Of a stretch of 64,000 bases of DNA, positions 1 to 64,000 are shown piece after piece; positions within the stretch are counted from its first letter, which is position 1; every line of letters starts with the position of its first letter. The notes under the pieces are model-generated. The model saw only the letters and a list, made by a program, of their open reading frames with translations, had not been told where the DNA came from and searched no databases. The position numbers were made by a program, and so were the translations under genes. The stretch spans positions 18,233 to 82,232 of the forward strand of contig JBFMCO010000022.1 of assembly GCA_040754495.1 (NCBI GenBank). Reading direction: 5' to 3'. The stretch is from Candidatus Micrarchaeota archaeon. GTDB taxonomy: Archaea; Micrarchaeota; Micrarchaeia; Anstonellales; Bilamarchaeaceae.

Positions 1-315
1 AAAGCGTGTATACGGGGAATTTTCAATACGGATGGAAGCATATACAGAAGATACTCCAAAAAATATTCGAATCACTCCGCCTGCTACAGGAACTACGCAG
101 TGATTCAATTCAAGATGGAGAGCAGGAGTATCATTCGCTGGATAAAAACCAGTTTAGAGACGCATGGGATCCGGGTAAATAGAATAATAAAAACCTCGAA
201 TTGCAGGGTAATAAGGATAACCAACCAGGATGGGGTCCGCCGATTTTACAAAGATATAGGGTTTACACACCCCTACCATGAGAGGAGATACCGCAAGATA
301 ACCGGAGTTGGCTGA
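1..315 (+). CDS. LAGLIDADG homing endonuclease, C-terminal fragment (5' end outside window)
   Basis: Frame 1 is open from base 1 and reads KACIRGIFNTDGSIYRRYSKKY... IRGIFNTDGSI is a LAGLIDADG-type second motif. Stop at 313-315. ORF-track entry 100..315 is the tail of this frame. Confidence 0.55.
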   Translation, partial: KACIRGIFNTDGSIYRRYSKKYSNHSACYRNYAVIQFKMESRSIIRWIKTSLETHGIRVNRIIKTSNCRVIRITNQDGVRRFYKDIGFTHPYHERRYRKITGVG

Positions 316-347
316 AGAGCGGACGGCTGTGATTAGACTTTAAAAGG

Positions 348-356
348 GGATGGGCC
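348..356 (+). promoter_or_regulatory. candidate archaeal TATA box upstream of tRNA-Lys
   Basis: CTTTAAAAG centred about 23 nt upstream of tRNA position 1 (375). Spacing is roughly as expected for archaeal promoters. Confidence 0.35.
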
Positions 357-374
357 AAAGATTTATCCGTTTAT

Positions 375-540
375 GGGCCCATAGCTCAGCTTGGTAGGGG
401 GGCCGCTCTTATTATAAGAGAGGCCTCGCCGTAAGCGACGGACTCTTATCTTTTGGAAAGGCACTTACAGCCCGTTTTGGGCCGCCTTTTCCCAAAAGGC
501 GGAAATCCGTGTGTCGAGGGTTCAAATCCCTCTGGGCCCG
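375..540 (+). tRNA. tRNA-Lys(CUU) with two introns (about 398-433 in the D-arm, 449-504 at canonical 37/38)
   Basis: Acceptor GGGCCCA/TGGGCCC. D-arm GCTC-AGCTTGGTA-G[intron]AGC. Anticodon stem ACGGA/TCCGT with loop CUCUUA[intron]A. T-arm GAGGG-TTCAAAT-CCCTC, discriminator G, no encoded CCA. Splice boundaries are ambiguous by 1-2 nt. Confidence 0.75.
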
Positions 541-541
541 T

Positions 542-564
542 CCCCTTTTTTAGTAAAAAAGGGG
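542..564. terminator. perfect 10-bp inverted repeat with T/A runs directly after tRNA-Lys
   Basis: CCCCTTTTTT-AGT-AAAAAAGGGG. T-run on + strand, A-run mirrored. Plausible transcription stop for the tRNA. Confidence 0.45.
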
Positions 565-654
565 CCAAAAAACTAATTGTTTGTCAACCCCCCGTGGTTA
601 CCATTTATCCAAAAAATCCAGCGGATTAAAAACGCGATTAGCGATAAAATATTC

Positions 655-1545
655 ATGTCACAGCCCCTGCAGAAGCCCGCGCAAGAGCACCAGCGCCTCC
701 AGACCACTCCCCGCATCCGCAGGCCTCCTTTCGTGATGTGCAGGGACATCGAGCAGGTGAGGGAGGTGCTGAGGATTTACGGCGCGATGGAGATGCACCT
801 GATGATGTCCGGAATCCTGGAGAACAGGAAGGAGATCGGGAGCCTCATGTATGCTTATGACGAGACTTCGAGGCAGGCGCTCGCGCGCGCCCCGCCGATG
901 GTGGTGAGGGTCCCGCAGGGCCTTCTGGACCAGCTTGCGATAGCCGGGGGCGCGAGCGGTGCCTACGTCCCGGGGACCAATATCGTCCTCGTGTCATCGT
1001 CGCCGGCCCGTTTCCCGGACGGGACGCCGCAGAGGGTGGAGGACATAATAACCCACGAGACTCTCCACTATCTCGACTATCTCCTTCATGCCAATCGCAT
1101 GGCCTTCAGGAGCCGGGGGCGGCTTGTGAATCCGGAGCCGCCGAGATTCTTCGACGAGGGAGCGACCAACTATGCTGCCCTCCAGGTCGTCAGCGGGATG
1201 CATCTGCCCGGAAACCGGGAAGCACCTGCCAACTACGCATATCCGACGGCAGTGATGGTGGCAATCGAGATGCTCGCAGGCATCGAAAGGCTGGCTCCGG
1301 CCATGCAGAGCGGCAACTGGGAGCATGTGCAGCAGGCAATCGACCAGAAGCTCGGCCAGGGCAGCTTCGAGCGGATACTGGATTGCGGCAACGGCGCGGA
1401 AGCCATCGGGCTCATACTGGAACTGGATAACGGCCAGCCCCCCTTTATAGACAGGCAGCTTCTCGAGCGGCATCCGGTCATGAGGAGGGCGAGGCGCGGA
1501 ATCGAGGCCATGAGGCCGCCGTCCATGGCGGGCCAGGAGATATGA
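655..1545 (+). CDS. hypothetical HExxH (zincin-like) protein, first gene of the giant-gene operon
   Basis: ORF 577..1545; the first ATG is at 655 (TTG at 577 is an alternative start). Motif IITHETLHYLDYLLH contains HETLH. Same strand as the two following genes and 71 nt upstream of the next. Confidence 0.6.
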   Translation: MSQPLQKPAQEHQRLQTTPRIRRPPFVMCRDIEQVREVLRIYGAMEMHLMMSGILENRKEIGSLMYAYDETSRQALARAPPMVVRVPQGLLDQLAIAGGASGAYVPGTNIVLVSSSPARFPDGTPQRVEDIITHETLHYLDYLLHANRMAFRSRGRLVNPEPPRFFDEGATNYAALQVVSGMHLPGNREAPANYAYPTAVMVAIEMLAGIERLAPAMQSGNWEHVQQAIDQKLGQGSFERILDCGNGAEAIGLILELDNGQPPFIDRQLLERHPVMRRARRGIEAMRPPSMAGQEI

Positions 1546-1616
1546 ATCGACCGGCGGTTCGCTAGCCATAAAAAGCGTCTCCTGCATATCCATTCGCCGC
1601 TCCGGGTGCGAACTAC

Positions 1617-1946
1617 ATGGCGAAGGAAAAAATCGACTGGTCACAGCCCCCCAACCCGTCACTGCCGTTTATCAGCCCGGAGAACATAGGCGAGGTCGAG
1701 AAGGAGGCGCTGGCGATGGCCAACAAGGCTATTTCTCTCCTTGAGCAGGCGATAGCAGCCTGGGACAACGCTAAGGACAAGCCGCCTGAGCTGAAAGGGA
1801 CGATTCAGAGGTACAGGCGGTTCCACGAGGCGCTGAGCGACTGGGAGAAAAGGATGCTGCAGTCCCTGGGGAAGGCGGATTTCAATGCCCGGGTGAGGAT
1901 GCTCGAGGAGTTCGTGAGGATAAGCAGGGCATACGAGGGTAACTGA
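1617..1946 (+). CDS. small helical hypothetical protein (109 aa), translationally coupled to the giant ORF
   Basis: ORF track. Its TGA stop (1944-1946) shares one base with the ATG (1946-1948) of the giant ORF (TGATG). Confidence 0.55.
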   Translation: MAKEKIDWSQPPNPSLPFISPENIGEVEKEALAMANKAISLLEQAIAAWDNAKDKPPELKGTIQRYRRFHEALSDWEKRMLQSLGKADFNARVRMLEEFVRISRAYEGN

Positions 1947-4900
1947 TGGGCCAGAAACCTGCGGAGAGGCAGCCCGAGGTGCGGGACGAAGGAGTCAGGG
2001 TCGCCCAGCCGCAGGTCCCGATGGTTCCGAGGGAACAGCCGCGCGGCGGCGCGAATGAAGCAGCCGCAAATGCCGCGACCGGCCTCGGCGTTATGGGCAA
2101 GTTCGCCGCGGTTCTCGATTTCATAATAGCAGACCCCAGCAGGGCCGAGGGGAGGCTCGCTGAATTCAGCCGGCGCCTGGAGCCGTACCGGGCGGATTAT
2201 CCCGAGGAGACGCGCATCGCCCTCGGCCTTTTCGGCGCCGCGTCACGAATGTACAGGGAAGCGCAGGACGCGCGGGCCCATGGAGACACGCAGCGCGCGC
2301 AGGAGCTGGAGGATTCCGCGAGGGCCCATTTCAGGGAGGGCATGGCGAAGGCCGGCTCCGTTCCCGGCATGGCGCAGGACATACACAGCCTGGCGGGTGC
2401 GGGAGCGTCGCCGGAATGGATTGAATCGCGCAAGGCGGCTTTCAACGACGTGGGGCTCGGGACGTGGAACAGGGCTATCGCCATCGACCAGGCGGTGGAG
2501 TGGCGGGTGAAGAACGACGCGATAATAGATGCCGGAGGCCCGGCTGCGCGGGAAGCAGAGGCCAGGATGCGCGATGAGGCAGTGAGGCTGGCCGAGGGCT
2601 CGAGGCAGGGCCAGGCCTTCAGCGAGCAGGATTATCAGGACACGATGAGGCGCTTTTCGGAGGCTTCCGCGCCTGTCACCGCCCTCGCAGCGCACATCCA
2701 CGGGGCGGCCGCGCTGTTCCACCAGGCCGCGATGAGGCAGGGCGTAAGCGAGCAGTACACGAAGGCGATGGAGGACCTGAAGAAGGAATTCGACAAGCTG
2801 CTCAAGAAGCTCGAGGAAGGGACCGCGACGAAGGAGGACGTGGAGAAGGCGAAGGAGCTGGCCGATGCAGTGAAGGCCGCTGAAACCGACCTAGAAGGGC
2901 TCTCGGGCGATGATGCAGTTACAGTCAGCGGAATCCATGCCCGCGGGCTCAGCGCCCTCAGGCAGGGGAAGGGAGAGATGGCGAGGGTGCAGCGCCAGCT
3001 CGCAAGGGAATACGCTAAAACGAAGGACCCCGGGATGAGGAAGAAGCTCGAGAGATGGAGCGCTGACCTCGCCAAGGGAAAGGCGCCGGAGGCCGAGTTG
3101 GAGAGGTGGCTGGAAGCGCAGAGGCCGGCGGAGTTCCGTGCGCTGACGACCGAAAACATAAAACGCGAAACCGCAGAAAGGGCGGGCCTGCTGCGGGAGA
3201 AGGGGTACGAGCGCAGCCATCCGCGCGAAACGAAAAGGATAGCTGAGCTGGACCGGGAAGCGGCCAAGGCGCTCGAAGAAGCGAAGGCATTGAGAAAAAG
3301 AGGCGACCTGGACGGCGCGGGGAAGCTCGAGGCGAAAGCGTTCAGGCTGCTTCGGGAGGCGAGGGCGAAAGTCCTCTGGCTCGAGCGGCTCGACAGGTTC
3401 CAGGCAAGGCTGGCCGGCATTAAGGAGCCTCCGGAAATGAAGAAGGCCGCGGAGGAGGTTTCGAAAGCGCTGGGCGGTGCATTCAATTTCATAGGGACGC
3501 AGGACGGGTGGCGGGCGAGGCTGGCATTCATCGCAGCGGACGTGTTCATCCGCTATGGCAAGGTTCTCCAGAGCAAGCCCGCGGCGCCGCTCCTCAAGGG
3601 CATCCTCAGCATCGTGGGCATCCTCTCGGACCCGAGGAAGAAGGTGGACGAGAAGAGGGCGCAGGAGGAGGTCGGAAGGCTGGAGCCGAAGGCGCTCTCT
3701 GCAGAGCTTGGCGGCCTCAAGGGCAAGGTCGATGACAAGGCGCATTCCAAGCTGACGGACGCGGTGAAGGCGGCATCAGGCTTCATAGGCACGAACCAGC
3801 AGTGGAGGGCAGCGTATCTCCTCAGGGGCGTGAAATTCTTCCTTGACAACCGGGAGAAGATTGGCACGCGGGGGAAGCTCTTCGAGGGCATCATGGGATT
3901 CCTCGGCAGGCTCGCCGACCCGAAGGGGGAGATAGGGGAAGAGGAGGCGAAGAGGGAGTTCGCGCGCATCACCGGGATACCTGCGGAAGCGCCGGCGCAG
4001 GCAGGCGGAAGACGGGAGGCGGCACTTACGGTAGCCGGCCTCAAGCAGGCCGGGGAAGGGTTCGAGAAGCGCCTCCGCGCCATACCAGGCCACGAGGAGC
4101 AGGTGCGCTCCATAACCGAAACAGTGAAGCTCGCCGGGGAGGAGTTCAGGGCTGGCAATGTGAAGAAGGCGCAGGAGCTCCTCGCGCTCGCGGAGAAGAA
4201 GGCCGCCGCCCTGGAAGGCGTAGTGGAGAGGGAAAAGAGGATAGACGCCTCAGGCGCGCCCGAGGAGGCGAGGGAGAAGCTGAAGAAGGCCGGCCTCGCG
4301 GCATTCAACGACTTGGGAAAGCAGAGCGGGGGAAGATTCGACACGGTAGTGAAGGCCACGGACCTGTTCCTGGGGGGGATGGAGCGGAAACTCTGGCTCC
4401 AGCCCGGCGGGGAGACGGCGGCCCTGAAGCTGCTCGATTTCATCGGCAGGCTGGGCGAAGGCGCGCTGCAGGGGCTGGAATTCGACTCCCAGGCCGCCGA
4501 ATCCGAGCTGTCTGATATATCGGCGCAGGCCGGGGAACTGTGGAAGGCGATGCTCGGCGCGTCCATCACCGAATGGCTCAGGCTGATAGAGGGATGGCGC
4601 ACGATGGGCGGGCTCGGCACGGCGAACGCGAAATTCCTGGACGACCTGGCAGAAAGCTACAGGGCGCTGCAGAAGCGGCTCGAGGAGGGCGCGAAGGCTG
4701 AGGACATCGAGCAGGAGGCATCGGCCCTCGAGGCGAGGGCGGAGCACGCGAAAAAAATCGGGGAGGAGCTCGAGGAAAGGGAGCGGGCGGTTGCGGTCTT
4801 CAGGGGGGACGTCGAGGACTTCAAGGCTGATACCGCTGCGTTCCGGGCATCCGAGCGGTTCAAAAAATACGCGGCCGATGCCGAGCCGTACGTGAAAAAG

Positions 4901-7900
4901 GCCGAGGAGTGGGAGGAGAAAGCGGCGACGTTCATGGCGGAAGCCGAGAAGCTGGAGGGCGACGCCAAGGCCGAGATGATAAAGAGGGCCGCTGATGCAG
5001 TGAAGCGCTCTGAGGAGCTGCTCGGCCACGCAGGGAAGATAATCGGGCTGCGGGAGGCCGGAGCGTCCGATGAGGTCGTTTCCGCGTACAGGAAGGCGGC
5101 GAATTCGTACATCGCAGTCTTCGAGCCGGCGCCGCCGGGGCTTGCAGGCGAGGCGCAGATATTTCCGGACGACGTTCTCGCCTACGCGGCAATCGTGTTC
5201 TCTGCAGCCGACAGCTACCTGTTCTTCAGGAAGCACGGGAGGGCCGAGGCGGAGAAGCGCGCCGAGAGGCTGGTTCTGGGCACGACCTTCGCCTCCCGCA
5301 TCGCGGATGCAGAAGCCGAGCTCAGGGGGCTGGACGGCGAGATGGAGTATGCCGAGGCTATTGACAGCGACACTGCGGCAAGGAAGCAGAAGCTCATGGA
5401 TTCCGCGACCGAACTCCGTGGCGACAAGAGGAAAGTCCCCAAGCCCCGCGAAGGCAGCGCGGAGTGGTACGGGCAGATGGCCCTCGATGCCTTGGAGCGG
5501 GGGGACTTCGCGGTTGCCGACCTGGCGGTGTATCGCGGCATGTTCGAGAAAGTGGCGCCTGGGGGCGGCAGGAACTACGTCCCGGAAGACATTGAGCGGG
5601 ACATAAGCGCGGTGCTCAGGGGAGAGAAGGTGCCGGCCGCCGGGGAACTGGACAGATACCTGACGCTCATAGATTCTGCTTCGCTGACCGCGCAAGCTGA
5701 CCTGCTGAAAAGGGACAACCCGGTTTCCGGCTCCGCGGAGGAGAGGGAGAGGAAGCAGAGGGTGCACAAGCTCGCTGAAGAAATAAAGAGGAGGGCGGAC
5801 GCGCACGATTTCGCGGGAGCGGAAAGGCTCCTTGAGATGGCGACGGTCTATACCGGCCTCGCAAGGGACAAGAAGTGGAAGGCGTTTGCCGGCGCGGACA
5901 GGATGGAGGCGGCCCTCGATGCCGAGCTTGCGGGCGGCGACCATTCCGGAGAGTTCCAGGCAGCGGTCGTGTACCAGAAGGCGAGCGAGGAGACGGCCTC
6001 GTTCCGCGCCTCGCTCGCGGATTGGGGAGCAGGGCTTGCAGAAAACAAAAAGCTCGTGGAGAGGGGCCTCCTGCGCGTGGAGCAGCTTGTCTCCGAAGGA
6101 AAGACCGAGGAGGCGGGCGCGCTCTTTGGTCAGCTCATGCTCTATGCCGGCGCGGTGAGGACCTTTGCCGCCCCGAAGAAAAGGGATGTGATACCCGGAT
6201 TCGACCCGGCATATGACAGCTCGAAGCTCGGAGGAATGGGCCTCGCGCTCGACGCGCTGATAAAGGGAGAGGCGGAGGTCGGCGGGAAGAAGCCGGAGGA
6301 GGTGTTCTCGCAGAGCTTCTTGGAGACGCAGAGGGAGTATCTCAACAAGAGGGCGGACGCGTATCTCAGGCTTTCAGAGAAAATGCCTGTCGGCGCGGAA
6401 ACGGTCGGGCAGGGGCTTGCCGAGGTACGGAGAAGGGCTGCGGAAGGGGACTTCGAGGGGGCACTGCGCCTGCTTGAGATGGCCGGCAACTACTACGGCG
6501 AGGCAGCCCCCGGCAAGCAGGCCGGGTGGAGATACAGGGATGCGACAAGGAAAGGGCCGGGCTACGAGAGGGGCAGGCAGGACATGCTGAACGCCATAAG
6601 CATGGAGATTGCGGCCAAGGACCCGGCGGACCATGACGAAGCTCTGGAGACGTTCAACAGCGGCAGTCAGAGAATATCTGTTGCAAAGGCCGCCATCGAG
6701 CGCTACGAAATCGTGGAGCGTAATATCTACAACGCCCTTCCGACAGCGGTGATAGACGAATGGGACCACCACGGCACGATTGCGCTGCGGGGGGAACCTA
6801 CACCCGAAAACGAGGAAGGGCCGGTGCTGGGCCGCGTAAGCATGGAAAAGATACGCAGGTACGAGAGCGAGCACCCCGATGATACGGCTCTCGGGGGAGG
6901 TCTGAGTCTCAAGACACTCCTTACGAAAATGAAAAAAGCGGCCGAAGAAGGGGACGACGAGGCATTCAGGAAATACGAGAAGGCGTTCTTCTCAAGGCTA
7001 TACCTGGTCGCTGGACGCATCTTGAGGCGGGAGCAGCTCGAGGAGAACAGGCAGGAGGTAAAAAAGTACATAGAGGTCCTCGAAGGCTTCACGGCGGCCA
7101 TTACAATCGACCAGCTTGTGCCTTACGGATGGCTGGAAGGGGACGATGAAAGGCTGAAGAAGGTCACGGCTCTTGAAAAACAGCTTAAAAATAACGAGAT
7201 AAGCAAGGCGGAGTTCGAGAGCAAGCTGAACGTGATTCTTTCCGAGCGCCTGCAGATGATAGAGCAGAACAAGTTCACGGACAAGGTCCCGGGGCCCATG
7301 AGGGAAACGGTCCGGCAGCTGGCGCCGAGGGCGAAGGCGTTGCTAGAGAGAGCCCGGGGCCTTTATGGCAAGCTCGAAAAGATGGACAACAACAGCAGTG
7401 AATTCCCGCTCGAGGAATACAAGCAGGTCGTAAAGGACTTGAGCGCGCTGACGGAGGAGTACCAGACACAGAGGAAGATTTCGGTCGCCTATTCACATAT
7501 CGACCAGCAGCTCCAGATGAATAAGAGCTACCATGAGGCCATCGCCGGAGAGGGCGCGTTAGCCTCGGATTACCCAGACGCTTATGGGAGGGCGGTCAAG
7601 TTCCTCGGCTTCTCGAACGGACATTTCAAAAAAGCCCAGGAGCTTCTCCTTAAAGGAGAGTTCAAACAGGCAGGCGCGGAGTTCGAGCGCGGTATAAACC
7701 GCCGCGAGTGGGCGCTGATGGAGGCCGACCCGAACGTGCTCTTCGGCCAGGCGAATACCTACCTTGGAAACCTCCCGATAAGCATGCTGACAGGAGTGCC
7801 CATCATCCCGGAATCCACGACAGCGATGGACGAGGTCAGCATGATCAAGCACAGGCCGGGCTGGGGCGTGCTGAAATTAGCCGCAAGGGGGAGGGGGGAG

Positions 7901-10900
7901 GACCCGTACAAGTATACGTACGGGTGGGCCAAGCAGCAGATGGAGAACGACCAGGACGTCAACCTTGGCAATCCGGCGAGGCCGGACTATGTGAAAGACC
8001 CCCAGCAGAGCTGGGCTTACTATAATTACAGCCCCATCACCGAGTACGGCGCCGACTTCATGGGCTACGAGGAGCTTGGAGGGCGGCTATGGAACTCGGT
8101 CCTTGAGGGAGATGGCAGGAAAGTCCAAAGATACCAGAAGCAGATGCTGGTGATGGAAGCCTCGGTTTTCTATATCCCGGTAGATACCTTCATAGACGGG
8201 ATAAACTCCAAGATTACATACAAGGACTGGCAAAAGAGGATACACTTCCAAGCCATGTATAACGGCGACCTCGCGTATGATGAGCTGTTTGGCGACTGGG
8301 GGCTCATGGACGCGAGGACCGGGGCCAAAATCGCAGAAGGCGTCGGGATGTTTGCGCTCTCCATCGCCACGATGGGCCTCGGGAGCGTTGGTTTCGTCGT
8401 GGGCGGGGGGAAGATGCTATGGGATGCCATAGACGGGATACAGAAGGACCTCGCCAAGTACGGCGAGGTAACCACCATGTCCTGGGTCAACCTCGGCCTC
8501 ACGGTCGTGGGACTCGGAGCGAGCGCAGCAGCAGGCAGGCTGGTGAAGGCGTCCCAGACGGCGATTGAAGCCGCAAAGCTTGGCGATGCTGCTAAATTCA
8601 CCACGCAGGTGGCGCGCGCCGGGAGGTTCGCGACCGCGGCGAGGGTCGTCGCCTACACCGATATAACCGTCAACGTAATCGGCATGGTGCCGCAGTTCTA
8701 TTACGGAATCAAGCTCATGGCGGAAGGGAAATACGCCGAAGGCACGCAACAGCTCGCTTTCGGCGCATTCTCGGCCTTCATGGCGTACCATGGCGGTGTG
8801 CAGCAGCTACGCGGCATGAGGGGCCTGAAGACGGAAATCGCGAAGATGGGGGCGCTGAGAGAGGCGCATGCCAAGGCCCCAGAGGTCTTTGCAAGCCTCT
8901 CTACTCCGGAGGGGATGTTCTCGTTCCTGCAGCGCGTCCGGGCGAGGGACCCGGTCTCGCTCGTCATCTATGACAACCTGCCGAAGCCCCAGCGCATACT
9001 TTTCGACGGGATGCTCGCTGACCGGAACGTCGTTTCCGCGCTCAAGAAAAACGATATCGGCTTGGCTAGGGGCGCCTTCGACAGCGGGCTCGAAACATTT
9101 AAGCAGCTATCCGACCTTGGCGGAACAAGGGCGCTCACGGACGCGGCGCATCTTGGCACGCAGGCCGGCCTCGAGCCGTTCATGAGAGACCTCCTGATAC
9201 CTGAAAGCGCGACCGGCCCGCAGCGCACGCGGAGGGACGCGGCGTATGCGAGGCTGGGGGAGATGAAGAAGCGGCCCGAGACCGCAGAGGCCGCGGCCAC
9301 CATAGAGACGCTGCTCAAGGACAAGGACGTGCAGAAAGGGAACGAAACAGGGGTTCTGAAGATAGGGTGGGCTGCCGACGAGATACGGAGCCAGCAGATG
9401 CAGACGATTAACAGATATACCGATTCAGTCGTGAGCGGCGAGCAGGCCCGCCTCGGATTATATTCGAGCGAAGGCGAAGCCGCGCGCGCGAACGCGAAAA
9501 GGATAGGGGATTCCTACCTTGCATATGCCAGGGCGAGGAGCGAGGGGAAGCCGTTCGACTGGGATTATCACGCAAAACGGATGGGCATGGGGCCGGAGGA
9601 TGCCAAAAAGCTGTTTGCGAAGCTGGATGCCGTGCCGGACGCGAGGACGGTAGCGGGAGTGATATCCAGGGAGGGCGTCCGCCAGGCAGTCCGGAATAGG
9701 GTGGCCCTTGACGGGCGCGCGATACTCGGGGACACGCCGCTTACCGAGCTCGCCGGCGAAGGGGCGCTGTTCTCAAGGTGGGGCGAACTCACCCCTGAAG
9801 ACCTTTTCGGCATGGCGCTAAACAGGAGGGAGAGGGCTGCAGAGGAACTCGAAGGGGCGGGCAGGGAAACGGATGGGAGGCTGGCCGCGGCAAAGAGGGA
9901 ACGGGCGACCGCCCTCTCGCGCGAGGCCGATGCCCTAGATGCAGAGGTAAAAAGGCGGCAGGCGCCCGAGGAGGTATTGACGCCCGATTCACTCCGCAGC
10001 GGCGCAAAGGAGAAGTTCGGGCGGGCCCAGCGCCTGCGCAGCGAGGGAAGGGACGAGGAGGCATTCGCGCTTGAGAGCGAAGCGAGGCGGAGCATAGCGC
10101 TCGCGGCAGACCTGGAGAAGTTCGGCGAATACGGCATCGTCCGTGCGACCCCGGACGGGCAGTTCATACACAGGGATTTCCCTGACAGGAGATTCACAAG
10201 GGCGGAGCTGGATGACGCTGCCATACTCGTGAGGGCCATCAGGAAGAGGGGCGTCCCGACCGACAAGCGCCTTCTGGCCATATACGACGCGCTGCCGAAA
10301 GAGGTCAAGAAGGATTACCGGGGCGGCGAGGACGCCCTGATGAAGTCCGTGCTCGATGTAATCTATTCACGGAGGGGGCAGGCGGCCGAGGCGGCGGCTC
10401 CGGTGCTCCGCTCCGAGGAGCTGCCGGTCCCCTCAGACCCGGCCCTTGCCGCAGTGGCCGGCATGACGGTGCCCGGGACGAACCTCAGGTGGGGAGTGAT
10501 ACCTCCGGACCAGGTGCTTCAGTGGCAGGCGAAGGTCTATGAGGCTTACAAGGCCGCGTACGGGAAAATCGGCCTCATCTACGACAGCCCGGAGGCGATG
10601 TTCGCGAAGAACCCAGAAGTCCTGGTCGCGACGGACGGCGAGGGGAGGATTGTCGCATTCACGATTCTGAAAAAGACCGCTTTCGGGACGAAGCTGTCCC
10701 TTGTCGGGGCGGTGCCTGACATCCCCGAGGGAAGGGCTGCCGCAAGGGCAATGATACAGGGCTTTCCAGCTCTCGAGGGTGCCTATATCACGGCACCGGG
10801 TGCTCCTGCGCATCTTGCAATCAAGGCCGGAGTGCCGGTCGTCCCTTACGATTCGGCAAGAATCATCCAGGGCGAGGTTCCGGCCGAGGCCGGAAGCCCG

Positions 10901-13900
10901 GGCGCGTACCAGAACGGGGAGGGGAAGTGGGTCCGCCAGGAGGCGCAGCGCGGGGACGGTCCTGAAGGCATGGCTGCCATTAGCAGGATGCCAGGGTTCG
11001 CGGACTCGGAGCTCGTGAAGCACGCCATAGCGCAGGACGGGGTGAAGCCCGGCGCGAAGCCCGAGGAGCTCACCTGGAACGACTTGGTTGAGCAGGCGGT
11101 GAAGATGGGCGAGCTTCCGGACAGGCCGGAAGTCAGGCAGAACGCGTTCGCGGTGCCTATGGTGATAAACGGGAAGCCCGAAATCGTGGTCAAGGTCATG
11201 TTCGGCAAGCCGCCGGCAGACGCGCTCGAGGTGCGCTCGGTCCTGCAATCAAGGGGAATTGGCGGGCAGGTAGCCGCGGATGCAATAAACCTTTACAAGA
11301 TTTTCAATGGCGAGCAGGTGCCGCTCGAAGTCGCATCAAGATACATGGACGTCACGCTGCATGACCAGTACACGCGCATAAAGCAGGAGAAGATTGCCTC
11401 TGGGATGCCAGAGACGAAAGCCGATGCCGAGGCCCTCGTGGAGGTAGCCAAAAGCATGGCGCCCCGCGCCGGAGAGGGCGGGTTGGAAGCGGGCGGCCCG
11501 ATATCTCAGGAGGGGGTGGAGCTCCTCAGGATGGCCGAGGGGAAGCTCGACCTCGTGGAGGGGCTGACCGGGGCGGATGTCGCGAAGGCGACACTGGACT
11601 GGAGCCAGCCCAGGCTGGAGATGCTCAGGATTCTTACTGTTGAGGGAAGCCCGTACCGGGAGCGGTTCCTCGCAGCGGACCCGGCCGAGCGCGCGGTCAT
11701 CGCGGACGCGATTGCAAGGGGCGCGACACCGGAGCGCGCGTTCCTCAAGGCGGCCGAGGGCATGGTGCCTGCGGATGGCCGAAAACTGCTTGAGGTGGGA
11801 GAGCGGCTGAAGGGGCTTCCCGAAGCAGAGAGGAATCTCAGGTTAAGAGACCTTGAATCGCTGAATCCGGCCCTCGGAAGGATGCTTAAGAGGCTGGCGG
11901 ACCCTGCGACTCCGGAAACTGTGAAACAGGAGATTGCGGCCGAATGGGATTCGGCTGTTGCGGGCGCAGAGAGGCATAAGCGGGTCAATGAGGCGAGAGC
12001 GGCGCGGGACGCTGCGCAGCTTGCTGAGCAGGAGCTCGCCCTGCTGAAAGGGACGCCGGACGAGCAGGCCGCAGGACGCGTGCCGGCATGGATAGAGTCG
12101 GCCGCGAAGGCAAGGGGAAAGGACCCCGCGGCGCTCCATGAGGCGCTCGTGAAGGCATACGGAGAAGGCGGAACCGAAGGCAGGCTCAGGGTGCTTAACG
12201 AGCTGGGCGCGCTCGGCGGGATGCCTGAGGGGGTGCGCTCCACCTTCGTGCAGAACAGCCCGGAGTTCTTCGAGCTCATAGTGCGGGGCGGCCTTGAAGG
12301 CCGCGTGGCGGCGATGCCTGGATTCGAGGGCGGGATCATAGTCAATGCGGAGAAGCTCGAGGGGCTTCGCGGGGCGTACAAAATCGACGTGGAGATGCCG
12401 GACGGGTCAAAGCGCTCGCTGTTCGTGAAGGCCGAAGACCTGGTGCCGGCGCAGCTTGGAAGCGAGCTTGCCGGGGGGCATGGGCTTCTTCCGCCCGTGA
12501 TACACGCGGCCGACGGACAGGGCATGCCCTTCACCTATGATACGGGGATAAGATACACGGACCCCGTCTCAGGGCAGGAGACGGCGCACATGCAGGAGTT
12601 CGGCATAATGGAGGACGTCCATGATTATGCGACAGCCAGGCACAGCGACGTCATCATGCTTCCGGACGGCAGGAGCGCGCAGGTTACCGTGGAGAGCGTG
12701 GCGGTCGTCTCCAGGGAGGTGTTCGCGGACCCGGCGAGGATGCAGGCGATACTAGCGGACGAGCATCATCCCGCGCACAAGGTTGTCAAGGCGTTCTGGG
12801 AGCTTGCAAAAACAGAGGAGGGAAGGCAAAGGATTTTCCAGGCATGGCGGGCCTATCACGAGCTCTCGAGGAGGGCCATGCTCCTCGACCGGTTCGACAG
12901 GAACACGGTGGCAGTGCTCGTCACCACCCCGGAGGGAGAAAGCGTCCTCACGTTCCAGCCCATCGACATGGACTATGTGGCGGGAAAGATAGGCTCGGAC
13001 GGCGACCTTCGGTTCTTCAATGACGACTTCGCGTCAGCGAGCGTGGATTTTGCTACGAAGATTGCGGGGGCTGCGGGGGTTCCCGCAGAGACCGTCCTGG
13101 GAGAGATGGCGAAGGCGTACGGCTCTGACAGTGTGTTCCCGCGCGAAGCCGCGGACGAGAGGGCGGCCGCAGCGGCCTCGGTGCGCGCCACGCTGAACAA
13201 ATACGACGGCAAGCCTTTCGGGGCCGGCTACGACGTCGAGGACTACGGCAAGACGATTGGAAAGGATTACGTCGAATACGGCGGCAGGGACAGGATAGTC
13301 GGCCGGAGGGACGGCCGCGCGATTCTGCACGCCGGCGACATCACCCCGCTCGGCGAGCGGATAGGCGGGGCCGAGGCTGAGGCCGATTTCAGCAGGTTCA
13401 ATCGGGAGAAGTTCGAGAGGATGGCAAAGCCGCTCGAAGAAGCGGCTCCGCCTCCGGCAGTGGAAGCGCAGCCGCCCGCCGGAGAGAAGACTCCGCCCGG
13501 AAAGCGCGGTGCCGGCAACGTAACGCCGCCGGCAAGGCCGGGTGCGATGCGGGGCGCGCCTGCAGGCGGGCCGAGAACCGTGCCGGGCAAACGGGGGGCC
13601 GGAGGCGGGGAGCCGGTTGCAGCGCCGGGCGGAAGGAGGAAGGTGGCAATCGGAGGCGGGGAGGTGGAGCTCGAGCCTGCGCCGGAAAGGGCTCCGGAGC
13701 TCGCCGCGATGAAGATAAGCGAGGACGAGCTTTCGCAGCTCGGCGTCTCATACCAGGGCCTTTATCAGGACGGCGCAGGGAGGAGGCTGAACGTATTCGA
13801 AACGGAGGCCGGGGGGGAGAGGAGGCTTGTCGCCATCCCGGCAGACCTCAGCGGGAAGGCGATGCTCGATGCAATCGGGGCCGAGGTGCGCGCCCTGGGA

Positions 13901-16900
13901 AGGCCGACGGAACTGCCGCCGGAGCTGCGCGGCATGCCGCCGGACGTTTCGTCCCAGGTCGGGATGGACGGGGCGCCAAAGGCAAGGCTGCTCTCGTCCG
14001 AGCCCCTGGGGCGCGGCTCGAGCGCGGACGTGTATCTTGCGGAAATGGTGATTGACGGAAGGCCGACCCGCGTCGCGGTGAAGATATACAAGAACCCGGA
14101 GGGAAACGGGACGTGGCAGGAGCGGGCAGAATATTTCGCGGACGAGGTGAGGAAAGCGAAGATCCTGGGCGATGCAGGCCTCGGCCCGAAGGTGTTCGGG
14201 ATTGCCGATGCGGGCGGGAACATGGCTTTCGCGATGGAGGTCATCGAAGGCAAGCCGATGTACATAGACGAGATGGCGCCCGGGCTCCGCGCGAAATACA
14301 TCAATGAGGACACGTTCGCGCAGGTCCGGAAAATGTATGACGAGCTGATAGCCCACGGATACGAAATCGGCGATTTCGATTTCATGATATTGACCGAAGG
14401 GCCGAATGCCGGCAGGGTTGTGTTCCTGGACGCCGGGGCGCTGCGGGAGGTGCCGCGCGGCGCCCAGGGCGAGCCACGGCCAAGGTACGGCGACGGCGCG
14501 AAGAGGGCGGAGGGCGGGAGGCTTCAGGCTGAGGCCATGACCGCCATGGAATATTTCACGAAGATGGACCGCGACGAGCTTGCCGCGGTAGCCGAGGTCT
14601 CGAAGGGCCTGCTCGGACAGGGCCATGTGGATTCGGACACCATGCGCCTGCTTGCGGTAAGATGGGGGAGCCGCGAGGGAAGGGCCAGGGCGATAGGAGA
14701 GTATATCACCAGTATCGCAGGGGCCGATGAGCAGAAGGCAAAGGCCACGTTCGACGCGCTGAAACGCATCGAGGCGGAAACCGGCATACGGCTGCTGCCG
14801 GATGGCGCGAGGTTCGAGGACCTTGCAGCCAGGGCGGGGGAGGGCGAGATATCGGAGGCGGAAATCATCGCGCCGATGTCAGGGGACGATTACCATGCCG
14901 CGCTCGCAGGGATGCGCACGCAGGCAGCACGCGAAAGCGTAGCGCTCCACTTCAGCGGAAGGGGCGAAATCCCGGACGCGGCCACCTTCGAAAATGCTGC
15001 CATACTGGCCGATGAGGCGGCAGGCGCGAAGGTGCCGGAGCAGGGCCAGGCCGAGCTGTCCGTATATTATGATGGGAACGGCAGGATAATCGGCATAGCG
15101 GATAACGAGCGGCTCTTCTACGGCGACCCCAAGGCGATAAATGACAAGACGCCGGAGGCGAAGGTCAGGGTGGACCTGGAGAGCGGCAGGATAGTCTCCA
15201 TGGACGAGCGCGGCATGAAGAACCCGCTCCTTGCGGACCTGGTAGGGCTGAGGATACTTCCGGGCAAGGGAGCGGAGGGCGCAGGGCCCGGCGGAAGGGG
15301 CCCGCCACCGTTGCCCCCGATGAAAGTGCTTGACGAAGGCAGCATAGTTTCGGCTTATGCAAGCGGGACAGGGCAGGCGCAGAGGACGAGGGCCGCCCGG
15401 TCGTTCGTGATGCTCGATGGCGAGGGGCAGGGGAGGGTGATATCGGAGCTGCGCTCCCAGGGCCGCCATGAAGAGGCCAGGCATCTTACCGAGCTGCAGG
15501 CGATAGGTGGGGAAGCCGGCGCAGGCATCGAAAGGGTTTACGGAATCCCGAGGGACGAGATTATCACGATATACGCGCGGGAGCCGACAGCCCAGGGCGC
15601 GAGGAAGGCGCTCGCGGAGAGGCTCGGCATCGTCATCCTGCCTTTCGAATGGGAGCATTATCCTGCGGACAGGAGGCAGTGGGTGTCCGTCCCGTACCGG
15701 GATTTCAGGTCTTTCGAGGACGACCACTTCCTCTTCGGGCTCATTACCTCAGGGAACATGATTGACACGGTCTCGCAGATGTATCCGGGAGGGAGGATAG
15801 CCTCCATAGAATACCATAACGGGGCGATAGGCGCTTACGAGGTCGCCATCAGGACGCAAAACGGGGAGACGCGCACCGTTTTCGTGAAGAGGCAGGATTT
15901 GCGCCCGGATGCGGCCGGCTCGGACTACTCGGTCCGCTCAGGCGTCCCGGCTCCTGAGGTCATCACCAGCGCCGGAGGCAGGGAGCTTACTTACGTCGGC
16001 CCGGACGGGGAGGTCTCGCGCTACGGCATTATAACCAACATGAGGGATTTCGGGGGGATGATGAGGTTCGGGGGAGTCGAGGCGCAGGTCAGGGCTACGG
16101 ACGAGACCGCGCTGTGGGACCTCGACAGGAGCCCCCTTGCCGGCTCGCTCATGTCTCAGGACCCGCAGGTGAGGGCGAAATTCTGGGAGGAGCTCGGCTA
16201 CATGCTGGCAGGCTCTTACGCGACCGGGATATGGGACAGGCATGCGGGAAACGCGCGCGCGATGGTCCTCGAGGTGCAGAACGCGGACGCGCACACGAAC
16301 CCCGCGGACCAATCATCACCGACAGTGGGCGAGGCGCTGTCGCAGAAGGGCTACTGGGTGTGGCAGCAGGACGGAAAGACGTACATGTTCATGATAGGCG
16401 GCATAGACACCGACACCGCGGCCAACTACCTTGCCGGCGAGGCGCACGGCAGCTTCGACATGACCGGCATGAACATAAGGTACGGCTATGTCGACCTCCA
16501 CAGCCTCTTTAACAGGCTAGCGACGATAAGAGGCACGAGCGTGGATGCGCTCGTCATGGAAGCCTTCGGCGATGTCAGCGGCGGTCAGGTGCCCGGCCCG
16601 GTCGCGATGGGCATGAAGAGGTGGTGGCGCGACTTCGGGAGCGACCCGCACTATGCCGATGAGATGGCCGGCCGGTTCTCCAGCCACGAAGGCGAGAGCA
16701 TAGGCTTCGGATACCCCAGGACCGAGCAGGAGCTGGACGTGATAAGGCAGGGGGGCGTGCTCCATCAGGAGAATCCGCAGAACGGCGACCCTTACACCAT
16801 CATCGCCTTCGCTGACGGCAGGTCTCGGATGAGGCCGGAATACGAGATAGTGCACCGTGAGGACATCGAAGCCCTCGACCCGCGCATAGCCGCGATGTTC

Positions 16901-19900
16901 CCTCCAGGGAGGGACATGTACGCCGTGGAGATAACCGGCGAGGTGCGGAAGGCCGTTCCGGACATAGACAAGAGGACGAACCGCATCCGGACCTCGGACG
17001 GCAGGATGGTCGCGATAATAGACTCGGCCGACCCGCTCGCGAAAACGCTGCTCGACGGGGGAATTCCTATGGTGAAGGCGAGGCGCGACATGCCCCGGCA
17101 GGGAGAAGTTGCCGTGGATGATGCGACCGGCATAATACGGGCCGCTCCAGGGTTCGGAAAGCTGACCGGAATCCAGGCCTACCAGGCCGGCCCGGTTCCG
17201 GTTTTCCGGGCGATGATGGGGGCAGGGGAGGGGTTCATGCTCGGGCAGTTCGCGCACATCGGCCATTATATATTGGCCAAGGAAACGAGCGTGAGGGAAG
17301 CCGCGCAGGTTCCTGCCGGAGTGGTGGCCGGGGAGATAGAAGCGCCGGGAATAGAGCGCATGCCCGCCCCGGCGCAGGTGGAAGGGGTAAGGGGCGGGAT
17401 GAGGGACCTGGTAGGGGCAGTCAGGTCCGGAGACGAGGGCAGGATAAGGGCCGCGGAAGCCGAGTACGATAAGAGGCTCGGAGTGCTGGCCAGGCTAAGG
17501 CCAGATACGGAACTGAGGGTCGTGGAAAACGAGACGCTGTTCGCGGACCTGGCTCCAGGGGGGCAGGCACAAGCGAAGGTGCTCGCGGCAGACTATCTCA
17601 GGAACAGGTCCGCAGGAAAGAAGCTTGACGGCGACCTGCTCGTCATCGACTACCTCGTATCGCATGGAATGAACGCGGTGGATGCGGCTGCGGCAGTCGT
17701 GAATCTGGGGGGCGCCGGGAAGGCGCCTGCCCCTGTGACGCTTCCGCCGTACGTTGCCGAGCACTTCGGGACCAGGCAGCCTGACCCGGTCACGGCTGAA
17801 AACGCGCTGATTCTTGCCGGGGACAGGAATACGCTCGGAAGATTGGGCATACCGGACGGCCTTGGCAGGGTCCTGAAAAGCGAGGGCATGGCTGTCGTGT
17901 CCGAAGGAAAGAGGATGACCGAGGTGAGAGGCTATTACGATCTGGAGAGCGGCAGGATAATATACCTCGGCAGGACGGACGCGCCAAGGGAGGTCACGGC
18001 GGGAGGAGTGGAGTTCGTCCTCCGTTTCGACCATGAGAGCGGGAGGGTATCCATTCCGGAAAGCGAGGACGTGCCGCTTCCGGATTCGATTGCCAGGCTG
18101 AACGGAATGCGCATTGCGCCCCCGCCCCAGGCAGTGCCGTTTGGCGTTTTCGGCATTTTCATGCCACTGTTCAAGTATTTCAGGAAGCCCCCGGCAGCCG
18201 CCCCGCAACCTGAGGCCGTGCCCATCAAGGTCCCGAGGTCCAGGAACGACATCCAGGGAAGGGCCGAGGGCATAAGGGGGCTGCCCCCGGACCAGCAGGC
18301 GCAGGAGCTTGCGGGGCTGCACGATGCCGTGGCCGCCGAGCATGGCGACGTTTATGCGAGGAATTACCGCGACATGATGGAGGAGCTGGTGAAGCATCCG
18401 GAGCATTCGGGCAGGATTCTCGACGAGTGGGAGGCGGTGAGGGCCGAGGAGAAGCATTACGAGGCGCTCGAGAGGGCGAGGAGGTATGCCTTCTCGGCCG
18501 CAGAGGGGTTCGGGATTGTCAGGGGGCAGGACAGGAAGCTCATATCAGGCGGAGAGTACGCGGCGGACATGGCACGCTCGAGGGGCGAGAAGCCCAAGGC
18601 ATTCCGGAAACGGCTCCTCGAAGCGTATGATGCCGGGTTCAGGAGAGGAGGCGTGCTCGATGCGAGGCTCGGCGTGGCAAATTCGCTGGGTGTGCTCGAC
18701 AATATAGTGGTAGAGTCGCGGCCGGGCGTCTTGGACGAAAAGAGGACGATGCAGGCGAGGAAGGAATTCATCAGGAAGAACCCGGAGTTCTTCGACCTAA
18801 TCATGAGGGGCGGACTCGAGGAGGTCATCTCCGCGAACCTCGGGGCCGGCGACGTGAGAATCGCAGGAGTCTCGCACGCGGGCGGCATGGCGCGGGGCGC
18901 GTACGGCGTGGAGGTCCTCCTTCCGGACGGCAGGAGGAAGCGCGTGTTCGTGAAGCTGGAGGACCTCGGGCCTGCCGCGTTCGGGGCTGATTTGGCCAGA
19001 GTCGAGGGCATGATTGCGCCGAAAGTCTTCACTGCGGATTCGCAGGGAAGGCCGCTCTCGTATGACGTGAGCTACAAGGACCCCATCGGAAAGAGGATGG
19101 TGAGCGGCCAGAGGCGCTTTGGCATCATGCTGGATGTCCGCGACACGGTAGGGCAGAAGGCCAGGGTGAGGACCGCGGACGGGAGGTTCAGGGAGATAAC
19201 GGTCACGAGCGTGGCGCTCGTTGGCGACGACATCTTCAATGCCAGGTCGCTTGACGGGATACCCCAGCCCTCCAGGGCCGCCGCGGAGGACTTCTGGACC
19301 GCAATGGGAAGCGAGGGCGGGCGCGAGGAGATGTTCAGGACGTGGTACGCGTACCAGGAGATGTCAAGGCGGGCCACCCTCAGCGACAGGCACACCGGGA
19401 ATTCGATGTACGTCATCGGCGTGACGTCGGATGGCGAGACCGTGAGGACGTTCCAGCCCATAGACCCGGACGATATCGGAGCCAAGGTCGAGGCCAGGCC
19501 GGAGGGCATGAACTTCAGCGAGTTCAACGATTTTTCCGCGCTCTACACGTCGAATTTCGTGAACGGCCTGTACCTCGCGTCGGATAACGCCGCGAGCCTC
19601 GGCCTGCTCAAATCCCCGATCAACCGCGCGCAAGCGAGCAGGGCAGCATCGAGCGACGCCGCGATGTCAGGGTGGAGGCTTCCGGAAGACCCCGGGTGGG
19701 TGAGGTCCGCGGCTGAGTTCATAATCATGGATTACGATGGCAAGCCGTTCGGCCTCGGAACGGACATGACGATAGGCGGGCACGGCTCGTACATAAAATA
19801 CCATGCCGGCAGGAGGAGGGCGGCAGGCTACGACGGCCGCGTCCGGATGTACTCGGACGAGATGCTGGCGGTTTATCGGGGAGCGCAGGACCCTGCCAAC

Positions 19901-22471
19901 GCGGCGGATGTCGCGCGCAGGGTGGATGAGCGGATGGGCTGGGAGAACGCCGGCCACATGAGGGCGCTTGAGCGGAGGTATCCGGACCTCGGCACCCTGC
20001 CTCCGCACATGCAGGAGTACAGGGAGCCCCTCGAGCGTGCGCGCAGGCGCATAGCGGGCGGCGAGAAGCCCGATGACGTTTACCTTGACGAGTCGAAGAG
20101 GATGCTGAGGGCTAATCCCCGGGAGAGGGCGAAGGCCGAGGACATAATCACGAGGCACGGGAGGGGCGTGGCAGACGCCGAGGTGTCCGCGGTCCTGGAG
20201 TTCCAGAAGAGAAACGGCATCGCGTCTTTCGAAGATGCGGCGTATGCATTCGTGAGACAGCAGGCCGCGCCGAAACCTCCAGCGGAACCGCTGCAGCCAT
20301 CCGAAGCCATTTACCGGAAGCATGAAGCGAATATTTTCGGCCCTGCCCGGGGGCAGCTTGGCAGCGAGCTCCTTGCCAGCCTGAGGGGCGCTGAGGAGAG
20401 GATAGCCGGCATGGTGCCTGAGGGGCCGGAGAGGGAGCGCGCGCTCAAAAGATGGGGCGAGTTTGCAGACCGGGCGCTCTCGCGCATCGCCGATCTCCCG
20501 GCACCCGAGCGCGCGGACGCGCTGGCGCGCTTCATGATAGCGGGCGACTATCTCCTCACAAGGGCGGCTGAGAACCCGGCGCGCACGAAGGCATGGCTCG
20601 ATTTCATCGCCGACAACCCGAACGCCGTCGAATACGCCATGCTCGCCAAACGAGGTCTCGACATAAGGGCGCAGGACATAGTCGTGGCCGAAATCCGCCC
20701 CAGCATCCATGACATGTCTGACAGGAAAGCGCTGAAGAAGGCCCTCGGGAAGAGGGTATCGTTCATGGAGGACGTGATACGCGAGATACCGGAAAGGTGG
20801 TTCATGGAGGCGGGGGTGAGGCGCGATTATATGATGGACCTTGCAGGTTCCGACCCGCTCAGGGCGGCGGCCGAGCTCGACCGCGTCACGATGCCGCACG
20901 GAATCAGTGTTGTGAGGAAGGCAACGGGCGTGTACCTCGCAGAGGTCTCGCACACGTTCTCGCTGCATGGCCAGCCGGACATCCGGGGCCTCGTAATAAC
21001 CGGCGCTTACGGGACGGGCGACATGTTCGACGGCATGACCGCGTATTTCAATCCCCTCAGCGGCAGGATTTTCATGCGCGGGACTGCCCATTTCGCGGAG
21101 GCCGGCATACCGGAATCCGCGCTTCCGGGCATGAAGATGACGTACGTGCATGAGATGCAGCACCTGCTCGACAACGCCGGCGGGTATGTCGCGGCACTCT
21201 CGGCCAGGTCTGCAGGGCGCGGAATGGCCTTCATGCCGGAATACCGCGCCAGGCTCGAGACCACGGCGGTCGCGAGAGAGGTCCTGGAGATGGTTCCCCG
21301 GCTGGGGGGCCGCGGGACCGAGGATGCCATCAACGCAGCCATCAGGAAGGACCCGGAGGAATACAAGCAGGCTTACAGGAAGGCGCTGGACGCCATGCGC
21401 ACAGGCGAGGACGGAAGGCCCGACCCGGACTGGGCGGGCAGGCCGCCCGAGGTTCTGCAGAACCGGCTGAGGAAGCTTATAGACGACGAATACCGGAGCC
21501 TTATGCCGCTGAGCTATACCGAGCTCTACGGGCCGACAACCGCAGGGATCGTCCGCGGGGAGATCACGGTCAGGAAGCCGGCCGCCCCCGAGGCCGTTCC
21601 CTTCAAGCCCGCCGTAGCCGCGGACTCGGCTCCGGGACGCGGGGAGCCGGACCTGCTGCGCTCTGCCAAGTATGAAAATGGAATCCTGACGATAGAGGCG
21701 GATTACCTGGGAGGCGAGCTTGCACATGCGGTGAAGCCGCAATTCGCCGAATCCGCGGTGAATGGCGAGTTCATCCCTTCCGGCGACAGGACAAAGCCGA
21801 GCGGCCTGTGGCTCTCGTGGGGCTCCGGCTGGGATTACTTCACAGGGAGCAACCCCGGCCTGATGTTCAAAGGCACCGTGAAGTTCAGGGCCGAGATGAG
21901 GTCCGGATTGAAGCTCTTCCTGCTTGACGGGCGCGAATCTTTCGATAGCATGATGGCCGAATTCCGGCGGGAAGTTAAGGTCGCCGAGACAACGGGGAGC
22001 GGGTATCCGGATGGCACCTGGCCTGATAACAACTGGGTGTACTACGAGAAGAGCCCATGGCAGTGGCTTAGGGAAAGGGGCTATGACGGCGTGGCCGTGA
22101 CGGAGGAGGGATATCTGGATACCAATTTCCAGTTCGGCTGGGACGCGGCCTCCATAGTCATTTTCGAGCCTGCGGGCAATGTGCGCCTGCCTGGAGGCGA
22201 AGCCAGGCTGGAGGAGTACAGGAAGGGTGCCCAGGGCAGCGCGGACGCCATGCTGCCCCTTATTGAAGAGGCAGGCCTGCCGTTATTCGGCCCGAATAAG
22301 GCGTATGACCTCATAGAGGCGTACGCCGGCGGCAGGGCTGAGCGCAGCCCGGGAAAGCGCATCGATGCCGAGGATGAGGCTTTCCTTAAAAAGCTCCTGG
22401 ACGAGAAACCGGGCCTTGAAGAGGCTGCGAAAAGGATTATCGAATACGTTAGAAAGAGGGAAGGGGGATAG
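1946..22471 (+). CDS. giant multidomain protein, 6,841 aa (repetitive helical region, hydrophobic cluster, 3 atypical kinase-like modules, 1 ePK/RIO-like module, HExxH site, unassigned C-terminal domain)
   Basis: Single uninterrupted ORF in the track. Competing ORFs inside it are antisense or off-frame, low-complexity Arg/Pro/Ser/Ala-rich shadows. Several catalytic-type motifs are conserved (see sub-features). Confidence 0.85.
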   Translation: MGQKPAERQPEVRDEGVRVAQPQVPMVPREQPRGGANEAAANAATGLGVMGKFAAVLDFIIADPSRAEGRLAEFSRRLEPYRADYPEETRIALGLFGAASRMYREAQDARAHGDTQRAQELEDSARAHFREGMAKAGSVPGMAQDIHSLAGAGASPEWIESRKAAFNDVGLGTWNRAIAIDQAVEWRVKNDAIIDAGGPAAREAEARMRDEAVRLAEGSRQGQAFSEQDYQDTMRRFSEASAPVTALAAHIHGAAALFHQAAMRQGVSEQYTKAMEDLKKEFDKLLKKLEEGTATKEDVEKAKELADAVKAAETDLEGLSGDDAVTVSGIHARGLSALRQGKGEMARVQRQLAREYAKTKDPGMRKKLERWSADLAKGKAPEAELERWLEAQRPAEFRALTTENIKRETAERAGLLREKGYERSHPRETKRIAELDREAAKALEEAKALRKRGDLDGAGKLEAKAFRLLREARAKVLWLERLDRFQARLAGIKEPPEMKKAAEEVSKALGGAFNFIGTQDGWRARLAFIAADVFIRYGKVLQSKPAAPLLKGILSIVGILSDPRKKVDEKRAQEEVGRLEPKALSAELGGLKGKVDDKAHSKLTDAVKAASGFIGTNQQWRAAYLLRGVKFFLDNREKIGTRGKLFEGIMGFLGRLADPKGEIGEEEAKREFARITGIPAEAPAQAGGRREAALTVAGLKQAGEGFEKRLRAIPGHEEQVRSITETVKLAGEEFRAGNVKKAQELLALAEKKAAALEGVVEREKRIDASGAPEEAREKLKKAGLAAFNDLGKQSGGRFDTVVKATDLFLGGMERKLWLQPGGETAALKLLDFIGRLGEGALQGLEFDSQAAESELSDISAQAGELWKAMLGASITEWLRLIEGWRTMGGLGTANAKFLDDLAESYRALQKRLEEGAKAEDIEQEASALEARAEHAKKIGEELEERERAVAVFRGDVEDFKADTAAFRASERFKKYAADAEPYVKKAEEWEEKAATFMAEAEKLEGDAKAEMIKRAADAVKRSEELLGHAGKIIGLREAGASDEVVSAYRKAANSYIAVFEPAPPGLAGEAQIFPDDVLAYAAIVFSAADSYLFFRKHGRAEAEKRAERLVLGTTFASRIADAEAELRGLDGEMEYAEAIDSDTAARKQKLMDSATELRGDKRKVPKPREGSAEWYGQMALDALERGDFAVADLAVYRGMFEKVAPGGGRNYVPEDIERDISAVLRGEKVPAAGELDRYLTLIDSASLTAQADLLKRDNPVSGSAEERERKQRVHKLAEEIKRRADAHDFAGAERLLEMATVYTGLARDKKWKAFAGADRMEAALDAELAGGDHSGEFQAAVVYQKASEETASFRASLADWGAGLAENKKLVERGLLRVEQLVSEGKTEEAGALFGQLMLYAGAVRTFAAPKKRDVIPGFDPAYDSSKLGGMGLALDALIKGEAEVGGKKPEEVFSQSFLETQREYLNKRADAYLRLSEKMPVGAETVGQGLAEVRRRAAEGDFEGALRLLEMAGNYYGEAAPGKQAGWRYRDATRKGPGYERGRQDMLNAISMEIAAKDPADHDEALETFNSGSQRISVAKAAIERYEIVERNIYNALPTAVIDEWDHHGTIALRGEPTPENEEGPVLGRVSMEKIRRYESEHPDDTALGGGLSLKTLLTKMKKAAEEGDDEAFRKYEKAFFSRLYLVAGRILRREQLEENRQEVKKYIEVLEGFTAAITIDQLVPYGWLEGDDERLKKVTALEKQLKNNEISKAEFESKLNVILSERLQMIEQNKFTDKVPGPMRETVRQLAPRAKALLERARGLYGKLEKMDNNSSEFPLEEYKQVVKDLSALTEEYQTQRKISVAYSHIDQQLQMNKSYHEAIAGEGALASDYPDAYGRAVKFLGFSNGHFKKAQELLLKGEFKQAGAEFERGINRREWALMEADPNVLFGQANTYLGNLPISMLTGVPIIPESTTAMDEVSMIKHRPGWGVLKLAARGRGEDPYKYTYGWAKQQMENDQDVNLGNPARPDYVKDPQQSWAYYNYSPITEYGADFMGYEELGGRLWNSVLEGDGRKVQRYQKQMLVMEASVFYIPVDTFIDGINSKITYKDWQKRIHFQAMYNGDLAYDELFGDWGLMDARTGAKIAEGVGMFALSIATMGLGSVGFVVGGGKMLWDAIDGIQKDLAKYGEVTTMSWVNLGLTVVGLGASAAAGRLVKASQTAIEAAKLGDAAKFTTQVARAGRFATAARVVAYTDITVNVIGMVPQFYYGIKLMAEGKYAEGTQQLAFGAFSAFMAYHGGVQQLRGMRGLKTEIAKMGALREAHAKAPEVFASLSTPEGMFSFLQRVRARDPVSLVIYDNLPKPQRILFDGMLADRNVVSALKKNDIGLARGAFDSGLETFKQLSDLGGTRALTDAAHLGTQAGLEPFMRDLLIPESATGPQRTRRDAAYARLGEMKKRPETAEAAATIETLLKDKDVQKGNETGVLKIGWAADEIRSQQMQTINRYTDSVVSGEQARLGLYSSEGEAARANAKRIGDSYLAYARARSEGKPFDWDYHAKRMGMGPEDAKKLFAKLDAVPDARTVAGVISREGVRQAVRNRVALDGRAILGDTPLTELAGEGALFSRWGELTPEDLFGMALNRRERAAEELEGAGRETDGRLAAAKRERATALSREADALDAEVKRRQAPEEVLTPDSLRSGAKEKFGRAQRLRSEGRDEEAFALESEARRSIALAADLEKFGEYGIVRATPDGQFIHRDFPDRRFTRAELDDAAILVRAIRKRGVPTDKRLLAIYDALPKEVKKDYRGGEDALMKSVLDVIYSRRGQAAEAAAPVLRSEELPVPSDPALAAVAGMTVPGTNLRWGVIPPDQVLQWQAKVYEAYKAAYGKIGLIYDSPEAMFAKNPEVLVATDGEGRIVAFTILKKTAFGTKLSLVGAVPDIPEGRAAARAMIQGFPALEGAYITAPGAPAHLAIKAGVPVVPYDSARIIQGEVPAEAGSPGAYQNGEGKWVRQEAQRGDGPEGMAAISRMPGFADSELVKHAIAQDGVKPGAKPEELTWNDLVEQAVKMGELPDRPEVRQNAFAVPMVINGKPEIVVKVMFGKPPADALEVRSVLQSRGIGGQVAADAINLYKIFNGEQVPLEVASRYMDVTLHDQYTRIKQEKIASGMPETKADAEALVEVAKSMAPRAGEGGLEAGGPISQEGVELLRMAEGKLDLVEGLTGADVAKATLDWSQPRLEMLRILTVEGSPYRERFLAADPAERAVIADAIARGATPERAFLKAAEGMVPADGRKLLEVGERLKGLPEAERNLRLRDLESLNPALGRMLKRLADPATPETVKQEIAAEWDSAVAGAERHKRVNEARAARDAAQLAEQELALLKGTPDEQAAGRVPAWIESAAKARGKDPAALHEALVKAYGEGGTEGRLRVLNELGALGGMPEGVRSTFVQNSPEFFELIVRGGLEGRVAAMPGFEGGIIVNAEKLEGLRGAYKIDVEMPDGSKRSLFVKAEDLVPAQLGSELAGGHGLLPPVIHAADGQGMPFTYDTGIRYTDPVSGQETAHMQEFGIMEDVHDYATARHSDVIMLPDGRSAQVTVESVAVVSREVFADPARMQAILADEHHPAHKVVKAFWELAKTEEGRQRIFQAWRAYHELSRRAMLLDRFDRNTVAVLVTTPEGESVLTFQPIDMDYVAGKIGSDGDLRFFNDDFASASVDFATKIAGAAGVPAETVLGEMAKAYGSDSVFPREAADERAAAAASVRATLNKYDGKPFGAGYDVEDYGKTIGKDYVEYGGRDRIVGRRDGRAILHAGDITPLGERIGGAEAEADFSRFNREKFERMAKPLEEAAPPPAVEAQPPAGEKTPPGKRGAGNVTPPARPGAMRGAPAGGPRTVPGKRGAGGGEPVAAPGGRRKVAIGGGEVELEPAPERAPELAAMKISEDELSQLGVSYQGLYQDGAGRRLNVFETEAGGERRLVAIPADLSGKAMLDAIGAEVRALGRPTELPPELRGMPPDVSSQVGMDGAPKARLLSSEPLGRGSSADVYLAEMVIDGRPTRVAVKIYKNPEGNGTWQERAEYFADEVRKAKILGDAGLGPKVFGIADAGGNMAFAMEVIEGKPMYIDEMAPGLRAKYINEDTFAQVRKMYDELIAHGYEIGDFDFMILTEGPNAGRVVFLDAGALREVPRGAQGEPRPRYGDGAKRAEGGRLQAEAMTAMEYFTKMDRDELAAVAEVSKGLLGQGHVDSDTMRLLAVRWGSREGRARAIGEYITSIAGADEQKAKATFDALKRIEAETGIRLLPDGARFEDLAARAGEGEISEAEIIAPMSGDDYHAALAGMRTQAARESVALHFSGRGEIPDAATFENAAILADEAAGAKVPEQGQAELSVYYDGNGRIIGIADNERLFYGDPKAINDKTPEAKVRVDLESGRIVSMDERGMKNPLLADLVGLRILPGKGAEGAGPGGRGPPPLPPMKVLDEGSIVSAYASGTGQAQRTRAARSFVMLDGEGQGRVISELRSQGRHEEARHLTELQAIGGEAGAGIERVYGIPRDEIITIYAREPTAQGARKALAERLGIVILPFEWEHYPADRRQWVSVPYRDFRSFEDDHFLFGLITSGNMIDTVSQMYPGGRIASIEYHNGAIGAYEVAIRTQNGETRTVFVKRQDLRPDAAGSDYSVRSGVPAPEVITSAGGRELTYVGPDGEVSRYGIITNMRDFGGMMRFGGVEAQVRATDETALWDLDRSPLAGSLMSQDPQVRAKFWEELGYMLAGSYATGIWDRHAGNARAMVLEVQNADAHTNPADQSSPTVGEALSQKGYWVWQQDGKTYMFMIGGIDTDTAANYLAGEAHGSFDMTGMNIRYGYVDLHSLFNRLATIRGTSVDALVMEAFGDVSGGQVPGPVAMGMKRWWRDFGSDPHYADEMAGRFSSHEGESIGFGYPRTEQELDVIRQGGVLHQENPQNGDPYTIIAFADGRSRMRPEYEIVHREDIEALDPRIAAMFPPGRDMYAVEITGEVRKAVPDIDKRTNRIRTSDGRMVAIIDSADPLAKTLLDGGIPMVKARRDMPRQGEVAVDDATGIIRAAPGFGKLTGIQAYQAGPVPVFRAMMGAGEGFMLGQFAHIGHYILAKETSVREAAQVPAGVVAGEIEAPGIERMPAPAQVEGVRGGMRDLVGAVRSGDEGRIRAAEAEYDKRLGVLARLRPDTELRVVENETLFADLAPGGQAQAKVLAADYLRNRSAGKKLDGDLLVIDYLVSHGMNAVDAAAAVVNLGGAGKAPAPVTLPPYVAEHFGTRQPDPVTAENALILAGDRNTLGRLGIPDGLGRVLKSEGMAVVSEGKRMTEVRGYYDLESGRIIYLGRTDAPREVTAGGVEFVLRFDHESGRVSIPESEDVPLPDSIARLNGMRIAPPPQAVPFGVFGIFMPLFKYFRKPPAAAPQPEAVPIKVPRSRNDIQGRAEGIRGLPPDQQAQELAGLHDAVAAEHGDVYARNYRDMMEELVKHPEHSGRILDEWEAVRAEEKHYEALERARRYAFSAAEGFGIVRGQDRKLISGGEYAADMARSRGEKPKAFRKRLLEAYDAGFRRGGVLDARLGVANSLGVLDNIVVESRPGVLDEKRTMQARKEFIRKNPEFFDLIMRGGLEEVISANLGAGDVRIAGVSHAGGMARGAYGVEVLLPDGRRKRVFVKLEDLGPAAFGADLARVEGMIAPKVFTADSQGRPLSYDVSYKDPIGKRMVSGQRRFGIMLDVRDTVGQKARVRTADGRFREITVTSVALVGDDIFNARSLDGIPQPSRAAAEDFWTAMGSEGGREEMFRTWYAYQEMSRRATLSDRHTGNSMYVIGVTSDGETVRTFQPIDPDDIGAKVEARPEGMNFSEFNDFSALYTSNFVNGLYLASDNAASLGLLKSPINRAQASRAASSDAAMSGWRLPEDPGWVRSAAEFIIMDYDGKPFGLGTDMTIGGHGSYIKYHAGRRRAAGYDGRVRMYSDEMLAVYRGAQDPANAADVARRVDERMGWENAGHMRALERRYPDLGTLPPHMQEYREPLERARRRIAGGEKPDDVYLDESKRMLRANPRERAKAEDIITRHGRGVADAEVSAVLEFQKRNGIASFEDAAYAFVRQQAAPKPPAEPLQPSEAIYRKHEANIFGPARGQLGSELLASLRGAEERIAGMVPEGPERERALKRWGEFADRALSRIADLPAPERADALARFMIAGDYLLTRAAENPARTKAWLDFIADNPNAVEYAMLAKRGLDIRAQDIVVAEIRPSIHDMSDRKALKKALGKRVSFMEDVIREIPERWFMEAGVRRDYMMDLAGSDPLRAAAELDRVTMPHGISVVRKATGVYLAEVSHTFSLHGQPDIRGLVITGAYGTGDMFDGMTAYFNPLSGRIFMRGTAHFAEAGIPESALPGMKMTYVHEMQHLLDNAGGYVAALSARSAGRGMAFMPEYRARLETTAVAREVLEMVPRLGGRGTEDAINAAIRKDPEEYKQAYRKALDAMRTGEDGRPDPDWAGRPPEVLQNRLRKLIDDEYRSLMPLSYTELYGPTTAGIVRGEITVRKPAAPEAVPFKPAVAADSAPGRGEPDLLRSAKYENGILTIEADYLGGELAHAVKPQFAESAVNGEFIPSGDRTKPSGLWLSWGSGWDYFTGSNPGLMFKGTVKFRAEMRSGLKLFLLDGRESFDSMMAEFRREVKVAETTGSGYPDGTWPDNNWVYYEKSPWQWLRERGYDGVAVTEEGYLDTNFQFGWDAASIVIFEPAGNVRLPGGEARLEEYRKGAQGSADAMLPLIEEAGLPLFGPNKAYDLIEAYAGGRAERSPGKRIDAEDEAFLKKLLDEKPGLEEAAKRIIEYVRKREGG
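8330..8800 (+). other. hydrophobic/Gly-rich cluster (probable membrane-spanning segments) inside giant ORF
   Basis: Translations such as GVGMFALSIATMGLGSVGFVVGGG, WVNLGLTVVGLGASAAAG and LAFGAFSAFMAYHGG. This is the only strongly hydrophobic stretch I saw in the 6,841 aa. Confidence 0.45.
12245..13370 (+). other. atypical kinase-like module A of giant ORF (catalytic-loop His replaced)
   Basis: FVQNSPEFFELIVRGG... SLFVKAEDLVPAQLG (Lys codon 12428-12430) ... LLDRFDRNTV (12887-12904) ... FQPIDMDYV (12962-12973) ... KYDGKPFGAGYD. Collinear with modules B and C. Confidence 0.55.
13970..14470 (+). other. ePK/RIO/Bud32-like small kinase-like module of giant ORF
   Basis: Gly-rich loop LGRGSSADVY (from 14006), VAVKIYK (Lys codon 14081-14083), AHGYEIGDFDFMIL (Asp 14372-14374), VVFLDAGAL (Asp 14429-14431). 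No Asn follows the putative catalytic Asp. Confidence 0.5.
15790..16720 (+). other. atypical kinase-like module B of giant ORF
   Basis: GAYEVAIRTQNGETRTVFVKRQDLRPDAAG (Lys 15887-15889), GIWDRHAGNARAM (16235-16252), MIGGIDTDTA (16400-16414). Confidence 0.55.
18767..19880 (+). other. atypical kinase-like module C of giant ORF
   Basis: FIRKNPEFFDLIMRGG... GAYGVEVLLPDGRRKRVFVKLEDLGPAAFG (Lys 18953-18955), LSDRHTGNSMYV (19385-19402), FQPIDPDDIG (19457-19471), DYDGKPFGLGTD. Confidence 0.55.
21149..21163 (+). other. HExxH motif (HEMQH) in the C-terminal region of giant ORF
   Basis: MKMTYVHEMQHLLDNAG. cat gag atg cag cac lies in the giant-ORF frame. Confidence 0.5.
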
Positions 22472-22489
22472 CTGCCGCTGGAAGGGGAC

Positions 22490-23026
22490 TCAGGGCACGG
22501 CCTGCCCGTTTATCACGAAGCTGAATTTCTGCCTCTCCTTCTCAAGCGCCTTCACGGTTTCCAGAGAGTCCTTCAGCATGCGCAGGAAAGGCTCCCAGGA
22601 GCCGCTGCCGGAATGGATGCTGCGGATGGCCTCGGAAACGACGACCTTCCTTTTCTTGTCCACGAAAGTGCAGTAGATGCTGCTTCCCCGGCGCCTGACA
22701 TCGATGCCGTATTCCGCGAAATCCTCCTCCGGCGGAAGTGTGGCGCCGAGCGCGAGCGCGGATGCGACGGATTCTATCCCCTTCCTCGGCTCGGACGAAT
22801 AGGACTGGACGCCGACGCCGTCCTTGAGATAAAGGCTGTCCGGAATCCTGAGGAGCGGCTCCAGCTCCCGGGGCATCCCGCCGGCGATTTCCGCGAGGGT
22901 GTCCATGAGGCGCTCTTTAGTTGCGCGGTCCCGCAGGAGCGGATCTGCCAGCATCTTCTGGAACCTTTTTTCGCCTATGTCCGTTACGGTTGCTCCGGCC
23001 GTTTTCTTTTTTCTCTTTCCTGCCAT
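22490..23026 (-). CDS. small hypothetical protein, paralog family member 1 (array convergent on giant gene)
   Basis: ORF 22490..23032 (GTG); ATG at 23026 preceded by GGTG. The core IPDSLYL...YGIDVRRRGSSIYCTFVDKKRKVVV...GSWEPFL aligns with the 24133..24663 product. Its stop lies 18 nt from the giant ORF stop. Confidence 0.65.
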   Translation of the reverse strand: MAGKRKKKTAGATVTDIGEKRFQKMLADPLLRDRATKERLMDTLAEIAGGMPRELEPLLRIPDSLYLKDGVGVQSYSSEPRKGIESVASALALGATLPPEEDFAEYGIDVRRRGSSIYCTFVDKKRKVVVSEAIRSIHSGSGSWEPFLRMLKDSLETVKALEKERQKFSFVINGQAVP

Positions 23027-23028
23027 CG

Positions 23029-23577
23029 TCACACCAGGTACATGTCGCCGCAGTCGCTGACCGCTACTCTCCCCGGCTTCGCCTTCGCGGCTGCCTCGGC
23101 GGCCCTTATCGCGCCAGCGACTTCCGCCCAGTCCTTTTTTTGCGGCTTGTCCATATAGCGCATGAGCGGCTCCCTCACCATTATCCTCCGGCCCATGTCC
23201 GCGAGCACGAGATAGACTGTGCTTGTCGTCTCATAGACGGCGATGCCGTATCCCATGTCGGGCTTCCGGTCCATATGGCCGGATGAAAGGAAACGCGCCA
23301 GGACAGCGTTTATCCCGAACCCGGCGTCATCCGAAAGCGTGATTGCATTACCGGCCTCGCGCCGGTAAAGGCGCGCGGGGAGCGCAAGCGCCGCCTTGAC
23401 ATCCTCGCTCCAGTTCTGCGCGTATCCTGCAAGGCCCGAAGCGGCGTCCTCCCGCGACACGGAGGCAGGTGGCGCAGCTTCTGCAAGATGGCCTTCAGTG
23501 GCGCCGGCCTTCGCGATGAACGGCTTTTCCGGCGGAGGCAGGGGCACTGGACCGCGGGCATCCCTTTTCTTTGGCAT
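23029..23577 (-). CDS. small hypothetical protein, paralog family member 2
   Basis: ORF track. LPARLYRRE...GYGIAVYETTSTVYLVLADMGRRIMV is collinear with members 1 and 4. The stop is 2 nt before the next start. Confidence 0.6.
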   Translation of the reverse strand: MPKKRDARGPVPLPPPEKPFIAKAGATEGHLAEAAPPASVSREDAASGLAGYAQNWSEDVKAALALPARLYRREAGNAITLSDDAGFGINAVLARFLSSGHMDRKPDMGYGIAVYETTSTVYLVLADMGRRIMVREPLMRYMDKPQKKDWAEVAGAIRAAEAAAKAKPGRVAVSDCGDMYLV

Positions 23578-23609
23578 GAGTAAAACTTGCGATGAACCGT
23601 TTAAAATGG

Positions 23610-24107
23610 CTAGGTCGCCTCGATGAGCCGCCAGTAGGTGTTGTTGTCGAGGATGTTCCTCGCCTTCGCGAGGTCGGCCGGGGGAATCTGCGCCCCCGTA
23701 TCCAGCGCCTTCTTCACCGAGCGCAGGAATGCGAGGTCGGCCCGGGCGGCGGTTATGCAGCCCTGGACGATGCGTTCTATCTTGCCCTTGGCTTCCTCCC
23801 GCGACGCCTCCCCGCTTTCCAAGGATACCTCGATTTTTGACGGGTCTGCCAGGCTCCTGAAAACCACGCCGGAGCCGCCAAGCTCGTCTTTCTTCCCTCC
23901 GGCCATGCCCCGGACGAAGCTCTCGACGCCCCTCCGGAGGACGCCTGCCCCGTTCTCCAGGTCCCGCTCGAGGTATTCGATTTTGCCATCAATCCCGCGG
24001 GCAAGGCCGGCCATCTCCAGGCCCTCGCCTTTTTCCGGGGCGGCGCCTCTTGACGGGAATTTTCCTGAATCGCGCTTTTTCGGGAAGGGAATCACCTTTC
24101 TCTCCAT
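23610..24107 (-). CDS. small hypothetical protein inside the paralog array (no clear similarity to the others)
   Basis: ORF track. Basic N-terminus FPKKRDSGKFPSRG resembles the N-tails of its neighbours. Short spacers of 25 and 32 nt to flanking genes. Confidence 0.5.
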   Translation of the reverse strand: MERKVIPFPKKRDSGKFPSRGAAPEKGEGLEMAGLARGIDGKIEYLERDLENGAGVLRRGVESFVRGMAGGKKDELGGSGVVFRSLADPSKIEVSLESGEASREEAKGKIERIVQGCITAARADLAFLRSVKKALDTGAQIPPADLAKARNILDNNTYWRLIEAT

Positions 24108-24132
24108 GGGGGGTTATTGGCGAATCGGGATT

Positions 24133-24663
24133 TTAAATTGAGCTAACCGAGCCTTCTTTCACAATCACGAACTCGAAGCGCCTGCCGCTGCGCCTGTAGG
24201 ACTCGGCGAGCCTGAGCGCCTGGGAGAGGCTGTCCAGGAATCCGGTCCAGGAACCGGTGCTGACGTACATGTTCTTTATGTCGTCGAACACGACTACGCC
24301 CCGCTTCCGGTCCACCAGCGTGCAGAAGGTGTTGTCGCCCCGCGAGCTGATGTGTATGCCATAATCCGGAAGGCCGGGCGGGAACCCTGAGCCCAGCATG
24401 AGCGCCCCTGCGGCTTTCGCCGCGCCTTTCTCGGCATCAGATGAGAAGGACGATTCGCCGGTGCGGTAAAGCCTGGCAGGGATTCCAAGAAGGTGGGCCT
24501 GCTCGTCGCTCATCGGGACGATTCTCCGCAGCTGTCCGATGCACTCTTCCCGCGTTACTGAATTGGCGTCGGTCATATTGCGCCTCCTCCTCCACTCCGC
24601 AAGGTCCGTCATCCCCGACTCGCGCTCCGGCGCGCCGGAGGAGCGGCCCTTCCCGCCAAGCAT
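24133..24663 (-). CDS. small hypothetical protein, paralog family member 4
   Basis: IPARLYRTGE...DYGIHISSRGDNTFCTLVDRKRGVVV...GSWTGFLDSL...FEFVI is clearly homologous to the 22490..23026 product. Confidence 0.65.
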   Translation of the reverse strand: MLGGKGRSSGAPERESGMTDLAEWRRRRNMTDANSVTREECIGQLRRIVPMSDEQAHLLGIPARLYRTGESSFSSDAEKGAAKAAGALMLGSGFPPGLPDYGIHISSRGDNTFCTLVDRKRGVVVFDDIKNMYVSTGSWTGFLDSLSQALRLAESYRRSGRRFEFVIVKEGSVSSI

Positions 24664-24703
24664 GCCATCTAACTCTTGCGAAGATATTTTAATGGGGCAC
24701 GGA

Positions 24704-25228
24704 CTAGCGGCCCGTCCTGATTCTGTCCGCGAAGCGCTCCATGGAGCAGGATGGGTTCCCGGGGTCGCGGACCGCCATCTCCAGCTCCTTGAGCCGCAAT
24801 CCGTCGGGATGGGCGCGGTCTATGAAGCGCGCGATAATTTTTCCGCCCTCTTCATGGAGCGAGAGATACCAGTATTTCACCCACTGCGAGATGTCGCCGA
24901 GAGTCTCGCCTTCCATGCGCGGCCTCTGCCTCGACGACTTGGTGTCGCAGAGCTCGAGGCCGCCCTCGAAGCGGGAGAGCCGGACCTTCGGCGGGAACGC
25001 GAGCGCCACGTAGATGTCGAAGCCCGGCTCTGCGCCGAGCGTCCTGCAAAGCTCGGCGATGGCTTGCCGGGCCTCCACGGTCTTCCGCATGGGTATCGGC
25101 CAGCCGGGGCTCGCCTTCCCGGCACGGTCGCCTTCCGGTTTCATGGCATCCAGCTCCCGCCTGGGGGGCCGGCCTGGCTTTTCCGGCGTGTCCGTTTCGC
25201 GGGGCGGGCCGGTGATCCTTTTGACCAT
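24704..25228 (-). CDS. small hypothetical protein, first gene of the convergent array (distant or unrelated to the paralogs)
   Basis: ORF track, ATG at 25228. Pro/Arg/Glu-rich N-tail like its neighbours. 40-nt spacer to the next gene. Confidence 0.5.
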   Translation of the reverse strand: MVKRITGPPRETDTPEKPGRPPRRELDAMKPEGDRAGKASPGWPIPMRKTVEARQAIAELCRTLGAEPGFDIYVALAFPPKVRLSRFEGGLELCDTKSSRQRPRMEGETLGDISQWVKYWYLSLHEEGGKIIARFIDRAHPDGLRLKELEMAVRDPGNPSCSMERFADRIRTGR

Positions 25229-25283
25229 AGGATATTACTTATGGTTATCAACATTTTTAAACAGAATTAATGACATATTGTGC
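25229..25283. promoter_or_regulatory. AT-rich divergent intergenic region (candidate bidirectional promoter)
   Basis: 55 bp between divergent starts 25228 (-) and 25284 (+). Contains ATTTTTAAAC and TTAATGA, in contrast to the GC-rich surroundings. Confidence 0.35.
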
Positions 25284-26207
25284 ATGATGCTCGCAGGACC
25301 CAGGGCCAGGCTTGCGCAGAGGGCTGCAAGGTTCTCTTCGTACGCGGTGCTTGCCGGCAGCCTGATGGGCGGATGCCATGACAAAGGCGGTGCCGCCCCT
25401 GCCGAAGACGGGGGCGCCGAACTTCCGTTCTACCGGCTTCCGAGGGAGAGGGACGCGTCAGCGCCGGATTCCGCAGGGGCAATGCCGCCGGCGGCTGCTC
25501 CGCCTGGCACGCAGAGCGCCATACGAGGCCCCCCGCCGCAACGCTCAAGCCTCGGCTGCCAGGACGGGATGGCGAATGCGGGCAGGTACTGCATAGACGC
25601 TTACGAAGTCCACCTCGTGGACGGAACGGGCTCGCCCCGTCCCTATTACACGCGCCCGCCGGAGGACATGCGGGGGCTTAGGGCGGCGACTGCTCCGGGC
25701 GTGTTCCCGCAGGGCTACCTGAACCAGCTCCAGGCGCGCACGGCGTGCCGGAATGCGGGCAAGAGGCTCTGCACGCTCGAGGAGTGGCAGGGCGCGTGCA
25801 GGGGAAGCGGAGGCATGAGGTATCCATATGGCATGTCGTTCGAGGAAGGGAGATGCAATACGCTGAAGTCGCCGCACATACTCGACAAAATCTTCCCGGA
25901 CATACCGCACCTCCGGCGCATGGGCAGGGAGTTCAACGACCCGAGGCTCCTGCAGGAGCCGGGCTACCTGGCGAGGGGCGGCGAATACAGCGGCTGCGCC
26001 ACGGAGAGCGGGATTCACGACATGGCCGGAAACCTCTCGGAATGGGTGGATGATTCCGTGGAGCGGGACGGCATGCTGTATGGGACTTTCGCGGGCGGAC
26101 CTTTCAGCGGGCCGGTGAAAGGCGGGTGCGGGCACTGGACGAGCGTGCATGCGGCGAAATACTCGGATTACTCGATAGGGACAAGGTGCTGCGCGGACGG
26201 GCGGTAG
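25284..26207 (+). CDS. FGE-sulfatase/SUMF1-type (C-lectin fold) domain protein with lipoprotein-like N-terminus
   Basis: In-frame ATG at 25284 (MMLAGPRARL...LAGSLMGGC). Motifs CRNAGKRLCTLEEWQGAC and GIHDMAGNLSEWVDD are typical of the FGE-sulfatase domain. The upstream part of ORF 25014..26207 overlaps the - strand gene. Confidence 0.65.
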   Translation: MMLAGPRARLAQRAARFSSYAVLAGSLMGGCHDKGGAAPAEDGGAELPFYRLPRERDASAPDSAGAMPPAAAPPGTQSAIRGPPPQRSSLGCQDGMANAGRYCIDAYEVHLVDGTGSPRPYYTRPPEDMRGLRAATAPGVFPQGYLNQLQARTACRNAGKRLCTLEEWQGACRGSGGMRYPYGMSFEEGRCNTLKSPHILDKIFPDIPHLRRMGREFNDPRLLQEPGYLARGGEYSGCATESGIHDMAGNLSEWVDDSVERDGMLYGTFAGGPFSGPVKGGCGHWTSVHAAKYSDYSIGTRCCADGR

Positions 26208-26222
26208 CGGTTTCCTGCCTTA

Positions 26223-26837
26223 TTATTTCGGGACGAACGAGACGCGCCTCCCTTCGACCGCATAAGCGCCTTTCGAGAAAGAGTCCACGACTTTCGCATA
26301 CGCCTTGTGCTCGTGCGCGAGTATTTTCGCGGCGACCTCCTCCGCGCTAATGCAATCCGCGATATCCACGGCCTCCTGGTAGATTATGGGGCCGGCGTCC
26401 AGGCTCTCGTCCACGAAATGGATGGTGAGCCCTGACACCTTCGCGCCGTAGTCGAAAGCCTGCTTCTGCGCGTCCGAGCCCGGGAAGGACGGGAGGAGGG
26501 CCGGGTGGATGTTGATTATCCTGTTCCGGTACGCATCGAGAAGCGCCTTTCCCTTGAGGAGCAGCATGTAGCCGGCCAGCACGACGAGCTCCGCCCCGTA
26601 TCGTTCAAGCAGCTCGAGGATGCGCATATCGAGCTCGCCGCGGCTCCCGAACGACTTCCGCTCCACCAGCTCGACAGGGATGCCGTTCTCCTTTGCGATT
26701 GAGACGGCCGGCGCATCAGGGTTGTTGGTGATGAGCACCTTCACTTCTGCGTCGCAGCGGCCGGCACGGATTTCCCCGAGAATCGCGCTGAAGTTGCTTC
26801 CCCTCCCGGAGGCCAGGACCGCCACCTTGACTGCCAT
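26223..26837 (-). CDS. purN: phosphoribosylglycinamide formyltransferase
   Basis: MAVKVAVLASGRGSNF...VLAGYM...IINIHPALLPSFPG...GLTIHFVDESLDAGPII. Full-length PurN-like pattern. Confidence 0.85.
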   Translation of the reverse strand: MAVKVAVLASGRGSNFSAILGEIRAGRCDAEVKVLITNNPDAPAVSIAKENGIPVELVERKSFGSRGELDMRILELLERYGAELVVLAGYMLLLKGKALLDAYRNRIINIHPALLPSFPGSDAQKQAFDYGAKVSGLTIHFVDESLDAGPIIYQEAVDIADCISAEEVAAKILAHEHKAYAKVVDSFSKGAYAVEGRRVSFVPK

Positions 26838-26887
26838 GCATATATGCGGGGAGAAAATGTTTTAATTATCTTGTGCGAAAGGAGCGC

Positions 26888-27175
26888 ATGGGGGAAAATT
26901 ATTCCGGCAGGTTCGCGATACCGGATGTGCCGGGGACGGAGCCTATTGAGAGCATCGTGGCCAGGCTTCGGCGCGACATCGCCTCCGATTGCTCGGGCCT
27001 CCTGCGGAGGGCGAAAACCGCCAGGGTGTCCCAGGCCGGCTCTTACCGGGCCCGCGTCTGGGAGAGCAGGATTTGCAGGATAATCGAGGCGAACGCGACG
27101 ACTTTCAGCATACTGGAGCTGAGGCGGCTCAAGCGCGAATGCACCGTGCTTTCGCAGGAGCTGCGGGGATTCTGA
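26888..27175 (+). CDS. small hypothetical protein (weak call)
   Basis: ORF 26873..27175; ATG at 26888 follows AAAGGAG. It fills an otherwise empty 370-nt gap between two - strand genes. No recognisable motif. Confidence 0.3.
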   Translation: MGENYSGRFAIPDVPGTEPIESIVARLRRDIASDCSGLLRRAKTARVSQAGSYRARVWESRICRIIEANATTFSILELRRLKRECTVLSQELRGF

Positions 27176-27208
27176 GCCTTGCCCTTTGCGCAAGCCGCGT
27201 GGCCAGGC

Positions 27209-28393
27209 CTACTCTTCGGTTATCCTCAGATTAGGATTGCACATCGCCCGCTCGATGAATTGCATGTGCTCCATGCTTATCGGGGCGATGCCCGCCGCTT
27301 CCCGTATTTTCTGCCCGTCGAGCATCTCCTCGTGGCTGCGGCCGCCAAGGCTCGTGAAGATTGCGCCCGCGAGGATGTCGGCCCACTTTCGCAGGAAATC
27401 CTCCCCCACCGCGAATGCCCCGGCGCCGAGCTGGCGCATGGAGCTGTCGAAAGACGGCAGTACCACCGTAACGTCAACTCCGTGCAGCATCATAGAGCGG
27501 AACGCTTCCGCCGGGTCGGAATAAAGCGCCTGGAGCATGTATGCCGCAATCTCCATCACGTCGCGCGGGAGCGGAACGTTGCCGTTGGCCTCGCGCTCGA
27601 GCATATGGGCCACCTCGTGCGCGAATGCCGAGCCTATCTGCGCGTTCAGTGAGCGCATCAGGAACTCGCGGGGGCTGCCGCTTTCCGCGGCGATCGACGC
27701 GAGCCTGGATATCATCAGCCGCAGGCACGACACATCCAGCGCGAAAAGGACGCTTGCCTCCTCCGTCAGCCCTTCCGCGGCGAACGCCCTTGCGAGGGCC
27801 TCTCCGGCCGCCCCGGCCCCGGTCCTTGCAAGGGATATCCTCATGCCTTCCGGGCGGCAGTCCAGCTCTTCCGGGCCGGCCAGCCAGAAATCAAGCAGCT
27901 GCGCGAGCCTGGCGGCGTTCTGCGTGGCGTTGAGCTCGAACCACAGGAGGCCCTCCATGCCCATGTTGAACCTGGCCCGGCCCACCCTCATCCCGTCCGA
28001 CTCGTCAAGGAACACGTGAACGGGCCGGCCGAAGGCCTCGAAACTGTGCAGCATGAGGCCCACGCTCTCCGGCCGGCCGAAGCGGGAGTGGAGCCCCCGG
28101 GAGAGGAACACCTCCCTTATCCCGGAGAGCACCTGGTGCCTCACGATTTCAGGGCTGTCGCCGCCGAGGGGGCGGAGGGCCTCCGAGATATCGCAGCGAA
28201 GGTTGTGATCCGTCATGCGCAGCTCCCGGATGAAGCGGCGCGAGGACGGGCCCGGGTTTCCGAACGCCTTTGCCAGCTTCAGGCCCTCCAGCACCGGCTC
28301 GTCAACTAGTCCTTTGAGCCGTCCGAACTTGAATGTCTTGCGCCGGAGCATGGGCGCGCAATATGACTTTATCTGCTCCTTGCCTACTGCCAC
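27209..28393 (-). CDS. hypothetical protein with HExxH motif
   Basis: ORF track, 394 aa. IGSAFAHEVAHMLEREANG contains HEVAH. No other family features recognised. Confidence 0.55.
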   Translation of the reverse strand: MAVGKEQIKSYCAPMLRRKTFKFGRLKGLVDEPVLEGLKLAKAFGNPGPSSRRFIRELRMTDHNLRCDISEALRPLGGDSPEIVRHQVLSGIREVFLSRGLHSRFGRPESVGLMLHSFEAFGRPVHVFLDESDGMRVGRARFNMGMEGLLWFELNATQNAARLAQLLDFWLAGPEELDCRPEGMRISLARTGAGAAGEALARAFAAEGLTEEASVLFALDVSCLRLMISRLASIAAESGSPREFLMRSLNAQIGSAFAHEVAHMLEREANGNVPLPRDVMEIAAYMLQALYSDPAEAFRSMMLHGVDVTVVLPSFDSSMRQLGAGAFAVGEDFLRKWADILAGAIFTSLGGRSHEEMLDGQKIREAAGIAPISMEHMQFIERAMCNPNLRITEE

Positions 28394-28504
28394 GTCATGA
28401 TTATCCTAGGGAACGTTTTAAAAAGTGGTCTAACGTTAAATATGATGGGCAATGCTTCAAAATGATTTAATTCCTTGCCAATCCAGTACATCACGGCGGT
28501 AGTC

Positions 28505-29209
28505 ATGCTGAGCATCGTGATACCAACATACAACGAGGAGGAGCACATCGGGGGGCTCCTCGAATCACTTAAGCCTCAGCTCGCGGAAGGCGACGAGATA
28601 ATAGTAGTGGACAGCCGCAGCCATGACCGCACAGCGGAGATAGCGCGGAGGCATGGCGCGAGGGTGATAGAGGAGCCCAAGAGAGGGAACGGCCTTGCGA
28701 GGACGGCCGGCGCGAGAGCCGCCCGGAACGGCATAGTGGTATTCGTTGACGCAGACTGCGTCCCCTCGGGCGGCTTCCTGGCGCGGATAAGGAGGCATTT
28801 TGCCTCGCAGGAGACCGTTGCCGTGGGCGGCCTCGACTTATATCACTCCGAATCCGGCCTGAACAGGCTCGTATATGACACGTTTTCCAGGAGCGTGTTC
28901 TTTTCCGCCATGCTGACGCACGCGCTGACAGGCAGGTATTGGCTCGCCTCGAACAACTCCGCCTACAGGAAGGACGTGTTCCTTTCCGCAGGCGGCTACC
29001 GCTCCGTGATATGCGAGGACACGGACCTCACGCGGAGGCTCCCTCCATCTAAGCACGTGGTGTATGACGCTCATCTCGTGCTCTCGCTCTCGGACCGCAG
29101 GTTCAAAAAAGACGGATTCCTGAGCACCATCTCGCTCTGGGGCAGGAGCAACATAGCCGCATGGACCGGCAGGGGCGCCGACAGCTCCGCCTACAAGACG
29201 TCCTATTAG
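28505..29209 (+). CDS. family 2 glycosyltransferase
   Basis: ATG at 28505. LSIVIPTYNEEEHI...IIVVDSRSHDRT...VVFVDADC (DxD) is a GT-A/GT2 pattern. Confidence 0.75.
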   Translation: MLSIVIPTYNEEEHIGGLLESLKPQLAEGDEIIVVDSRSHDRTAEIARRHGARVIEEPKRGNGLARTAGARAARNGIVVFVDADCVPSGGFLARIRRHFASQETVAVGGLDLYHSESGLNRLVYDTFSRSVFFSAMLTHALTGRYWLASNNSAYRKDVFLSAGGYRSVICEDTDLTRRLPPSKHVVYDAHLVLSLSDRRFKKDGFLSTISLWGRSNIAAWTGRGADSSAYKTSY

Positions 29210-30660
29210 GCGCGCTTCCATCTGACGCCGCCGGCCGCGGCCTTGTCCTCGAGCATGATGCCTGCTTCCTTCAGCCTCGCCCGGATGGCATCCGACTTCC
29301 CGTAGTCCTTTTTGGCTCTCGCCTCGTCGCGCATGCGGATTAGCGCCTCGAGCGCCGCCTCCGCGCTTCCGGCCGCCGGCGCCCCGAATTCAAGCAGGAG
29401 CGCGGAGAGCGCCGCGGCCAAATCATCGAGGCCAGCCTTCTTCTCCTCGAGGCCGAGCACCCACAGCATGCCTGAAAGCGAATCCGAGACCTTCCGGAGC
29501 TGCTCGTGGTCTACGCGGCCGCTCATGTGGGCATTCGCGATGCGGAGCAGGTTGAAGAGGGAGGCGATCGCCTCGGGCGTCCGGAGGTCGTCTTCCATGC
29601 AGGCGTGGAAGTCCGCAATCAGCGCGTCGCTCTTTTTCCTGAATTCCTCGTCCCTGTGCCCGTCGCCCTTCGTGGTGTCTATCTCGCGGATGAGGCCCAG
29701 CGAGTTGAATATCCTCTCCACGCTCTCCTCCATCGAGTCGAGAACGTCCTCGTCGTAGTCAAGCGGGCTGCGGTAGTGGGCCTGGAGGTAGAAGAGGCGG
29801 AGGGCGTTCGGGCTGCTCCGCGATAGGGCCTGCGCAAGCGTCACGAAGTTCCCGAGGGACTTGCTCATCTTCTCCCCTTCCACGGTCAGGAAGCCGAAGT
29901 GCATCCAGTGCCTGCAGAACTGCTCCCCGCTCGCAGCCTCGCTTTGCGCGATTTCGTTCTCATGGTGCGGGAATATCAGGTCCCGCCCCCCGCCGTGGAC
30001 GTCGAGCGTGCCGCCCGCGTACTTTCCCGCCATCGCAGAGCATTCTATGTGCCAGCCGGGCCTCCCCCTGCCCCAGGGGCTGTCGAACTCGATGATTTCG
30101 CCGCTCGTCTTTTTCCACAGCGCGAAATCGGCCGGGTCCTTCTTCGTTTCCTCGACCTCGAAGCGCGAGCCGGCCCGTATCTCCTCCAGGTTCTGCCCCG
30201 AGAGCGAGCCGTAACGGGGGAATGAGGAGATGTCGAAATAGACGCCGCTTTTCGTCTCGTACGCCTTCCCGCGCGCAATCAGCTTCTGCACGAGCGCGAT
30301 GATGTCCGGGATGTGCCCTGTGACCTTCGGATAGACGTCGGCCGGGAGGATGGAGAGCTTGCCAAAAAGCTCGAGCGCCTCGTCGTGGTTGGCTTTCGTC
30401 AGCGCGGCCGGGTCTGCCCCGGTCTCCTTGCAGCGCCTGATTATCTTGTCGTCAACGTCGGTTATGTTCTGGATATGGTAGATGATATGCCCACTGCGGA
30501 GGAGGTAGCGCTTCAGCACGTCGAATGAGACGTACGCCCGGGCGTGGCCTATGTGCGCGCTGTCGTAGGGGGTGAGGCCGCAGACGTACATCACGACCTT
30601 CCTGCCGCGCGGCGGGGAGAAGTCTTCCGCCCGCTTTGTGAGCGAATTGAAAAGGCGCAT
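29206..30660 (-). CDS. cysS: cysteine--tRNA ligase
   Basis: From MRLFNSLTK... MYVCGLTPYDSAHIGHAR (HIGH), KMSKSLGNF (KMSKS), WHIECS. The ORF-track N-terminal extension to 30936 overlaps the divergent gene and is not credible. Confidence 0.85.
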   Translation of the reverse strand: MRLFNSLTKRAEDFSPPRGRKVVMYVCGLTPYDSAHIGHARAYVSFDVLKRYLLRSGHIIYHIQNITDVDDKIIRRCKETGADPAALTKANHDEALELFGKLSILPADVYPKVTGHIPDIIALVQKLIARGKAYETKSGVYFDISSFPRYGSLSGQNLEEIRAGSRFEVEETKKDPADFALWKKTSGEIIEFDSPWGRGRPGWHIECSAMAGKYAGGTLDVHGGGRDLIFPHHENEIAQSEAASGEQFCRHWMHFGFLTVEGEKMSKSLGNFVTLAQALSRSSPNALRLFYLQAHYRSPLDYDEDVLDSMEESVERIFNSLGLIREIDTTKGDGHRDEEFRKKSDALIADFHACMEDDLRTPEAIASLFNLLRIANAHMSGRVDHEQLRKVSDSLSGMLWVLGLEEKKAGLDDLAAALSALLLEFGAPAAGSAEAALEALIRMRDEARAKKDYGKSDAIRARLKEAGIMLEDKAAAGGVRWKRA

Positions 30661-30762
30661 CGGAGATTTGTGCGCTCGAAAAATATTTATAAAGATACCA
30701 TACGAGTATAAGCCCAAACCGCTCCGGAATCCGGAGGGGAGTCTAGCAGGGAGGTATTGATT

Positions 30763-31134
30763 ATGGCAGAAGAGAAAAAAGAGGTCAAAGCGCCTGCGAT
30801 GGCGTCGACCACCGTCTCTGGGCTGAGCAATGAGAGCAAGTTGTGGGCGGCGTTGTGCTACGTCTTCCCCATCCTCATGTTCATCCTGGTCTACGTGATG
30901 GAGGACAAGAAGAAGGACAAGTTCATCTTCTTCCATGCATGGCAGAGCCTCCTGGCAGGCCTTGCGGGCTGGGCAATCTCCATGGTGATTGCGGTCGTCA
31001 CGTTCGGCATCGGCTCGCTGTGCTTCCCGGTTTACTGGCTGGTGCTGCTCTACTTCGCGTACAAGGCATACCAGGGCGAGAAGTTCCTGCTGCCGACGAT
31101 TGGCCCGATGGCCGAGCAGTACGCCAGCAAGTGA
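30763..31134 (+). CDS. small membrane protein, DUF4870-like
   Basis: ATG at 30763 after GGGAGGT. LWAALCYVFPILMFILVYV...FFHAWQSLLAG. Three hydrophobic segments. Confidence 0.55.
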   Translation: MAEEKKEVKAPAMASTTVSGLSNESKLWAALCYVFPILMFILVYVMEDKKKDKFIFFHAWQSLLAGLAGWAISMVIAVVTFGIGSLCFPVYWLVLLYFAYKAYQGEKFLLPTIGPMAEQYASK

Positions 31135-31235
31135 GTTTTTTTCATTTTTCTTTCTTATTTTCCCTCTTTATCCGGGAATTCGGACACCAATAGCGGATTT
31201 TTAAAACTTATCCCCGATTTATCCGCGGTGATAAT

Positions 31236-31685
31236 TTGGGTATTGATATTGGCAAATCGCTGAAAGTGGCGACAATTCCGATCGTGATTCTTATCGCCAT
31301 CGGGGTGTTTTCGAGCATCGTCGGGGCCATCCCGGTCCTGAACATACTCTTGTGCCTCGTGGGCATACCCCTCGCGCTTGTGAGCTGGGTGGTTACCGCC
31401 TGGTCCGGGTACAAGGCGGTCAAGGAAGCGCAGATGGACCTCGTAGGCGGCGCGGTCACCGGCGGCCTCACGGCCCTCATAGCGGGCATAGTGAACGGCA
31501 TCGTCAGCTTCGTGCTCAGCCTCCTCGGCATGGGCGTCGGGGTTGCTACCGGCGGTGACGTTGGCGGCGCTGCGGTTGGCGCGGGCTTCGGCCTGGTCTT
31601 CATCGTGATAGGCATCGTGGTCGGCACGATATTCGGCCTGGTGCTCGGTGCGATAGGCGCTTTCGTAGCAGGGATGAAGAAGTAG
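31236..31685 (+). CDS. Gly-rich multi-pass membrane protein, hypothetical
   Basis: ORF track (TTG start). Almost entirely hydrophobic/Gly-rich (GVATGGDVGGAAVGAGFGLVFIVIGIVVG). The antisense 172-aa ORF is a shadow. Confidence 0.5.
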   Translation: MGIDIGKSLKVATIPIVILIAIGVFSSIVGAIPVLNILLCLVGIPLALVSWVVTAWSGYKAVKEAQMDLVGGAVTGGLTALIAGIVNGIVSFVLSLLGMGVGVATGGDVGGAAVGAGFGLVFIVIGIVVGTIFGLVLGAIGAFVAGMKK

Positions 31686-31777
31686 GTTTCTTTTTCCCTT
31701 ATTTTTCCCTTTTCTCTATTCTTCAAGACCCTAGACCGGAAACTGGAAACCGCAAGTCATACCTGAGGCCCGGGAGT

Positions 31778-34700
31778 TCACAGGAAATCGGACAGCCCCA
31801 TCTGCTTGACCTTGTCGTCCTCGAATATGCTCTTTATCTCCCGCTCGACAAGCACCAGCCTCTGCTTCAGGTAGGAGGGAAGGTCGTAGCGGTCGCATAT
31901 GTCGCGGGATATCTCCAGGTATTTCTCGATTCCGCCCTTGTTGATTGTGAGGAGGAGGTTGCCCCCGCAGCGCGCGCACTTGCCCGCCAAGGGCACCCTG
32001 CGGAAGATGGTGTTGCACGAGACGCAGCGGAAGGTCTGCCTTGAGAAGGAGCGCAGGTTGCCGTAGAGGTCCGGGATGAAATGGCTCAGTATCAGGCGCT
32101 CGGCTGCATCGCGCCTATCAACCGGGCGGAGGCGGCCCTGGAGCCTGAACTGTATGTCTATCTTGTCCGGTATGGACTGCAGCTCCACGTAAGCCGTCCG
32201 TATGTTCCCGACATCAAGCGTGCCGCCCGGATGCGTGATGGGAAGCTCGTACTGCTCGTCGGTCCCCAGGACGTCCTTCACGGTCTTGAGCTTCACCTCG
32301 CCCGGCGGCGCGAAGCGCTCCGCGGCCTCGTAGAACTCGAGGGGGTAGCGCGAGACGATTTCGATGCAGTGCGCCTCGTCGTCCACCTCCTTGGGGTTTA
32401 TCTCTATGGAGAGCACGAGGGGCGCGTCCATGGTGCCCCCGCGCTTCTCGTCGAGGAACCTGCGGGAGAAGTTGATGAGGGCGTCCATCAGGAGCATCAC
32501 GCAGTCCTCGTCGCCGTCGCACCGAATCGTAAAGACCTGGTTGTTCAGAAGAACATTCTTTTCTTCCAGGGATTGGCCTTCCACATCGAGGCAGTATGCC
32601 GGAACTCCGTCTGTGAATTTCTCAATCGACCTGACCTTATCGAAAATATAGTCGCTTTGAGGCACGACCGTGAACAGCTTATTCTGGTATTTGATAAATC
32701 GCGCATCGCTCGACAGACCGTTTCTTCTCAGTTCGGACATTCGTTCTGCCTTATGCTTCACAGAGGGCGCGCAGATATTTGCAAAGGCATATAGGTCGGT
32801 GCCATAAAGACTAATGAATCTCTGCGAAAGCAAACGCGGGGTTTTTCCGAGCTCTTTATACCTTTCAAGGACCTTTTTGCCAGGCAAACGCGGTTTGGTT
32901 TTGCCATACCTGCAGAAGATTCCAAATCGCAAAAGCAGCGTGCCGAAATCCTCCAAAAGATTTTGTGAAACGGAGTAGAAGTGCATTCTCGGGGGGGTGG
33001 CGATTACACTTCCATCTCCGTCAAAATAAGCAGAAATAAAGGATTTGACAAGACGGTCAGGCAGTGAAAAGACGAGATTTGGAACCCGTTTCGTGTAGGC
33101 ATTTGAGCCGGTCTTCAAGACTTTATCAAACAGAAGGTGGATTATCCGGCTGCACATTGTTATCTGAGTGCCGTTCTCGCCAAGATAAGGGTTCGTCATA
33201 AAAACGCTTTTGATGGCGGCAATAAGCCGGTTCTGCATTATTTTATTGCAAACCCTGAAGCTGACCTGATAACACGAAGGGCTTCTCCGTGCATACCCCT
33301 CTGAGACGAAGTAGCCGAGAATGAGCATCAGGTCCTCATCTATTGGAATTCTTACCGGCAGCCCCAGGTTATCTCTCTTCATGGCAATTTTTGCATCCAT
33401 GGGCAAATCCTCAAAATTGCACACCCCCTCTTCCACAAGGATTTCGAAATGGGAGAGTGGAACGCGTCCATACCACCTGCTCGGAGTCCGTCTCTCGATT
33501 TTGTTGAGCGGCAGGATTCTGAGCAGCAAATCGCGATGATTATAGAATATTTTCTTGAAAAAATCCTTCGAGCGAAGTATTATCGCTTCTTTTTCTTCCT
33601 TTTTTAGTGGAGATAGGGCCTTTGCAAGATTGAGCACGCGGGAGTCGTCTATCGTGTGCGGATTGAATTTTATGCAAACTGGCAGATCGGAGCCTTCAGT
33701 CATATCTTTTGCCTGAACTGCGCTAAGCGCCCCTTTGTTGAGGCAAAGAATATTATGGTCGGGAGTCACGGTAATCTCCCGGTGGGTGGTTGTCGTAAGC
33801 TTAATCCATTTATCGGGAGCCTTTGCTCTGATGAAGCATTTGATTTTTTTACGGATTGTTTTGTGGGATTGGAGGTCTATTCCGAATGAGTAAAGAGTTC
33901 CGGGAACTTCCACTTTTTCTGTATAAGCATCAAGCCGCTTGACCCTGTCGGGGTATTTGGCAAACATTTCTTCGGTAACATCGCCCAGTGCCCTTTTGAT
34001 ATATTTTTTCTCGTGCTCATCAAATATGATAATCTCGGTTGCCGGATGGAAGCAGTTCCTTCTCTTCGCCGTGTGGAAATACGGGTGGCCGTAGCCGACG
34101 TTGGCCTTGTTGAAGCCCACGATGCGGCACAGGACGCCGGCGCTCGTGTGCGGCGAGAGCCCGACTGCCAGGTGGCCTATCAGGTCGTCCTTCGACTTCA
34201 CGTTGTAGAAGGGCTTCATGCCGTAGAGGTTGATTAGCATGTCGTCGATGAAATCCGCCACACGCATGAAGTACGCGGCGCCGTTCTCGGAGAGGACGAT
34301 GTCCTGGTGCCGCAGCGCCAGCGTCTGGGAGCCGCTCTCGAGGGGCTTGCCAAGATAATCCACGGCATAACCGAGCGCCCTGGCCCTATCGAGGCTTATG
34401 CCCACCTCGTCCGGCGTGAAATGCGTGAGCGGGATGTCTGTCGCGTCGAAGCGGGAGGTGCCGTCCCTGAAAACGTAGACGTCGTGCTTTGCGCGGAGGA
34501 AGCCCTTCTCCAGCCGCTCCGGGATGCGGATGGTGTTCGAGAGGCCCTTCACCCCCTTCACGTCTTCCGGGGAGCTCCCCACCCGGTCCTTCACGCGCTC
34601 GAAGAGCTCCATTATGTCTACGGGCCTGCGGTCGTAGGAGAGCGTCTTCATCTCGCAGTGGATTTCGTACTCGCAGATGCGGCCGCACTTCTGGCATATC

Positions 34701-36658
34701 CGCTCCTCGGCGGCCCTGCCGCCGCAGACGTCGCAGCGCCGGTAATAGCCGAGGCGGCGGCATTTTTCGCATCGCAGCCTGGCGAGCTCCAGGTTGATCG
34801 TCTTCTCGCCCTCGGCACCCCTGAGGGCACGGTGGACCTTGCTCAGGCTCCGGTTCTTGAACGAGCCGGTCGGGAAGAGGACGTGCGGCGAGCCGTCCAT
34901 CTTCCTTTCCTTTGCCTTCTCCGGCCTGCCCATGCGCGCTCCTATATAAGTAGGAGCCTTGGCCTTGATGCGTATCTGGGAGGCCGCGTTCACGATTTCG
35001 AGCGCGCCCTTTGCGGCATCGTATGCCGCTTCGAAGCGGGAGAGGTCTATGCGGCCATCCGAAAGCGCCCCCAGCGAAGAGAGGAGCGCGTACGCGTCGT
35101 CGCCGTCAAGGATGACATTCCCGTCGTGCACCCTGTGCTCCGCGAGGAGCTCCTCCAGGGCCCTTTTCGCAGGCGATGGCGGAAGGACGAGCGAGCGGAG
35201 CCTGCCATCGTGCATCTCCAGCTTCCCGCCCTTGAGCCAGTCCGCCAGGGATTTGAGCTGGTCCGGCGACAGGTCGTGCCAGTGGAATGTGTAGCGCGGA
35301 TGTAGAGGCACGCCATGCGTCCGCGAGAATGCAAAAAGCCCCGGCGCGTCCATGGCGGCAGGAGGCTGGACTCCCTTGGATTCGAGCTCGCGCTCCCACC
35401 ACTCTTCGCAGTAGCCGGATGGCATGAGGGGGTGGTTGGACTTGTGGAAATCGCCGTACGTGCAGAGCAGGTCGCCCAGGAAAAGGATTTCTTCCACCTC
35501 GTCCTTGATGCCGTACGACTCCTCCAGCGTCCGCACCTTCATCACGCGCCCGCTTTTGAGCTTCACGACCGGCGGCTCGAGCCCCTCGTGCGCCGCGACC
35601 ACGCAGCCCTTCCCGGGGCGCTCTATCTTCATGTGAGTCCCGTAGGCCAGGAAGTTGTCGAGCAGTATCATCGTGGCAGGATGGACGTCCTTGCCCATGA
35701 GGCAGGTGGTCTTGCTCCTGCCGTAGCGCAACCGGAACCCGCCCTTGGCCGAAGGGTGGCTGAAGACCGGCCTCCCCGCTACAAGCCCTTCCATGTAGGT
35801 CCAGTCCGGCTTCACCTCGACCTTGTCCGCCTTTTTCTTTATCTTGATGATTTTCTCGAGCCAGTCCCAGCCCAGCTTGAGCTTCTTGGCGTATTTGAGG
35901 AGCTTGGCGGCCTTCGCTGCCACGCCCTCGCACATGACGAGGGGCACGCCGCCGCGCACGCGGTCCGTCTCCACTCCCGGCACCCCGCGGTAGGTCGAGA
36001 CCTCGATTTCCTCGGTCGGGTCGCCGTCTATGCAGACCGGGCAGTTGGATGCTATCACGCGCACGTCGTCCTCCGGCGGCATGTACTGGAGGTGGGTTAC
36101 GCGCGTCTCGTATGTCGTTACCTCCTCGTAGTATCTTGCAATCTGGGAGTCCGTGGCGCGGTAGTCCCCCACGCTGCATACGCGGCGCGCGATGTCGGCA
36201 AGCACCAGGCTGAGGGCGGCCGCAGTGCCTCCTGCGCTCCGGATGGGGCCCGCATAATAGACCGCCACGTAGTCGCTCCCGTCCGGGTTGCGCTTTATCC
36301 TCACTTTCGCTATGCCCTCGGTCGGGGCGACCAGGACGCCCTCGGTGAGTATGCCGAGGCCCGTCCTCACCGCCTGTTCGATGAGAAGCTCCTTGGACGC
36401 CTTCATCAGCTCGCCGCCGGCGATTTTGCGTGCGATTTCGAACGCGATGTCCTCGCGGCCCATGCCACCTTTTTCCATGTCCCGGATGAGATCTGCCACT
36501 CCGGGGGGGCCGACGATACCCTCCACGCGGGCGGCGATGTCCTTGGCTATCTTGACTTCTATGTCGTCGCTCGGGTCATAGCCGAGCCTCCTTGCCTCTG
36601 AGGCGACGGCGTATGCCTTCTGCAGCCCCTCGCGGAGCGTCTCCACATACTCTCCCAT
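31778..36658 (-). CDS. polC: DNA polymerase II (PolD) large subunit DP2, interrupted by one intein
   Basis: 1,626 aa. Zn-finger run CEKCRRLGYYRRCDVCGG...CQKCG. Catalytic region GHPYFHTAKRRN|C...|CDGDEDCVMLLMDALINFSRRFLDEKRGGTMDAPLVL, which is contiguous in intein-free DP2. Confidence 0.9.
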   Translation of the reverse strand: MGEYVETLREGLQKAYAVASEARRLGYDPSDDIEVKIAKDIAARVEGIVGPPGVADLIRDMEKGGMGREDIAFEIARKIAGGELMKASKELLIEQAVRTGLGILTEGVLVAPTEGIAKVRIKRNPDGSDYVAVYYAGPIRSAGGTAAALSLVLADIARRVCSVGDYRATDSQIARYYEEVTTYETRVTHLQYMPPEDDVRVIASNCPVCIDGDPTEEIEVSTYRGVPGVETDRVRGGVPLVMCEGVAAKAAKLLKYAKKLKLGWDWLEKIIKIKKKADKVEVKPDWTYMEGLVAGRPVFSHPSAKGGFRLRYGRSKTTCLMGKDVHPATMILLDNFLAYGTHMKIERPGKGCVVAAHEGLEPPVVKLKSGRVMKVRTLEESYGIKDEVEEILFLGDLLCTYGDFHKSNHPLMPSGYCEEWWERELESKGVQPPAAMDAPGLFAFSRTHGVPLHPRYTFHWHDLSPDQLKSLADWLKGGKLEMHDGRLRSLVLPPSPAKRALEELLAEHRVHDGNVILDGDDAYALLSSLGALSDGRIDLSRFEAAYDAAKGALEIVNAASQIRIKAKAPTYIGARMGRPEKAKERKMDGSPHVLFPTGSFKNRSLSKVHRALRGAEGEKTINLELARLRCEKCRRLGYYRRCDVCGGRAAEERICQKCGRICEYEIHCEMKTLSYDRRPVDIMELFERVKDRVGSSPEDVKGVKGLSNTIRIPERLEKGFLRAKHDVYVFRDGTSRFDATDIPLTHFTPDEVGISLDRARALGYAVDYLGKPLESGSQTLALRHQDIVLSENGAAYFMRVADFIDDMLINLYGMKPFYNVKSKDDLIGHLAVGLSPHTSAGVLCRIVGFNKANVGYGHPYFHTAKRRNCFHPATEIIIFDEHEKKYIKRALGDVTEEMFAKYPDRVKRLDAYTEKVEVPGTLYSFGIDLQSHKTIRKKIKCFIRAKAPDKWIKLTTTTHREITVTPDHNILCLNKGALSAVQAKDMTEGSDLPVCIKFNPHTIDDSRVLNLAKALSPLKKEEKEAIILRSKDFFKKIFYNHRDLLLRILPLNKIERRTPSRWYGRVPLSHFEILVEEGVCNFEDLPMDAKIAMKRDNLGLPVRIPIDEDLMLILGYFVSEGYARRSPSCYQVSFRVCNKIMQNRLIAAIKSVFMTNPYLGENGTQITMCSRIIHLLFDKVLKTGSNAYTKRVPNLVFSLPDRLVKSFISAYFDGDGSVIATPPRMHFYSVSQNLLEDFGTLLLRFGIFCRYGKTKPRLPGKKVLERYKELGKTPRLLSQRFISLYGTDLYAFANICAPSVKHKAERMSELRRNGLSSDARFIKYQNKLFTVVPQSDYIFDKVRSIEKFTDGVPAYCLDVEGQSLEEKNVLLNNQVFTIRCDGDEDCVMLLMDALINFSRRFLDEKRGGTMDAPLVLSIEINPKEVDDEAHCIEIVSRYPLEFYEAAERFAPPGEVKLKTVKDVLGTDEQYELPITHPGGTLDVGNIRTAYVELQSIPDKIDIQFRLQGRLRPVDRRDAAERLILSHFIPDLYGNLRSFSRQTFRCVSCNTIFRRVPLAGKCARCGGNLLLTINKGGIEKYLEISRDICDRYDLPSYLKQRLVLVEREIKSIFEDDKVKQMGLSDFL
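32522..34054 (-). mobile_element. intein (511 aa) with LAGLIDADG homing-endonuclease domain in PolD DP2
   Basis: Starts CFHPATEIIIFD after KRRN. Block B ITVTPDHNIL. LAGLIDADG motifs LILGYFVSEGYA and FISAYFDGDGSV. Block F-like AYCLDVEG. Ends ...NVLLNNQVFTIR directly before CDGDED. Confidence 0.8.
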
Positions 36659-36745
36659 CAGTCCGCCCTGGAAAATTCGAATACCAATTTAAACATGAGC
36701 AAATTAAATAACTCTGCTCTTCCGGCAGAGGCCGGAGGCTCTTTC

Positions 36746-36960
36746 GCCGAGGTAGCTCAGTCGGCTAGAGTGCTCGACTCATAGGTAAAGTCCGATGAGT
36801 GATGAGGTCTGAGACCGATGATATTAGCGCACTCAACTGAGACATCGAGAGGTCGGGGATTCGAAACGGTCTCCTGCAGCCCGCATCCGGCATCCAGAAC
36901 CCGAAACGGCTGGTTGCTGGCGACTGGTTGCTGGAAACCGCGAACCTTCCCCCCTCGGCA
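36746..36960 (+). tRNA. tRNA(CAU), elongator Met or Ile2 type, with two introns (36784-36843 at 37/38; about 36867-36947 in the T-loop)
   Basis: Acceptor GCCGAGG/CCTCGGC + A. D-arm GCTC-AGTCGGCTA-GAGT. Anticodon stem CTCGA/TCGAG, loop CUCAUA[intron]A. T-arm GGGGA-TTCGAAA[intron]TCCCC. Followed by a T-run. Confidence 0.7.
36793..36840 (+). ncRNA. candidate box C/D guide RNA embedded in tRNA(CAU) intron 1
   Basis: GTGATGA (36799-36805, box C consensus), CTGA (36809-36812), CGATGAT (36816-36822), CTGA (36837-36840) in C-D'-C'-D order. A 12-14 nt spacer lies before box D. Confidence 0.45.
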
Positions 36961-37105
36961 TTTTTCCACTGGTTTACAGTTTCCGGTCCCGGGTTTTCAC
37001 TTGGGAAAAATGCCGGCCCTTGGAGCCGCAGCTCCAAGCGGACGGCAAGCAAAACATATATACGCTTTTTCTCCGATTGACATCCCGCGACCAAAAGGTG
37101 AGACT

Positions 37106-37345
37106 ATGGAACTTCGGAAATGCGAAAGCTGCGGCATGGCTATGGTAAGGCTCTCTGACTTCGGCGGCATGAAGAACGACAACAGGTACTGCAAGCACTG
37201 CGCTTACGACAACGGCGACCTGCGCCCCAGGCACGAGGTGCGCGAGGGGATGATACTCTACTACATGAAGACCAAGGGGAAGGACCGCAGGAGCGCGGAG
37301 GAGTACGTTGACGAAGTGATGGCCGGCCAGCCCGCCTGGCAGTAG
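37106..37345 (+). CDS. small zinc-ribbon protein (79 aa)
   Basis: ATG at 37106 after AAAGGTGAG. MELRKCESCGMAM...RYCKHCAY has two CxxC pairs. The upstream part of ORF 36818..37345 overlaps the tRNA and is rejected. Confidence 0.55.
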   Translation: MELRKCESCGMAMVRLSDFGGMKNDNRYCKHCAYDNGDLRPRHEVREGMILYYMKTKGKDRRSAEEYVDEVMAGQPAWQ

Positions 37346-37434
37346 TGGCAGAGAGAAAAGTTTTCTGTCGCAAGGATTCCGGCGTGAAAACAACCATTTA
37401 TAATTTGTTGATGCGTTTAGCGTAAGGGATTCCC

Positions 37435-37608
37435 ATGACAGACGAAATCAAATTCCCGGCTCCTGAGGGCGGATTGGCCGTGCCGGCCGAGGTGCTTTCG
37501 GAAGCCCAGAAAATAAAGAAAGGCATCTGCCCTTCGTGCGACGGCAGCCTCGTCTTCCAGGAAGGCTGCAAGGTCTGCTATTCCTGCGGCTGGGGCGGCT
37601 GCGAGTAA
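37435..37608 (+). CDS. 57-aa Cys-rich zinc-ribbon protein (not in ORF track, below its size cutoff)
   Basis: Read directly: MTDEIKFPAPEGGLAVPAEVLSEAQKIKKGICPSCDGSLVFQEGCKVCYSCGWGGCE*. The pattern CPxC...EGCxxCxxCGWxxC resembles the C-terminal Zn finger of some ribonucleotide reductases. Confidence 0.5.
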   Translation: MTDEIKFPAPEGGLAVPAEVLSEAQKIKKGICPSCDGSLVFQEGCKVCYSCGWGGCE

Positions 37609-37672
37609 TTCTTGAAAAATCCCTTCGGGATTTTTATTGTTTTCCCTGCTATCCAGTTCCGATGGTGATTGC

Positions 37673-37966
37673 ATGGGGCTCAAGGAACTGAAGCCGGACA
37701 TAGTGAAGGCGTATTTCGATTTCAGCAAGCTCGTCGACAAGACTGACAAGCTCAGCCAGAAGGAGAAGGAGCTGATAGCGGTCGGCGTCTCGCATGCACT
37801 GCTTTGCAGCTTCTGCATAGAGGACCATGTGCAGAAGGCCAGGGTAGCTGGCGCGACTGAAGAGGAGATTGCCGAGGCGATACTGGTAGCCGCGAAGGTA
37901 AGGGCAGGCTCCGCGCTTACATACGCCCAGAAATATGCCTTCAGGAACGAGCCGCCCAAAGGCTAA
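37673..37966 (+). CDS. carboxymuconolactone decarboxylase/AhpD-like family protein
   Basis: From MGLKELKPDI... LSQKEKELIAVGVSHALLCSFCIEDHV has the CxxC..H pattern typical of the CMD/AhpD family. Confidence 0.6.
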   Translation: MGLKELKPDIVKAYFDFSKLVDKTDKLSQKEKELIAVGVSHALLCSFCIEDHVQKARVAGATEEEIAEAILVAAKVRAGSALTYAQKYAFRNEPPKG

Positions 37967-37971
37967 TTAAT
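37964..37971 (+). promoter_or_regulatory. candidate TATA box upstream of tRNA-Ala
   Basis: TAATTAAT ends 26 nt before tRNA position 1 (37997). Confidence 0.35.
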
Positions 37972-37996
37972 CCCTTTTACCAAGTATTTTTTCATT

Positions 37997-38165
37997 GGGC
38001 TCGTAGCTCAGCATCTTGAGGGAAAAGCGCCTAACAATGGGTTTTGGCCCAGCTTTTCCCAAAAGCTGGAAGCAGAGCACTCGCCTTGCAGTTTCCTCGA
38101 AACCGGAAACGGGAAACAGGAGACCGGAACGCGAGGGGCCGGGGGTGCGAGTCCCCCCGAGTCCA
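37997..38165 (+). tRNA. tRNA-Ala(UGC) with two introns (about 38012-38065 in the D-loop; 38091-38129 at 37/38)
   Basis: Acceptor GGGCTCG/CGAGTCC with G3:U70. D-arm GCTC-AG[intron]CTGGAAGCA-GAGC. Anticodon stem CTCGC/GCGAG, loop CUUGCA[intron]C. T-arm GGGGG-TGCGAGT-CCCCC. Discriminator A, then a T-run. Confidence 0.7.
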
Positions 38166-38235
38166 TTTTCTCATTTTGAACCATATGGAAACACTTAAAA
38201 AGCGTAATATACACAATACCCCTAGAGTGGTACTT

Positions 38236-38937
38236 ATGAAGCTTGTTCACGAGCAGGACCGCAAGAAGGACGAGGACAAGGGCATCCCGAAGGGGAAGGC
38301 GCCGCTTCTCGAGGAGATAGGCGGCACCGGGGGATTTTCCAGGAAGGGCTTTGTTCTGGCGGCAGCCGCTGCAGCCATTATCGCGGGCAAGTCCGGCTGC
38401 ACTTACGAAATCGGCGGCGTGCCCGTCCCTGAAGAGGAGGACGGGGGCAACGATGCCGGAGGGGCGGATGCCGATGTAGACGGAGGCGAGGTCACCGACG
38501 GCGGGCATGACGAGGACGCGGGCATGGACGGCGGTCCGGACGCGGATGTCGACGGCGGAGAGACGGATGGCGGCGTCACGGACGGCGGAGAGACCGACGG
38601 TGGCGTAGAAGACGGCGGGACCGATGGCGGCGCTGATGCCGGCGGCCCGCTCTGCGCGGGAGTATACAACGAAGTTGTCGTCAACGGACCTTTCGACAGG
38701 AACGTTGATACGGAAGTCGGCGGGTACTACTTCAGATACCTGTCCTACACGACGACCACGGTCACGATGGACATCCGCTGCGGCTCGGACAGCTCGTTGG
38801 TCGAGGCCGCCCATGTGTTCACTGTCGGCGTGGAGGGCACGATAAACGTCCCTGCCGACAGCAAGAGGATACGCGTCACCGTGAACAGCAAGAACACGTT
38901 CACCGCGAACTGCGATGTAACGGTGGAGAACCTGTAG
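38236..38937 (+). CDS. secreted/Cys-anchored protein, family member 1 (D/G/T-rich linker + conserved C-terminal domain)
   Basis: ATG at 38236. FVLAAAAAAIIAGKSGC, then an acidic DGG-rich linker. C-terminal GPLCAGVYNEVVVNGPFDRNVDTEVGGYYFRYLSYTTTTVTMDIRCG...VPADSKRIRVTVNSKNTFTANCDVTVENL. Confidence 0.7.
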   Translation: MKLVHEQDRKKDEDKGIPKGKAPLLEEIGGTGGFSRKGFVLAAAAAAIIAGKSGCTYEIGGVPVPEEEDGGNDAGGADADVDGGEVTDGGHDEDAGMDGGPDADVDGGETDGGVTDGGETDGGVEDGGTDGGADAGGPLCAGVYNEVVVNGPFDRNVDTEVGGYYFRYLSYTTTTVTMDIRCGSDSSLVEAAHVFTVGVEGTINVPADSKRIRVTVNSKNTFTANCDVTVENL

Positions 38938-38946
38938 GGTGATTTA

Positions 38947-39540
38947 TTGAGATTGCAGCCCCGGAATGAGGAACACAAGGAAGAAAAGAAGGAAGGATTC
39001 GCGAGAGAGCCCCTTCTCGAGAGGGCAGGGAAGAAGGCGGGAATAGCCCTCCTCGCAGCCGGACTTGCCGCAGGCTGCACGTATCAGAGCAGCAGCCTCC
39101 CCAGTGGTGATGGCGGAACTGACGCCCACCAGGATGCCGGCATGGACGGCGGCGCCGATGCAGGACCGGACCTCGATGCGGGACCGGATTCCGGTCTTCC
39201 GGATGCGGGAACGGATGCAGGTTTCGATGCCGGCACGGACGGCGGAGGGCCGCTGTGCGTAGGCGTCTTCAACGAGGCAGTGGTCAATGGGGCCTTCGAC
39301 AAGAACGTGCCGAGGGCCGTGGGCGGATACAGCTTCAATTACACGGCTTACACCACGAGCACAATCACCATGGACATCCGCTGCGGCTCGGACAGCTCGG
39401 GCGTAGCGCTCGGCCAGGTCTTCACTGTCGGAGTCGAGGCCGTAATAGACGTCCCTGCCGACAGCAAGAGGATACGCGTCACCGTGAACAGCAAGAACAC
39501 GTTCACCGCGAACTGCGATGTGACCGTGGAAAACCTCTAG
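38947..39540 (+). CDS. secreted/Cys-anchored protein, family member 2
   Basis: TTG start (uncertain). IALLAAGLAAGC, acidic linker. The same C-terminal domain ends in the identical VPADSKRIRVTVNSKNTFTANCDVTVENL. Confidence 0.65.
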   Translation: MRLQPRNEEHKEEKKEGFAREPLLERAGKKAGIALLAAGLAAGCTYQSSSLPSGDGGTDAHQDAGMDGGADAGPDLDAGPDSGLPDAGTDAGFDAGTDGGGPLCVGVFNEAVVNGAFDKNVPRAVGGYSFNYTAYTTSTITMDIRCGSDSSGVALGQVFTVGVEAVIDVPADSKRIRVTVNSKNTFTANCDVTVENL

Positions 39541-39650
39541 CCTACCCTTATCCCTTTATTCTTATCGCTCCATGCTTCTTATGCGGTCATGATGAGAAGA
39601 GGTATTCCTGAATGATGATGGGACGTCAGAGCTGAACCGCACAGATTTCC

Positions 39651-40175
39651 ATGGAGAAGAAGGCAGAGGGGATTGTAGAGATCGTTTCGGCAGCAGCCAT
39701 CGCCGGAGCTGTCCTTTATTTCTCGAGCGACATATCGGCCCTCGGCTCCTATGGGTATGCCGGGGCATTCCTCATAGCGATGCTCAGTTCGGCCACGATA
39801 ATATTCCCTGCGCCAGGCTGGGCTGCGGTGGTGGCCCTCAGCGGCACCCTGGACCCCCTTCTTCTTGGCATAGTGGTGGGGGCGGGCTCCGCCATCGGCG
39901 AGATTACGGGCTACCTTGCCGGCGACGGCGTGCGGGACATCATGAACAGCCGGCTGAAGGAGGCCAGGAAGTTCGAGGATTTCGTGAAAAAATACGGAAT
40001 CATGGCGATAGCCGTGCTAGCGTTCATACCCAACCCCCTATTCGACATAGCCGGGATTATAGCAGGCGGGCTGAGGATACCGTGGTGGAAGTACCTACTC
40101 TCATGCGCTGCAGGCCGGATAATCAGGTATGTGCTCCTTGCTTACATCGGGGCGTTCACGATAGGCCTGCTCTAG
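39651..40175 (+). CDS. DedA/YqaA-type (VTT domain) membrane protein
   Basis: YAGAFLIAMLSSATIIFPAPGWAAVV...GAGSAIGEITGYLAG...FIPNPLFDIAGIIAG matches the VTT/YqaA pattern. Confidence 0.6.
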   Translation: MEKKAEGIVEIVSAAAIAGAVLYFSSDISALGSYGYAGAFLIAMLSSATIIFPAPGWAAVVALSGTLDPLLLGIVVGAGSAIGEITGYLAGDGVRDIMNSRLKEARKFEDFVKKYGIMAIAVLAFIPNPLFDIAGIIAGGLRIPWWKYLLSCAAGRIIRYVLLAYIGAFTIGLL

Positions 40176-40295
40176 CCTGATGGGAACGTATATAAAGAGG
40201 GAAAAACATAATTATCTGCTTAAAAAAGGGACAAAGTTCGCAAGAAATCTGTTTCTGCGGCCCTTTTTGATACAAAATTACAGGGAGGTGGGGAG

Positions 40296-40751
40296 ATGAA
40301 GATGGGGGCAATAGACCTGGATATCCTGCGGGAGCTGCGCGAGAACTCAGACAGGCCGGTGCGGGAGCTTGCCAAGAAGATGGGATTGCACCCGAACACC
40401 CTGCTGCAGCACATAAGGAAGATGGAGAGCAGCGGCATCATCGTGAAGTATACGGCAGAGATAGACTACACCAAGCTCGGCTACGACCTGCAGGCTCTTG
40501 TGATGATAAAGGTCGGCAAGGAGGTCCGGAGCGACTGGAAGGTTCTCGATGAGCTGCGCGCGTTCAAGGACGTCTCGGCGCTCTATGCGATAACCGGGGG
40601 CTACGACCTTTGCGCCATCGTGAAGACGAAGAACAGGGAAACGCTCGCAAACCTGCTCTCCGAGATAAACAAGAGGCCGTACGTGGTCGAGACGAACACG
40701 ACGCTCATGCTCCACGCTTTCAAGCACGCGTACGAGTTCAACCCGCTCTGA
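40296..40751 (+). CDS. Lrp/AsnC family transcriptional regulator
   Basis: DLDILRELRENSDRPVRELAKKMGLHPNTLLQHIRKMESSGIIVKYTAEIDYTKLGY: HTH plus RAM-domain pattern. 151 aa. Confidence 0.8.
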   Translation: MKMGAIDLDILRELRENSDRPVRELAKKMGLHPNTLLQHIRKMESSGIIVKYTAEIDYTKLGYDLQALVMIKVGKEVRSDWKVLDELRAFKDVSALYAITGGYDLCAIVKTKNRETLANLLSEINKRPYVVETNTTLMLHAFKHAYEFNPL

Positions 40752-40754
40752 GGC

Positions 40755-41690
40755 TCAGTCCTTGTGGAATACCATGCCATACATGTCATGGTATTCGTCT
40801 ATCCTCTTCCGCATCAGCGTGGCAGGCACATAGTGGAATCCGGTGAGCTGGAAGATGGAGCTGATTTCAGGAATCTGGAGGACGGTGACGGCGATGCGTA
40901 TAAGCCTGGCCAGCTTCTGGACTTCATTGTCATCCGGATGGAGGTCCGTCCTGACGACAAGGGGCGACTCCTCGATGGAAATGAGCCTGCCTCCAGGGGG
41001 GAGCGTGTTGAAAAGCATGCTGGCGACGTTGCATTTCTCATCCGAGCCCCTGATCCAGTGCATGACGTAAGACAGGATGGCGGTCCTTACTTCCCCGCCG
41101 TCCTCCACCTCGCGGAGGTCCTTTGCGTCCCTGCACTCGAAGCGGACACGCAAGAGCTCCAGCTCCCGCACCATCAGCTGCATTTTCCGCCCGTCGTCGG
41201 AGTCAACGATGTGGAGCGATGCGGGGTGGATGCCCGGGGATACGAAAGGCATGGACTCGATGAGCCTCTGCATCGCATTCCTCACGTTGGCCCGTGCCAG
41301 GCCGAGCATCACTTCCGACATGTCCAGCAGTATGAACTTGAGGGGGAGCTTCGGCACCTGGAGCAGGCTGTCCTGTGTGGAGAGGACTTCTGCGGACATG
41401 CTCACCATGAGGTTAGCGGAAAGGACGCCGGTGCCGCATCCCAGTTCCGCAATCGGGCCGGCCGAATGCCCTTCGGCGACATAGTTCCTGAGAATCTCGA
41501 GCGCAATCGGGTGGTGGCTTTCGCGCATCCATTCATCGTAGCGCGGCGCGAACCTTTCCGTAGCCCGGAGCACGGTTGCCAGGGTCGGCGGTTTCATGAG
41601 ACGGGCGTCCGGCGAGCGGCTTATGATAAGCGGCATCGGCCTTCCTGAAGCCATAGAATTGCCGCCTGCGTCCCCTCCCATTATACCCAC
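40755..41690 (-). CDS. class I SAM-dependent methyltransferase (start uncertain)
   Basis: Motif I IAELGCGTGVLSANL. The later LPPGGRLISIE is typical of post-II/III motifs. Several in-frame Met codons near the N-terminus. Confidence 0.6.
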   Translation of the reverse strand: MGIMGGDAGGNSMASGRPMPLIISRSPDARLMKPPTLATVLRATERFAPRYDEWMRESHHPIALEILRNYVAEGHSAGPIAELGCGTGVLSANLMVSMSAEVLSTQDSLLQVPKLPLKFILLDMSEVMLGLARANVRNAMQRLIESMPFVSPGIHPASLHIVDSDDGRKMQLMVRELELLRVRFECRDAKDLREVEDGGEVRTAILSYVMHWIRGSDEKCNVASMLFNTLPPGGRLISIEESPLVVRTDLHPDDNEVQKLARLIRIAVTVLQIPEISSIFQLTGFHYVPATLMRKRIDEYHDMYGMVFHKD

Positions 41691-41730
41691 AGGGATATAT
41701 GTTCTACCATTTATTTAAAAAGGCTTCCGC

Positions 41731-42678
41731 TCAGGAGGGTTTCTTGAAGCAGAGGCAGCGCATCTCGCCCCAGTAATCCGGAGGCAGGCCCGGGCCGCGG
41801 AGCACCTCGGCCAGGCGGACCACTTCCACCCGCGTCTCGGCCGCGGCCTGCATGTCGGTCTCGGCCACCCGGGCTATCCACTTGTCCCTCACCCAGCCGG
41901 AAACATCCTCGCTCATGTCGAGCGGGCGGCTTATGAATGCCAGGAGCTTGGCGCCTTCGGAGCCGACGACGCCGTAGGGAAGGGGCAGCCATGGGTAGAC
42001 GTCCATAATTATGAACCGCCCGCCGTCCCTCAGGAGGTCGAACGCATTCGTCATCACGGCCCCCCTGCTCGCCAGCGTCTGGAAAGAGCCCCACCAGAGG
42101 ACTATGTCGAACATGGCCGGCTTCACCACCGGGCTTTCCCGGACGAGGCCCTCCATGGAGAGGTCGATTGACGCCATCGTGACGGCCTTCCCGTCCGGCC
42201 TGATGAACTCCGCCAGGTTCGACCTCGCTATTAGGTTCAGCTCGGGCGACACCTCGTTGGCGAATACGCGCAGGCCCGAGTTAGCGGTGTGGAGGAGATA
42301 GCGCGACACCATCCCGGTGCCGCAGGTGGCATCAAGGATGAGTTTCGCGTGGTTGATGTCAGGCACGAGGGACCGGAGCTTCATCCAGTTGACCGCGATA
42401 GCGGTATACTGGCCCGTCAAATCCATGAAGACGTCGAGGGAGCTCCCGCCGCCCTCGTGCGGGCGGGCCAGATACCCGCCCGTGGTAACCCGGACGGCCC
42501 CGAAGCCTCTTTCGCGCAGGACTTCATCTTCGTGCTGGCTTCCGTTTCCGAAAAGCGCGGGTGATTCTTCCACAAGCGGGGCAGCGCCGCCGCCTGCGCG
42601 GCGCAGGCCGGAGATGGGGACGCTCCGCTCGCCCTGGACTACGAACACGCGCTGGGGCTTCCTGAAACGTTCCGGCAT
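41731..42678 (-). CDS. class I SAM-dependent methyltransferase
   Basis: ATG at 42678 (ORF track GTG at 42687). Motif I ILDATCGTGMVSRYL, then LRDGGRFIIMDV. Confidence 0.6.
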   Translation of the reverse strand: MPERFRKPQRVFVVQGERSVPISGLRRAGGGAAPLVEESPALFGNGSQHEDEVLRERGFGAVRVTTGGYLARPHEGGGSSLDVFMDLTGQYTAIAVNWMKLRSLVPDINHAKLILDATCGTGMVSRYLLHTANSGLRVFANEVSPELNLIARSNLAEFIRPDGKAVTMASIDLSMEGLVRESPVVKPAMFDIVLWWGSFQTLASRGAVMTNAFDLLRDGGRFIIMDVYPWLPLPYGVVGSEGAKLLAFISRPLDMSEDVSGWVRDKWIARVAETDMQAAAETRVEVVRLAEVLRGPGLPPDYWGEMRCLCFKKPS

Positions 42679-42816
42679 ATCACCCACTCGGGACTTTATT
42701 AGACTGGAAAGGTATTTAAGTTATTATATATGTCGCGTCTTGGATAATAACGCGTTGCACCCGGAAAACAGAACTCGGGCCCGGGGCACTGAACCGGAAA
42801 CCGGCTGCCGGGGGCT

Positions 42817-42853
42817 GGATGCAGGAAAAAAATAGCGGGGGGTAGATTTGAAC
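42817..42853. repeat. 37-bp direct repeat, copy A (partial copy of initiator-tRNA 3' end plus its downstream flank)
   Basis: GGATGCAGGAAAAAAATAGCGGGGGGTAGATTTGAAC is identical to 42960-42996. No complete tRNA can be folded around copy A. Confidence 0.8.
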
Positions 42854-42959
42854 CCCCAGCCTTTTTATAATCGGAATCCTGGCCCCGGAGAAAAAGGCTA
42901 GGGTTAACCCAAAAACCAGTTTCTCGGAACCCTGAACCCGAAACGGGAAACCGGAAACA

Positions 42960-42996
42960 GGATGCAGGAAAAAAATAGCGGGGGGTAGATTTGAAC
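42960..42996. repeat. 37-bp direct repeat, copy B (overlaps the intact initiator tRNA 3' end)
   Basis: Identical to 42817-42853. Covers tRNA positions from the T-loop to the discriminator (42976-42996) plus 16 nt downstream of the tRNA. Confidence 0.8.
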
Positions 42997-43080
42997 TACC
43001 GGTCCCTGGGTTATGAGCCCAGTGGGAACTCCAAGCTTCCCATAGGGCAAATTCTAGATGTTAGAATTTGTTACCCCGCT
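42976..43080 (-). tRNA. initiator-type tRNA-Met(CAU) with one intron (about 43042-43071) between position 9 and the D-stem
   Basis: Minus strand: AGCGGGG-TA-[ACAAATTCTAACATCTAGAATTTGCCCTAT]-GGGA-AGCTTGGAGT-TCCC-A-CTGGG-CTCATAA-CCCAG-GGACC-GGTAG-TTCAAAT-CTACC-CCCCGCT-A. A1:U72 and three G:C pairs next to the anticodon loop are archaeal initiator hallmarks. Confidence 0.75.
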
Positions 43081-43221
43081 TTGCTTGGAGCACTTTAACC
43101 CAGATTGTCCTAACAGAAGTCAGAACGAGAATAATTAGCGGGCTAATGCTTTATAATGGTGATTGAAATTCAGGCGCTAGATGAAGTAAAAGAGAAAGAA
43201 GGAGAAAAGGGAGGAAGAAAC

Positions 43222-43791
43222 TCACTTCCTCTTTTTCGCCGGCGCGACGGGCCGCGGCGGAGGCTCCTCCTCTTCCACCGGCTCCTCTTCGGACATCCCG
43301 GCCTCTTCCTCCGCAGGCTCTTCCTCCTGCGGCTCCTCTTCCTCAGGCTCGGGCCTCCTCGCTGCGGGCCTCGGGGACGGGGCTGCCATCCTCTGCGGCG
43401 GCGGGGCCTTCTCGGTCTCCATCTTCTTCACGATTTTGTGGACCATCTCGCGCTCCATCTGCTCGCTCTTGCGCGAGTCGTCCTCGAGCTTGCCCTTGTG
43501 GTAGTAGAAGCCGGCCATGAACATGAGGCCCGAGATTACCAGCGGGACCAGCAGGGAACCGAGGTAGAGCGACGGCAGTATGACTGTCGCGAACTCGTTC
43601 TTCAGCTTCGCGAACTCGGATGGAGGAGTGACGCCGCACTGCTGCAGCTTGGTGAAATCGTTCGTGGTGACGAAATCGACTACTGCTCCGATTATTCCGC
43701 TTGCATACGATATTATCACATAGGCCGCGCCCACGATGACCAGGAGGCCCAGCACTACAAACAGATAGCTTACAACCTTGAATTTACTCAT
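43222..43791 (-). CDS. membrane protein with acidic/Pro-rich C-terminal tail, hypothetical
   Basis: ORF track. Hydrophobic segments (VSYLFVVLGLLVIVGAAYVI, LLVPLVISGLMFMAGFYY), then EEEEPQEEEPAEEE and a basic end. Confidence 0.55.
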   Translation of the reverse strand: MSKFKVVSYLFVVLGLLVIVGAAYVIISYASGIIGAVVDFVTTNDFTKLQQCGVTPPSEFAKLKNEFATVILPSLYLGSLLVPLVISGLMFMAGFYYHKGKLEDDSRKSEQMEREMVHKIVKKMETEKAPPPQRMAAPSPRPAARRPEPEEEEPQEEEPAEEEAGMSEEEPVEEEEPPPRPVAPAKKRK

Positions 43792-43812
43792 ATTTACACC
43801 CCCTCGATTATA

Positions 43813-44586
43813 TTAGGATAAAGTAAAATAAATCCTCCTGTTGTCCTTCCCCTTGTTGTCGAGACGGAGTATGGCTATCCTGCCTACCTCCGCAAGGCTC
43901 CGCACGTGAGTCCCGCCGTCCGCCTGGACGTCTATGCCGGGAATCTCGACGATGCGAAGCTCGCTTATGGATGGCGGCAAAGCGCCTGCAAGCTTCACGA
44001 CGCCAGGTATCTTCATCGCTTCCGCGCGCGGAAGAGTATAGACCTTGAGCGCTGCGCCGCTTGAGAGCGCGTCGTTCGCCTTCCGGACGATTTCCTCGAA
44101 TTGCGGGCGGTCGAACGAAGCGAGGCTGAAGTCGAAGCGCGCCTTGTCCTCCTCGAGCTGATTTCCCGTAATCAGCACGCCGAGCTCCTTGTACATGGCA
44201 GCTCCGAGCACGTGCGCTGCCGTGTGCATGCGCATGAGCTTGTAGCGCCGCTCCCAGTCTATCACGCAGCGGACATGGTCGCCGGCCCCGAGTTTCCAGT
44301 TCCCGGTTTCGTCTTTGGGTTCAGCGTCCAGAAGGTGGACGATTTGGCCGTCTTTCTTGAATACGTCCACGACACTGAACACGGAACCGGGAGCGGGCGG
44401 CCCTGCGCCGGAGACCGGCTGCCCGCTGCCGGAAACCAGCGCGATGCTGCCCCGGTCGGCAGGCTGGCCGCCGCCCCTCGGATAGAACACGGTCCTGTCG
44501 AGGACGACCTCCTTGCCGCTCACCGACAGGACCTGCGCGGCGCACTCGCGCATGTAGCTGTCATCGAGATAAAGGGCCTGGCTCAT
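43813..44586 (-). CDS. alaX: alanyl-tRNA editing protein AlaX-like
   Basis: LYLDDSYMRECAAQV...VVLDRTVFYPRGGGQPADRG, MRMHTAAHVL (HxxxH), ADGGTHV. Length matches AlaX-M type. Confidence 0.75.
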   Translation of the reverse strand: MSQALYLDDSYMRECAAQVLSVSGKEVVLDRTVFYPRGGGQPADRGSIALVSGSGQPVSGAGPPAPGSVFSVVDVFKKDGQIVHLLDAEPKDETGNWKLGAGDHVRCVIDWERRYKLMRMHTAAHVLGAAMYKELGVLITGNQLEEDKARFDFSLASFDRPQFEEIVRKANDALSSGAALKVYTLPRAEAMKIPGVVKLAGALPPSISELRIVEIPGIDVQADGGTHVRSLAEVGRIAILRLDNKGKDNRRIYFTLS

Positions 44587-44640
44587 AAAGCTTTTAAATG
44601 CAGGAAAACATTAATAGGTTGGGATTAGGAGCTGATTGTC

Positions 44641-45150
44641 ATGGCAGGAAGGGACACGAGGCCGAAAGAGGAGATTCTGGAGACGCACGCCCAGACGGGC
44701 GAGGCGCAGAGGCAGCAGCAGGAGGCTGCGCAGAGGCAGGTCGGGGGGATAGACCTCTCGAGGCTGGTCGCCGCAAAGCAGCAGGTCCGCGGAGCTGTGA
44801 CCGAGCAGTCTGCGCACGCGTACCAGGTTGCCTCCACGACAAGAAGGGTGTTCATGGAGGAGGTCGAGCGCAGCAGGGACATCACCCTGAGGGGCAACGT
44901 CCGCGATTCCGAGATGATGAGGATAGCCGCCAACCCGGAAGCCTTCGAGAACTGCAAGGTCCAATACGGATACAACCAGAGGCAGAGGATATACAGCGTC
45001 GCAACCGAGTTCGACGGCAGGCCGAGAATCCTCACGGTGCGCGTCGGGGAGAACTTCATGGAGATGTCGCTCGCAGACAGGCAGGGCACCGTCCTCGAGA
45101 CCATGAGGCAGGAAGACGGAAGGGGCATAACATACAGCAGGGCAGGCTGA
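44641..45150 (+). CDS. hypothetical protein (169 aa)
   Basis: ORF track. ATG start, stop 2 nt before the rpiA start. Q/E/R-rich N-terminus. No motif recognised. Confidence 0.45.
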   Translation: MAGRDTRPKEEILETHAQTGEAQRQQQEAAQRQVGGIDLSRLVAAKQQVRGAVTEQSAHAYQVASTTRRVFMEEVERSRDITLRGNVRDSEMMRIAANPEAFENCKVQYGYNQRQRIYSVATEFDGRPRILTVRVGENFMEMSLADRQGTVLETMRQEDGRGITYSRAG

Positions 45151-45152
45151 TT

Positions 45153-45806
45153 ATGAGCCAGGCGAAAATTAACGCCGCAAGAGCAGCGCTCGGATACGTG
45201 AAGGACGGCATGTGCATAGGCCTTGGCAGCGGCACGACAGTCCGGGAGTTCATAAGGCTGCTCGGGGAAAAGGTCCGCGGCGGCCTGAAGGTGAGCTGCG
45301 TGACGACATCGTTCGATTCGCGCATGCTGGCAATCGAGTGCGGCATATTCGTGACCGAGACGGACGCCATCGACGAGATAGACCTCACGGTGGACGGGGC
45401 CGACAAGGTCACGAAGACCGCCCTCCTCAAGGGAGGCGGGGGGGCGCTGACAAGGGAGAAGATAATCGGCTACAACGCGAAAAGATTCATAATCATTGCA
45501 GACGAGGGCAAGGTCCAGGAGGGGACGCTGGAAGGCGAGGTAAATCTCGAGGTGCTCCCTTTCGCGGCCCCGCTTGTCATGCGAGCGCTCAAGAGATACA
45601 ACCCCAGGATACGGATGGCGAAAGCCAAGCTGGGGCCGGTGATAAGCGACAACGGGAGCTTCATAATAGACTGCGAGATGAAGCTCGACGACCCGAGGAA
45701 GACGGAGCAGTGGCTAAAGAGCATCCCGGGCATAGTCGAGAACGGAATCTTCACGAGATTCGACGTCATAATAGTCGGCAGCGAGAAGGGCCACAGGGTC
45801 CTCTGA
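45153..45806 (+). CDS. rpiA: ribose-5-phosphate isomerase A
   Basis: MSQAKINAARAALGYVKDGMCIGLGSGTTV...DLTVDGADKV...LLKGGGGALTREKI. This is the C-terminal part of ORF 44598..45806, whose upstream part is a frame artefact. Confidence 0.85.
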   Translation: MSQAKINAARAALGYVKDGMCIGLGSGTTVREFIRLLGEKVRGGLKVSCVTTSFDSRMLAIECGIFVTETDAIDEIDLTVDGADKVTKTALLKGGGGALTREKIIGYNAKRFIIIADEGKVQEGTLEGEVNLEVLPFAAPLVMRALKRYNPRIRMAKAKLGPVISDNGSFIIDCEMKLDDPRKTEQWLKSIPGIVENGIFTRFDVIIVGSEKGHRVL

Positions 45807-45844
45807 TTAACGGCTTATAAAAATCCAGAAGAATGGCTTTCCGC

Positions 45845-45943
45845 TGTTGGCACGGGGGAACCGTCCGCAGACGGTGGGTCCTGTGCCCAAAGGGCGTCCT
45901 GGGGTCAAGAATCAGACTAGCCCGGCATGGCGCCTAAGGTTTT
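45845..45943 (+). ncRNA. candidate small structured RNA of unknown class (weak)
   Basis: TTATAAAAA (45815-45823) lies about 25 nt upstream. Nested helices GGCACGGG...CCTGTGCC enclosing CCGTC-CGCA-GACGG, then GGCG...CGCC enclosing CTGGG...CCCGG. Ends at a TTTT run. No ORF. Confidence 0.25.
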
Positions 45944-46045
45944 CTACAGAGCCGATTTTACGCTATTCGTTTTGGGATTTCGGAATTTATGACAAAGAAA
46001 TATACTTTTAAACACATCTGCACAGAAGAGAGGTAGGTGTTTTTC

Positions 46046-46747
46046 ATGACTATTGAGAGGATGAAATCCCAGAGGGGGGCTAACGAGGCGAGGAATGCGA
46101 GGGTCGCGAAGGTTGCGGCAACGGTTCTGCTCATAGAGGGGCTTGCGTCCATATGCGCTGCCCAGGGCTGCAGCGACCCGTTCACGTCTTCGGGAATAAA
46201 GACCGAAACCGATTCCGGCACAGGCGGGCATGGAGGCACTTCCGGCTCCGGGGGCAGCAGCGGCATGGCCGGCTCGGGCGGGCTCGCGGGAACAGGAGGC
46301 GAGGCCCAGGGCGGCAGCGGCGGCGTTGGCGGAACCGGCGGAGCCGCAGGCATGGGGGGAAGCGGCGGCTTTGCCGGAGCGGGAGGCCAGGGGGGCGTAG
46401 CAGGGCAGGGAGGAGCGGGCGGCATGGCTGGCGCAGGAGGCGCCGGCGGAGCGGGCCCTCTGTGTGCCGGGGTTTATAACGAGTTCGTGGACCACGGGAC
46501 GTTCCCGAAGAACACGCCAACCGAAGCCGGAGGCTACTACCTCAACTACCTGTCCTACACTGCCACCACGATAACCATGAATATCCTGTGCGCCTCGGAC
46601 AATTCAGCCGTCGCGAGCGGCGAGGTTTTCACGGAGAACGTCGAGAAGACCGTCAACGTCCCGGCCGATGGCAAGAAAATCAGGGTGACGCTGCATAACA
46701 TGAACACTTTCCAGGCCGTTTGCAGCGTGACCGTAGAGCCCCTCTGA
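46046..46747 (+). CDS. secreted/Cys-anchored protein, family member 3 (Gly-rich linker)
   Basis: ATG at 46046 after GAGAGGTAGGTG. LLIEGLASICAAQGC, a long GGxGG linker, and C-terminal GPLCAGVYNEFVDHGTFPKNTPTEAGGYYLNYLSYTATTITMNILC...VPADGKKIRVTLHNMNTFQAVCSVTVEPL. Confidence 0.7.
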   Translation: MTIERMKSQRGANEARNARVAKVAATVLLIEGLASICAAQGCSDPFTSSGIKTETDSGTGGHGGTSGSGGSSGMAGSGGLAGTGGEAQGGSGGVGGTGGAAGMGGSGGFAGAGGQGGVAGQGGAGGMAGAGGAGGAGPLCAGVYNEFVDHGTFPKNTPTEAGGYYLNYLSYTATTITMNILCASDNSAVASGEVFTENVEKTVNVPADGKKIRVTLHNMNTFQAVCSVTVEPL

Positions 46748-46866
46748 AAGCCGCTCCGGCGGCTTTCCTTTTTCAGCTTTTTTTCATCCGTTGTTTTGGC
46801 TAATGTTTAAAAATGCTAGCCATTAAATCACAAACAGACAAAAATCTTAACAAAAGGTGGGAGAGG

Positions 46867-47850
46867 ATGGGCAGACTACACAGCAAGCAGGAAGCGGACG
46901 CAGCGCCGCACGGGGGAAGGACTGTTTCTGAGAAAAGAAGGGCTCTTTCGAAATGGCTGATAGGGGCCTCGGTGGCCGCTTCCGCCGCTCTTGCAGCCGC
47001 ATCGTGCAGCGAGAGGAACGAGAATCTGTACATCCCGATTCCGCCGAGCGGAAACACGACGGATGGCGGAACCACGAACGATGGCGGGCCGGAAACAGAC
47101 GGGGGGCAGACGAGCGACGGCGGCACTACCGACGGCGGATGCGTTTCGCCTGCGCCGGTCTGCAACTCGCAGTACGTCTACGGCCTGCTCAATGTAGGCG
47201 AGATGCTGCTGATAGGGGATTACCGGGTGAGGCTGGCCGACACGAACGAAGCCGGCGGGGAGCAGAGGGCAGTTGTCGAGGTCCTCGACTCCTGCAACAG
47301 CGTGATAACCAGCCAGCCGGTCAACGAGAACGACACGGTCGTCTTCCAGGTCATGGGGACAGATATCGAAATCGAGGTCGCGGTTACGCATGTAACCGTT
47401 TCGGCGCCGAAATCCGCACGCATCACTGCCGAGATGACCTGCACTGACGGCGGGGTCACGGATGGAGGAGTGACGGACGGAGGCAATACCGACGGCGGCC
47501 CGGCTGACGCAGGCCCTGACGTTGATGGCGGCGCGGCCGATGGCGGAAGCGACGGCGGCCCATCCTGCACCGGCGTGTACAACGAGTCTGTCGATAACGG
47601 AGAGTTCGACAGGAACGTGGACGTCGAGGTCGGCGGCTACCATTTCAGGTACCTTTCCTACACGACCACCAGCGTCACCATTGACATCAGGTGCGGCGCG
47701 AGCAGCGCGGACGTGGCCCTCGGCGAGACGTGCGGGACCGGCGTCGAGAGGGTGATAGACGTCCCCGCAGACGGCAAGAGGATACGCGTCACCCTTGAGA
47801 ACAAGAACACGTTCCGCGCCATAATGGACGTAACGGTCGAGGACCTCTGA
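46867..47850 (+). CDS. secreted/Cys-anchored protein, family member 4 (extra middle domain)
   Basis: ATG at 46867 after GGTGGGAGAGG (alternative ATG 46813). ASVAASAALAAASC. Middle domain GDYRVRLADTNEAGGEQRAVVEVLDSCN...FQVMGTDIEIEV. The shared C-terminal domain ends VTVEDL. Confidence 0.7.
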   Translation: MGRLHSKQEADAAPHGGRTVSEKRRALSKWLIGASVAASAALAAASCSERNENLYIPIPPSGNTTDGGTTNDGGPETDGGQTSDGGTTDGGCVSPAPVCNSQYVYGLLNVGEMLLIGDYRVRLADTNEAGGEQRAVVEVLDSCNSVITSQPVNENDTVVFQVMGTDIEIEVAVTHVTVSAPKSARITAEMTCTDGGVTDGGVTDGGNTDGGPADAGPDVDGGAADGGSDGGPSCTGVYNESVDNGEFDRNVDVEVGGYHFRYLSYTTTSVTIDIRCGASSADVALGETCGTGVERVIDVPADGKRIRVTLENKNTFRAIMDVTVEDL

Positions 47851-47855
47851 GGGGG

Positions 47856-49133
47856 ATGCACATGGACAATCTCAAATTGCGCAGGGGAAGCGTCGATGAG
47901 AAAGAGGGGAGGGAGGACGCGAAGCCGAAGGAGAAATGGGGCAAGTGGCTTCTTGGAAGCGGAGCGGTCACATCCGTGGCTGCGGCTGCAATCATCGCAA
48001 TCTCGTGCGGCGACTCAAACACGGACCATTACATACCGATCCCGCCTAACGGCAATGTCGACGGCGGGACTACGGAGGACGGAGGCCCGGTCACGGACGG
48101 CGGGGACGAGGACGGCGGGGTTACCGATGGAGGGGATGGGGGGACCTGCACGCCGCCAACGCCATCTTGCGCCACCCAGACGGTCAACGTTCTCATGAAC
48201 GTAGGCGAGCAGCTTGTCGTCGGCGATTACAGGATAAGGCTGGCAGACACGAACGAAGCCGACGGGGAGCAGAGGGCCGTTATCGAGGTCCTGGATTCCT
48301 GCAACCAGCTCATCCGCTCCGAGCCTATTAACGAGGACGGCAGCAAGGTCTTCCAGGTGATGGGCACCGATATAGAGATAGAAGTCAGCGTCACGAACGT
48401 AACGATAACCGGCGCGAAGTCTGCCAGGGTAAGCGCGGAGATGAGATGCACAACCGGCACCGACGGAGGCCCGGTCACGGATGGCGGCCCGGAGACGGAT
48501 GGAGGGCCGACCGAGACTGACGGAGGGCCTGCCGATGCAGGCCCGGACGTCGATGGCGGAGAGACCGATGGCGGGCCTGTTACGGACGGCGGGACCGAAG
48601 AGGACGGTGGCGCCACGGATGGAGGCCCCACTGACGGCGGGCCGGACGTGGACGGCGGGCCTGTCGAGGAGGACGGCGGAGTTAGCGACGGCGGCCCCAC
48701 GGATGCCGGCCCTGACGTCGATGGCGGCGCGGCCGAAGACGGCGGCGTAACCGATGCCGGGCCCGATGTGGACGGCGGGGCTGACGCCGACGCTGGCGTG
48801 ACCGACGGAGGCGCGGATGCCGACGGCGGCACTGTAATCGTCTGCAGCGGCCTGTACAACGAGCACGTTGACAACGGCGAGTTCCCGAGGAACGAGGACG
48901 TGGAGCTGGGCGGATACTACTTCAGGTATGTCTCCTACACGCCAAACACGGCCACGGTCGAAATATACTGCTCGGCCGACAGCTCTCTTGTCAGCGGCGG
49001 GATGACGCTCACGCAGGGGCACGAGGAGACCCTCGAGCTTCCTACAGACGGGAAGCGCATCCGGTTCTTCCTCGAGAACAAGAATACGTTCAGGGCCATA
49101 ATCGACGTAAACGTCGAGGACCTCCCACCCTGA
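47856..49133 (+). CDS. secreted/Cys-anchored protein, family member 5 (extra middle domain, longest D/G/T/P array)
   Basis: SVAAAAIIAISC. Middle domain GDYRIRLADTNEADGEQRAVIEVLDSCN...FQVMGTDIEIEV. About 125 aa of xDGGP-type repeats. C-terminal domain ...ELGGYYFRYVSYTPNTATVEIYC...GKRIRFFLENKNTFRAIIDVNVEDL. Confidence 0.7.
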   Translation: MHMDNLKLRRGSVDEKEGREDAKPKEKWGKWLLGSGAVTSVAAAAIIAISCGDSNTDHYIPIPPNGNVDGGTTEDGGPVTDGGDEDGGVTDGGDGGTCTPPTPSCATQTVNVLMNVGEQLVVGDYRIRLADTNEADGEQRAVIEVLDSCNQLIRSEPINEDGSKVFQVMGTDIEIEVSVTNVTITGAKSARVSAEMRCTTGTDGGPVTDGGPETDGGPTETDGGPADAGPDVDGGETDGGPVTDGGTEEDGGATDGGPTDGGPDVDGGPVEEDGGVSDGGPTDAGPDVDGGAAEDGGVTDAGPDVDGGADADAGVTDGGADADGGTVIVCSGLYNEHVDNGEFPRNEDVELGGYYFRYVSYTPNTATVEIYCSADSSLVSGGMTLTQGHEETLELPTDGKRIRFFLENKNTFRAIIDVNVEDLPP

Positions 49134-49177
49134 TTCTTTTCCTTCAATTTTATAAACTGCCGCAGCGATAGCAGCGC

Positions 49178-49702
49178 ATGCGCATCCCTGAGAGGATAAG
49201 GAGCGAGCTCAAGAAGCCGCTCGGTGCGCTGCACAGGGACTTTCGGGAAATCAGGCGGCTCAGCCGGACCCACAGGGTAATTTCCGTCGGGGACGTCTGC
49301 ACCCTCGGCCTGCTGGCCATGGGCATAAAGCCGCATCTGGCTGTCTTCGACCATCTTTTCATGAGGCACCGCCTCGACCCCGGCATGGTGAGGATTCTGG
49401 AGCTCCATTTCAGGAAGCCAAGGAGATACCGGAACCCGCCCGGAACAATCTCCCGGAAGATACTTGATGATGCGGCAGGGCTCTTGTCGCATGGCGGGGC
49501 CGTGCTCATAGACGGGGAGGAGGACCTCACGGCGCTGGCGTTCATACTTGCCGCTCAGGAAGGGGACGTAGTCATATACGGACAGCCGGGGCAGGGGATG
49601 GTGGTCGTCAAGCCTGATGAGAAGATAAAGAAGAAGGTCAGGGGGTGGCTTTCAGCCGCCGCCGCCCTTGGTCATGAAGTAGAAGGCCATGTAGGCGAAT
49701 AG
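49178..49702 (+). CDS. DUF359 family protein (GTP-dependent dephospho-CoA kinase type)
   Basis: VISVGDVCTLGLL...AVFDHLFMR...YRNPPGTIS...VLIDGEEDLTALAFILAAQEGDVVIYGQPGQGMVVV. TTTTATAAA lies 26 nt upstream of the ATG, suggesting a leaderless transcript. Confidence 0.65.
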   Translation: MRIPERIRSELKKPLGALHRDFREIRRLSRTHRVISVGDVCTLGLLAMGIKPHLAVFDHLFMRHRLDPGMVRILELHFRKPRRYRNPPGTISRKILDDAAGLLSHGGAVLIDGEEDLTALAFILAAQEGDVVIYGQPGQGMVVVKPDEKIKKKVRGWLSAAAALGHEVEGHVGE

Positions 49703-49846
49703 CGTAAGCACGACGGCGATTATTATCTGTGTCTGCTGGTCGAGCATCACCGCCGGCTCAAGAAGGGAGGTGCCTAGGAACGTCACTCCTGCCCCTATGC
49801 CCAGGGAGATGACCAGGAGGATGATGTTCTTAAGCGTGCTTCCCAT
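49652..49846 (-). CDS. small two-helix membrane protein (64 aa)
   Basis: ORF track: ILLVISLGIGAGVTFLG and IIIAVVLTLFAYMAFYF. Overlaps the 3' end of the convergent gene. Confidence 0.4.
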   Translation of the reverse strand: MGSTLKNIILLVISLGIGAGVTFLGTSLLEPAVMLDQQTQIIIAVVLTLFAYMAFYFMTKGGGG

Positions 49847-49858
49847 CGTCGCACCGCA

Positions 49859-50110
49859 TTACTGGGACTGAACTGACGGGCCTTTCGTGACTACTATCAC
49901 GTCCTCGACTGATTTGACGTTCTTGTAGAGTATGCTCTTTTCGCGGAGCGCCTTCTTCGCGTCGTCCTTGCCCGCAGGGAGCGGCTCGATGAGAATCCTA
50001 GATACCTCGCCGCCCTCCAGGTCGACTATGAAGTCCTGGGCGTTGCCGATGAACTTCCCGGAGTCCGTGAAGATGTCCATGCCGTAGAGTCTGGATAGCT
50101 TCGTGCTCAT
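49859..50110 (-). CDS. PRC-barrel domain protein
   Basis: LYGMDIFTDSGKFIGNAQDFIVDLEGGEVSRILIE is a PRC-barrel pattern. 83 aa. Confidence 0.6.
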   Translation of the reverse strand: MSTKLSRLYGMDIFTDSGKFIGNAQDFIVDLEGGEVSRILIEPLPAGKDDAKKALREKSILYKNVKSVEDVIVVTKGPSVQSQ

Positions 50111-50176
50111 TCTAGATCACCTTGCGTTCCTAATCGCTGAACAAATTAAAAAACCTTCCCTCATACCAATACGACG

Positions 50177-50794
50177 ATGGAACGGGAAATGCTCGCATAT
50201 GCAGGGTACGTCGTTTTCTTCGCCCTTCTTGTCGGCTCAGTGTTCGCAGTGCCTTGGCTCGCTTTCACAAGCGACATGGACGCGGCTTATAAGGCATTCT
50301 CATTTACCTGCCACCAGAAGCTTTCGCGCTCGCTCTGCCTCTTTGGCGGCGGAAGCGGTTACTGGATAGCCGACTGCACCCCGCAGGAAGGCGCTTTCAT
50401 CCCGGGCGCGAGCGACAGGACGGCCGTGAAGGTCGTTGCGGACTCGGTCACCGGATACAAGATGCCGGTCTGCTCGCGCGATGTTGGGCTCTATGCCGTG
50501 ATGCTCCTTGGCGGCCTCGTTTACCCCTTCGTCCGGAGGCTTGATGACGGGGCCATGTACCCGGCGGTTTTCCTTGTGCTCGCAATCGTGCCGCTGGGAA
50601 TCGACGGCAGCCTGCAGCTCGTGTCTGAGCTCGGGCTCCTGCCTTTCATATACGAGAGCACCAACATTATACGGCTCGCTACCGGCGCGATAGCCGGATT
50701 CGCAGCCGCATTCTACGCGATACCGGTGCTGGCCAATCTCGTAAGCCCTGCCGAGGCGGGGCCGGCGGCTCCGGCGAAGCGGAAAAATCAGTAG
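50177..50794 (+). CDS. DUF2085-type membrane protein
   Basis: FSFTCHQKLSRSLCLFG...MPVCSRDVGLYAVMLLGG. Multi-pass. Confidence 0.6.
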   Translation: MEREMLAYAGYVVFFALLVGSVFAVPWLAFTSDMDAAYKAFSFTCHQKLSRSLCLFGGGSGYWIADCTPQEGAFIPGASDRTAVKVVADSVTGYKMPVCSRDVGLYAVMLLGGLVYPFVRRLDDGAMYPAVFLVLAIVPLGIDGSLQLVSELGLLPFIYESTNIIRLATGAIAGFAAAFYAIPVLANLVSPAEAGPAAPAKRKNQ

Positions 50795-52029
50795 TCGGCA
50801 AGGCTCTTCTGGCTCCTGTCCACCGCCTTCCTCGCCGCCTGCAAATCGTCGAGGACCAGCTGGCCGAAGACGCCGTCGTAGCCGGGCACCCACTTCACCT
50901 TTCCGGTGTTCACCCGCACGAGGGCGTCGGCTATGTCCTTCCCGGTCGCGAGCCGGAGCTGCTCCTCCGGCGCCTCATAGACTGCGAACTCGTTGCCGAA
51001 ATAGCGGATGAGCTTGGAATATTCCTCCGCGACCAGGGCTGAGGTCTCCGGCTTCTTCATCGCCTTCGAAATGACCGTGGTCAGGGGGACGATGTACTGG
51101 AACGGCACGGCATCAGCCGGCCTGAAGCCGGCCTTGCGGTCTGCAAGGTCGCTCACCCGATGGAGCACGCCTATCGTGAGCTTCTTCCTGCACACCGGGC
51201 AGATGTTCCCCTTCGCCTTGGATTCCGCTGGCGAGAGGAGCACCTTGCAGTCCCTGTGGCCGTCGAAATGGTACTTGCCCTCCTCGGGATAGAACTCGTA
51301 CGTCTTGAGGAGCCCCTTCCTGCTCTTGATTGCGTCAGTGACGGATTTGTATGTGGGTTCGCCGAGCTCGAAGACGTTGGCCTCGCGGCCGAGCTTCTCC
51401 GGGCTGTGCGCGTCGCTGTTCGAGAGGAGCGTGAAGCGGTCGAGCCCGCTCACGGTCCAGTTCATGGCAGGGTCGCTTGAGAGGCCGGTCTCGAGCGCGT
51501 AAATCCTGCGCGCCTTCTCCTCGAACGCCTCCTCGACCGAATCCACCCCGCCCCGCGAGCCGAATACCGAGAACCAGGGCGTCCAGGCATGGGCGGGGAT
51601 TATCATGATGTCTTCCGAGATGGAGAACAGCTCGTCGGCAAGGGCCGCGCTCGACATCATGAGCGTCGGCCGCCCGTCCTCTTTCAGGTTGCCATGATGC
51701 GAGAGCCGCTCGTTTACCTGCGCGACGATATCAAGGGAAGGTGCAAGGAGCACATGGTGCATGCGGCGGTTCTTCCCGCGGTAGTCGTAGGTCACGCTCA
51801 CTTCCGTGGAGAGTATGAAGCGGATGCCGCCAAAAGAGAACAGCCCGCTCCCGTCCTCCTGCAAATCGCGCCTGAGCTCGGAGAAATACCCCGGGTGGGT
51901 GAAATCCCCTGTGCCCATCAGGCTTATGCCCTTCACCTTCGCGCCTTCGGTGAGGCCGGATATGTCGCAGCGCGGGCTGGTGGCGCGTGCGTATTTGCTG
52001 TGCACGTGGAAGTCAGCGATTATCCGCAT
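50788..52029 (-). CDS. PHP-domain nuclease, endonuclease Q (EndoQ/TIGR00375)-like
   Basis: MRIIADFHVHSKYARATS...GISLMGTGDFTHP at the N-terminus, a later Zn-ribbon CPVCRKKLTIGVLHRV, and about 413 aa, as in archaeal EndoQ. Confidence 0.6.
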   Translation of the reverse strand: MRIIADFHVHSKYARATSPRCDISGLTEGAKVKGISLMGTGDFTHPGYFSELRRDLQEDGSGLFSFGGIRFILSTEVSVTYDYRGKNRRMHHVLLAPSLDIVAQVNERLSHHGNLKEDGRPTLMMSSAALADELFSISEDIMIIPAHAWTPWFSVFGSRGGVDSVEEAFEEKARRIYALETGLSSDPAMNWTVSGLDRFTLLSNSDAHSPEKLGREANVFELGEPTYKSVTDAIKSRKGLLKTYEFYPEEGKYHFDGHRDCKVLLSPAESKAKGNICPVCRKKLTIGVLHRVSDLADRKAGFRPADAVPFQYIVPLTTVISKAMKKPETSALVAEEYSKLIRYFGNEFAVYEAPEEQLRLATGKDIADALVRVNTGKVKWVPGYDGVFGQLVLDDLQAARKAVDRSQKSLADY

Positions 52030-52080
52030 CGGCTGGAAAAGGCGGCCAAACTATTTAAAGAGCCCCTGCGATATGCGCTC

Positions 52081-52845
52081 ATGGGAGGAAAGAGGAAGGC
52101 GGAGCCCGTGCCATCGCGCAGCCCGTCAACGGCAATGCGTCCCTTCGAAAACGCTTTCGAAAGGGCATTCGGGATGAAGACCGGAGACATCGGAAAGAGC
52201 TGGGAGGGGGCCAAGTCACTCTTCAACCATGGAAAGGCCGAACCCGCCATGAAGGAGCTCCTCGAGCGCGCGGACGAGCGGCTCGGATACGCCCTCATCG
52301 GAGCCGGATGCCTGCTCCTTTTCGTCCTCACCTTCGCCGCCTCGGCCGAATACGTGCATGTGGTCAATTTCGAGTCCAGGACGGTAGGCGACATAGTCGG
52401 GGAGCAGCTTCCGACGCTGGACCCGCCCATACTCATTCCCATAGCGGCTTATTCGTTCATCCTCCACGCCGTCCTGACCTTTGCCCTCAATCTGGCGCAG
52501 GAGTTCGCGGCGTTCCACATCGCGAGGCTGACCGGGGGGACCGGGACTTTCAGGCAGCAGCTTTATCTTTCCTCGGTGGTGTGGCTGGCCGTGTCGATGT
52601 CCTGGTCCGTGACGCTCCTCGGGCCGCTATACTGCCTTGCGTTCGTGGCGATAGCGTCCCTCATCCTCGTCACCTTCCTCTACCTCATGGTCTACATGAA
52701 CGGGAGGGCGTATGCGATAGCGCACAACATCTCCCTCCTTCACGGAGCGACGATAGCATTCGTGCTCGTAGTCCCGAAGATAGCCATCTGGATGCTCGCC
52801 TCCTCGGCGCTCGCCACCCTGATGGGCCTCCCGATAGGTGCCTGA
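52081..52845 (+). CDS. multi-pass membrane protein, hypothetical
   Basis: In-frame ATG at 52081. The ORF-track upstream part is antisense to the EndoQ-like gene. At least five hydrophobic segments. Confidence 0.5.
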   Translation: MGGKRKAEPVPSRSPSTAMRPFENAFERAFGMKTGDIGKSWEGAKSLFNHGKAEPAMKELLERADERLGYALIGAGCLLLFVLTFAASAEYVHVVNFESRTVGDIVGEQLPTLDPPILIPIAAYSFILHAVLTFALNLAQEFAAFHIARLTGGTGTFRQQLYLSSVVWLAVSMSWSVTLLGPLYCLAFVAIASLILVTFLYLMVYMNGRAYAIAHNISLLHGATIAFVLVVPKIAIWMLASSALATLMGLPIGA

Positions 52846-52846
52846 C

Positions 52847-53803
52847 ATGCCGTTCGACCCGAAAAAATTCATAGCCCAGGCGGAGAAGGAAATCGCGAAG
52901 ACCCTTGGCAGGGAAACCGCCGTCACCGCAGTCTCTGGCGGAGTGGATTCGTTCGTTGCCGCGACGCTCGCGGCAAGGGCATCCCCCGGCCAGGTCCACA
53001 TCGTCTATGTGGACAACGGCCTGATGCGGAAGAATGAAACCGAGAAGGTCAGGTCCGCGGCCCGCGCGCTCGGCGTCGAGCTGCACGTCCTTGACGGCAG
53101 GGCGAGGTTCCTCGGGGCGCTTGCAGGAGTAGCCGAGCCCGAGGCCAAGCGGAAAATCATAGGAGAGGTCTTCGTGAGGATGTTCGAGGAGGAGGCGAAA
53201 AAGCTCAACGCCGCCTTCCTCATCCAGGGCACCATCGCACCCGACTGGATAGAAAGCGGAGGCATGGGCCGCGACACGATAAAGAGCCACCACAACGTGG
53301 GCGGGCTGCCCGAGAAAATGCACCTCAAGCTGTGCGAGCCTCTGCGCGAGCTGTACAAGCACGAGGTCCGGATGGTCGGGAAGGAGCTCGGGCTCCCGGA
53401 GAGCATATACCAGAGGCAGCCGTTCCCGGGCCCGGGCCTCGGCGTCCGCATAGTGGGGGAGGTCACCGCGGAGAAGGTGCTGATTGTGCAGGATGCGTGC
53501 GACATCGCCGAGACCGAGATAGACGCCGCGGTCGCGGCCGGGAAGATGGAGAGGCCGTGGCAGTATTTCGCTGCTCTCCTGCCCTCGAAGACCGTAGGCG
53601 TGCGCGGGGACGAAAGGGCGTACCAGTATACGGTCGTCGTCCGCGCGGTCCGCTCTCTTGACGGCATGACCGCGAATTTTTCCCACATCCCGCCCGAGGT
53701 TCTCGAGAGGATTTCCACGCGGATAACGAACGAAATCAGGACGGTGGGGCGCGTGGTCTACGACATCACGAACAAGCCGCCCGGGACGATAGAGATGGAG
53801 TGA
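52847..53803 (+). CDS. guaA: GMP synthase (glutamine-hydrolysing) subunit B, ATP-pyrophosphatase
   Basis: AVTAVSGGVDSFVAA (PP-loop), KSHHNVGGLPE, QRQPFPGPGLGVRI, ends TIEME. The ATG at 52847 directly follows the upstream stop. Confidence 0.85.
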   Translation: MPFDPKKFIAQAEKEIAKTLGRETAVTAVSGGVDSFVAATLAARASPGQVHIVYVDNGLMRKNETEKVRSAARALGVELHVLDGRARFLGALAGVAEPEAKRKIIGEVFVRMFEEEAKKLNAAFLIQGTIAPDWIESGGMGRDTIKSHHNVGGLPEKMHLKLCEPLRELYKHEVRMVGKELGLPESIYQRQPFPGPGLGVRIVGEVTAEKVLIVQDACDIAETEIDAAVAAGKMERPWQYFAALLPSKTVGVRGDERAYQYTVVVRAVRSLDGMTANFSHIPPEVLERISTRITNEIRTVGRVVYDITNKPPGTIEME

Positions 53804-53812
53804 CGGAGTGGC

Positions 53813-54793
53813 CTAGACGAGGGACGGCTCGATGGATACCGGCCACTTCGTCCCCTGCGGCCCGGCGACCAGCCCGCTTTTTATCAGCTTGGCCCTGCCG
53901 CATGCCTGGTGCAATGCCGAATGGATGTCGTCCTTGAAGAACCAGGACTCGAAAAAATTGTTGCCCTGCGGATAGAACGAGGCAAGCTCTGCAAGGGTCC
54001 CGAGCACCCCGTTCGAGATGTCATGCAGGCAAAAGCCATGGTAATCCTCGAAATATGCGAAATAGGAAGGATTCGCCCTCGAATAGTGCCGCAGCATGGC
54101 AGCATACATCAGGGAAAGGAGCGCAAGCGACTCCTCGGGGTTTGCGGAAAGCTCGTTCGCAAATGCGAACGCCCTCCGAAGCCTTATTCCGAGCACCTCG
54201 AAAAAAACGACGTTCCCCCCGCATGCATGATAATTGGCTTCAGGATGCGGGATTATGATGCCGGACAGCTCCATGTCTCTCATCGCCTCATCAAGGTCCG
54301 GGCAGGAAGCGCGCTCGGACGAGTCGAACTTCGCCTGGATGGCATCGCGCTCGCCGCGTCCATCGGCCTCGTAATACCGCCGCATGAAATCGGCACGGCG
54401 CGCGATGACGCCCGTCCCGTCCTCCACGTAGCCGGAGTACATGGCCGAGACCGCCCGGCCGCCGAGGGCGGATATACGGAGCTCGCGCGCATCGATGAAA
54501 TTTTGGGGGAACATGCTCCTGGCAAAACGCAGGGCGAGGAAGCGCATGACGTGGTTGGCCGGCTCCCGCGGCGAAACCTGGTACGGGGAGACGTATTTTC
54601 CATCGGCGTGGTACAGCTGGAAACTCATACCCCGGGCGCCGTCCATATCCTGCAGCCGCTCGACCATGCCGGAATATCTCCCGGAAAGCATGCGGCTGAC
54701 GCTGGCCTCGTCGGTCCGGCAAAACGGCTCGCGCTCTCCCCGGACAGGCTGCGCGCAGCGTATCCGCGGGCGGGCCCGGCTGGTCCCATCCAT
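53813..54793 (-). CDS. hypothetical protein (326 aa)
   Basis: ORF track, ATG start. No motif recognised. The antisense 304-aa ORF is judged a shadow. Confidence 0.45.
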   Translation of the reverse strand: MDGTSRARPRIRCAQPVRGEREPFCRTDEASVSRMLSGRYSGMVERLQDMDGARGMSFQLYHADGKYVSPYQVSPREPANHVMRFLALRFARSMFPQNFIDARELRISALGGRAVSAMYSGYVEDGTGVIARRADFMRRYYEADGRGERDAIQAKFDSSERASCPDLDEAMRDMELSGIIIPHPEANYHACGGNVVFFEVLGIRLRRAFAFANELSANPEESLALLSLMYAAMLRHYSRANPSYFAYFEDYHGFCLHDISNGVLGTLAELASFYPQGNNFFESWFFKDDIHSALHQACGRAKLIKSGLVAGPQGTKWPVSIEPSLV

Positions 54794-54819
54794 GTTATAC
54801 TAAGTAGTTTGACGTGTTT

Positions 54820-55407
54820 TTAAATGGGCTGCCATGCGCGTTCGGCGGCGGACAGCCGGTGCCGGCCGCCCGGCACGATGCTCCTCCTGAAGGCCATGCG
54901 CAGGGACTGCTCGCCATCGTCGTTGTGGGCCAGCCTCAGGCCGGCCGCTTCCAGCGTTGGGCGTATGCACCCGGCAAATGCCTTCATTGCATCCCTGTCG
55001 CGGAAGTTCTCGACGCTCCGTATCGCAGCCCCGCCCCGCGTGAGCACCATGCAGCCGCCCCCGGATTTCCCCAGCCACAGCTCGGCCGCGGTTATTTGCC
55101 CGTAGGTAAGCCTCTTCGGGCCCATGCCGAGCGTCGGCTGGATGAGCAGCCCCTCCTCGAACACCCTGAGCGGCACCTTGAAGAGGAGGCCGTTCGACTT
55201 CAGGTACATGCCGAAGAATCCCATGAACGCGAGCCCGCTCAGGGCGAATACGAATGCCGTAGGGGCCGCGCCGGAAAGGGGCTCGTGAGGGGAGGCGAGG
55301 ATGTATATGGGGATGACCAGCAGCGGCATGAAGGAGAGTGCAAGCACCACGAGCCCGGCTGAGCTGTGGTCTTGCGAATAGTCCCTTGCGTCAGCGACCA
55401 TCTTCAT
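54820..55407 (-). CDS. membrane protein, hypothetical
   Basis: ATG at 55407 (TTG 55413 in track). Two N-terminal hydrophobic helices, then a soluble domain. Confidence 0.45.
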   Translation of the reverse strand: MKMVADARDYSQDHSSAGLVVLALSFMPLLVIPIYILASPHEPLSGAAPTAFVFALSGLAFMGFFGMYLKSNGLLFKVPLRVFEEGLLIQPTLGMGPKRLTYGQITAAELWLGKSGGGCMVLTRGGAAIRSVENFRDRDAMKAFAGCIRPTLEAAGLRLAHNDDGEQSLRMAFRRSIVPGGRHRLSAAERAWQPI

Positions 55408-55424
55408 GGGCAAACCATCCGGGG

Positions 55425-55703
55425 TCAGATGCTCTCGAGCAGCCTGAGGAACCTGGAATGCAGCGGCGTCGAGCCATCCAGCCGCAGCTCCGAAACGTTC
55501 CTGGCGACACGCATGTCTAGGTCGGCCCGCGCCATCGCTTGCGCGCCGCCCGTCCTCGCGCCCTCTGCCGGGGTGCGCACGTGCCTCGCGGCCCTCCCGA
55601 GGGAGTCGAGCGCGCCATGGAGCTCCCGCTCCTCCCTCCTTATTGAAGGCAGCTGCCGCTCGGCCTGCTTCGGGGCAACTCTTTCGCGGAACGTCTCCAC
55701 CAT
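55425..55703 (-). CDS. small hypothetical protein (92 aa)
   Basis: ORF track, ATG start with GTTAAAAAG just upstream. Charged helical composition. Confidence 0.35.
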   Translation of the reverse strand: MVETFRERVAPKQAERQLPSIRREERELHGALDSLGRAARHVRTPAEGARTGGAQAMARADLDMRVARNVSELRLDGSTPLHSRFLRLLESI

Positions 55704-55822
55704 GTTCCCACTTTTTAACGTTTATTGCGATAAATTAGTGCATGAAAGAGTTTTAATGCCTATCGAGCGCCTATTGGGGTGCGTATCATAGGTTTAATTG
55801 TCTTCACGCATATGAATAGTGC

Positions 55823-56245
55823 GTGAGAAAAAGTCTTGTCCGGAGCGATGAGGAATTCGGCCAGGGTATGCGGCTCCTCGAGCGCGACCTGGGCAACGTC
55901 TTCAGGAATGCCCAGAACGCCCCTCCCGAGCAGCGGGCGTGGGCGCGGGACGTGCTGGAGGAGGCGGCGAGAATCGCAAGGAGCGGCGGCGACAGGCGGA
56001 GCCTTGAGCGCATGCTCCGCTCTCCGCCAAGCGGCGTATCGGCACAGCTCGTTTCCGCCCTCGCGACTGCGGCGAATTCTGCGCTCTCGCTTCCGGATAC
56101 GCAGCAGCAGAGGGCGGCCGTTGGCAGCGAGCTTGAAAATGCCGCGTCCCAGCTTTACAGCGGCCACCTTCCGGGGCAGGGGCCTCCGGCCGGCATGCTC
56201 GAGCATTACCGGCGCGTGATGAAAAGCACGCCGCGGAAGCAGTGA
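55823..56245 (+). CDS. hypothetical protein (140 aa; start uncertain)
   Basis: ORF track (GTG start; ATG at 55868). Precedes the TPR gene on the same strand. Confidence 0.35.
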   Translation: MRKSLVRSDEEFGQGMRLLERDLGNVFRNAQNAPPEQRAWARDVLEEAARIARSGGDRRSLERMLRSPPSGVSAQLVSALATAANSALSLPDTQQQRAAVGSELENAASQLYSGHLPGQGPPAGMLEHYRRVMKSTPRKQ

Positions 56246-56275
56246 TTAAGTTACTTTCGGCGCCTTGTTCTCTCC

Positions 56276-56782
56276 ATGGAAGGGATAGAGGAGGCGAAGG
56301 GGCTCGTCGTCCAGCAGCGCTACCGGGAGGCGGCCGACGCCCTCGACCGCATGCTCGCAACCGATAGCGGCCGGGACGACCTGTGGTACCTGCGGGGCAT
56401 CGTCTCGCTGAAGATGAAGAACTACGACGCGGCCCTGGAGTGCTTCGAGCGCGCCCTCCTGCTCGGCCGCCGCTCGCGCTATTATCAGATAAAGGGTATG
56501 GCCCATTTCGAGCTCTTCGAGATGGACCAGGCCGTGGAGGCCTTCGGCGAGGCCCTCGCCATAGAGCCCAAGGACGCCACCACCAATTTCTTCCTGGCCA
56601 TCTGCTACATGTTCATGGACGACCCGCGCTCGGATGCGCACATACGCCGCGCGCGAGAGCTTGATGGCCGCAAGACAAGGCAGCTCCTGCTGAACTTCTA
56701 CACGCTCTTCATGAAGGACGACCCACGCATCAACGATGCGCAGAAGAAGAGGATTGAAGAGCGCATGAATGGGCTGAAGTGA
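56276..56782 (+). CDS. TPR-repeat protein
   Basis: Repeats such as WYLRGIVSLKMKNYDAALECFERALLL and YQIKGMAHFELFEMDQAVEAFGEALAIEP. Confidence 0.65.
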   Translation: MEGIEEAKGLVVQQRYREAADALDRMLATDSGRDDLWYLRGIVSLKMKNYDAALECFERALLLGRRSRYYQIKGMAHFELFEMDQAVEAFGEALAIEPKDATTNFFLAICYMFMDDPRSDAHIRRARELDGRKTRQLLLNFYTLFMKDDPRINDAQKKRIEERMNGLK

Positions 56783-56850
56783 AACGTGATTAGGCTTTTC
56801 CCTAATGAAATCCCCGCTTTTTAAGTGAAGAAAACGCAGTATAATCGGTC

Positions 56851-58029
56851 ATGAAGAACAGCATATTGTTGCTCGGACTAATGATTTGGGGAGTTCTTTC
56901 CTTTGCGTATGGGGGTGCGGCTTATTCGACGAACGCCTACTATGCCGTGATGTTCGATGACCGGGGCCTCGCTAGCACCGCGCTGCGGCTCGATTACGTG
57001 AACAACGGGCAGGGTGCGATTGACCACATCAGCCTGGACATACCCGGGAACGACGTGCGCATCGTCAGCGCTTATGTGAAAGAGGAGTGCCTGCCGGAAA
57101 ACAGCTCGCCCCGGGATTACGGCTATTACTACTACGATGACTGTCCTTACCCGGGTTACAGTTTCGTGCCGGCGAAACTGACGGCATTGGGCGGCGGCAG
57201 CTACAGCATCGCATTGAACAAGACAGTCCAGAAGGGCGGCGGCACCAGCATTCTGGTTTTCTACCGCGCTTTCGGATATGTGGACGATACCCTGACCGGG
57301 AAGAGGTTCGATTTCGAGACACCCGGGTACGATTTCGATGTGGAGAGCACGCGGGTGGCCATCGACGTGGATGAGGACCTGCACCTCAAAGAAGGCGGCA
57401 GCGAGGGCAATTATAACCAGATGCGGAGTGCCGTGCTTGCGGGGGGCGCGGCACCGGGCTCAAGCAACCTGCAGTCAGCTCTCTCCAGCTCGTACAGCTA
57501 TGTCAGCTATGCACACGGATATGTGAGGCAGAAGAGCGCCCTGCTTGCAGGCGAGTCGTTCACGATGAGCGGCAATTACGGGAAGGAATGGCTACAGCTT
57601 TATCTGCCCGAGATGGCTGCCATGTTGCTGGTCCTGGCAGGGGTCGGTTGGTTCGTGCGGAAGAAGGCAAACGAGGCGGAGCGTCAGGTGCAAAAGGGCA
57701 ACGGCGAGAGGAAGGGCGACCTGGCCGATGTCGCCGTGTTTTCATTCATCTCCGCGGTGGGATTTGCGCTGCTCATATCGCTCGCGGTGCTCGTGATTTT
57801 GTGGAGCAGGACGAAGGCGGAGGACCCCGGCGTGCTGGCGCTTGCCGGATTCCTTGCATGGCTGTCGGTCACGGCATACCTCTACATCCAGAAGAGCAAG
57901 GAAGGGAACGGCCTTGCAGCGGCGATGATGTTCGTCGGCTTCAGCGTTATAATCACTCCCTTCATGCTCCTGATGGCGCTGTGGATATGGTCGCTGGTGG
58001 CGTATCATCCGCCCTATTACTACTATTGA
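56851..58029 (+). CDS. secreted/membrane-anchored hypothetical protein (392 aa)
   Basis: N-terminal signal-like MKNSILLLGLMIWGVLSFAYG. Four C-terminal hydrophobic helices. Confidence 0.5.
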   Translation: MKNSILLLGLMIWGVLSFAYGGAAYSTNAYYAVMFDDRGLASTALRLDYVNNGQGAIDHISLDIPGNDVRIVSAYVKEECLPENSSPRDYGYYYYDDCPYPGYSFVPAKLTALGGGSYSIALNKTVQKGGGTSILVFYRAFGYVDDTLTGKRFDFETPGYDFDVESTRVAIDVDEDLHLKEGGSEGNYNQMRSAVLAGGAAPGSSNLQSALSSSYSYVSYAHGYVRQKSALLAGESFTMSGNYGKEWLQLYLPEMAAMLLVLAGVGWFVRKKANEAERQVQKGNGERKGDLADVAVFSFISAVGFALLISLAVLVILWSRTKAEDPGVLALAGFLAWLSVTAYLYIQKSKEGNGLAAAMMFVGFSVIITPFMLLMALWIWSLVAYHPPYYYY

Positions 58030-58052
58030 GGATGGGTGCGGGTGCCATCTTT

Positions 58053-58625
58053 TTATCCTTTTTTCCCGCTCATGCGCTGGAACACGAGCACCGCAACGAG
58101 CGCCAGCGTGAGCAGCAGGAAGAACATCGCCAGGACGCCTACGAAGCTCTGCGAACCTGATTGAAGGGAGCCGAGTGCCGAGGACAGGCATGCGCCCTCT
58201 CCGCAGCCTGTTGGGATTGTGGCATTCTGGGACGGGGGGGCAGTCACCGCCGGCGAACCGGTAAGCGCGCTGATTATTATGGGCATTGCGGCATAAAGGA
58301 AGAGTAGCCCGACGCTGATGATTGCGGAGCCGCTGGCAAGGAGCATGACGACGCTCATGCGCCTTCCTTCCACTATCCCCCTCCCGGTGCGGGTGAGGCG
58401 GTAGTATTTCCATTTTTTTTCGGCATACTCCGGAACCAGCTCGATAAGACCCGCCTTCTGGAGCTGCCCCACGTGCTCCAGGACCGTCGGCGCGGAGATG
58501 CCGAGTTCGGCGGCAAGCTCGCTCTGGGTCTTCTGCCTCTCGCGCAGCGCCTTGAGCATTTTCGTGCGGGTCTCGGCCCCCATGGCGCGGAGCATCTGGC
58601 GGCTCACGACAACGTCCTCGTCCAC
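58053..58625 (-). CDS. ArsR-type winged-helix regulator fused to C-terminal transmembrane segments
   Basis: TRTKMLKALRERQKTQSELAAELGISAPTVLEHVGQLQKAGLIELV, followed by two hydrophobic helices. Confidence 0.6.
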   Translation of the reverse strand: MDEDVVVSRQMLRAMGAETRTKMLKALRERQKTQSELAAELGISAPTVLEHVGQLQKAGLIELVPEYAEKKWKYYRLTRTGRGIVEGRRMSVVMLLASGSAIISVGLLFLYAAMPIIISALTGSPAVTAPPSQNATIPTGCGEGACLSSALGSLQSGSQSFVGVLAMFFLLLTLALVAVLVFQRMSGKKG

Positions 58626-58714
58626 GGAAAGGGTACGCAGGGCGCATTTAATTGTTTTACGAAATGATTAGGCGACGCCGGCAAGCGCAGGGAGCGCATA
58701 CGCTCCATGGGGAG

Positions 58715-59044
58715 CTAGCCGAAAAGCAGCACGCCCGCCACGATGGACGCGTTCACGAGGGTGAAGAGCGCGTATATCGCTATGATATGCCTCTCATTAT
58801 GCACTATGCCATAGAGCATCCAGAAGACCGCCCCGACCGTGTATGCAAACCACGACAGGGCGGAAACGCCGGAGGCGTCCTTCTCCAGCCAAATCTTGGC
58901 CGCCTGGGGAACTGTCATCAGCACGGTGAAAAGGGCCACCGCGAAGACAAGATTGTCGAACGCGGCTTTCCACTTCTCCGTCACGGGCCTCCGCACGGCC
59001 CTGGCCGCTGGGGCCGATGACGACAACTTTCCGGGTTTTACCAT
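58715..59044 (-). CDS. SemiSWEET/PQ-loop family transporter
   Basis: Three helices with TVPQAAKIWLEKDASGVS (PQ motif). 109 aa. Confidence 0.6.
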   Translation of the reverse strand: MVKPGKLSSSAPAARAVRRPVTEKWKAAFDNLVFAVALFTVLMTVPQAAKIWLEKDASGVSALSWFAYTVGAVFWMLYGIVHNERHIIAIYALFTLVNASIVAGVLLFG

Positions 59045-59096
59045 GCAATGCAGATGCCCGGGCGGGTTAATATTTCTTCGCTAAGTTGCCTATTGC

Positions 59097-59558
59097 ATGA
59101 GGACGCCCGTCCTTGCGCTTATCGCGCTCCTTGCCGTCGGTTGCATCGAGCCGCAGGTCAGCCAGGAGCTGCCTCCTGACCTGTATATAGCCTATTCGTA
59201 CGGAGCGTGCCACGCCGAGTGGGGCCGCACGGTGATAGAGATAGACGCCGAGGGCCGCGGCACCTACGAGAGCGGCATAGGGAACGGGGATGCCGGAGAT
59301 GGGCCGGGCGTCGTGAGCGAAACGAGGCTGTTCAGGCTGGACCGGACCGAGCTTCTCTCGCTCCTCAACGGGATAGAGAGGTCCGGATTCTTCTACCTCG
59401 AGGACAGGTACGCGAACCCGCTCATCGTGGACGGCGACTGCAACTATATCTCCGTGACGCGAAACGGAACGGAGAAGATGGTTTCCATCTCGAACACGAA
59501 GCCGCCGGAAGCGTATTCGAAGGCGGCCGCGCTGATATCCGAAGCCGCTTCGGGCTAA
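59097..59558 (+). CDS. lipoprotein-like hypothetical protein
   Basis: MRTPVLALIALLAVGC signal/lipobox-like N-terminus. 153 aa. Confidence 0.5.
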   Translation: MRTPVLALIALLAVGCIEPQVSQELPPDLYIAYSYGACHAEWGRTVIEIDAEGRGTYESGIGNGDAGDGPGVVSETRLFRLDRTELLSLLNGIERSGFFYLEDRYANPLIVDGDCNYISVTRNGTEKMVSISNTKPPEAYSKAAALISEAASG

Positions 59559-59962
59559 TGGCCTGCGGCGTAGCCGGGCCATAATCCATCGCAGTCCTCC
59601 GAGCTCTCCCCGGTCTTGCTCGAAGTCAGCACCGCGCACTGGTCGCCCTCTTCCACGCGGTAGATATCCAGGGCGAAGCCCTCGCCGCCGGCCGATGCCG
59701 TGCCTGATGAGCGGCACGCCTGCCTGCCCCGCCAGCTCTCGATGCCCTGGACCGTGAAATTCAGCTTCGTGCCGAAGACATCCATGTATCCCTTGTCCCC
59801 GGCATGGCAGCGGGCCGCGTCGAATGAGACGTTTTCCAGCTCCACGCGCACGCTGCTCCCGATGCTCCGGTAGGTCAGATAGCTGAAAAAGCCGGCCGCG
59901 GCAAGGCACGAGAGCAGGAGGAAGGAGAATACTATGAGCGCCTCCCTCGGCCCTATGCTCAT
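59555..59962 (-). CDS. N-terminally anchored hypothetical protein
   Basis: The ATG at 59962 overlaps the upstream stop (ATGA). MSIGPREALIVFSFLLLSCLAAAGFF. Confidence 0.45.
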   Translation of the reverse strand: MSIGPREALIVFSFLLLSCLAAAGFFSYLTYRSIGSSVRVELENVSFDAARCHAGDKGYMDVFGTKLNFTVQGIESWRGRQACRSSGTASAGGEGFALDIYRVEEGDQCAVLTSSKTGESSEDCDGLWPGYAAGH

Positions 59963-60858
59963 GACGCTTCCTCCAGCTTCTTGCGCATCTGGTTCAGCCA
60001 CACGCGCTCCTTGACAGCCCTGGGAACTACGGACTGCGCCAGCTTGTCCAGGTTGCCGAGGCGCTCCCGCGACGTCCAGACCTTCTTTTTCTTGAGCGAG
60101 CGCAGGTAATCCGGGTTGGCGAGCAGTATCTGCCGCACCATCCGCTCGTAATGCTGGCGCTTCCGCGTGACCTCCTGGAATTTCCGGAGGGCTGTCGTTT
60201 CTGCGACCGTCCCCTTGCCGCGCATGCGCATAAGCTGCCCCTGCGCCTGCATCTCTGCGTACCTGAGATTGTTTATCAGCGTCATGAACTTGGCAATCGG
60301 TATCTGGATGAGCGAATCGGAAAGAAGGAGGAGCCAGCCTTCCTTGAGGAGCATCTTGTCTGCCTTCTCTATAGCCGCCATCGCATCCTGCTTGTCCATC
60401 TCGCCGCTAACATAGCCCCGCAGCTGGGGGTACGTGGCCGCGAGGGCCTTGGAATCTACCGTGCCCACCCAGCCCTTGAGGAAGCCCTTCGCGTCCTTGA
60501 GCTGGGCGCGCCATGAGCGGAGCGTCGCAAGCTTCGCCGCGGCCTCCTTGGCCGGCACGCTCTTGAAATCCAGGAGCCACGCCTTCTTCTGGAGGACCTT
60601 GCCGATGTACTCGTCATCCATGAACGCCTGGAGCAGTTCGGGGTAGTATTTGTGGAGGGCGCGGAATTCCTCCAGGCAATAAAGCAGCTCGTCGTATATC
60701 TCCGAGGTCTTCTTCGCTATCTCCAGCCTTGTTTCGGCCATCTCCTTCTTGATGTCGCGGTCGTAGATGCGCCGGTACTGCTCGTCAAGCCTCTTTAGCT
60801 TCTCCTTCTTCTCGCGCAGATATGCGGCGGCTTCCTCGAGGTATTCGACGAGAAGCAT
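59959..60858 (-). CDS. helical hypothetical protein (299 aa)
   Basis: The ATG at 60858 shares a base with the upstream stop (TGATG). K/E/L-rich helical composition. Confidence 0.45.
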   Translation of the reverse strand: MLLVEYLEEAAAYLREKKEKLKRLDEQYRRIYDRDIKKEMAETRLEIAKKTSEIYDELLYCLEEFRALHKYYPELLQAFMDDEYIGKVLQKKAWLLDFKSVPAKEAAAKLATLRSWRAQLKDAKGFLKGWVGTVDSKALAATYPQLRGYVSGEMDKQDAMAAIEKADKMLLKEGWLLLLSDSLIQIPIAKFMTLINNLRYAEMQAQGQLMRMRGKGTVAETTALRKFQEVTRKRQHYERMVRQILLANPDYLRSLKKKKVWTSRERLGNLDKLAQSVVPRAVKERVWLNQMRKKLEEAS

Positions 60859-61694
60859 CAGCGGCCACCCCTCTGCCTCCCATACTCGTGCATCATCGTG
60901 AGGGCATCGATGTCCAGCTTCGGCGTCTCGCATATCACCGTGCCGGAGTAGCCGTTCTCGGCAAGGACCTTCATGAAGGGACGGAACGGCGGCGTGTTGT
61001 TCGAGCCCAGGGGCAGGTGGTTGCGCTCGCCCTTCTCGTTGTAGTTTATCTCCGAGAAATGGCAGTGGAAGCGCTTCACGTAGTCCCCGAGCTCGCGCTC
61101 GAGCTTCCTGAATATGGCCCGGTACTCTTCCTCGCCTTTTATGGGGAAGTCGCCGCGGGCGTGCAGGTGCGCGAAATCGAGCGCAGGCTCTACCATGTCA
61201 ATCTCCTGGGAGAGCCGGATGTTCTCGTCCAGGCCGCCGAATGCGCTTTTTTTGCCGACGGTCTCTGCCCCGAGGCGGATTCTGATGTTGTGGGTTTTGA
61301 GTTCCGAGACGATTTCGAGGAGGGCGGATTTTGCCGCGCCGAAGGCCTCGGCAGGCGTGAGCTTCTGGTAGAAGCCTGGATGGAAGACCGTGATGCCGCC
61401 CCCTGCGAGCGCTGTGATGCGGGCGGACGCGATTATGTGGCGGCGGGTGTTCGCCATCTTCACCTTGTCGTCCGTGCACAGATTCACGTAATAGGGCGCA
61501 TGCGAAGAGAGGGAGATGTCAAGCTCGCCTGCGGCCTTGCGGACCTCGCCGGCGGAGGCCTCGCCCATGCGGACGCCCTGGACGAACTCCATCTCCATCG
61601 CGGTGAGGCCGAGCTCCCGGCAGCATCTCACGCCCTCCAGGGTGCTTTTTGCCTCGCACTGGATGGGGATGCCCGCGGGGCCGAATCTTATCAT
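60858..61694 (-). CDS. xylose isomerase-like TIM-barrel protein, endonuclease IV (Nfo) family-like
   Basis: MIRFGPAGIP...LGLTAMEMEFVQGV...LSSHAPYYVNLC...VFHPGFY...LDFAHLHARG. Confidence 0.55.
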   Translation of the reverse strand: MIRFGPAGIPIQCEAKSTLEGVRCCRELGLTAMEMEFVQGVRMGEASAGEVRKAAGELDISLSSHAPYYVNLCTDDKVKMANTRRHIIASARITALAGGGITVFHPGFYQKLTPAEAFGAAKSALLEIVSELKTHNIRIRLGAETVGKKSAFGGLDENIRLSQEIDMVEPALDFAHLHARGDFPIKGEEEYRAIFRKLERELGDYVKRFHCHFSEINYNEKGERNHLPLGSNNTPPFRPFMKVLAENGYSGTVICETPKLDIDALTMMHEYGRQRGGR

Positions 61695-61749
61695 GAAAAT
61701 TAGTAAGGAGGTAAAAAAATAAAACTGCTCCTGCCCGGATGGGGCGGGA

Positions 61750-63243
61750 TTAGTGGCTGTAGTTCAGCCTGAGCAGGACGAGCGGCGCAGCCTCGAAGGG
61801 ATTGAACTGCATGTCGGCAAGGCCCGCCGCCTGTATGGAGAGCCTGTCGAGCAGCTCGAGGTCTATCGCGCCGCCAAGGAGCGCGCTGCCTGCGTGCATC
61901 CCGGAGCCCGAGGCGTTCATCGCGCCGCCCGCAAGGACAGACGGTATGAACGGCCCGGCCCTGAAGAGCGGCACGCCTACGAGGCCCCTGAAGTGGAGCT
62001 CGTCGTCCGACAGCCTTACCGCGCCCACAGTCCCGGGCGTGTCTGCGCCGACCAGCGCATGCATCCAGAGCATGTTCACCTCTGCCCAGGGATTGTAGCC
62101 GTCCACCCAGCCCCACGGAATCTCGCCGCGGAGGCGGACGCCAAGGGGATTGAACGGGTTGTTGCTGCCGAAGACGCCGAGGGAGAAGTACCTGCCGTAG
62201 CGGTAGCCGCCTTCCCCGCCAAGCTCGTAGCCGTGCGACAGCTCGTTTAGCGTCTGGCCGTCAAGGTGCGAAAGTATCGACGTCGAAATGCCGCGGTAGC
62301 CGCCGAAGACGAGGGCGTAAACCGAATGCTCGCCGAAGCGCAGCTCGCCGCCGGCACCGATTGCGCCGGTATAGCTCCGCAGGCCGCTTGTGGCCTGGCT
62401 GGTCTGGAGCGTGAGCGCGTAAGACGAGAAGCGCCCGTTTACGAGGATGGAGAGATGGTCGCCTACCGGGACGTACCCGGTCGCGCCGGCAAGGTACGCG
62501 TCGCCCGAATTGCCCATAGAGCCGAAGCGGGAGAGCTGGAGGCGCTCGCCGTTGAAATCGAACACTGGCCTCCTGACGCGCACAGGCTGCACCGGCGGTT
62601 GCTCGGGCCGGACGACCGGGGCAACAGGCTGCACCGGCTGTACCGGCCGGACGGGCGCCGGAGGCGCTTCAACCCTCACGAGCTCCAAGAAACCGTTCGG
62701 AGCCGTGACCGAGAACGTGTGGCGGCCTGCAGGGACGCTGAGCGTAATCTCTATGGGCGTGCCTATCGCGAGCGTGGTCTGGTCTATCTCGCGGTGCGTG
62801 AATCCGGAGATGCGCGTGGTGCCTGGAGCCGTGGACGGCGTCTGCTCGCCACCGGCAGGGCCGAGCGAATATTCAATCGGCCTGGACACCTCGGTGGTGC
62901 CCTCCGGGAAGCGGTCCCTGCGCACGGCTGGGTAGAACCGGACGGTGAATCTGGCGGGACCTTCGATCGTGAGCGTTGGGACATTGACGTCGCCTGCTTT
63001 GAGATAGACGTCGCGCGTCGCGCTCCCGTCGGTTATGCTCGTCCTCTCGCCGCTGACCGAATGCACCGGCTGCGCGGCCTGCGTCGTGGCATGCACCTCG
63101 GGCTCCTGTGCCCGGGCGACGTTGTCAAGAAGCGGCGCCCCCAAAAGAATGGCGCCTGCGAGGGCGTATTTGGATGCCGCCCGTCCTATTGAGCCCCTCT
63201 GGCGGCTCAAAGACTCCGCACTTTCTCTGTTGGAAAATTTCAT
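61750..63243 (-). CDS. secreted hypothetical protein with P/V/Q-rich spacer and beta-rich C-terminal half
   Basis: Signal-like YALAGAILLGAPLLDNVARAQE. PVRPVQPVQPVAPVVRPEQPPVQPVRVRRPV (about 62568-62661). The Gly/aromatic-rich alternating C-terminal half ends LVLLRLNYSH. Confidence 0.55.
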   Translation of the reverse strand: MKFSNRESAESLSRQRGSIGRAASKYALAGAILLGAPLLDNVARAQEPEVHATTQAAQPVHSVSGERTSITDGSATRDVYLKAGDVNVPTLTIEGPARFTVRFYPAVRRDRFPEGTTEVSRPIEYSLGPAGGEQTPSTAPGTTRISGFTHREIDQTTLAIGTPIEITLSVPAGRHTFSVTAPNGFLELVRVEAPPAPVRPVQPVQPVAPVVRPEQPPVQPVRVRRPVFDFNGERLQLSRFGSMGNSGDAYLAGATGYVPVGDHLSILVNGRFSSYALTLQTSQATSGLRSYTGAIGAGGELRFGEHSVYALVFGGYRGISTSILSHLDGQTLNELSHGYELGGEGGYRYGRYFSLGVFGSNNPFNPLGVRLRGEIPWGWVDGYNPWAEVNMLWMHALVGADTPGTVGAVRLSDDELHFRGLVGVPLFRAGPFIPSVLAGGAMNASGSGMHAGSALLGGAIDLELLDRLSIQAAGLADMQFNPFEAAPLVLLRLNYSH

Positions 63244-63343
63244 GGACTTACATTAACTAAAACACTTTAAAAACGTGTCGCTTGATGAGGTTGTCTGTTG
63301 CTGGGTAGGCCCATTTAAAATACTTTCGAACATAAAGTATAAC

Positions 63344-64000
63344 ATGCAAAAATCCGAGGACGGCAGCGACGGCTCCGGACGTCGCAAGAAGGACGCCCTC
63401 AGCGGCAAGTCGAGGATGGCCATCCCGCTCCGCAGCATGATGGCGAGCGAGGAGCCGGCGGTCGAGGGACTCGCCGCACAGCCCGACGCGATGCTGCAGG
63501 GCGCGCGCATCGACAAGACGCCGCAGGACTTCTACCTCGTCGAGGGCATACTCGGCGAAGGCGGCATGGGCAGGGTATACCGGGGCAGGATGATAAAGAC
63601 CACCAAGCCGAAGAAGGGGAAAGAGGGAGAGGAGAAAGGGGCCAAGACCGTGATCAACAGGGAAGTCGCCATCAAGGTCATAAACTTCGATTCCGCGTTC
63701 GCGAACGCGGACCCTGCAAACATCGAGCAGACAAAGAAGATGATGTACGACCGCTTCCTGAGCGAGGTCGAGCTGGTCGCAAAGCTCAAGCACCCGAACA
63801 TCGTGGATATTCTTGATTTCGGGGAGCTGGACGACGGGAAGCCTTTCTGCGTGATGGAGCTCCTGAAGGGGCAGGACCTCGACCAGGTGATTGAGGCCGC
63901 AGGCATGCTTCCCTGGGATTTCACGAAGACGGTGGCGGTGCAGGTCTGCAAGGCCCTCGAGGCGGCGCATGGCTACGAGGAGGACGGCGAGAAGAAGCCC
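63344..64000 (+). CDS. Hanks-type Ser/Thr protein kinase, N-terminal part (3' end outside window)
   Basis: Read directly; it is not in the ORF track because the frame stays open to the window edge. LGEGGMGRVYRG (Gly loop), EVAIKVI (Lys), KLKHPNIVDILDFG, CVMELLKGQDL. Confidence 0.7.
   Translation, partial: MQKSEDGSDGSGRRKKDALSGKSRMAIPLRSMMASEEPAVEGLAAQPDAMLQGARIDKTPQDFYLVEGILGEGGMGRVYRGRMIKTTKPKKGKEGEEKGAKTVINREVAIKVINFDSAFANADPANIEQTKKMMYDRFLSEVELVAKLKHPNIVDILDFGELDDGKPFCVMELLKGQDLDQVIEAAGMLPWDFTKTVAVQVCKALEAAHGYEEDGEKKP

Follow-up and report, generated by a model that had tools for sequence, protein, structure and literature searches.

tRNA-associated genomic islands and integrative elements are variable blocks of orphan genes that are bounded by the 3′ end of a tRNA gene and absent from the orthologous site of relatives; they typically bring an integrase, an att duplication, a compositional signature and virus or plasmid genes. 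The locus described here lies in a window of 64,000 nucleotides (64 kb, the whole stretch of DNA that we analysed) from a Candidatus Micrarchaeota archaeon. It shares the first set of properties and lacks the second, and its cargo is native to the phylum.

Among DPANN archaea, giant host-interaction proteins are represented by the SPEARE proteins of Nanohaloarchaeota, which carry protease, adhesin and restriction-endonuclease domains. The giant protein encoded at our locus is likewise a lineage-specific protein of several thousand residues from an ultrasmall symbiotic archaeon, with a presumed role in host interaction. However, no sequence relation to SPEARE was found, Pfam detected none of the three SPEARE domain types, and the protein instead has kinase-like modules and conserved small partners, w109 and the S proteins. 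A published account also mentions giant proteins in nanohaloarchaea (PMC10266531).

MARTX, large clostridial toxins and modular polymorphic toxins offer a further parallel, being very large and cysteine-poor, with shuffled enzymatic modules that come after a central hydrophobic region and with small conserved partner genes adjoining the giant gene. Unlike these toxins, the protein studied here has no RTX-type repeats and no cysteine-protease, glucosyltransferase or known trafficking domains, its partner genes converge with the giant gene instead of running in its direction, and the organism is an archaeon.

A variable segment downstream of tRNA-Lys

The sequence-only reading proposed that a LAGLIDADG ORF, a tRNA-Lys gene, a hairpin, a block of giant and orphan genes and an AT-rich spacer follow one another at this locus, and every element was found in its place. 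The features that frame the block are:

1–315, + strand: LAGLIDADG homing-endonuclease gene, C-terminal 104 codons; frame-1 ORF truncated by the 5′ edge, stop codon at 313–315
339–345, + strand: TATA-like box TTTAAAA, read from the sequence, about 30 nt upstream of tRNA-Lys
375–540, + strand: tRNA-Lys(CUU) gene with two introns (exons 375–397, 434–448 and 505–540; introns 398–433 and 449–504)
542–564, + strand: hairpin CCCCTTTTTT-AGT-AAAAAAGGGG, 10-bp stem, predicted −11.6 kcal/mol; first feature on the island side
25229–25283, no strand: AT-rich divergent intergenic spacer with TTTTTAAA, 25% GC, between the starts at 25228 (−) and 25284 (+)
25284–26207, + strand: FGE-sulfatase-like gene (Pfam FGE-sulfatase, E 2e-9); last gene of the variable segment
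26223–26837, − strand: PurN, a formyltransferase (Pfam Formyl_trans_N, E 1.6e-51); first syntenic core gene and right island flank

Once the introns in the D-arm (398–433) and at position 37/38 (449–504) are removed, the tRNA-Lys forms a perfect canonical 74-nt Lys(ctt) cloverleaf; its exons are identical, and its introns diverged, in four other lineages (L008, L012, L013 and L015). The default ARAGORN call, Gly(ccc) at 461–540, is a miscall that covers only the 3′ part of this gene. The TTTAAAA box is the putative archaeal promoter of tRNA-Lys, and the surrounding motif GATTAGAnTTTAAAAGGGGATGG is also kept in L012/L015.

Comparison with relatives bore out the suggestion of a possible accessory island. 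Three metagenomic relatives have the order LAGLIDADG, tRNA-Lys, PurN, GT2, CysRS and PolD without positions 541–26222; in L012/L015, where two membrane proteins separate CysRS from PolD, only about 160 bp lie between tRNA-Lys and PurN, and in L014 and L013 this junction is filled by other short sequences. PurN genes 72–77% identical to ours adjoin tRNA-Lys in L012, L015 and L014. On the left, the break falls exactly at the tRNA 3′ end, the homology of island-free relatives ending right after ...CTGGGCCCGT, and the hairpin that follows is kept in the island-bearing L008, whilst an unrelated T-run takes its place in L012/L015. A close-relative genome (93% identical) has the entire block, and both of its ends are seen there (L008 and L016). 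On the right, ordinary metabolic genes had been expected to begin directly after the spacer. The spacer is as described and may hold the promoters of both the small-gene run and the FGE-like gene, but that gene, found in L016 and missing between tRNA-Lys and PurN in L012, L014 and L015, belongs to the variable segment, and the syntenic core starts only at PurN (26223).

Taking the variable segment, its origin by recombination, the recurring cassette and the proposed function together as one explanation, we judge it on balance probable that positions 541–26222 (25.7 kb) are a lineage-specific variable segment at a rearrangement hot spot directly 3′ of tRNA-Lys(CUU).

The composition of the segment did not bear out a horizontal acquisition. 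Block genes have a core-like GC3 (0.73–0.85), the tetranucleotide r between block and core is 0.97, and the codon-usage r is 0.88, against 0.82 between the two halves of the core and 0.44 for the PolD intein. Block dS against the close relative (0.05–0.22) is close to that of core genes (0.04–0.09). Homologues of the block all come from archaeal metagenome contigs or MAGs, and every one with a taxon name is from Micrarchaeota. Because island genes have dN/dS of 0.11–0.53 and a dS near that of the core, the island ORFs are real genes.

A classical integrase-driven foreign island is not supported. Provirus, integrated plasmid or ICE-like element, such a tRNA-targeting insertion would explain why the left boundary falls exactly at the tRNA 3′ end and why the downstream content differs among four lineages, with its integrase decayed or lying outside the window. 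Yet domain searches revealed no integrase or transposase domain in any island ORF, no second or partial copy of the tRNA-Lys 3′ end was found allowing up to 3 mismatches, and no flanking repeats of at least 10 nt, att site or target duplication were detected around the island; the sequence-only reading had likewise seen neither integrase nor tRNA repeat. To judge from homologous DNA in L015 and L008, the region 5′ of the window encodes GlyRS and an MBL-type lipoprotein, the composition is native, IMG/VR, phage and plasmid collections contain no relatives of the block, and no other locus of the cassette has an integrase. We therefore regard an integrative element as very improbable. The label ‘MBL-type’ (metallo-beta-lactamase-like) is our own reading of the lipoprotein sequence.

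The native composition, the dS close to that of the core and the lack of an integrase or att site would equally suit a block ancestrally present here and later lost from the L012/L015, L014 and L013 lineages, in other words a deleted core region rather than a gained island; DPANN genomes undergo reduction. This history would, however, require three separate lineage losses, each leaving a different filling. The tRNA-Lys/PurN adjacency is common to L012/L015 and, with a small insert, L014. Elsewhere in Micrarchaeota the cassette sits in unrelated contexts, never by PurN or a tRNA, and the L009 homologue of w109 and the giant gene (77% amino acid identity) has a different upstream region. Ancestral presence followed by deletion is thus unlikely. 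Recombination is the most likely route by which the segment entered, its source being the same Micrarchaeota gene pool or one closely related to it, and its arrival would predate the split of this genome from GCA_964540525.1.

The flanking LAGLIDADG gene might itself have driven the rearrangement. Its ORF matches Pfam LAGLIDADG_3 above the cut-off (E 9.8e-6), and LAGLIDADG ORFs of 61–69% amino acid identity lie upstream of tRNA-Lys in L012, L013 and L015. The L015 homologue is a complete free-standing ORF of 239 aa with its own start; therefore the ORF, which ends at its own stop codon, is not an in-frame intein, as had been proposed. Domain, own start and stop, foreign composition (codon-usage r of −0.03 against the core) and presence/absence polymorphism are all shared with known free-standing LAGLIDADG genes, although this one adjoins an intron-containing tRNA gene rather than residing inside it. 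Free-standing homing endonucleases such as the phage T4 seg and mob genes co-convert their flanks, so the enzyme could cut endonuclease-free alleles near tRNA-Lys, with repair carrying the island along. In keeping with this, the gene is polymorphic directly 5′ of the same tRNA and stays at 43% GC in hosts of 52–61% GC. The two elements nevertheless assort independently, since L008 has the island without the endonuclease gene and L012/L015 have the gene without the island; the gene flanks the island, is no part of it and varies independently between genomes. Known co-conversion tracts are also far below 25 kb, and no cleavage site was identified, which leaves endonuclease-driven transfer of the island with very little probability.

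A three-part cassette that recurs across Micrarchaeota

Positions 577–25228 hold eight ORFs, the largest of 6,841 codons, and none has a significant match in Pfam, NCBIfam, PHROGs or PDB sequences; PADLOC returned a single weak match. The description of these 24.7 kb as devoid of recognizable function thus holds for library searches only, since the block codes for a conserved cassette whose products include kinase folds. The cassette and its companions are:

655–1545, + strand: 296-aa protein with an HExxH motif (THETLH); accessory cargo outside the core cassette
1567–1577, + strand: predicted TATA box CATAAAAAGCG of the w109–giant operon; same motif upstream of the L009 w109 homologue
1617–1946, + strand: w109, 109 aa (ORF coordinates); cassette component 1
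1946–22471, + strand: giant gene, 6,841 aa, no cysteine, intact ORF; cassette component 2
22490–23032, − strand: s180, S-family subtype 1, convergent with the giant gene; cassette component 3
23029–23577, − strand: s182, S-family subtype 2; dN/dS 0.16
23610–24107, − strand: s165, small orphan protein within this minus-strand run
24133–24663, − strand: s176, S-family subtype 1
24704–25228, − strand: s174, orphan small protein; first gene of the minus-strand run

A self-contained cassette of w109, the giant protein and a convergent S pair, previously undescribed, recurs across Micrarchaeota. A profile search recovered 83 representative related clusters (50 at E < 1e-30), most of 3,000–7,300 aa, with the order of modules shuffled between members. 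Homologues of w109 or the S proteins flank the giant genes in L001 and L004–L009, and genes of the same size occupy these places in L010 and L011. More precisely, the giant genes of L001, L005 (its second cassette), L008 and L009 are directly preceded by a w109 homologue, the position being held by genes of 92–103 aa in L010 and L011. The S pair (subtypes 1 and 2) is convergent and abuts the giant gene stop codon; in L001 and L004–L007 an s180 homologue comes immediately after the giant gene and is transcribed towards it, and in L010 a pair of unscored ORFs (208 and 178 aa), likewise convergent, takes this place. Around the cassettes lie unrelated housekeeping genes (enolase and proteasome, RTC, ProRS, RecJ-like). 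Two cassettes stand in tandem in STL-MIC1, and MAG016 has two on different contigs.

At our locus the parts are tightly packed: the w109 stop codon overlaps the giant gene start codon by 1 nt, and the stop codons of s180 and the giant gene are 19 nt apart. The dN/dS is 0.25 for w109 and 0.29 for the N-terminal 321 codons of the giant gene, whose GC at the three codon positions (0.65/0.46/0.79) is core-like. The fold of the S proteins matches no solved structure.

The remaining genes are best explained as lineage-specific passengers: the 296-aa HExxH gene, s165, s174 and the FGE-like gene. The 296-aa protein, 94.6% identical in L008 (dN/dS 0.36), has no library match and no homologue upstream of other cassettes; s174 is present in L016 (dN/dS 0.11), where a 134-aa gene is called at the position of s165. 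Both s165 (jackhmmer; hhalign probability 0.3%) and s174 (jackhmmer) were ruled out as S-family members.

Architecture and proposed role of the giant protein

The giant protein has a long N-terminal region and one central hydrophobic stretch, followed by enzyme-like modules: three PI3K/PI4K-like kinase modules, one protein-kinase-like module and one HExxH module.

8303–8935, + strand: Gly/Ala-rich hydrophobic stretch in mid protein (Kyte–Doolittle), aa ~2120–2330
11933–13498, + strand: kinase-like module A, aa 3330–3851 (FVKAEDL, DRFDRN and IDMD motifs)
13880–14797, + strand: protein-kinase-like module, aa 3979–4284 (GRGSSADVY, VAVK and DFDF motifs)
15626–16990, + strand: kinase-like module B, aa 4561–5015 (FVKRQDLRPD, WDRHAGN and GGIDTDT motifs)
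18416–20005, + strand: kinase-like module C, aa 5491–6020 (FVKLEDL, DRHTGN and IDPD motifs)
20438–21625, + strand: HExxH module, aa 6165–6560 (HEMQH at aa 6402, then ETTAVARE)

Modules A–C have a kinase fold, atypical and closest to the PI3K/PI4K/actin-fragmin-kinase branch. Modules A and C form an internal repeat (37% identity, E 1e-44), and invariant Lys, Asp-Arg..Asn and Asp residues mark the kinase-like modules, the Lys, Asp-Arg and Asn being invariant among A, B, C and P0001, whilst identity to any solved kinase is 9–18%. In contrast to the PI3K/PI4K/PIKK and actin-fragmin-kinase branch, there is no Pfam PI3_PI4_kinase match and there are no helical or FAT accessory domains, and three copies occur in one polypeptide of an archaeon. 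The module at aa 3979–4284 may be protein-kinase/RIO-like, as hinted weakly by a profile of six family copies against PDB (StkP and PknE at E ~1e-3, Rio1 at 0.07) and by the PADLOC match, to kinase PD-T4-6 (E 9e-4). The HExxH module, with eight homologous copies in other family members in which H, E, H, D and a downstream E are invariant, is a candidate metallopeptidase; it has no meaningful match in PDB.

Cysteine is absent from all 6,841 residues of the giant protein, against about 100 expected; core proteins contain 1.46% and the giant family overall 0.084%, a depletion of about 17-fold. The hydrophobic stretch, which gives the sole Kyte–Doolittle peak above 1.6 (aa 2133), has a similar counterpart visible in the P0001 sequence and may be a membrane-insertion segment.

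From these sequence features we infer that the giant protein could be an exported or host-directed multi-kinase effector. It would be exported or membrane-anchored through the central stretch, and would present or deliver the kinase modules to the archaeal host of the Micrarchaeota cell. Export and host targeting are proposed on three grounds: cysteine is depleted, homologues of a cytoplasmic type are lacking, and the phylum lives on host archaea.

Alternatively, the protein may serve inside the Micrarchaeota cell as a scaffold or signalling protein, for example cytoskeletal or regulatory, which we consider possible but doubtful. Its N-terminus lacks a signal peptide, the 64-kb window yielded neither a secretion signal nor a gene for a secretion system, kinase domains are usually cytoplasmic, and the flanks are housekeeping genes. 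An intracellular scaffold is harder to reconcile with so extreme and family-wide a depletion of cysteine, with the central hydrophobic stretch, and with the shuffling of modules and the expansion of the family to several copies in some genomes, which are typical of interaction or conflict proteins.

For an exported effector, w109 and the S proteins would be dedicated partners, acting as chaperone, adaptor or inhibitor. In being convergent the S genes differ from known toxin–immunity pairs, and the S proteins do not vary in number with the kinase modules, P0001 for example having one module and two S genes.

The tRNA-Lys/PurN junction and the origin of the variable segment

The segment at window positions 541-26222 is a presence/absence polymorphism at an orthologous site, and its left edge is the 3' end of a tRNA-Lys gene. 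This reading follows from the synteny of two island-bearing contigs (L008 and L016) compared with four more distant metagenomic loci (L012-L015), together with the alignment breakpoint. The features concerned are listed here.

Features of the window at the variable segment
1-315: LAGLIDADG homing endonuclease ORF
375-540: tRNA-Lys(CUU) gene
541-26222: variable segment (the island)
655-1545 (+): HExxH-296, gene for a 296-aa protein
1617-1946 (+): w109, gene for a 109-aa protein
1946-22471 (+): giant gene
25284-26207 (+): FGE-sulfatase-like gene
26223-26837 (-): PurN

Both ends of the segment were recovered from GCA_964540525.1, a 93 %-identical relative. The left end was reached via a 94 %-identical homologue of w109 on contig CAZIND010000154 (L008), where the order is the C-terminal part of GlyRS, an MBL-type (metallo-beta-lactamase-like) lipoprotein, tRNA-Lys interrupted by the same pair of introns, HExxH-296, a 106-aa gene and then the first part of the giant gene. 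From window position 370 onward the two sequences are 92-94 % identical at the nucleotide level, and L008 has no LAGLIDADG gene. The right end, reached via a 95 %-identical S protein (one of a family of small proteins encoded convergently to the giant gene) on contig 34 (L016), keeps the window order of s180, s182, s165, s176, s174, the FGE-like gene, PurN, the orphan u394, GT2, CysRS, two membrane proteins and PolD. The four more distant loci were found by a metagenome scan with the 36-nt third tRNA exon. Two of them, L012 and L015, share approximately 73 % nucleotide identity with the window (amino-acid identity 77 % for PurN, 70 % for CysRS and 71-87 % for PolD) and run from GlyRS through the MBL-type lipoprotein, a complete 239-aa LAGLIDADG ORF and tRNA-Lys, then after some 160 bp into PurN, GT2, CysRS, two membrane proteins and PolD. 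PurN is inverted in L014 and separated from the tRNA by two unrelated small genes, and in L013 yet another gene follows the tRNA. In a four-way alignment, similarity between island-bearing and island-free loci stops directly after the last base of tRNA-Lys. Two features of a tRNA island are found here, presence/absence at an orthologous site and a boundary at the tRNA 3' end. At least four different fillings occur on the 3' side of tRNA-Lys, which is a hot spot.

A sequence-only reading of the window had described the block as a possible accessory island and proposed a comparison of synteny, which showed the block to be absent from L012, L014 and L015, and present in the window and in GCA_964540525.1. 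The strong hairpin noted after the tRNA was recovered at 542-564 (10-bp stem, predicted -11.6 kcal/mol), as was the AT-rich divergent spacer at 25229-25283 (25 % GC, between divergent starts). Ordinary genes were said to resume beyond this spacer, but the first of them, the FGE-like gene, belongs to the variable segment.

Two further observations concern the PurN side. A second, smaller indel involves u394, an orphan of 394 aa (27209-28393, minus strand) with the HExxH motif AHEVAH, which lies between PurN and GT2 in the window; it is present in L016 and missing between PurN and GT2 in L012, L014 and L015. Small membrane proteins at 30757-31134 (+) and 31236-31685 (+) sit between CysRS and PolD. 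L015 has both in synteny, L014 has the first in two copies, and the L016 counterpart of the first is annotated MamF_MmsF.

The window has a GC content of approximately 61 %, and its core genes (the intein-interrupted PolD large subunit, CysRS, PurN, an Lrp-type regulator, RpiA and similar) are of archaeal type. The compositional deviation expected of an island was not borne out by k-mer or codon usage: the giant gene and its neighbours have a GC3 of 0.73-0.85 against 0.64-0.88 for core genes, strand-symmetric tetranucleotide frequencies give r = 0.97 between the block and the remainder of the window, and for relative synonymous codon usage the correlation between the giant gene and the core is r = 0.88, compared with 0.82 between the two halves of the core. 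The sole 4-kb tetranucleotide outlier in the window is the PolD intein region, and codon-usage correlations with the core fall to 0.44 for this intein and -0.03 for the LAGLIDADG fragment. In composition the block is native, and it is the endonuclease sequences that are foreign; the earlier label of accessory island thus stands as to 'accessory', the block being missing at the orthologous site in relatives, and fails as to 'foreign'.

As had been read from the sequence, the LAGLIDADG ORF ends at 315 and is not an in-frame intein. It is read in frame 1, runs off the 5' edge of the window, stops at 313-315 and has a Pfam LAGLIDADG_3 domain above cut-off; its homologue in L015 is a separate 239-aa ORF with its own start, free of in-frame fusion to a host protein, between the MBL-type gene and tRNA-Lys. 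In L008, which lacks the gene, the MBL-type lipoprotein gene lies approximately 40 bp from the tRNA (L008 1356-1397, corresponding to window 1-315). This absence suggested a mere strain-specific insertion, an explanation that we dropped because the gene is conserved upstream of tRNA-Lys in L012, L013 and L015. It retains 61-69 % amino-acid conservation in more distant relatives, with a GC content of 43 % in hosts of 52-61 % GC; this candidate homing endonuclease gene has a presence/absence polymorphism and a foreign composition. A metagenome scan with a 36-mer from this ORF gave no match. A second LAGLIDADG sequence is found in PolD (31778-36658), which carries an intein at 32522-34051 (-) with Pfam Intein_splicing and LAGLIDADG_3 domains and low GC. 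PolD of L015 is contiguous across the insertion point and therefore lacks the intein.

Comparison of the window with GCA_964540525.1 gave dN/dS values of 0.11-0.53 for island genes, with dS of 0.05-0.22, near the core dS of 0.04-0.09; the island genes are functional and were already in place before the two genomes split. In agreement with the sequence-only reading, neither an integrase nor a repeat of the tRNA-Lys 3' end was found: no island ORF has an integrase or recombinase domain in Pfam, NCBIfam or PHROGs, the upstream flank by homology holds GlyRS and the MBL-type lipoprotein, the tRNA 3' end is single-copy with up to three mismatches allowed, and no word of at least 10 nt is common to both ends of the block. 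The island resembles integrative elements in its site polymorphism and tRNA boundary, but differs from them in having no integrase, att repeat or deviant composition. Relatives of the giant-gene family were absent from IMG/VR contigs, GenBank phages and PLSDB plasmids. We infer that the segment was gained in the window's lineage rather than lost elsewhere, and that its source was the Micrarchaeota gene pool, via integrase-independent recombination.

A conserved three-part cassette in Micrarchaeota

The giant ORF encodes 6,841 aa with three internally repeated modules. A homology search with residues 3300-4300 matched a single protein, P0001, whose locus (L001) has the layout of the window: a 113-aa w109 homologue, then the large gene, then a convergent pair of genes of approximately 190 aa homologous to s180, s182 and s176, followed by enolase, proteasome and aCPSF1 genes. 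A module profile search, run without a word index, extended the family to 83 representative clusters, 50 of them at E < 1e-30 and most of 3,000-7,300 aa, in which the order of shared modules varies. Loci with members of the family carry the labels Candidatus Micrarchaeia or Micrarchaeota, and the source of one S-protein homologue is given as a Micrarchaeota archaeon; the window was accordingly taken to belong to a Micrarchaeota (DPANN) genome.

In every recovered context the giant gene is followed directly by convergent ORFs of 145-208 aa, with S-family homology confirmed for L001 and L004-L007, and L010 assigned by position and size only. A gene of approximately 100 aa lies just upstream wherever the 5' end is visible (L001, L008, L009, L010 and L011), and its homology to w109 is confirmed for L001, L008 and L009. 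The S family accounts for three of the five small genes in the window, and its two subtypes, S1 and S2, co-occur in every locus. The analysis thus shows a conserved three-part cassette with a large family and shuffled modules, for which we found no published description in the searchable literature, itself incomplete, so that this is absence of evidence only.

Several candidate members or properties of the cassette were rejected. By profile comparison, s165 and s174 are orphans rather than divergent S proteins; homologues of HExxH-296 are missing from other cassettes; giant genes elsewhere in Micrarchaeota show no synteny with PurN or u394; and the number of S copies does not equal that of kinase modules. 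The flanks differ each time, for example RTC, ProRS with a RecJ-like DHH protein, or enolase. Nor is tRNA adjacency a general property, as a scan for the T-loop motif gave a match near only one other cassette (L010, 5.4 kb away), and outside the window's own lineage (L008) no cassette had an adjoining T-loop motif; ARAGORN was uninformative for these flanks because it found none of the known tRNA-Lys copies.

Only 0-19 nt separate the end of the giant gene from that of the first small gene convergent with it (window 22471/22490, L001 13744/13745, L004 14982/14983, L010 17390/17399), which leaves no room for a separate terminator, so the opposite-strand transcripts must overlap or share a termination signal. 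Two cassettes occur on separate contigs of one genome (MAG016), and in STL-MIC1 (Ca. Micrarchaeia; L005 17622-21638) the S-gene array of the first cassette is followed in tandem by another w109-like gene and another giant ORF. This second ORF shares its N-terminus with P0021 (5,879 aa) and runs without a stop over at least 1,221 codons, as far as the end of the locus. Upstream of the P0001 cassette, L001 2755-8352 (-) holds small orphan genes and a 500-aa DUF87/AAA_10 (HerA/VirB4-like) ATPase, a run that might represent a cluster with an ATPase of the secretion or DNA-transfer type.

Predicted modules and possible roles of the giant protein

The main interest of the locus is its cargo. The sequence-only reading saw no recognisable housekeeping function in the block, and it holds that no island protein has a significant match in Pfam, NCBIfam, PHROGs or PDB sequences, but the block does encode a cassette with predicted kinase folds. 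PADLOC gave one weak match, to the kinase PD-T4-6; T4_RIIA1 and NTase_sub_bind matches fell below their own cut-offs and were disregarded.

Modules A, B and C of the giant protein are predicted to adopt a bilobal kinase fold of the PI3K/PI4K type, and their sequences contain the putative ATP-binding Lys, DRHxxN catalytic loop and metal-binding Asp (the DFG equivalent). Modules A-C and P0001 all keep the FVK Lys and the D-R-x-x-x-N motif unchanged. The 15 module-B-type sequences show no variation at the Asp and Asn of the catalytic loop or at the first Asp of IDxD, and conservation is at least 90 % for the Lys and the second Asp. The modules thus share predicted fold and catalytic residues with PI3K/PI4K-type kinases, but not the family sequence model: the giant protein has no match to Pfam PI3_PI4_kinase at E <= 0.01, nor to PDB sequences. 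A fourth module (aa 3979-4284) combines a glycine loop with a VAVK motif and gives weak matches to bacterial Ser/Thr kinases, Rio1 and a PADLOC kinase. The HExxH module (aa 6165-6560), with eight family copies and an invariant H-E-x-x-H...D...E pattern, has no solved relative in the PDB; the sole match of its profile, to colicin Ia (E 4e-4), was judged compositional.

The giant protein contains no cysteine, where approximately 100 would be predicted from the 1.46 % mean of core proteins in the window, and the 38 members of the family that exceed 3,000 aa have a Cys content of 0.084 %. The N-termini are polar and lack a signal peptide, and the sole strongly hydrophobic stretch, which is glycine-rich, lies near residue 2133. 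The protein is probably exported or inserted into a membrane, with its kinase modules aimed at the host, and w109 and S1/S2 would be its dedicated partners.

Known systems offer partial parallels. In polymorphic toxin-immunity systems the immunity gene lies downstream and is co-directional, whereas the S genes face the giant gene in convergent orientation at every locus examined, and searches of Pfam, NCBIfam and PADLOC found no known trafficking or toxin domain besides one weak kinase match. The nanohaloarchaeal SPEARE giant proteins carry serine-protease, adhesion and restriction-endonuclease domains; by Pfam, all three are absent here. A more ambitious scheme, which we consider rather unlikely, is that throughout the phylum expandable cysteine-free giant proteins insert into or cross the membrane of a host archaeon and deliver arrays of PI3K/PI4K-like and protein-kinase-like modules. 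The approximately 100-aa protein and S1/S2 (a fold with no solved relative) would serve as dedicated export or neutralizing partners, the whole would be the archaeal equivalent, with multiple kinases, of the multi-effector toxins of bacteria, and cassettes would move without an integrase between hot spots, the 3' side of tRNA-Lys being one of them.

To our knowledge, few candidate effectors are known for the attachment of DPANN archaea to their hosts and the exploitation of those hosts, and we are aware of hardly any PI3K/PI4K-like kinases in archaea. The locus represents a concrete, conserved and testable candidate system: it has three components and approximately 80 sequence clusters, kinase folds are predicted, and cysteine is strikingly absent. 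Near-identical chromosomal backbones with and without the cassette provide a natural comparison, and indicate that cassettes relocate within the phylum. If the modules are active, their substrate, whether a host lipid or a host protein, would be of direct interest.

A two-intron tRNA-Lys(CUU) gene

The gene bounding the island had been correctly identified as tRNA-Lys. Default ARAGORN labels window 461-540 as tRNA-Gly(ccc), and Rfam gives no match in 375-540, where the gathering threshold misses the tRNA. The region has a perfect acceptor stem, a 36-nt insert that splits the D-arm and a 56-nt insert at position 37/38 that splits the anticodon arm (ACGGA/CTCTTAA/TCCGT); with both removed, ARAGORN returns a canonical 74-nt tRNA-Lys(ctt) cloverleaf. 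The exons are identical in four other lineages, and the introns differ, with paired changes in the intron hairpins; splice junctions carry an ambiguity of 1-2 nt, and folds are unconstrained minimum-free-energy predictions only.

Copies of tRNA-Lys(CUU) with introns in the D-arm and at position 37/38
Window: 375-540
L008: 1397-1556
L012: approximately 1625-1783
L015: approximately 2791-2949

Default ARAGORN called no tRNA in the other loci that carry known tRNA-Lys copies. Because standard finders miss or mislabel two-intron tRNAs, tRNA-linked features are under-annotated in the window's lineage, and its tRNA inventories are probably incomplete. A partial Rfam tRNA match at 42984-43041 (-) (30 bits, model positions 10-63), absent from the ARAGORN calls, may represent a further tRNA gene that contains introns or is unusual in some other way.

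Follow-up and report, generated by a model that had tools for sequence, protein, structure and literature searches.

Seven bulge-helix-bulge introns in four tRNA genes of a Candidatus Micrarchaeota archaeon

Four tRNA genes and their introns

The window, by which we mean the whole stretch of 64,000 nucleotides that was analysed, holds seven introns in four tRNA genes. Three of these lie at position 37/38 and four elsewhere (22/23, the D-loop, 59/60 and 9/10). The genes, introns and intron-borne modules are as follows.

375..540, + strand: tRNA-Lys(CUU) gene, exons 375-397, 434-448 and 505-540
398-433, + strand: Lys intron, 36 nt, position 22/23 (G22/A23)
449-504, + strand: Lys intron, 56 nt, position 37/38
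474..502, + strand: 29-nt intron module, GTTTTGGGCCGCCTTTTCCCAAAAGGCGG, within the Lys 37/38 intron
36746..36960, + strand: elongator-type tRNA-Met(CAU) gene, exons 36746-36783, 36844-36865 and 36947-36960
36784-36843, + strand: Met intron, 60 nt, position 37/38
36795..36823, + strand: module in the Met 37/38 intron, K-turn and adjacent guide-like element; antisense AUGAGU (36795-36800), D'-like AUGA (36802-36805), covarying hairpin (36806-36816), GAUGAUA (36817-36823)
36866-36946, + strand: Met intron, 81 nt, position 59/60, in the T-loop
37997..38165, + strand: tRNA-Ala(UGC) gene with G3:U70, exons 37997-38013, 38072-38090 and 38130-38165
38014-38071, + strand: Ala intron, 58 nt, D-loop
38041..38069, + strand: paralogous copy of the 29-nt module, within the Ala D-loop intron
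38091-38129, + strand: Ala intron, 39 nt, position 37/38
42976..43080, - strand: initiator tRNA-Met gene, exons 43080-43072 and 43041-42976
43071-43042, - strand: initiator intron, 30 nt, position 9/10

The initial annotation of this DNA had proposed that all four genes carry introns and that three of them carry two, and introns were indeed verified at the places claimed. Its intron lengths also held for Lys (36 nt in the D-arm and 56 nt at 37/38), Met (60 nt at 37/38 and 81 nt in the T-loop), the initiator (30 nt at 9/10) and the 37/38 intron of Ala (39 nt). The Ala D-loop intron, given there as ~54 nt, had to be corrected to 58 nt on the basis of intron-less orthologues, and the positions described as mostly non-canonical are so in four cases out of seven.

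When the introns were removed in silico, ARAGORN recognised the spliced sequences as tRNA-Lys(ctt), Met(cat), Ala(tgc) and an initiator-like Met(cat). Each folds into the expected standard cloverleaf, with G3:U70 in Ala, and A1:U72 together with three G-C pairs in the anticodon stem of the initiator. Direct reading of the sequence revealed A/T-rich boxes upstream and oligo-T runs 3' of each of the four genes. On unspliced DNA, ARAGORN returned a false Gly(ccc) at 461-540 and, with the -i option, false Leu and Val calls, and with Rfam only the stretch of the initiator that holds no intron reached the threshold. Default tools thus called not one of the four genes correctly, and that such tools miss genes of this kind is a reason why routine annotation under-counts tRNAs in DPANN genomes. 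A fifth tRNA gene was not found in the window with three custom intron-tolerant scans and BLAST of the tRNAs of relatives, a search that a gene with an acceptor-stem intron or a split gene could escape.

Directly downstream of the initiator gene lies a 72-nt partial duplicate of its 3' end. We considered whether this duplicate could be an integration site or a nascent T-loop intron; the former was rejected as there is no integrase nearby, and the latter as no bulge-helix-bulge could be seen by eye. The similarity extends into the downstream flank, which argues for a tandem duplication.

Host lineage and intron polymorphism among relatives

The window also contains the gene for the large subunit of PolD (31778-36658), the product of which is up to 83% identical to proteins from Candidatus Micrarchaeota MAGs. 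Over the N-terminal 900 amino acids of this DP2 protein, identity is 71-83% for Micrarchaeota/Micrarchaeia MAG contigs, of which at least 15 fall in this range, versus 36-46% for other DPANN and Altiarchaeia. The identity to Micrarchaeota MAGs indicates that the host is a DPANN archaeon. The kinship to the multi-intron pattern of Thermoproteales and DPANN archaea that had been suggested from the tRNA genes is supported by this placement, Micrarchaeota being the phylum of ARMAN-2. The host lineage is high in GC (~60%) and non-acidophilic, and its closest MAGs come from groundwater and sediment.

In these relatives the orthologous tRNA genes adjoin PolD and have identical or near-identical exons. 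Five of the introns (Lys 22/23, Met 59/60, Ala D-loop, Ala 37/38 and initiator 9/10) are absent from relatives in various combinations. The Lys orthologues in L008 and L011 are without the 22/23 intron and read GCTCAGCTTGGTAGAGCG, and the Met T-loop intron is missing in ten orthologues with identical or near-identical exons. Ala orthologues that are fully intron-less occur in L012 and L016, from which the mature Ala D-loop can be read as AGCAGCA, without GG. The initiator is intron-less in L005, L008, L012, L045, L051 and L061, and the L006 initiator has a homologous intron in which the hairpin is kept through compensatory stem changes and GCCCTAT is kept at the 3' junction. The Met 37/38 intron is retained in every relative examined.

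These introns are evolutionarily fluid: they are gained or lost between close relatives, and some are copies of others at different positions. Since the introns of one tRNA differ even among the closest relatives, gain and loss are ongoing, and the origin of tRNA introns in archaea could be caught at successive stages in this Micrarchaeota lineage.

Bulge-helix-bulge geometry at the junctions

Six of the seven junctions are pinned to the nucleotide by intron-less orthologues in relatives; the Lys 37/38 junction is based on the cloverleaf and the motif. Folding of the junctions, which had been suggested as a check, placed a 3-4-3 bulge-helix-bulge in register at all seven. The central helix has all four pairs in five introns and three of four in two, both of them 37/38 introns with one mismatch (C·C or U·C). 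The inner helix comprises at least 2 contiguous base pairs in every intron (range 2-9 bp). An outer helix of 5 bp gives the three 37/38 introns and the 59/60 intron the full hBHBh' geometry, and with 0-1 contiguous outer base pairs the Lys 22/23, Ala D-loop and initiator 9/10 introns are of the relaxed type. The initiator 9/10 motif needs acceptor-stem positions 4-7 to be unpaired. The relaxed bulge-helix-bulge requirement that had been deduced for the splicing endonuclease thus stands for these three of the seven. As these three introns lack the outer helix, the enzyme that removes them must accept relaxed motifs.

On a measure that combines the central and inner helices, the junctions, which were those fixed by homology or by the cloverleaf, scored 6-10, and only 2% of random site pairs in the window scored at least 6. 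Moreover, each true junction was the best or tied for best among 49 shifted alternatives. The pattern of introns and junctions is far beyond what chance would give. For the Met precursor, the canonical 59/60 motif also appears in the minimum-free-energy fold (z = -3.7); in this lowest-energy fold the anticodon loop pairs with the intron and the 37/38 motif is not formed.

Splicing is the best explanation for the inserts

Taken together, we consider it very probable that all four tRNA genes of this Candidatus Micrarchaeota archaeon are functional and that the seven inserts are archaeal introns of the bulge-helix-bulge kind. Each gene would be transcribed as a single precursor, which would fold such that each exon-intron pair presents two 3-nt bulges flanking a 4-bp helix. 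A tRNA splicing endonuclease would then cleave both bulges, and the exons would be joined by an RtcB-type ligase. Splicing and ligation are what we infer from these structures. Pfam scans of ~50 window ORFs revealed no EndA, RtcB, splicing or methylation proteins, so the type of endonuclease is deduced from the phylum.

In ARMAN-2 (Candidatus Micrarchaeum acidiphilum), 56% of the tRNA genes are disrupted and an epsilon-2 EndA cuts strict as well as relaxed motifs (PMC3239211). This three-unit enzyme has a broad specificity (PMC3239211; Hirata et al. 2012, PMC3488258), and a gene architecture like that seen here, together with such an endonuclease, is reported for ARMAN-2 in PMC4033280 too. A non-standard D-arm has likewise been described for ARMAN-2 tRNA-Pro (Fujishima et al. 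2011, PMC3239211; Hirata et al. 2012, PMC3488258). Heavily disrupted tRNA genes and a broad-specificity endonuclease have thus been known for this phylum since 2011, and the present case is a further member. It shares with ARMAN-2 the phylum, the use of canonical and non-canonical sites (including 59/60), the occurrence of more than one intron per gene, and the presence of both strict hBHBh' and relaxed motifs. However, the host is of a different, high-GC (~60%) and non-acidophilic lineage, to which this known oddity of Micrarchaeota is now extended; all four genes in 64 kb are disrupted, with 9/10, 22/23 and the D-loop among the interrupted positions. The present data also document presence/absence polymorphism and paralogy of the introns; the type of endonuclease is assigned through the phylum.

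We also weighed the possibility that the four loci are tRNA pseudogenes, former genes that insertions have disrupted and that have lost both expression and splicing. Standard predictors do fail to recognise them, and the 72-nt partial duplicate of the initiator indicates some decay and duplication at these loci. Yet relatives in which PolD identity is no higher than 71-83% have the same or nearly the same exons, with introns that diverge or vanish, and each insertion lies in a correctly phased bulge-helix-bulge. The upstream A/T boxes and oligo-T terminators are retained as well, and the loci are syntenic with the only Met and Ala genes seen beside PolD in relatives, all of which makes decayed genes very improbable. 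That the inserts are group I or II introns that splice themselves, or unrelated insertions that are no endonuclease substrates, has next to no probability in our view. Micrarchaeota rRNA genes are reported to carry group I introns (PMC6125680), and there is a LAGLIDADG ORF fragment at 1-315 of the window. Against this, the inserts are 30-81 nt and thereby below the size of a ribozyme core, no Rfam intron family was detected in the window at E up to 10, and the bulge-helix-bulge geometry is present in all seven.

A shared 29-nt module in introns and tRNA-Lys trailers

Introns at three different tRNA positions share a module of 29 nt, which occurs in both orientations. The copy in the Lys 37/38 intron is identical at 28 of 29 positions to the reverse complement of the T-loop intron in the L011 Met gene, with a match score of 53 for this inverted comparison against a maximum of 21 in shuffles and 27 in the forward comparison. 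Inverted, the module also forms a hairpin at 541-575, directly 3' of the Lys gene. In the window and the related loci 29 copies were detected, all within tRNA introns or tRNA-Lys trailers, and SGGAAAC repeats are common to introns and trailers, again in both orientations. The occurrence of the module in both orientations argues for a DNA-level route.

These observations would fit the idea that the non-canonical introns are copies of a short mobile element, either MITE-like or originating from tRNA 3' trailers, that inserts into tRNA genes at the DNA level, insertions being tolerated because the endonuclease can cut the ends. As a claim about origin, it is a rival to the transposition of introns at the RNA level suggested for Thermoproteales and leaves splicing itself untouched. 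Several points speak against it: inverted similarity is partly automatic, given the palindromic hairpin at the module's core, and neither target-site duplications nor terminal inverted repeats nor a transposase could be seen. In addition, one would expect some copies of a free DNA element outside tRNA genes, whereas there were none in the window or in 62 related loci, although the related sequence searched covered only ~0.75 Mb. We regard such a mobile element as rather unlikely but not implausible.

For Thermoproteales, multiple-intron tRNAs and large-scale intron transposition are described (Sugahara 2008; Fujishima 2010; both as given in PMC4033280). The features in common are up to several introns per tRNA, many of them at non-canonical positions, similar introns in different tRNAs and positions, and rapid change in intron number. 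The present introns differ in that they belong to another archaeal lineage (PolD is present here), for which a different endonuclease family is expected, and in having a module that is found in either orientation as well as in tRNA 3' trailers, which the sources consulted do not describe for Thermoproteales.

The Met 37/38 intron as a candidate guide RNA

The Met 37/38 intron has a K-turn motif, AUGA-GG-(hairpin)-CC-(G/A)AU-GA, that was present in 36 of 36 distinct introns (L001 is without the first GA and keeps the second), a count that is unbiased only for the 16 syntenic genes as the metagenome search pattern required ATGAGG and CCGATGA. The third pair of its hairpin is CG in 22, GC in 5, UA in 4, AU in 2 and UG in 2 cases, with zero mismatches. 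The adjacent AUGAGU is antisense to A31-U36, and this pairing places C34 at N+5 from AUGA, which is the methylation-guide position. The duplex runs on into the intron, where the i1:N+9 pair covaries (GC26, UG3, AU2, UA2, CG1, and two non-pairs) and i2:N+10 is GC in 31, GU in 3 and GG in 2 cases. As intron nucleotides take part in the pairing, a guide of this kind would have to act before splicing.

A terminal box C (RUGAUGA) and box D (CUGA) with two ~12-nt spacers are not found in this intron, and with E up to 10 none of the Rfam C/D families matched it. Some relatives have GGAAUGA, GUCAUGA, CCUGUGA or UGUAUGA in place of the upstream GAUGA, many are without the 3' CUGA, which overlaps the splicing helix, and the length of the 3' segment ranges between 7 and 22 nt. 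We had first considered a complete box C/D structure (C=CCGAUGA, D'=CUGA at 36808, C'=CCGAUGA, D=CUGA) and rejected it on comparison of the relatives, given the position of the CUGA at 36808 in a variable hairpin loop, the unconserved upstream GAUGA and the frequent loss of the 3' CUGA. GCACUC was likewise rejected as a D guide, for which it would target G24 or G26 inconsistently. In the lowest-energy fold GCACUC pairs with exon G22-C27, and as this exon is invariant no covariation signal is possible.

To our knowledge, only tRNA-Trp carries such an intron-borne guide. In euryarchaeal pre-tRNA-Trp, an intron-encoded box C/D guide directs Cm34 and Um39, and Cm34 of elongator pre-tRNA-Met is guided by the stand-alone sR-tMet/sR49 (PMC2584109; PMC7994747); the tRNA-Met guide is described as "always exonic", that is, a separate sRNA (PMC2584109). 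The Met intron resembles the pre-tRNA-Trp guide in being a conserved 37/38 intron with GA motifs that is antisense to its own anticodon loop, and in that guide conformation and splicing motif are mutually exclusive. As in known Cm34 guides, C34 lies five nucleotides from a D'-like box and the pairing includes intron nucleotides. It differs from known guides in its location in tRNA-Met, the reported guide of which is a separate sRNA (PMC2584109), and in that one K-turn is evident, without conserved box C/D or a fixed 12-nt second spacer. Genes for L7Ae, Nop5 and fibrillarin are not in the window.

On these sequence comparisons we tentatively propose, at somewhat less than an even chance, that the 37/38 intron of elongator tRNA-Met in Micrarchaeota has a conserved function as an RNA and is more than a passive spacer, with a single K-turn and an antisense element to its own anticodon loop and first intron nucleotides that puts C34 at the box C/D methylation position, and that it may serve as an intron-borne, cis- or trans-acting minimal Cm34 guide. 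The same tentative proposal holds that, separately, the 29-nt module with its three positions, both orientations and trailer copies may point to DNA-level spread. If the Met intron does guide methylation of the wobble base, tRNA introns retained for a function would be known from two independent cases, and this guide would have a minimal architecture with one K-turn.

Elsewhere in the window, a stand-alone sRNA at 39581-39643 has a terminal box C and box D with two ~12-nt spacers.

Interrupted tRNA genes

By sequence reading and simple intron-tolerant scans we located four tRNA genes in the window, and the coordinates of their introns were verified per base.

tRNA genes and introns in the window (coordinates, strand, feature)
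375-540, +, tRNA-Lys(CUU) gene
398-433, +, Lys intron at G22/A23, 36 nt
449-504, +, Lys intron at 37/38, 56 nt
36746-36960, +, tRNA(CAU) gene, elongator-type
36784-36843, +, Met intron at 37/38, 60 nt
36866-36946, +, Met intron at 59/60, 81 nt
37997-38165, +, tRNA-Ala(UGC) gene
38014-38071, +, Ala intron in the D-loop, 58 nt
38091-38129, +, Ala intron at 37/38, 39 nt
43080-42976, -, initiator tRNA-Met gene
43071-43042, -, initiator intron at 9/10, 30 nt

After in-silico splicing, all four genes were accepted by ARAGORN, as Lys(ctt), Met(cat), Ala(tgc, with G3:U70) and Met(cat), and the spliced initiator showed A1:U72 and an anticodon stem closed by three G-C pairs. This confirmed the observation in the initial annotation of four intron-bearing genes with G3:U70 in Ala and A1:U72 in the initiator. 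The Ala D-loop intron it described exists as well, but intron-less orthologues set its length at 58 nt instead of ~54 nt. Judging from the ARAGORN call and the acceptor and anticodon stems, the tRNA(CAU) at 36746-36960 is probably elongator Met rather than Ile2. Each gene has, by sequence reading, an A/T-rich box on its 5' side and an oligo-T run on its 3' side. A fifth tRNA gene was not found in the window with intron-tolerant scans, which split or acceptor-stem-interrupted genes could escape.

Default tools see little of this. On the unspliced window ARAGORN made a single call, a false tRNA-Gly(ccc) at 461-540, and with its intron option (one of the intron-aware checks that had been suggested) it returned two more false calls, Leu and Val. 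Rfam scored above threshold only at 42984-43041, the intron-free 3' two-thirds of one tRNA gene. Across related contigs L001-L039 (~0.6 Mb of Micrarchaeota and other DPANN sequence), ARAGORN reported only 9 intron-less tRNA genes, whereas exon searches recovered dozens of interrupted ones; routine annotation therefore badly under-counts Micrarchaeota tRNAs.

Intron occupancy in relatives

In relatives (their loci are designated by L numbers), tRNA-Met and tRNA-Ala adjoin the same gene for the DNA polymerase D (PolD) large subunit, with the initiator and a tRNA-Lys nearby. The exons are the same or almost the same across these relatives, and the introns vary. The Met 59/60 intron is absent in L001-L006, L009, L010, L014 and L016, and present with different sequences in L007, L008, L011 and L012. 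For tRNA-Ala we found no introns at all in L012 and L016, the D-loop intron only in L004, the 37/38 intron only in L005, and a 37/38 plus a T-loop intron in L001-L003 and L017. L008 and L011 lack the Lys 22/23 intron, and the initiator is uninterrupted in L005, L008, L012, L045, L051 and L061; in L006 it carries a homologous intron whose hairpin is preserved via compensatory changes. Six of the seven junctions are set at single-nucleotide precision by these intron-less copies; the seventh, Lys 37/38, is placed by the cloverleaf and the splicing motif. Compared with the window, occupancy is different at no fewer than four of these sites even in L017, the nearest relative found, whose Met intron recurs identically in metagenome locus L051; intron turnover is therefore fast.

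In some relatives (L010, ~1701-1900, -; L044; L053) the tRNA-Met gene contains two or three tandem copies of one unit, in which the beginning of exon 2 (ATCGAGAGGT) is joined to an intron-like segment with CGGAA at its end. These units may be snapshots of intron gain through local duplication.

The intron-less copies also give the mature Ala D-loop as the 7-nt AGCAGCA, without G18-G19. Its T-loop is UGCGAGU (G at 55), not UUCRAAU, and both oddities are kept in all Ala orthologues (e.g. L012 8580-8509). The sequences suggest a rewired D-loop/T-loop elbow.

Splicing motifs

Taking the junctions from homology (from the cloverleaf in the case of Lys 37/38), we tested for the bulge-helix-bulge in register. 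The 3-4-3 motif (two 3-nt bulges around a 4-bp central helix) was in register in all seven introns, and each also has an inner helix with a contiguous run of 2-9 bp. The central helix was perfect in five, with one mismatch in Lys 37/38 and Ala 37/38. Four introns, the three at 37/38 and the one at 59/60, are flanked by a 5-bp outer helix, formed by the anticodon or T stem. The other three (Lys 22/23, Ala D-loop, initiator 9/10) are of the relaxed type, since their contiguous outer pairing amounts to 0-1 bp. With a simple junction score, random site pairs from the window scored at least as high as the weakest real junction in 2% of trials, and each real junction was best or tied best among 49 shifted alternatives. 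An unconstrained fold of the Met precursor recovered the canonical motif at 59/60.

In ARMAN-2 (Candidatus Micrarchaeum), 56% of tRNA genes are disrupted, with introns at 59/60 and other sites and two introns in some genes, and its endonuclease, a three-unit epsilon-2 enzyme, cleaves both strict and relaxed motifs in vitro (PMC3239211; PMC4033280). Because this is the architecture seen in the window, the earlier interpretation (multiple introns, non-canonical positions, relaxed motifs) holds. Pfam scans of ORFs revealed no splicing endonuclease gene in the window, and we presume the enzyme type from the phylum. Novelty is modest, the phenomenon being already documented for Micrarchaeota; the comparative by-products worth pursuing are the fast intron turnover, the spread of a module in two orientations and the guide-like Met intron with its conservation.

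A conserved guide-like intron in tRNA-Met

Unlike the other introns, the Met 37/38 intron is never missing from the syntenic Met genes (16 of 16, window included). It also occurs in 20 further distinct metagenome variants, retrieved by a pattern requiring ATGAGG and CCGATGA, so that both motifs are conserved there by construction. The core (36795-36823, +) reads [A/G]UGAGU-N-AUGA-GG[hairpin]CC-(G/A)AU-GA, and its hairpin covaries, the third pair being CG in 22 sequences, GC in 5, UA in 4, AU in 2 and UG in 2, with zero mismatches. The L001 intron has lost the first GA and retains the second, which is thereby marked as the sheared pair in a K-turn whose bulge is 3 nt long. Upstream in the core, AUGAGU is antisense to A31-U36, a pairing found in both the lowest-energy and the consensus fold. 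Beyond A37 the duplex runs on into the intron, where it covaries: base 1 of the intron and guide position 9 are GC in 26, UG in 3, AU in 2, UA in 2 and CG in 1, with two non-pairs, and intron base 2 and guide position 10 are GC in 31, GU in 3 and GG in 2. A selected K-turn-plus-antisense module very likely exists in this intron.

In box C/D-guided 2'-O-methylation, the target pairs with the fifth nucleotide upstream of the box. If AUGA is taken as a D' box, C34 pairs with exactly this nucleotide (N+5). In archaeal elongator tRNA-Met, a box C/D particle that pairs with exon plus intron introduces Cm34 (PMC2584109; PMC7994747). The guide has been reported as always a separate sRNA, only tRNA-Trp having an intronic one (PMC2584109; PMC7994747). 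Several features speak against a complete C/D RNA: across relatives, boxes C and D are not conserved in the Met intron and the second spacer has no fixed length, a single K-turn can be recognised, and Rfam C/D families gave no match. We give a role as Cm34 guide somewhat less than an even chance.

A textbook C/D sRNA lies elsewhere in the window and is conserved in L017 and L051:
39581-39643, +, C/D sRNA
It consists of a terminal stem GCGGU/ACCGC, then AUGAUGA, a 12-nt spacer, CUGA, AUGAUGA, a 13-nt spacer and CUGA, and scored 28.8 bits against snoPyro_CD, under Rfam thresholds.

An intron module in two orientations

The window's Lys 37/38 and Ala D-loop introns are paralogues (pairwise score 37; shuffle mean 11.4), with a common 5' TCTT..GG and a common 3' GTTTTGGnCCnnCTTTTCCCAAAAGnnGGAA. 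The four bases preceding the terminal AA are GCGG in Lys and CUGG in Ala, each pairing with the local exon. Both carry a 29-nt module, GTTTTGGGCC-GCCTTTTCCCAAAAGGC-GG, found in the window at 474-502, 38041-38069 and, as an inverted copy forming the hairpin immediately 3' of the Lys gene, 541-575, and in relatives at L011 6705, L008 6978 and 8137, L012 9735, L045 and others. It occupies introns at 37/38, D-loop and T-loop of different tRNAs in both orientations, and all 29 of 29 copies (window and related loci) lie within tRNA introns or tRNA-Lys trailers. The Lys core is identical at 28/29 positions to the reverse complement of the L011 Met T-loop intron (score 53 inverted, 27 forward; shuffle maximum 21), an inverted similarity that is partly automatic, the core being a palindromic hairpin. 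Similar introns in different tRNAs are likewise known from Thermoproteales.

SGGAAAC repeats, too, are common to introns (Ala 37/38 and Met T-loop) and trailers (tRNA-Met and initiator), and CCGGAAAC occurs 13 times against 2.7 expected.

SGGAAAC/GTTTCCS heptad runs
38098-38117, in the Ala 37/38 intron
36900-36945, in the Met T-loop intron
42925-42960, -, in the initiator trailer
36975-36990, -, in the tRNA-Met trailer
31733-31752, downstream of PolD

That copies lie in both orientations, in introns and trailers alike, points to DNA-level exchange.

Host lineage and other window features

31778-36658, -, PolD large subunit with an intein (LAGLIDADG domain; residues ~925-1362)
42782-42853 and 42925-42996, -, initiator 3'-end repeat pair

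The presence of the PolD large subunit rules out Thermoproteales as the host. Over its N-terminal 900 residues this protein shares 71-83% identity with Candidatus Micrarchaeota/Micrarchaeia MAG contigs and 36-46% with other DPANN and Altiarchaeia, which places the organism in the Micrarchaeota, as a high-GC member (about 60% GC).

The last 22 nt of the initiator and ~50 nt of trailer are repeated 143 nt downstream (72 nt, 83% identity, first 37 nt identical), in what looks like a tandem duplication, with no integrase nearby and no evident splicing motif. Directly upstream of tRNA-Lys, an AT-rich ORF fragment truncated by the window edge (1-315, +) has a LAGLIDADG-like domain (E = 1e-5) and may be a free-standing or intron-derived homing endonuclease. 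A single 6841-aa ORF (1946-22471, +) has coding-like codon composition, zero cysteines and no hydrophobic run of at least 16 residues, and neither half contains a Pfam domain. The strong GC and AT skew across the first 20 kb of the window is due to this ORF.

Follow-up and report, generated by a model that had tools for sequence, protein, structure and literature searches.

A palindromic module at the termini of tRNA introns in Micrarchaeota as the possible end of a small mobile element

Two tRNA genes in the window, which is the whole 64-kb stretch of DNA analysed here, each carry an intron that ends in the same 31-nt hairpin module, and this module is tied to tRNA introns and is no generic repeat. 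Alignment of its copies establishes a family of introns with a recognizable membership, termini at the predicted splice junctions, a covarying stem and a distribution centred on the tRNA genes of Micrarchaeota. The reading favoured here, to which a probability of roughly 0.6 is assigned, is that the module forms the palindromic end of small non-coding mobile elements, which would exist as EndA-spliced tRNA introns of the BHB type, and that the hairpin would serve the propagation of these elements at the DNA level. The question of how the tRNA introns of archaea reach further genes and positions has stood open since 2008-2010, and a 2014 review describes the mechanism of their transposition as 'still unknown' (PMC4090602). 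A family whose ends are sharply defined offers a concrete handle on how such introns move; this handle rests on the inverted repeats, on the presence of full-length and deleted forms, on strict, DNA-style palindromes and on module copies in one further type of RNA gene.

The two copies of the window lie in tRNA-Lys (GTTTTGGGCCGCCTTTTCCCAAAAGGCGGAA) and tRNA-Ala (GTTTTGGCCCAGCTTTTCCCAAAAGCTGGAA) and are identical at 26 of 31 positions, as the first-pass annotation had reported; re-reading of both coordinates and a new alignment gave the same result. The five mismatches fall on module positions 8, 11, 12, 26 and 27, and four of them form two compensatory double changes, 11/27 from G-C to A-T and 12/26 from C-G to G-C, both of which keep the hairpin, so that the compensatory exchange proposed earlier for positions 11-12 and 26-27 holds. 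The stem had been described as 7 bp around a CCC loop; stem and loop are indeed present, but the stem comprises 9 bp (positions 9-17 with 21-29). Folded alone, the hairpin is predicted to have an energy of -12.6 kcal/mol in the Lys copy and of -11.3 kcal/mol in the Ala copy, and the copies score 56.6 and 53.4 bits, respectively, with a covariance model of the module. A search of the 64-kb window with a degenerate pattern and up to three mismatches recovers these two copies only, with 0.00 expected from shuffled sequences. In the Ala copy, the 5' arm CCAGC repeats the end of the exon, ..TCAGC, right before the 5' splice site. Both introns can also be aligned in their 5' halves, with a score that was reached by 30 of 5000 shuffles (better than 99.4%), and the whole Lys and Ala module introns are therefore considered homologous. 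The coordinates of all features are listed in Table 1.

Table 1. Intron-bearing tRNA genes of the window, their introns and the parts of the module.
Feature	Position	Strand	Description
tRNA-Lys(CTT)	375-540	+	two introns; exons 375-397, 434-448, 505-540
Lys intron 1	398-433	+	36 nt, D-stem 22/23; other intron family, without module; homologue in L080
Lys intron 2	449-504	+	56 nt, canonical position 37/38; 5'-truncated 'R-type' member of the module family
Lys 5' remnant CTTTTGGAAAGGC	450-462	+	inverted module core (CTTTTGGGAAAAG) in degenerate form
Module copy 1	474-504	+	GTTTTGG 474-480, N 481, hairpin 482-502, AA 503-504
Hairpin of copy 1	stem 482-490/494-502, loop 491-493	+	loop CCC; 3' splice site directly at the last base of the copy
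tRNA-Ala(TGC)	37997-38165	+	two introns; exons 37997-38012, 38072-38090, 38130-38165
Ala intron 1	38013-38071	+	59 nt, D-loop after position 16; R-type member of the module family
Ala 5' remnant CATCTTGAGGGAAAAGC	38012-38028	+	complementary to core 38052-38068, 17 nt, 82%
Module copy 2	38041-38071	+	hairpin 38049-38069, AA 38070-38071 at the 3' splice site
Hairpin of copy 2	stem 38049-38057/38061-38069, loop 38058-38060	+	
Ala intron 2	38091-38129	+	39 nt, position 37/38; other family, GGAAAC heptads, without module; missing from the L002 and L003 orthologues

Standard programs perform poorly on these genes. On the raw window, ARAGORN mis-calls a tRNA-Gly inside the Lys gene and Rfam detects the third tRNA alone; together they find one of the three tRNA genes of the window, and the ARAGORN call is wrong. 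As both tools fail on the intron-bearing genes, the gene models were built by hand and checked by splicing. Removal of 398-433 and 449-504 from the Lys gene restores a canonical tRNA, which ARAGORN recognizes as a 74-nt tRNA-Lys(ctt); its exons are identical to those of locus L080 (loci of the comparison are given as L numbers) and near-identical to the Lys genes of other Micrarchaeota. A test splice of the Ala gene, in which intron 2 was cut at 38128 and one extra base was left, was called tRNA-?(Ala|Cys)(tgca) with an 8-nt anticodon loop; in the model, intron 2 ends at 38129, as follows from the rule of a 7-nt loop together with the anticodon stem. Under these models, the stretch 474-504, which had been annotated as Lys intron 2, is only the 3' half of that intron, while the placement of the two module introns at different tRNA positions, 37/38 in Lys and the D-loop in Ala, stands. 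Since standard tRNA finders miss module-bearing genes, a model of the module would improve the annotation of tRNAs in DPANN genomes. The window, with the genes that flank its tRNA-Ala, is syntenic with the Micrarchaeota loci L038, L002 and L003 at 72-82% nucleotide identity, which identifies it as part of a Micrarchaeota (DPANN) genome. An origin in Thermoproteales, which the multi-intron tRNAs might suggest, is rejected by this synteny and by the genome scan described below. The window also contains a second small repeat made of GGAAAC heptads, which includes Ala intron 2, and an ORF of 6841 codons.

The module was sought in bacteria and archaea, with one genome per species, using the pattern GTTTTGG-N5-CTTTTCCCAAAAG, in which 20 bases are fixed and the lower stem is left free. 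This exact-core scan gave 46 genome loci, 41 of which come from 20 assemblies labelled Micrarchaeota, Micrarchaeia, Bilamarchaeum or 'archaeon', and five of which are strays. The bacterial matches L036, L040 and L041 lack the stem and were rejected as chance matches; L021, from a Clostridia MAG, retains it. In metagenomes, the same pattern is found on 38 contigs, about 20 of which are Micrarchaeota-like with the same tRNA-intron context, and the viral contigs that were scanned for it contain no copy. All loci were ascertained through the exact 20-base core, and the conservation of the core is therefore overstated in this set. Covariance model R1, applied at E<0.01 to the window and to 364 kb of Micrarchaeota DNA, matches 68 copies, to which the window contributes just its two. 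A strict search for acceptor plus T-arm places 38 of the 68 inside tRNA genes; about 22 more, in genes that escape this search owing to T-loop introns, were placed by inspection. At least 60 of 68 copies (at least 88%) are thus located in tRNA genes, and the concern that the module might be a repeat scattered over the genome irrespective of tRNA genes does not apply. Six copies are found elsewhere (L009, L042, L045 twice, L028 and L035). The hosts include at least 12 tRNA species (Lys, Ala, Thr, Arg, Gly, Phe, Ile, Asn, Asp, Glu, Val and Cys), and the module introns fall into three position classes, namely the D-loop, often directly after A14 G15, position 37/38 and the T-loop.

The covariation suggested by two copies becomes very strong when more copies are aligned. 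Among the five bases that follow AAAAG, which are outside the search pattern, four are perfectly complementary to the free N positions in 43 of 43 distinct copies, with stems that include CCGC/GCGG, GCGC/GCGC, CCAG/CTGG, CTCG/CGAG, GAAG/CTTC, CCCG/CGGG, AAAA/TTTT and CCAA/TTGG. These four stem pairs are variable, and each occurs as three to four Watson-Crick pair types. Across 67 distinct copies and nine stem pairs, 603 of 603 cells are Watson-Crick, with no G-U pair and no mismatch, in an alignment that was fitted to the R1 model and whose copies are related by descent, so that the cells are not independent events. The covariation score is 0.433, compared with 0.115 in shuffles (reached by 0 of 500) and 0.03-0.1 in slid registers; the tRNA stems of the same loci contain about 10% G-U pairs. 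In diverged copies, the loop reads CCT, TCC, TTG, ACT or TCCTA, and the T-run and A-run lengthen together. Changes of this kind can also be followed at a single site: orthologues of Lys intron 2 are present in L080, L007, L012, L055 and L058, and the stem is CCGC/GCGG in the window, GCGC/GCGC in L080, despite identical exons, and CCAC/GTGG in L058. The added copies thereby support the earlier proposal of a common structured element under selection.

Orthologous introns of tRNA-Ala point in the same direction. Orthologues of this gene were found in L002, L003, L006 and L038, and Ala intron 1 is found in five of five orthologues, with an invariant module and a diverged middle. The module is as invariant as the exons, whereas the interior of the intron diverges with insertions and deletions; this difference argues for purifying selection on the module and would also fit a function as RNA. 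The introns compared in L017, L024, L010 and L016 share an identical module within one genome and are otherwise unrelated, which could point to strong selection on the module instead of recent copying. The comparisons between orthologues show that the terminal module is under strong constraint.

The position of the module within the introns is as regular as its stem. It is always flush with a predicted splice junction: sense copies form the 3' end of the intron and end in N4'-AA directly before the exon, and inverted copies form the 5' end and begin with TT-N4' directly after the exon. About 26 copies are antisense to the tRNA and lie at the 5' intron end. Full-length introns measure about 120-165 nt and have both copies, which form terminal inverted repeats; the conserved interior between them contains two additional hairpins. 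On the 5' side of this layout, TT is followed by the hairpin N4'-C-TTTT-GGG-AAAA-G-N4, one free base and CCAAAAC; at the 3' end, GTTTTGG and one free base precede the hairpin N4-C-TTTT-CCC-AAAA-G-N4' and the final AA. Eight full-length introns, from at least seven different tRNAs and several genomes, can be aligned end to end in the order 5' hairpin (GGG loop), CCAAAAC, nGGCTGTTG, hairpin AAAACCC/GGGTTTT, hairpin ATTTTTGC../..GCAAAAAT, TTAGCAAGTCG, GTTTTGG and 3' hairpin (CCC loop). In nine of ten introns with terminal inverted repeats, whose sequences were read by eye, the variable stems of the two ends differ, so that each hairpin must be self-contained and pair with itself, not with its partner. 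Two shorter forms accompany the full-length introns. In the R-type, to which the module introns of the window and about 20 others belong, the full 3' module is preceded by a spacer, and ahead of the spacer lies what is left of the top of the 5' copy (CTTTTGGGAA-like), beginning one base past the 5' junction. The L-type comprises short introns with a full 5' module, a second copy of the 3' arm, four bases and a further two bases. The module introns of the window are best explained as derivatives of the full-length element, which would have arisen by internal deletion and 5' truncation.

The predicted folds connect this architecture with splicing. In the minimum-energy fold of the Lys anticodon arm, the remnant CUUUUGGAAAGGC pairs with the module core (450-462 with 486-498) in a helix that closes the intron, and a BHB-like loop with a 3-bp central helix and 2-nt bulges is formed beside the anticodon stem; the Ala D-arm is similar and more distorted, and the L-type relatives are predicted to adopt a near-canonical hBHBh' form. 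In eight of nine curated short introns of the L-type, the tetranucleotide that precedes the final two bases is fully complementary, G-U pairs included, to the four exon bases expected for the central helix. In the R-type, module positions 26-29 occupy the place of the central helix, but they match the exon in a mean of 2.5 of four positions, which is near the baseline, and are perfectly complementary to positions 9-12 of the module. When the hairpin is enforced, the fold is 5-8 kcal/mol worse than the BHB-like fold in five of five arms tested. A change of the loop from CCC to CCT is matched by a change of the partner from GGG to AGG in L043 compared with its orthologue L015, and also in L031, and this co-variation supports the helix between core and partner. 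The models thus suggest that splicing would use pairing between the two intron ends in a relaxed BHB. It fits with this that the epsilon2-type endonuclease of Micrarchaeota, described for ARMAN-2, cleaves both BHB and relaxed BHL motifs (PMC3239211, PMC12397907). Three variants of the fold were discarded: a canonical BHB with an exon-intron central helix in R-type introns, in view of the near-baseline exon match; a mirror-image BHB of 5' intron bases and the 3' exon, which was rejected on inspection; and kissing of the GGG and CCC loops, which do not co-vary in L023. The first-pass annotation had considered the hairpin as part of the BHB-like splice motif, that is, as a splicing handle; in the predicted folds, however, the core pairs with its inverted partner instead. 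As the hairpin competes with the predicted splicing-competent fold, it gains no established role as such a handle.

The most serious alternative to a DNA-level role nevertheless places the hairpin, or its four variable base pairs, within the motif read by the endonuclease. The variable 4-bp helix would replace the central helix of the BHB and be followed by the bulge (A30 A31 and the first exon base), as an HBh'/BHL half-site or, alternatively, as a pseudoknot that stacks on the closing helix CUUUUGG:CCAAAAG, and the intron would bring along its own splice signals, functional at any tRNA position. This would account for the presence of exactly four variable pairs at exactly 2 nt from the 3' junction, for the location of R-type positions 26-29 at the central-helix place of a predicted 6x6 internal loop and for their perfect pairing with positions 9-12 and not with the exon bases 32-35. 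L007 has a minimal L-type intron of 42 nt, in which the hairpin follows right after the 5' bulge and is the sole inner helix available; the exon-like conservation of the module in orthologous introns agrees with such a role, as does the acceptance of relaxed motifs by the epsilon2 endonuclease (PMC12397907). A further hint at pairing of the variable stem with splice sites at the RNA level comes from the variable arm, which matches the adjacent exon in two lineages, the Ala D-loop (CCAGC/TCAGC) and Thr-TGT (CTCG/CTTG). However, the 603 stem cells contain no G-U pair, whereas the neighbouring exon-intron helices and tRNA stems do, and the conservation of both orientations means that the RNA differs between them, with loop GGG versus CCC and flank CCAAAAC on the 3' side versus GUUUUGG on the 5' side. 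At the two junctions, moreover, the hairpin would flank the cleavage site from opposite sides, nested folds with an enforced hairpin carry the energetic cost of 5-8 kcal/mol, and the joint lengthening of T-run and A-run favours a full hairpin over a single-stranded T linker. On balance, a role of the hairpin as a splicing signal is regarded as rather unlikely.

Copies outside tRNA genes deserve a separate description. In L009, L042 and L083, two modules placed back to back are enclosed by a CTGA (D') and a GATGA-like (C') box, with RTGATGA plus 11-14 nt upstream and about 12 nt plus CTGA downstream. The host of these copies is arranged like a C/D-box sRNA encoded on the opposite strand and may be termed C/D-box-sRNA-like; an assignment of the L009/L042 region to SRP RNA or RNase P RNA has no Rfam support, and a C/D-box sRNA fits better. 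Tandem units of 28-29 nt that look like the module occur on AT-rich contigs, which encode RNR, a Rab GTPase, an E2-like protein and a kinase. Because such proteins are of the giant-virus type, the look-alike unit was treated as unrelated, and it probably is unrelated to the module.

Intergenic copies (L028, L045 and L073) and the look-alike tandem arrays of the giant-virus-like contigs could be taken as signs of a generic palindromic repeat of the REP or terminator kind. A related proposal would be an intron-borne sRNA with a GUUUUGG site and a hairpin bound by an Sm-like protein, as the succession of GUUUUGG and hairpin resembles an Sm site. Both proposals are highly improbable: at least 88% of the Micrarchaeota copies lie in tRNA genes, which make up an estimated <1% of such genomes, the copies are always at intron termini, and inverted copies would yield an RNA without the U-rich site. 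The module has no Rfam match either; at the gathering score, Rfam returns tRNA matches only, and a threshold of E<=1 adds spurious miRNA-type hairpins and one tmRNA fragment.

The distribution among orthologous genes suggests that the introns have moved. Within tRNA-Ala, a module-bearing intron at position 37/38 is present in L006 only, and a T-loop module intron occurs in L038 and L014 and is missing from the window, L002 and L003. Together with the occurrence in at least 12 tRNAs and three position classes, this presence and absence among orthologues supports the earlier suggestion of intron transposition between tRNA genes; the aligned loci show gain and loss at orthologous sites and a spread among the tRNA genes of one phylum. 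Plain vertical inheritance, by which old introns would carry the hairpin as a neutral relic with neither mobility nor function, does describe the Ala D-loop introns (five genomes) and the Lys 37/38 introns (six), which are clearly vertical across considerable divergence, but it is largely refuted and barely credible as a general account, given the same module and architecture in non-orthologous tRNAs, its presence in a C/D-sRNA-like gene, the different intron content of orthologous genes, an invariant module within an interior that diverges with indels, and compensatory changes that preserve perfect pairing.

The favoured reading of the module as the end of a mobile element can be put together as follows. 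The elements would live as introns in the tRNA genes of Micrarchaeota and now and then in genes of other structured RNAs. At the RNA level, the constant core CUUUUCCCAAAAG would pair with its inverted partner at the opposite intron end and close the intron, thereby placing both splice sites in a BHB-like internal loop beside an exon helix, where a broad-specificity endonuclease of the epsilon2 type would cut. The hairpin itself would be a DNA structure similar to a transposon end, which may be recognized or regenerated during copying of the element; this is the most speculative part. What the hairpin does, at the DNA or RNA level, we infer from several patterns. A role at the DNA level is favoured by its strict Watson-Crick pairing, which contrasts with the G-U content of about 10% in neighbouring RNA helices and tRNA stems, by the conservation of the module in both orientations, by the different stems at the two ends of one intron, by the competition between hairpin and predicted splicing fold and by the copies outside tRNA genes. 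A survey of the window and of about 560 kb of loci detected no transposase, no autonomous element with module ends and no pair of modules flanking an ORF, and the junctions show no target-site duplication of fixed length, with irregular junction repeats of 0-3 nt (A, AG or none).

A bolder version would combine both levels. The introns could then be 'archaeal introners', self-contained mobile elements that make a spliced tRNA intron wherever they insert, independently of the exon, with the 4-bp stem replacing the central helix of the BHB by joining the closing helix in a pseudoknot or a three-way junction, and with the hairpins also acting as DNA ends for a mobilizing enzyme. This combination is put forward tentatively and is considered doubtful; if true, it would supply the missing mechanism of archaeal tRNA-intron transposition.

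The transposition of tRNA introns is known from other archaea. In Thermoproteales, similar introns in different tRNAs and at different positions have been read as intron gain by transposition with an unknown mechanism (Fujishima et al. 2010, Mol Biol Evol 27:2233, as represented in PMC4033280 and PMC4090602). The introns described here share with them the occurrence of similar introns in non-orthologous tRNAs at different positions, as well as gain and loss at orthologous sites. They differ in their host, which belongs to the Micrarchaeota (DPANN) and not to the Crenarchaeota, and, as far as the Thermoproteales groups can be judged from the citing papers, in the 31-nt palindromic terminal module with Watson-Crick covariation and in the terminal inverted repeats of an element of about 150 nt, which is conserved across about 20 assemblies. 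Closer in phylogeny is Ca. Micrarchaeum acidiphilum ARMAN-2, a member of the same phylum whose tRNA genes are highly disrupted by introns (PMC3239211, PMC12397907), many of them at non-canonical positions including the T-loop; the main texts of both papers mention no intron module, no inverted-repeat architecture and no intron families. The phenomenon is thus known; for the module, for tRNA introns with inverted repeats and for intron families in Micrarchaeota, no description was found in the searchable literature, in which Fujishima 2010 is represented by citing papers, and the motif strings of the module do not occur in it.

Among repeats of DNA, CRISPR was rejected as a model: the two copies of the window are 37.5 kb apart, and the regularly spaced copies of L056, L081, L069 and L079 are tandem repeats, since their 'spacers' are identical or absent. 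The module introns have more in common with MITEs and with REP/REPIN sequences, as they are small, non-coding and multi-copy and combine terminal inverted repeats, deleted derivatives and perfect DNA palindromes. In contrast to MITEs, they show no target-site duplication of fixed length, and no cognate transposase was found in the roughly 560 kb and the window. Unlike both MITEs and REP/REPIN sequences, they are nearly confined to RNA genes, from which they would be spliced out, and their termini coincide with the predicted RNA splice sites; REP and REPIN palindromes are mostly extragenic, whereas at least 88% of the module copies are inside tRNA genes. The nearest conceptual parallel is provided by eukaryotic introners (PMC11282704), in which insertion of a DNA element likewise creates an intron by carrying or completing splice signals; in the system described here, however, removal would depend on a protein endonuclease and ligase that act on RNA structure, and the targets are tRNA genes and not protein genes.

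Copies of the 31-nt hairpin module were also found outside tRNA introns. On a contig of 34% GC (L072), a module pair lies directly 5' of a tRNA-Asn(GTT) gene and touches its first base; therefore, the element lies within the 5' leader in this setting and not within an intron. A complete module is also present on a bacterial contig, a Clostridia metagenome-assembled genome from buffalo caecum (L021), where it is located upstream of an open reading frame (ORF). Its stem is perfect (TCTCG/CGAGA) and identical to that of the Micrarchaeota Thr introns, and the copy could reflect contamination, transfer or coincidence.

Coordinates of module copies, module-like arrays and further features of the window
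Feature	Location	Strand	Remarks
Module pair at tRNA-Asn(GTT)	L072:780-900
Module, Clostridia contig	L021:4099-4135
Back-to-back inverted module pair	L009:6017-6089; L042:6036-6112; L083:3575-3652		about 70 nt
28-29-nt unit arrays	L069:1640-1750; L074:1-135, 366-445, 1000-1110; L079:1855-1965; L071		metagenome contigs, 28-32% GC
Perfect 11-bp palindrome	window 542-564		CCCCTTTTTTA-G-TAAAAAAGGGG
GGAAAC(C/G) heptad repeat	window 38091-38129; 42933-42965; 31732-31750; 44292-44310		second small family
Third tRNA gene	window 42969-43100	-	anticodon CAT
ORF, 6841 codons	window 1946-22471	+	one third of the window
ORF, 1626 codons	window 31778-36658	-	conserved in L038 and L002

Four metagenome contigs carry a similar unit, GTTTTGGTAAAGCTTTTCCCAAAAGCTT, of 28 to 29 nt, which is repeated head-to-tail and fills intergenic regions. 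It shares the module's constant bases but is probably an unrelated look-alike. The contigs look like giant-virus DNA because the genes beside the arrays encode a ribonucleotide reductase, a Rab-like GTPase, an E2-like protein and a kinase.

In two lineages of tRNA introns, one arm of the hairpin resembles the adjacent exon. In the D-loop intron of tRNA-Ala, the 5' arm CCAGC (window 38049-38053) repeats the exon bases TCAGC (38008-38012) located just before the 5' splice site, and in the Thr-TGT introns of three loci (L011, L013 and L048), the arm CTCG is similar to the exon sequence CTTG. Both the 5' arm and the exon are thus potential pairing partners of the 3' arm; the resemblance may be due to chance, with p roughly 0.01-0.05 in each case.

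In intron 1 of tRNA-Lys (window 398-433), CTCTTAT precedes TATAAGAG, and this stretch both repeats and complements CTCTTA|T in the anticodon loop of the same gene. A homologous intron is found at the identical position in L080, and Lys genes with a TTT anticodon have no intron at this site, one of them (L012) carrying an unrelated D-loop intron. The palindrome starts immediately past the 3' end of tRNA-Lys (540) and is a possible terminator or processing hairpin.

GGAAAC(C/G) heptads, with seven matches in the window versus 0.04 expected, build up intron 2 of tRNA-Ala; another copy follows the third tRNA gene closely on its 3' side, and two further copies are present elsewhere. The 5' part of this third gene is split by an intron that has its own hairpin (AAATTCTA..TAGAATTT) and lacks the module, and Rfam recognizes only the 3' two-thirds of the gene (30 bits).

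In three contigs (L009, L042 and L083), the inverted module pair is embedded in a conserved block, whose opposite strand reads RTGATGA, 11-14 nt, CTGA, the element, a GATGA-like motif, about 12 nt and CTGA. This box order is that of an archaeal C/D-box sRNA, which would place the element in the D'-C' loop.
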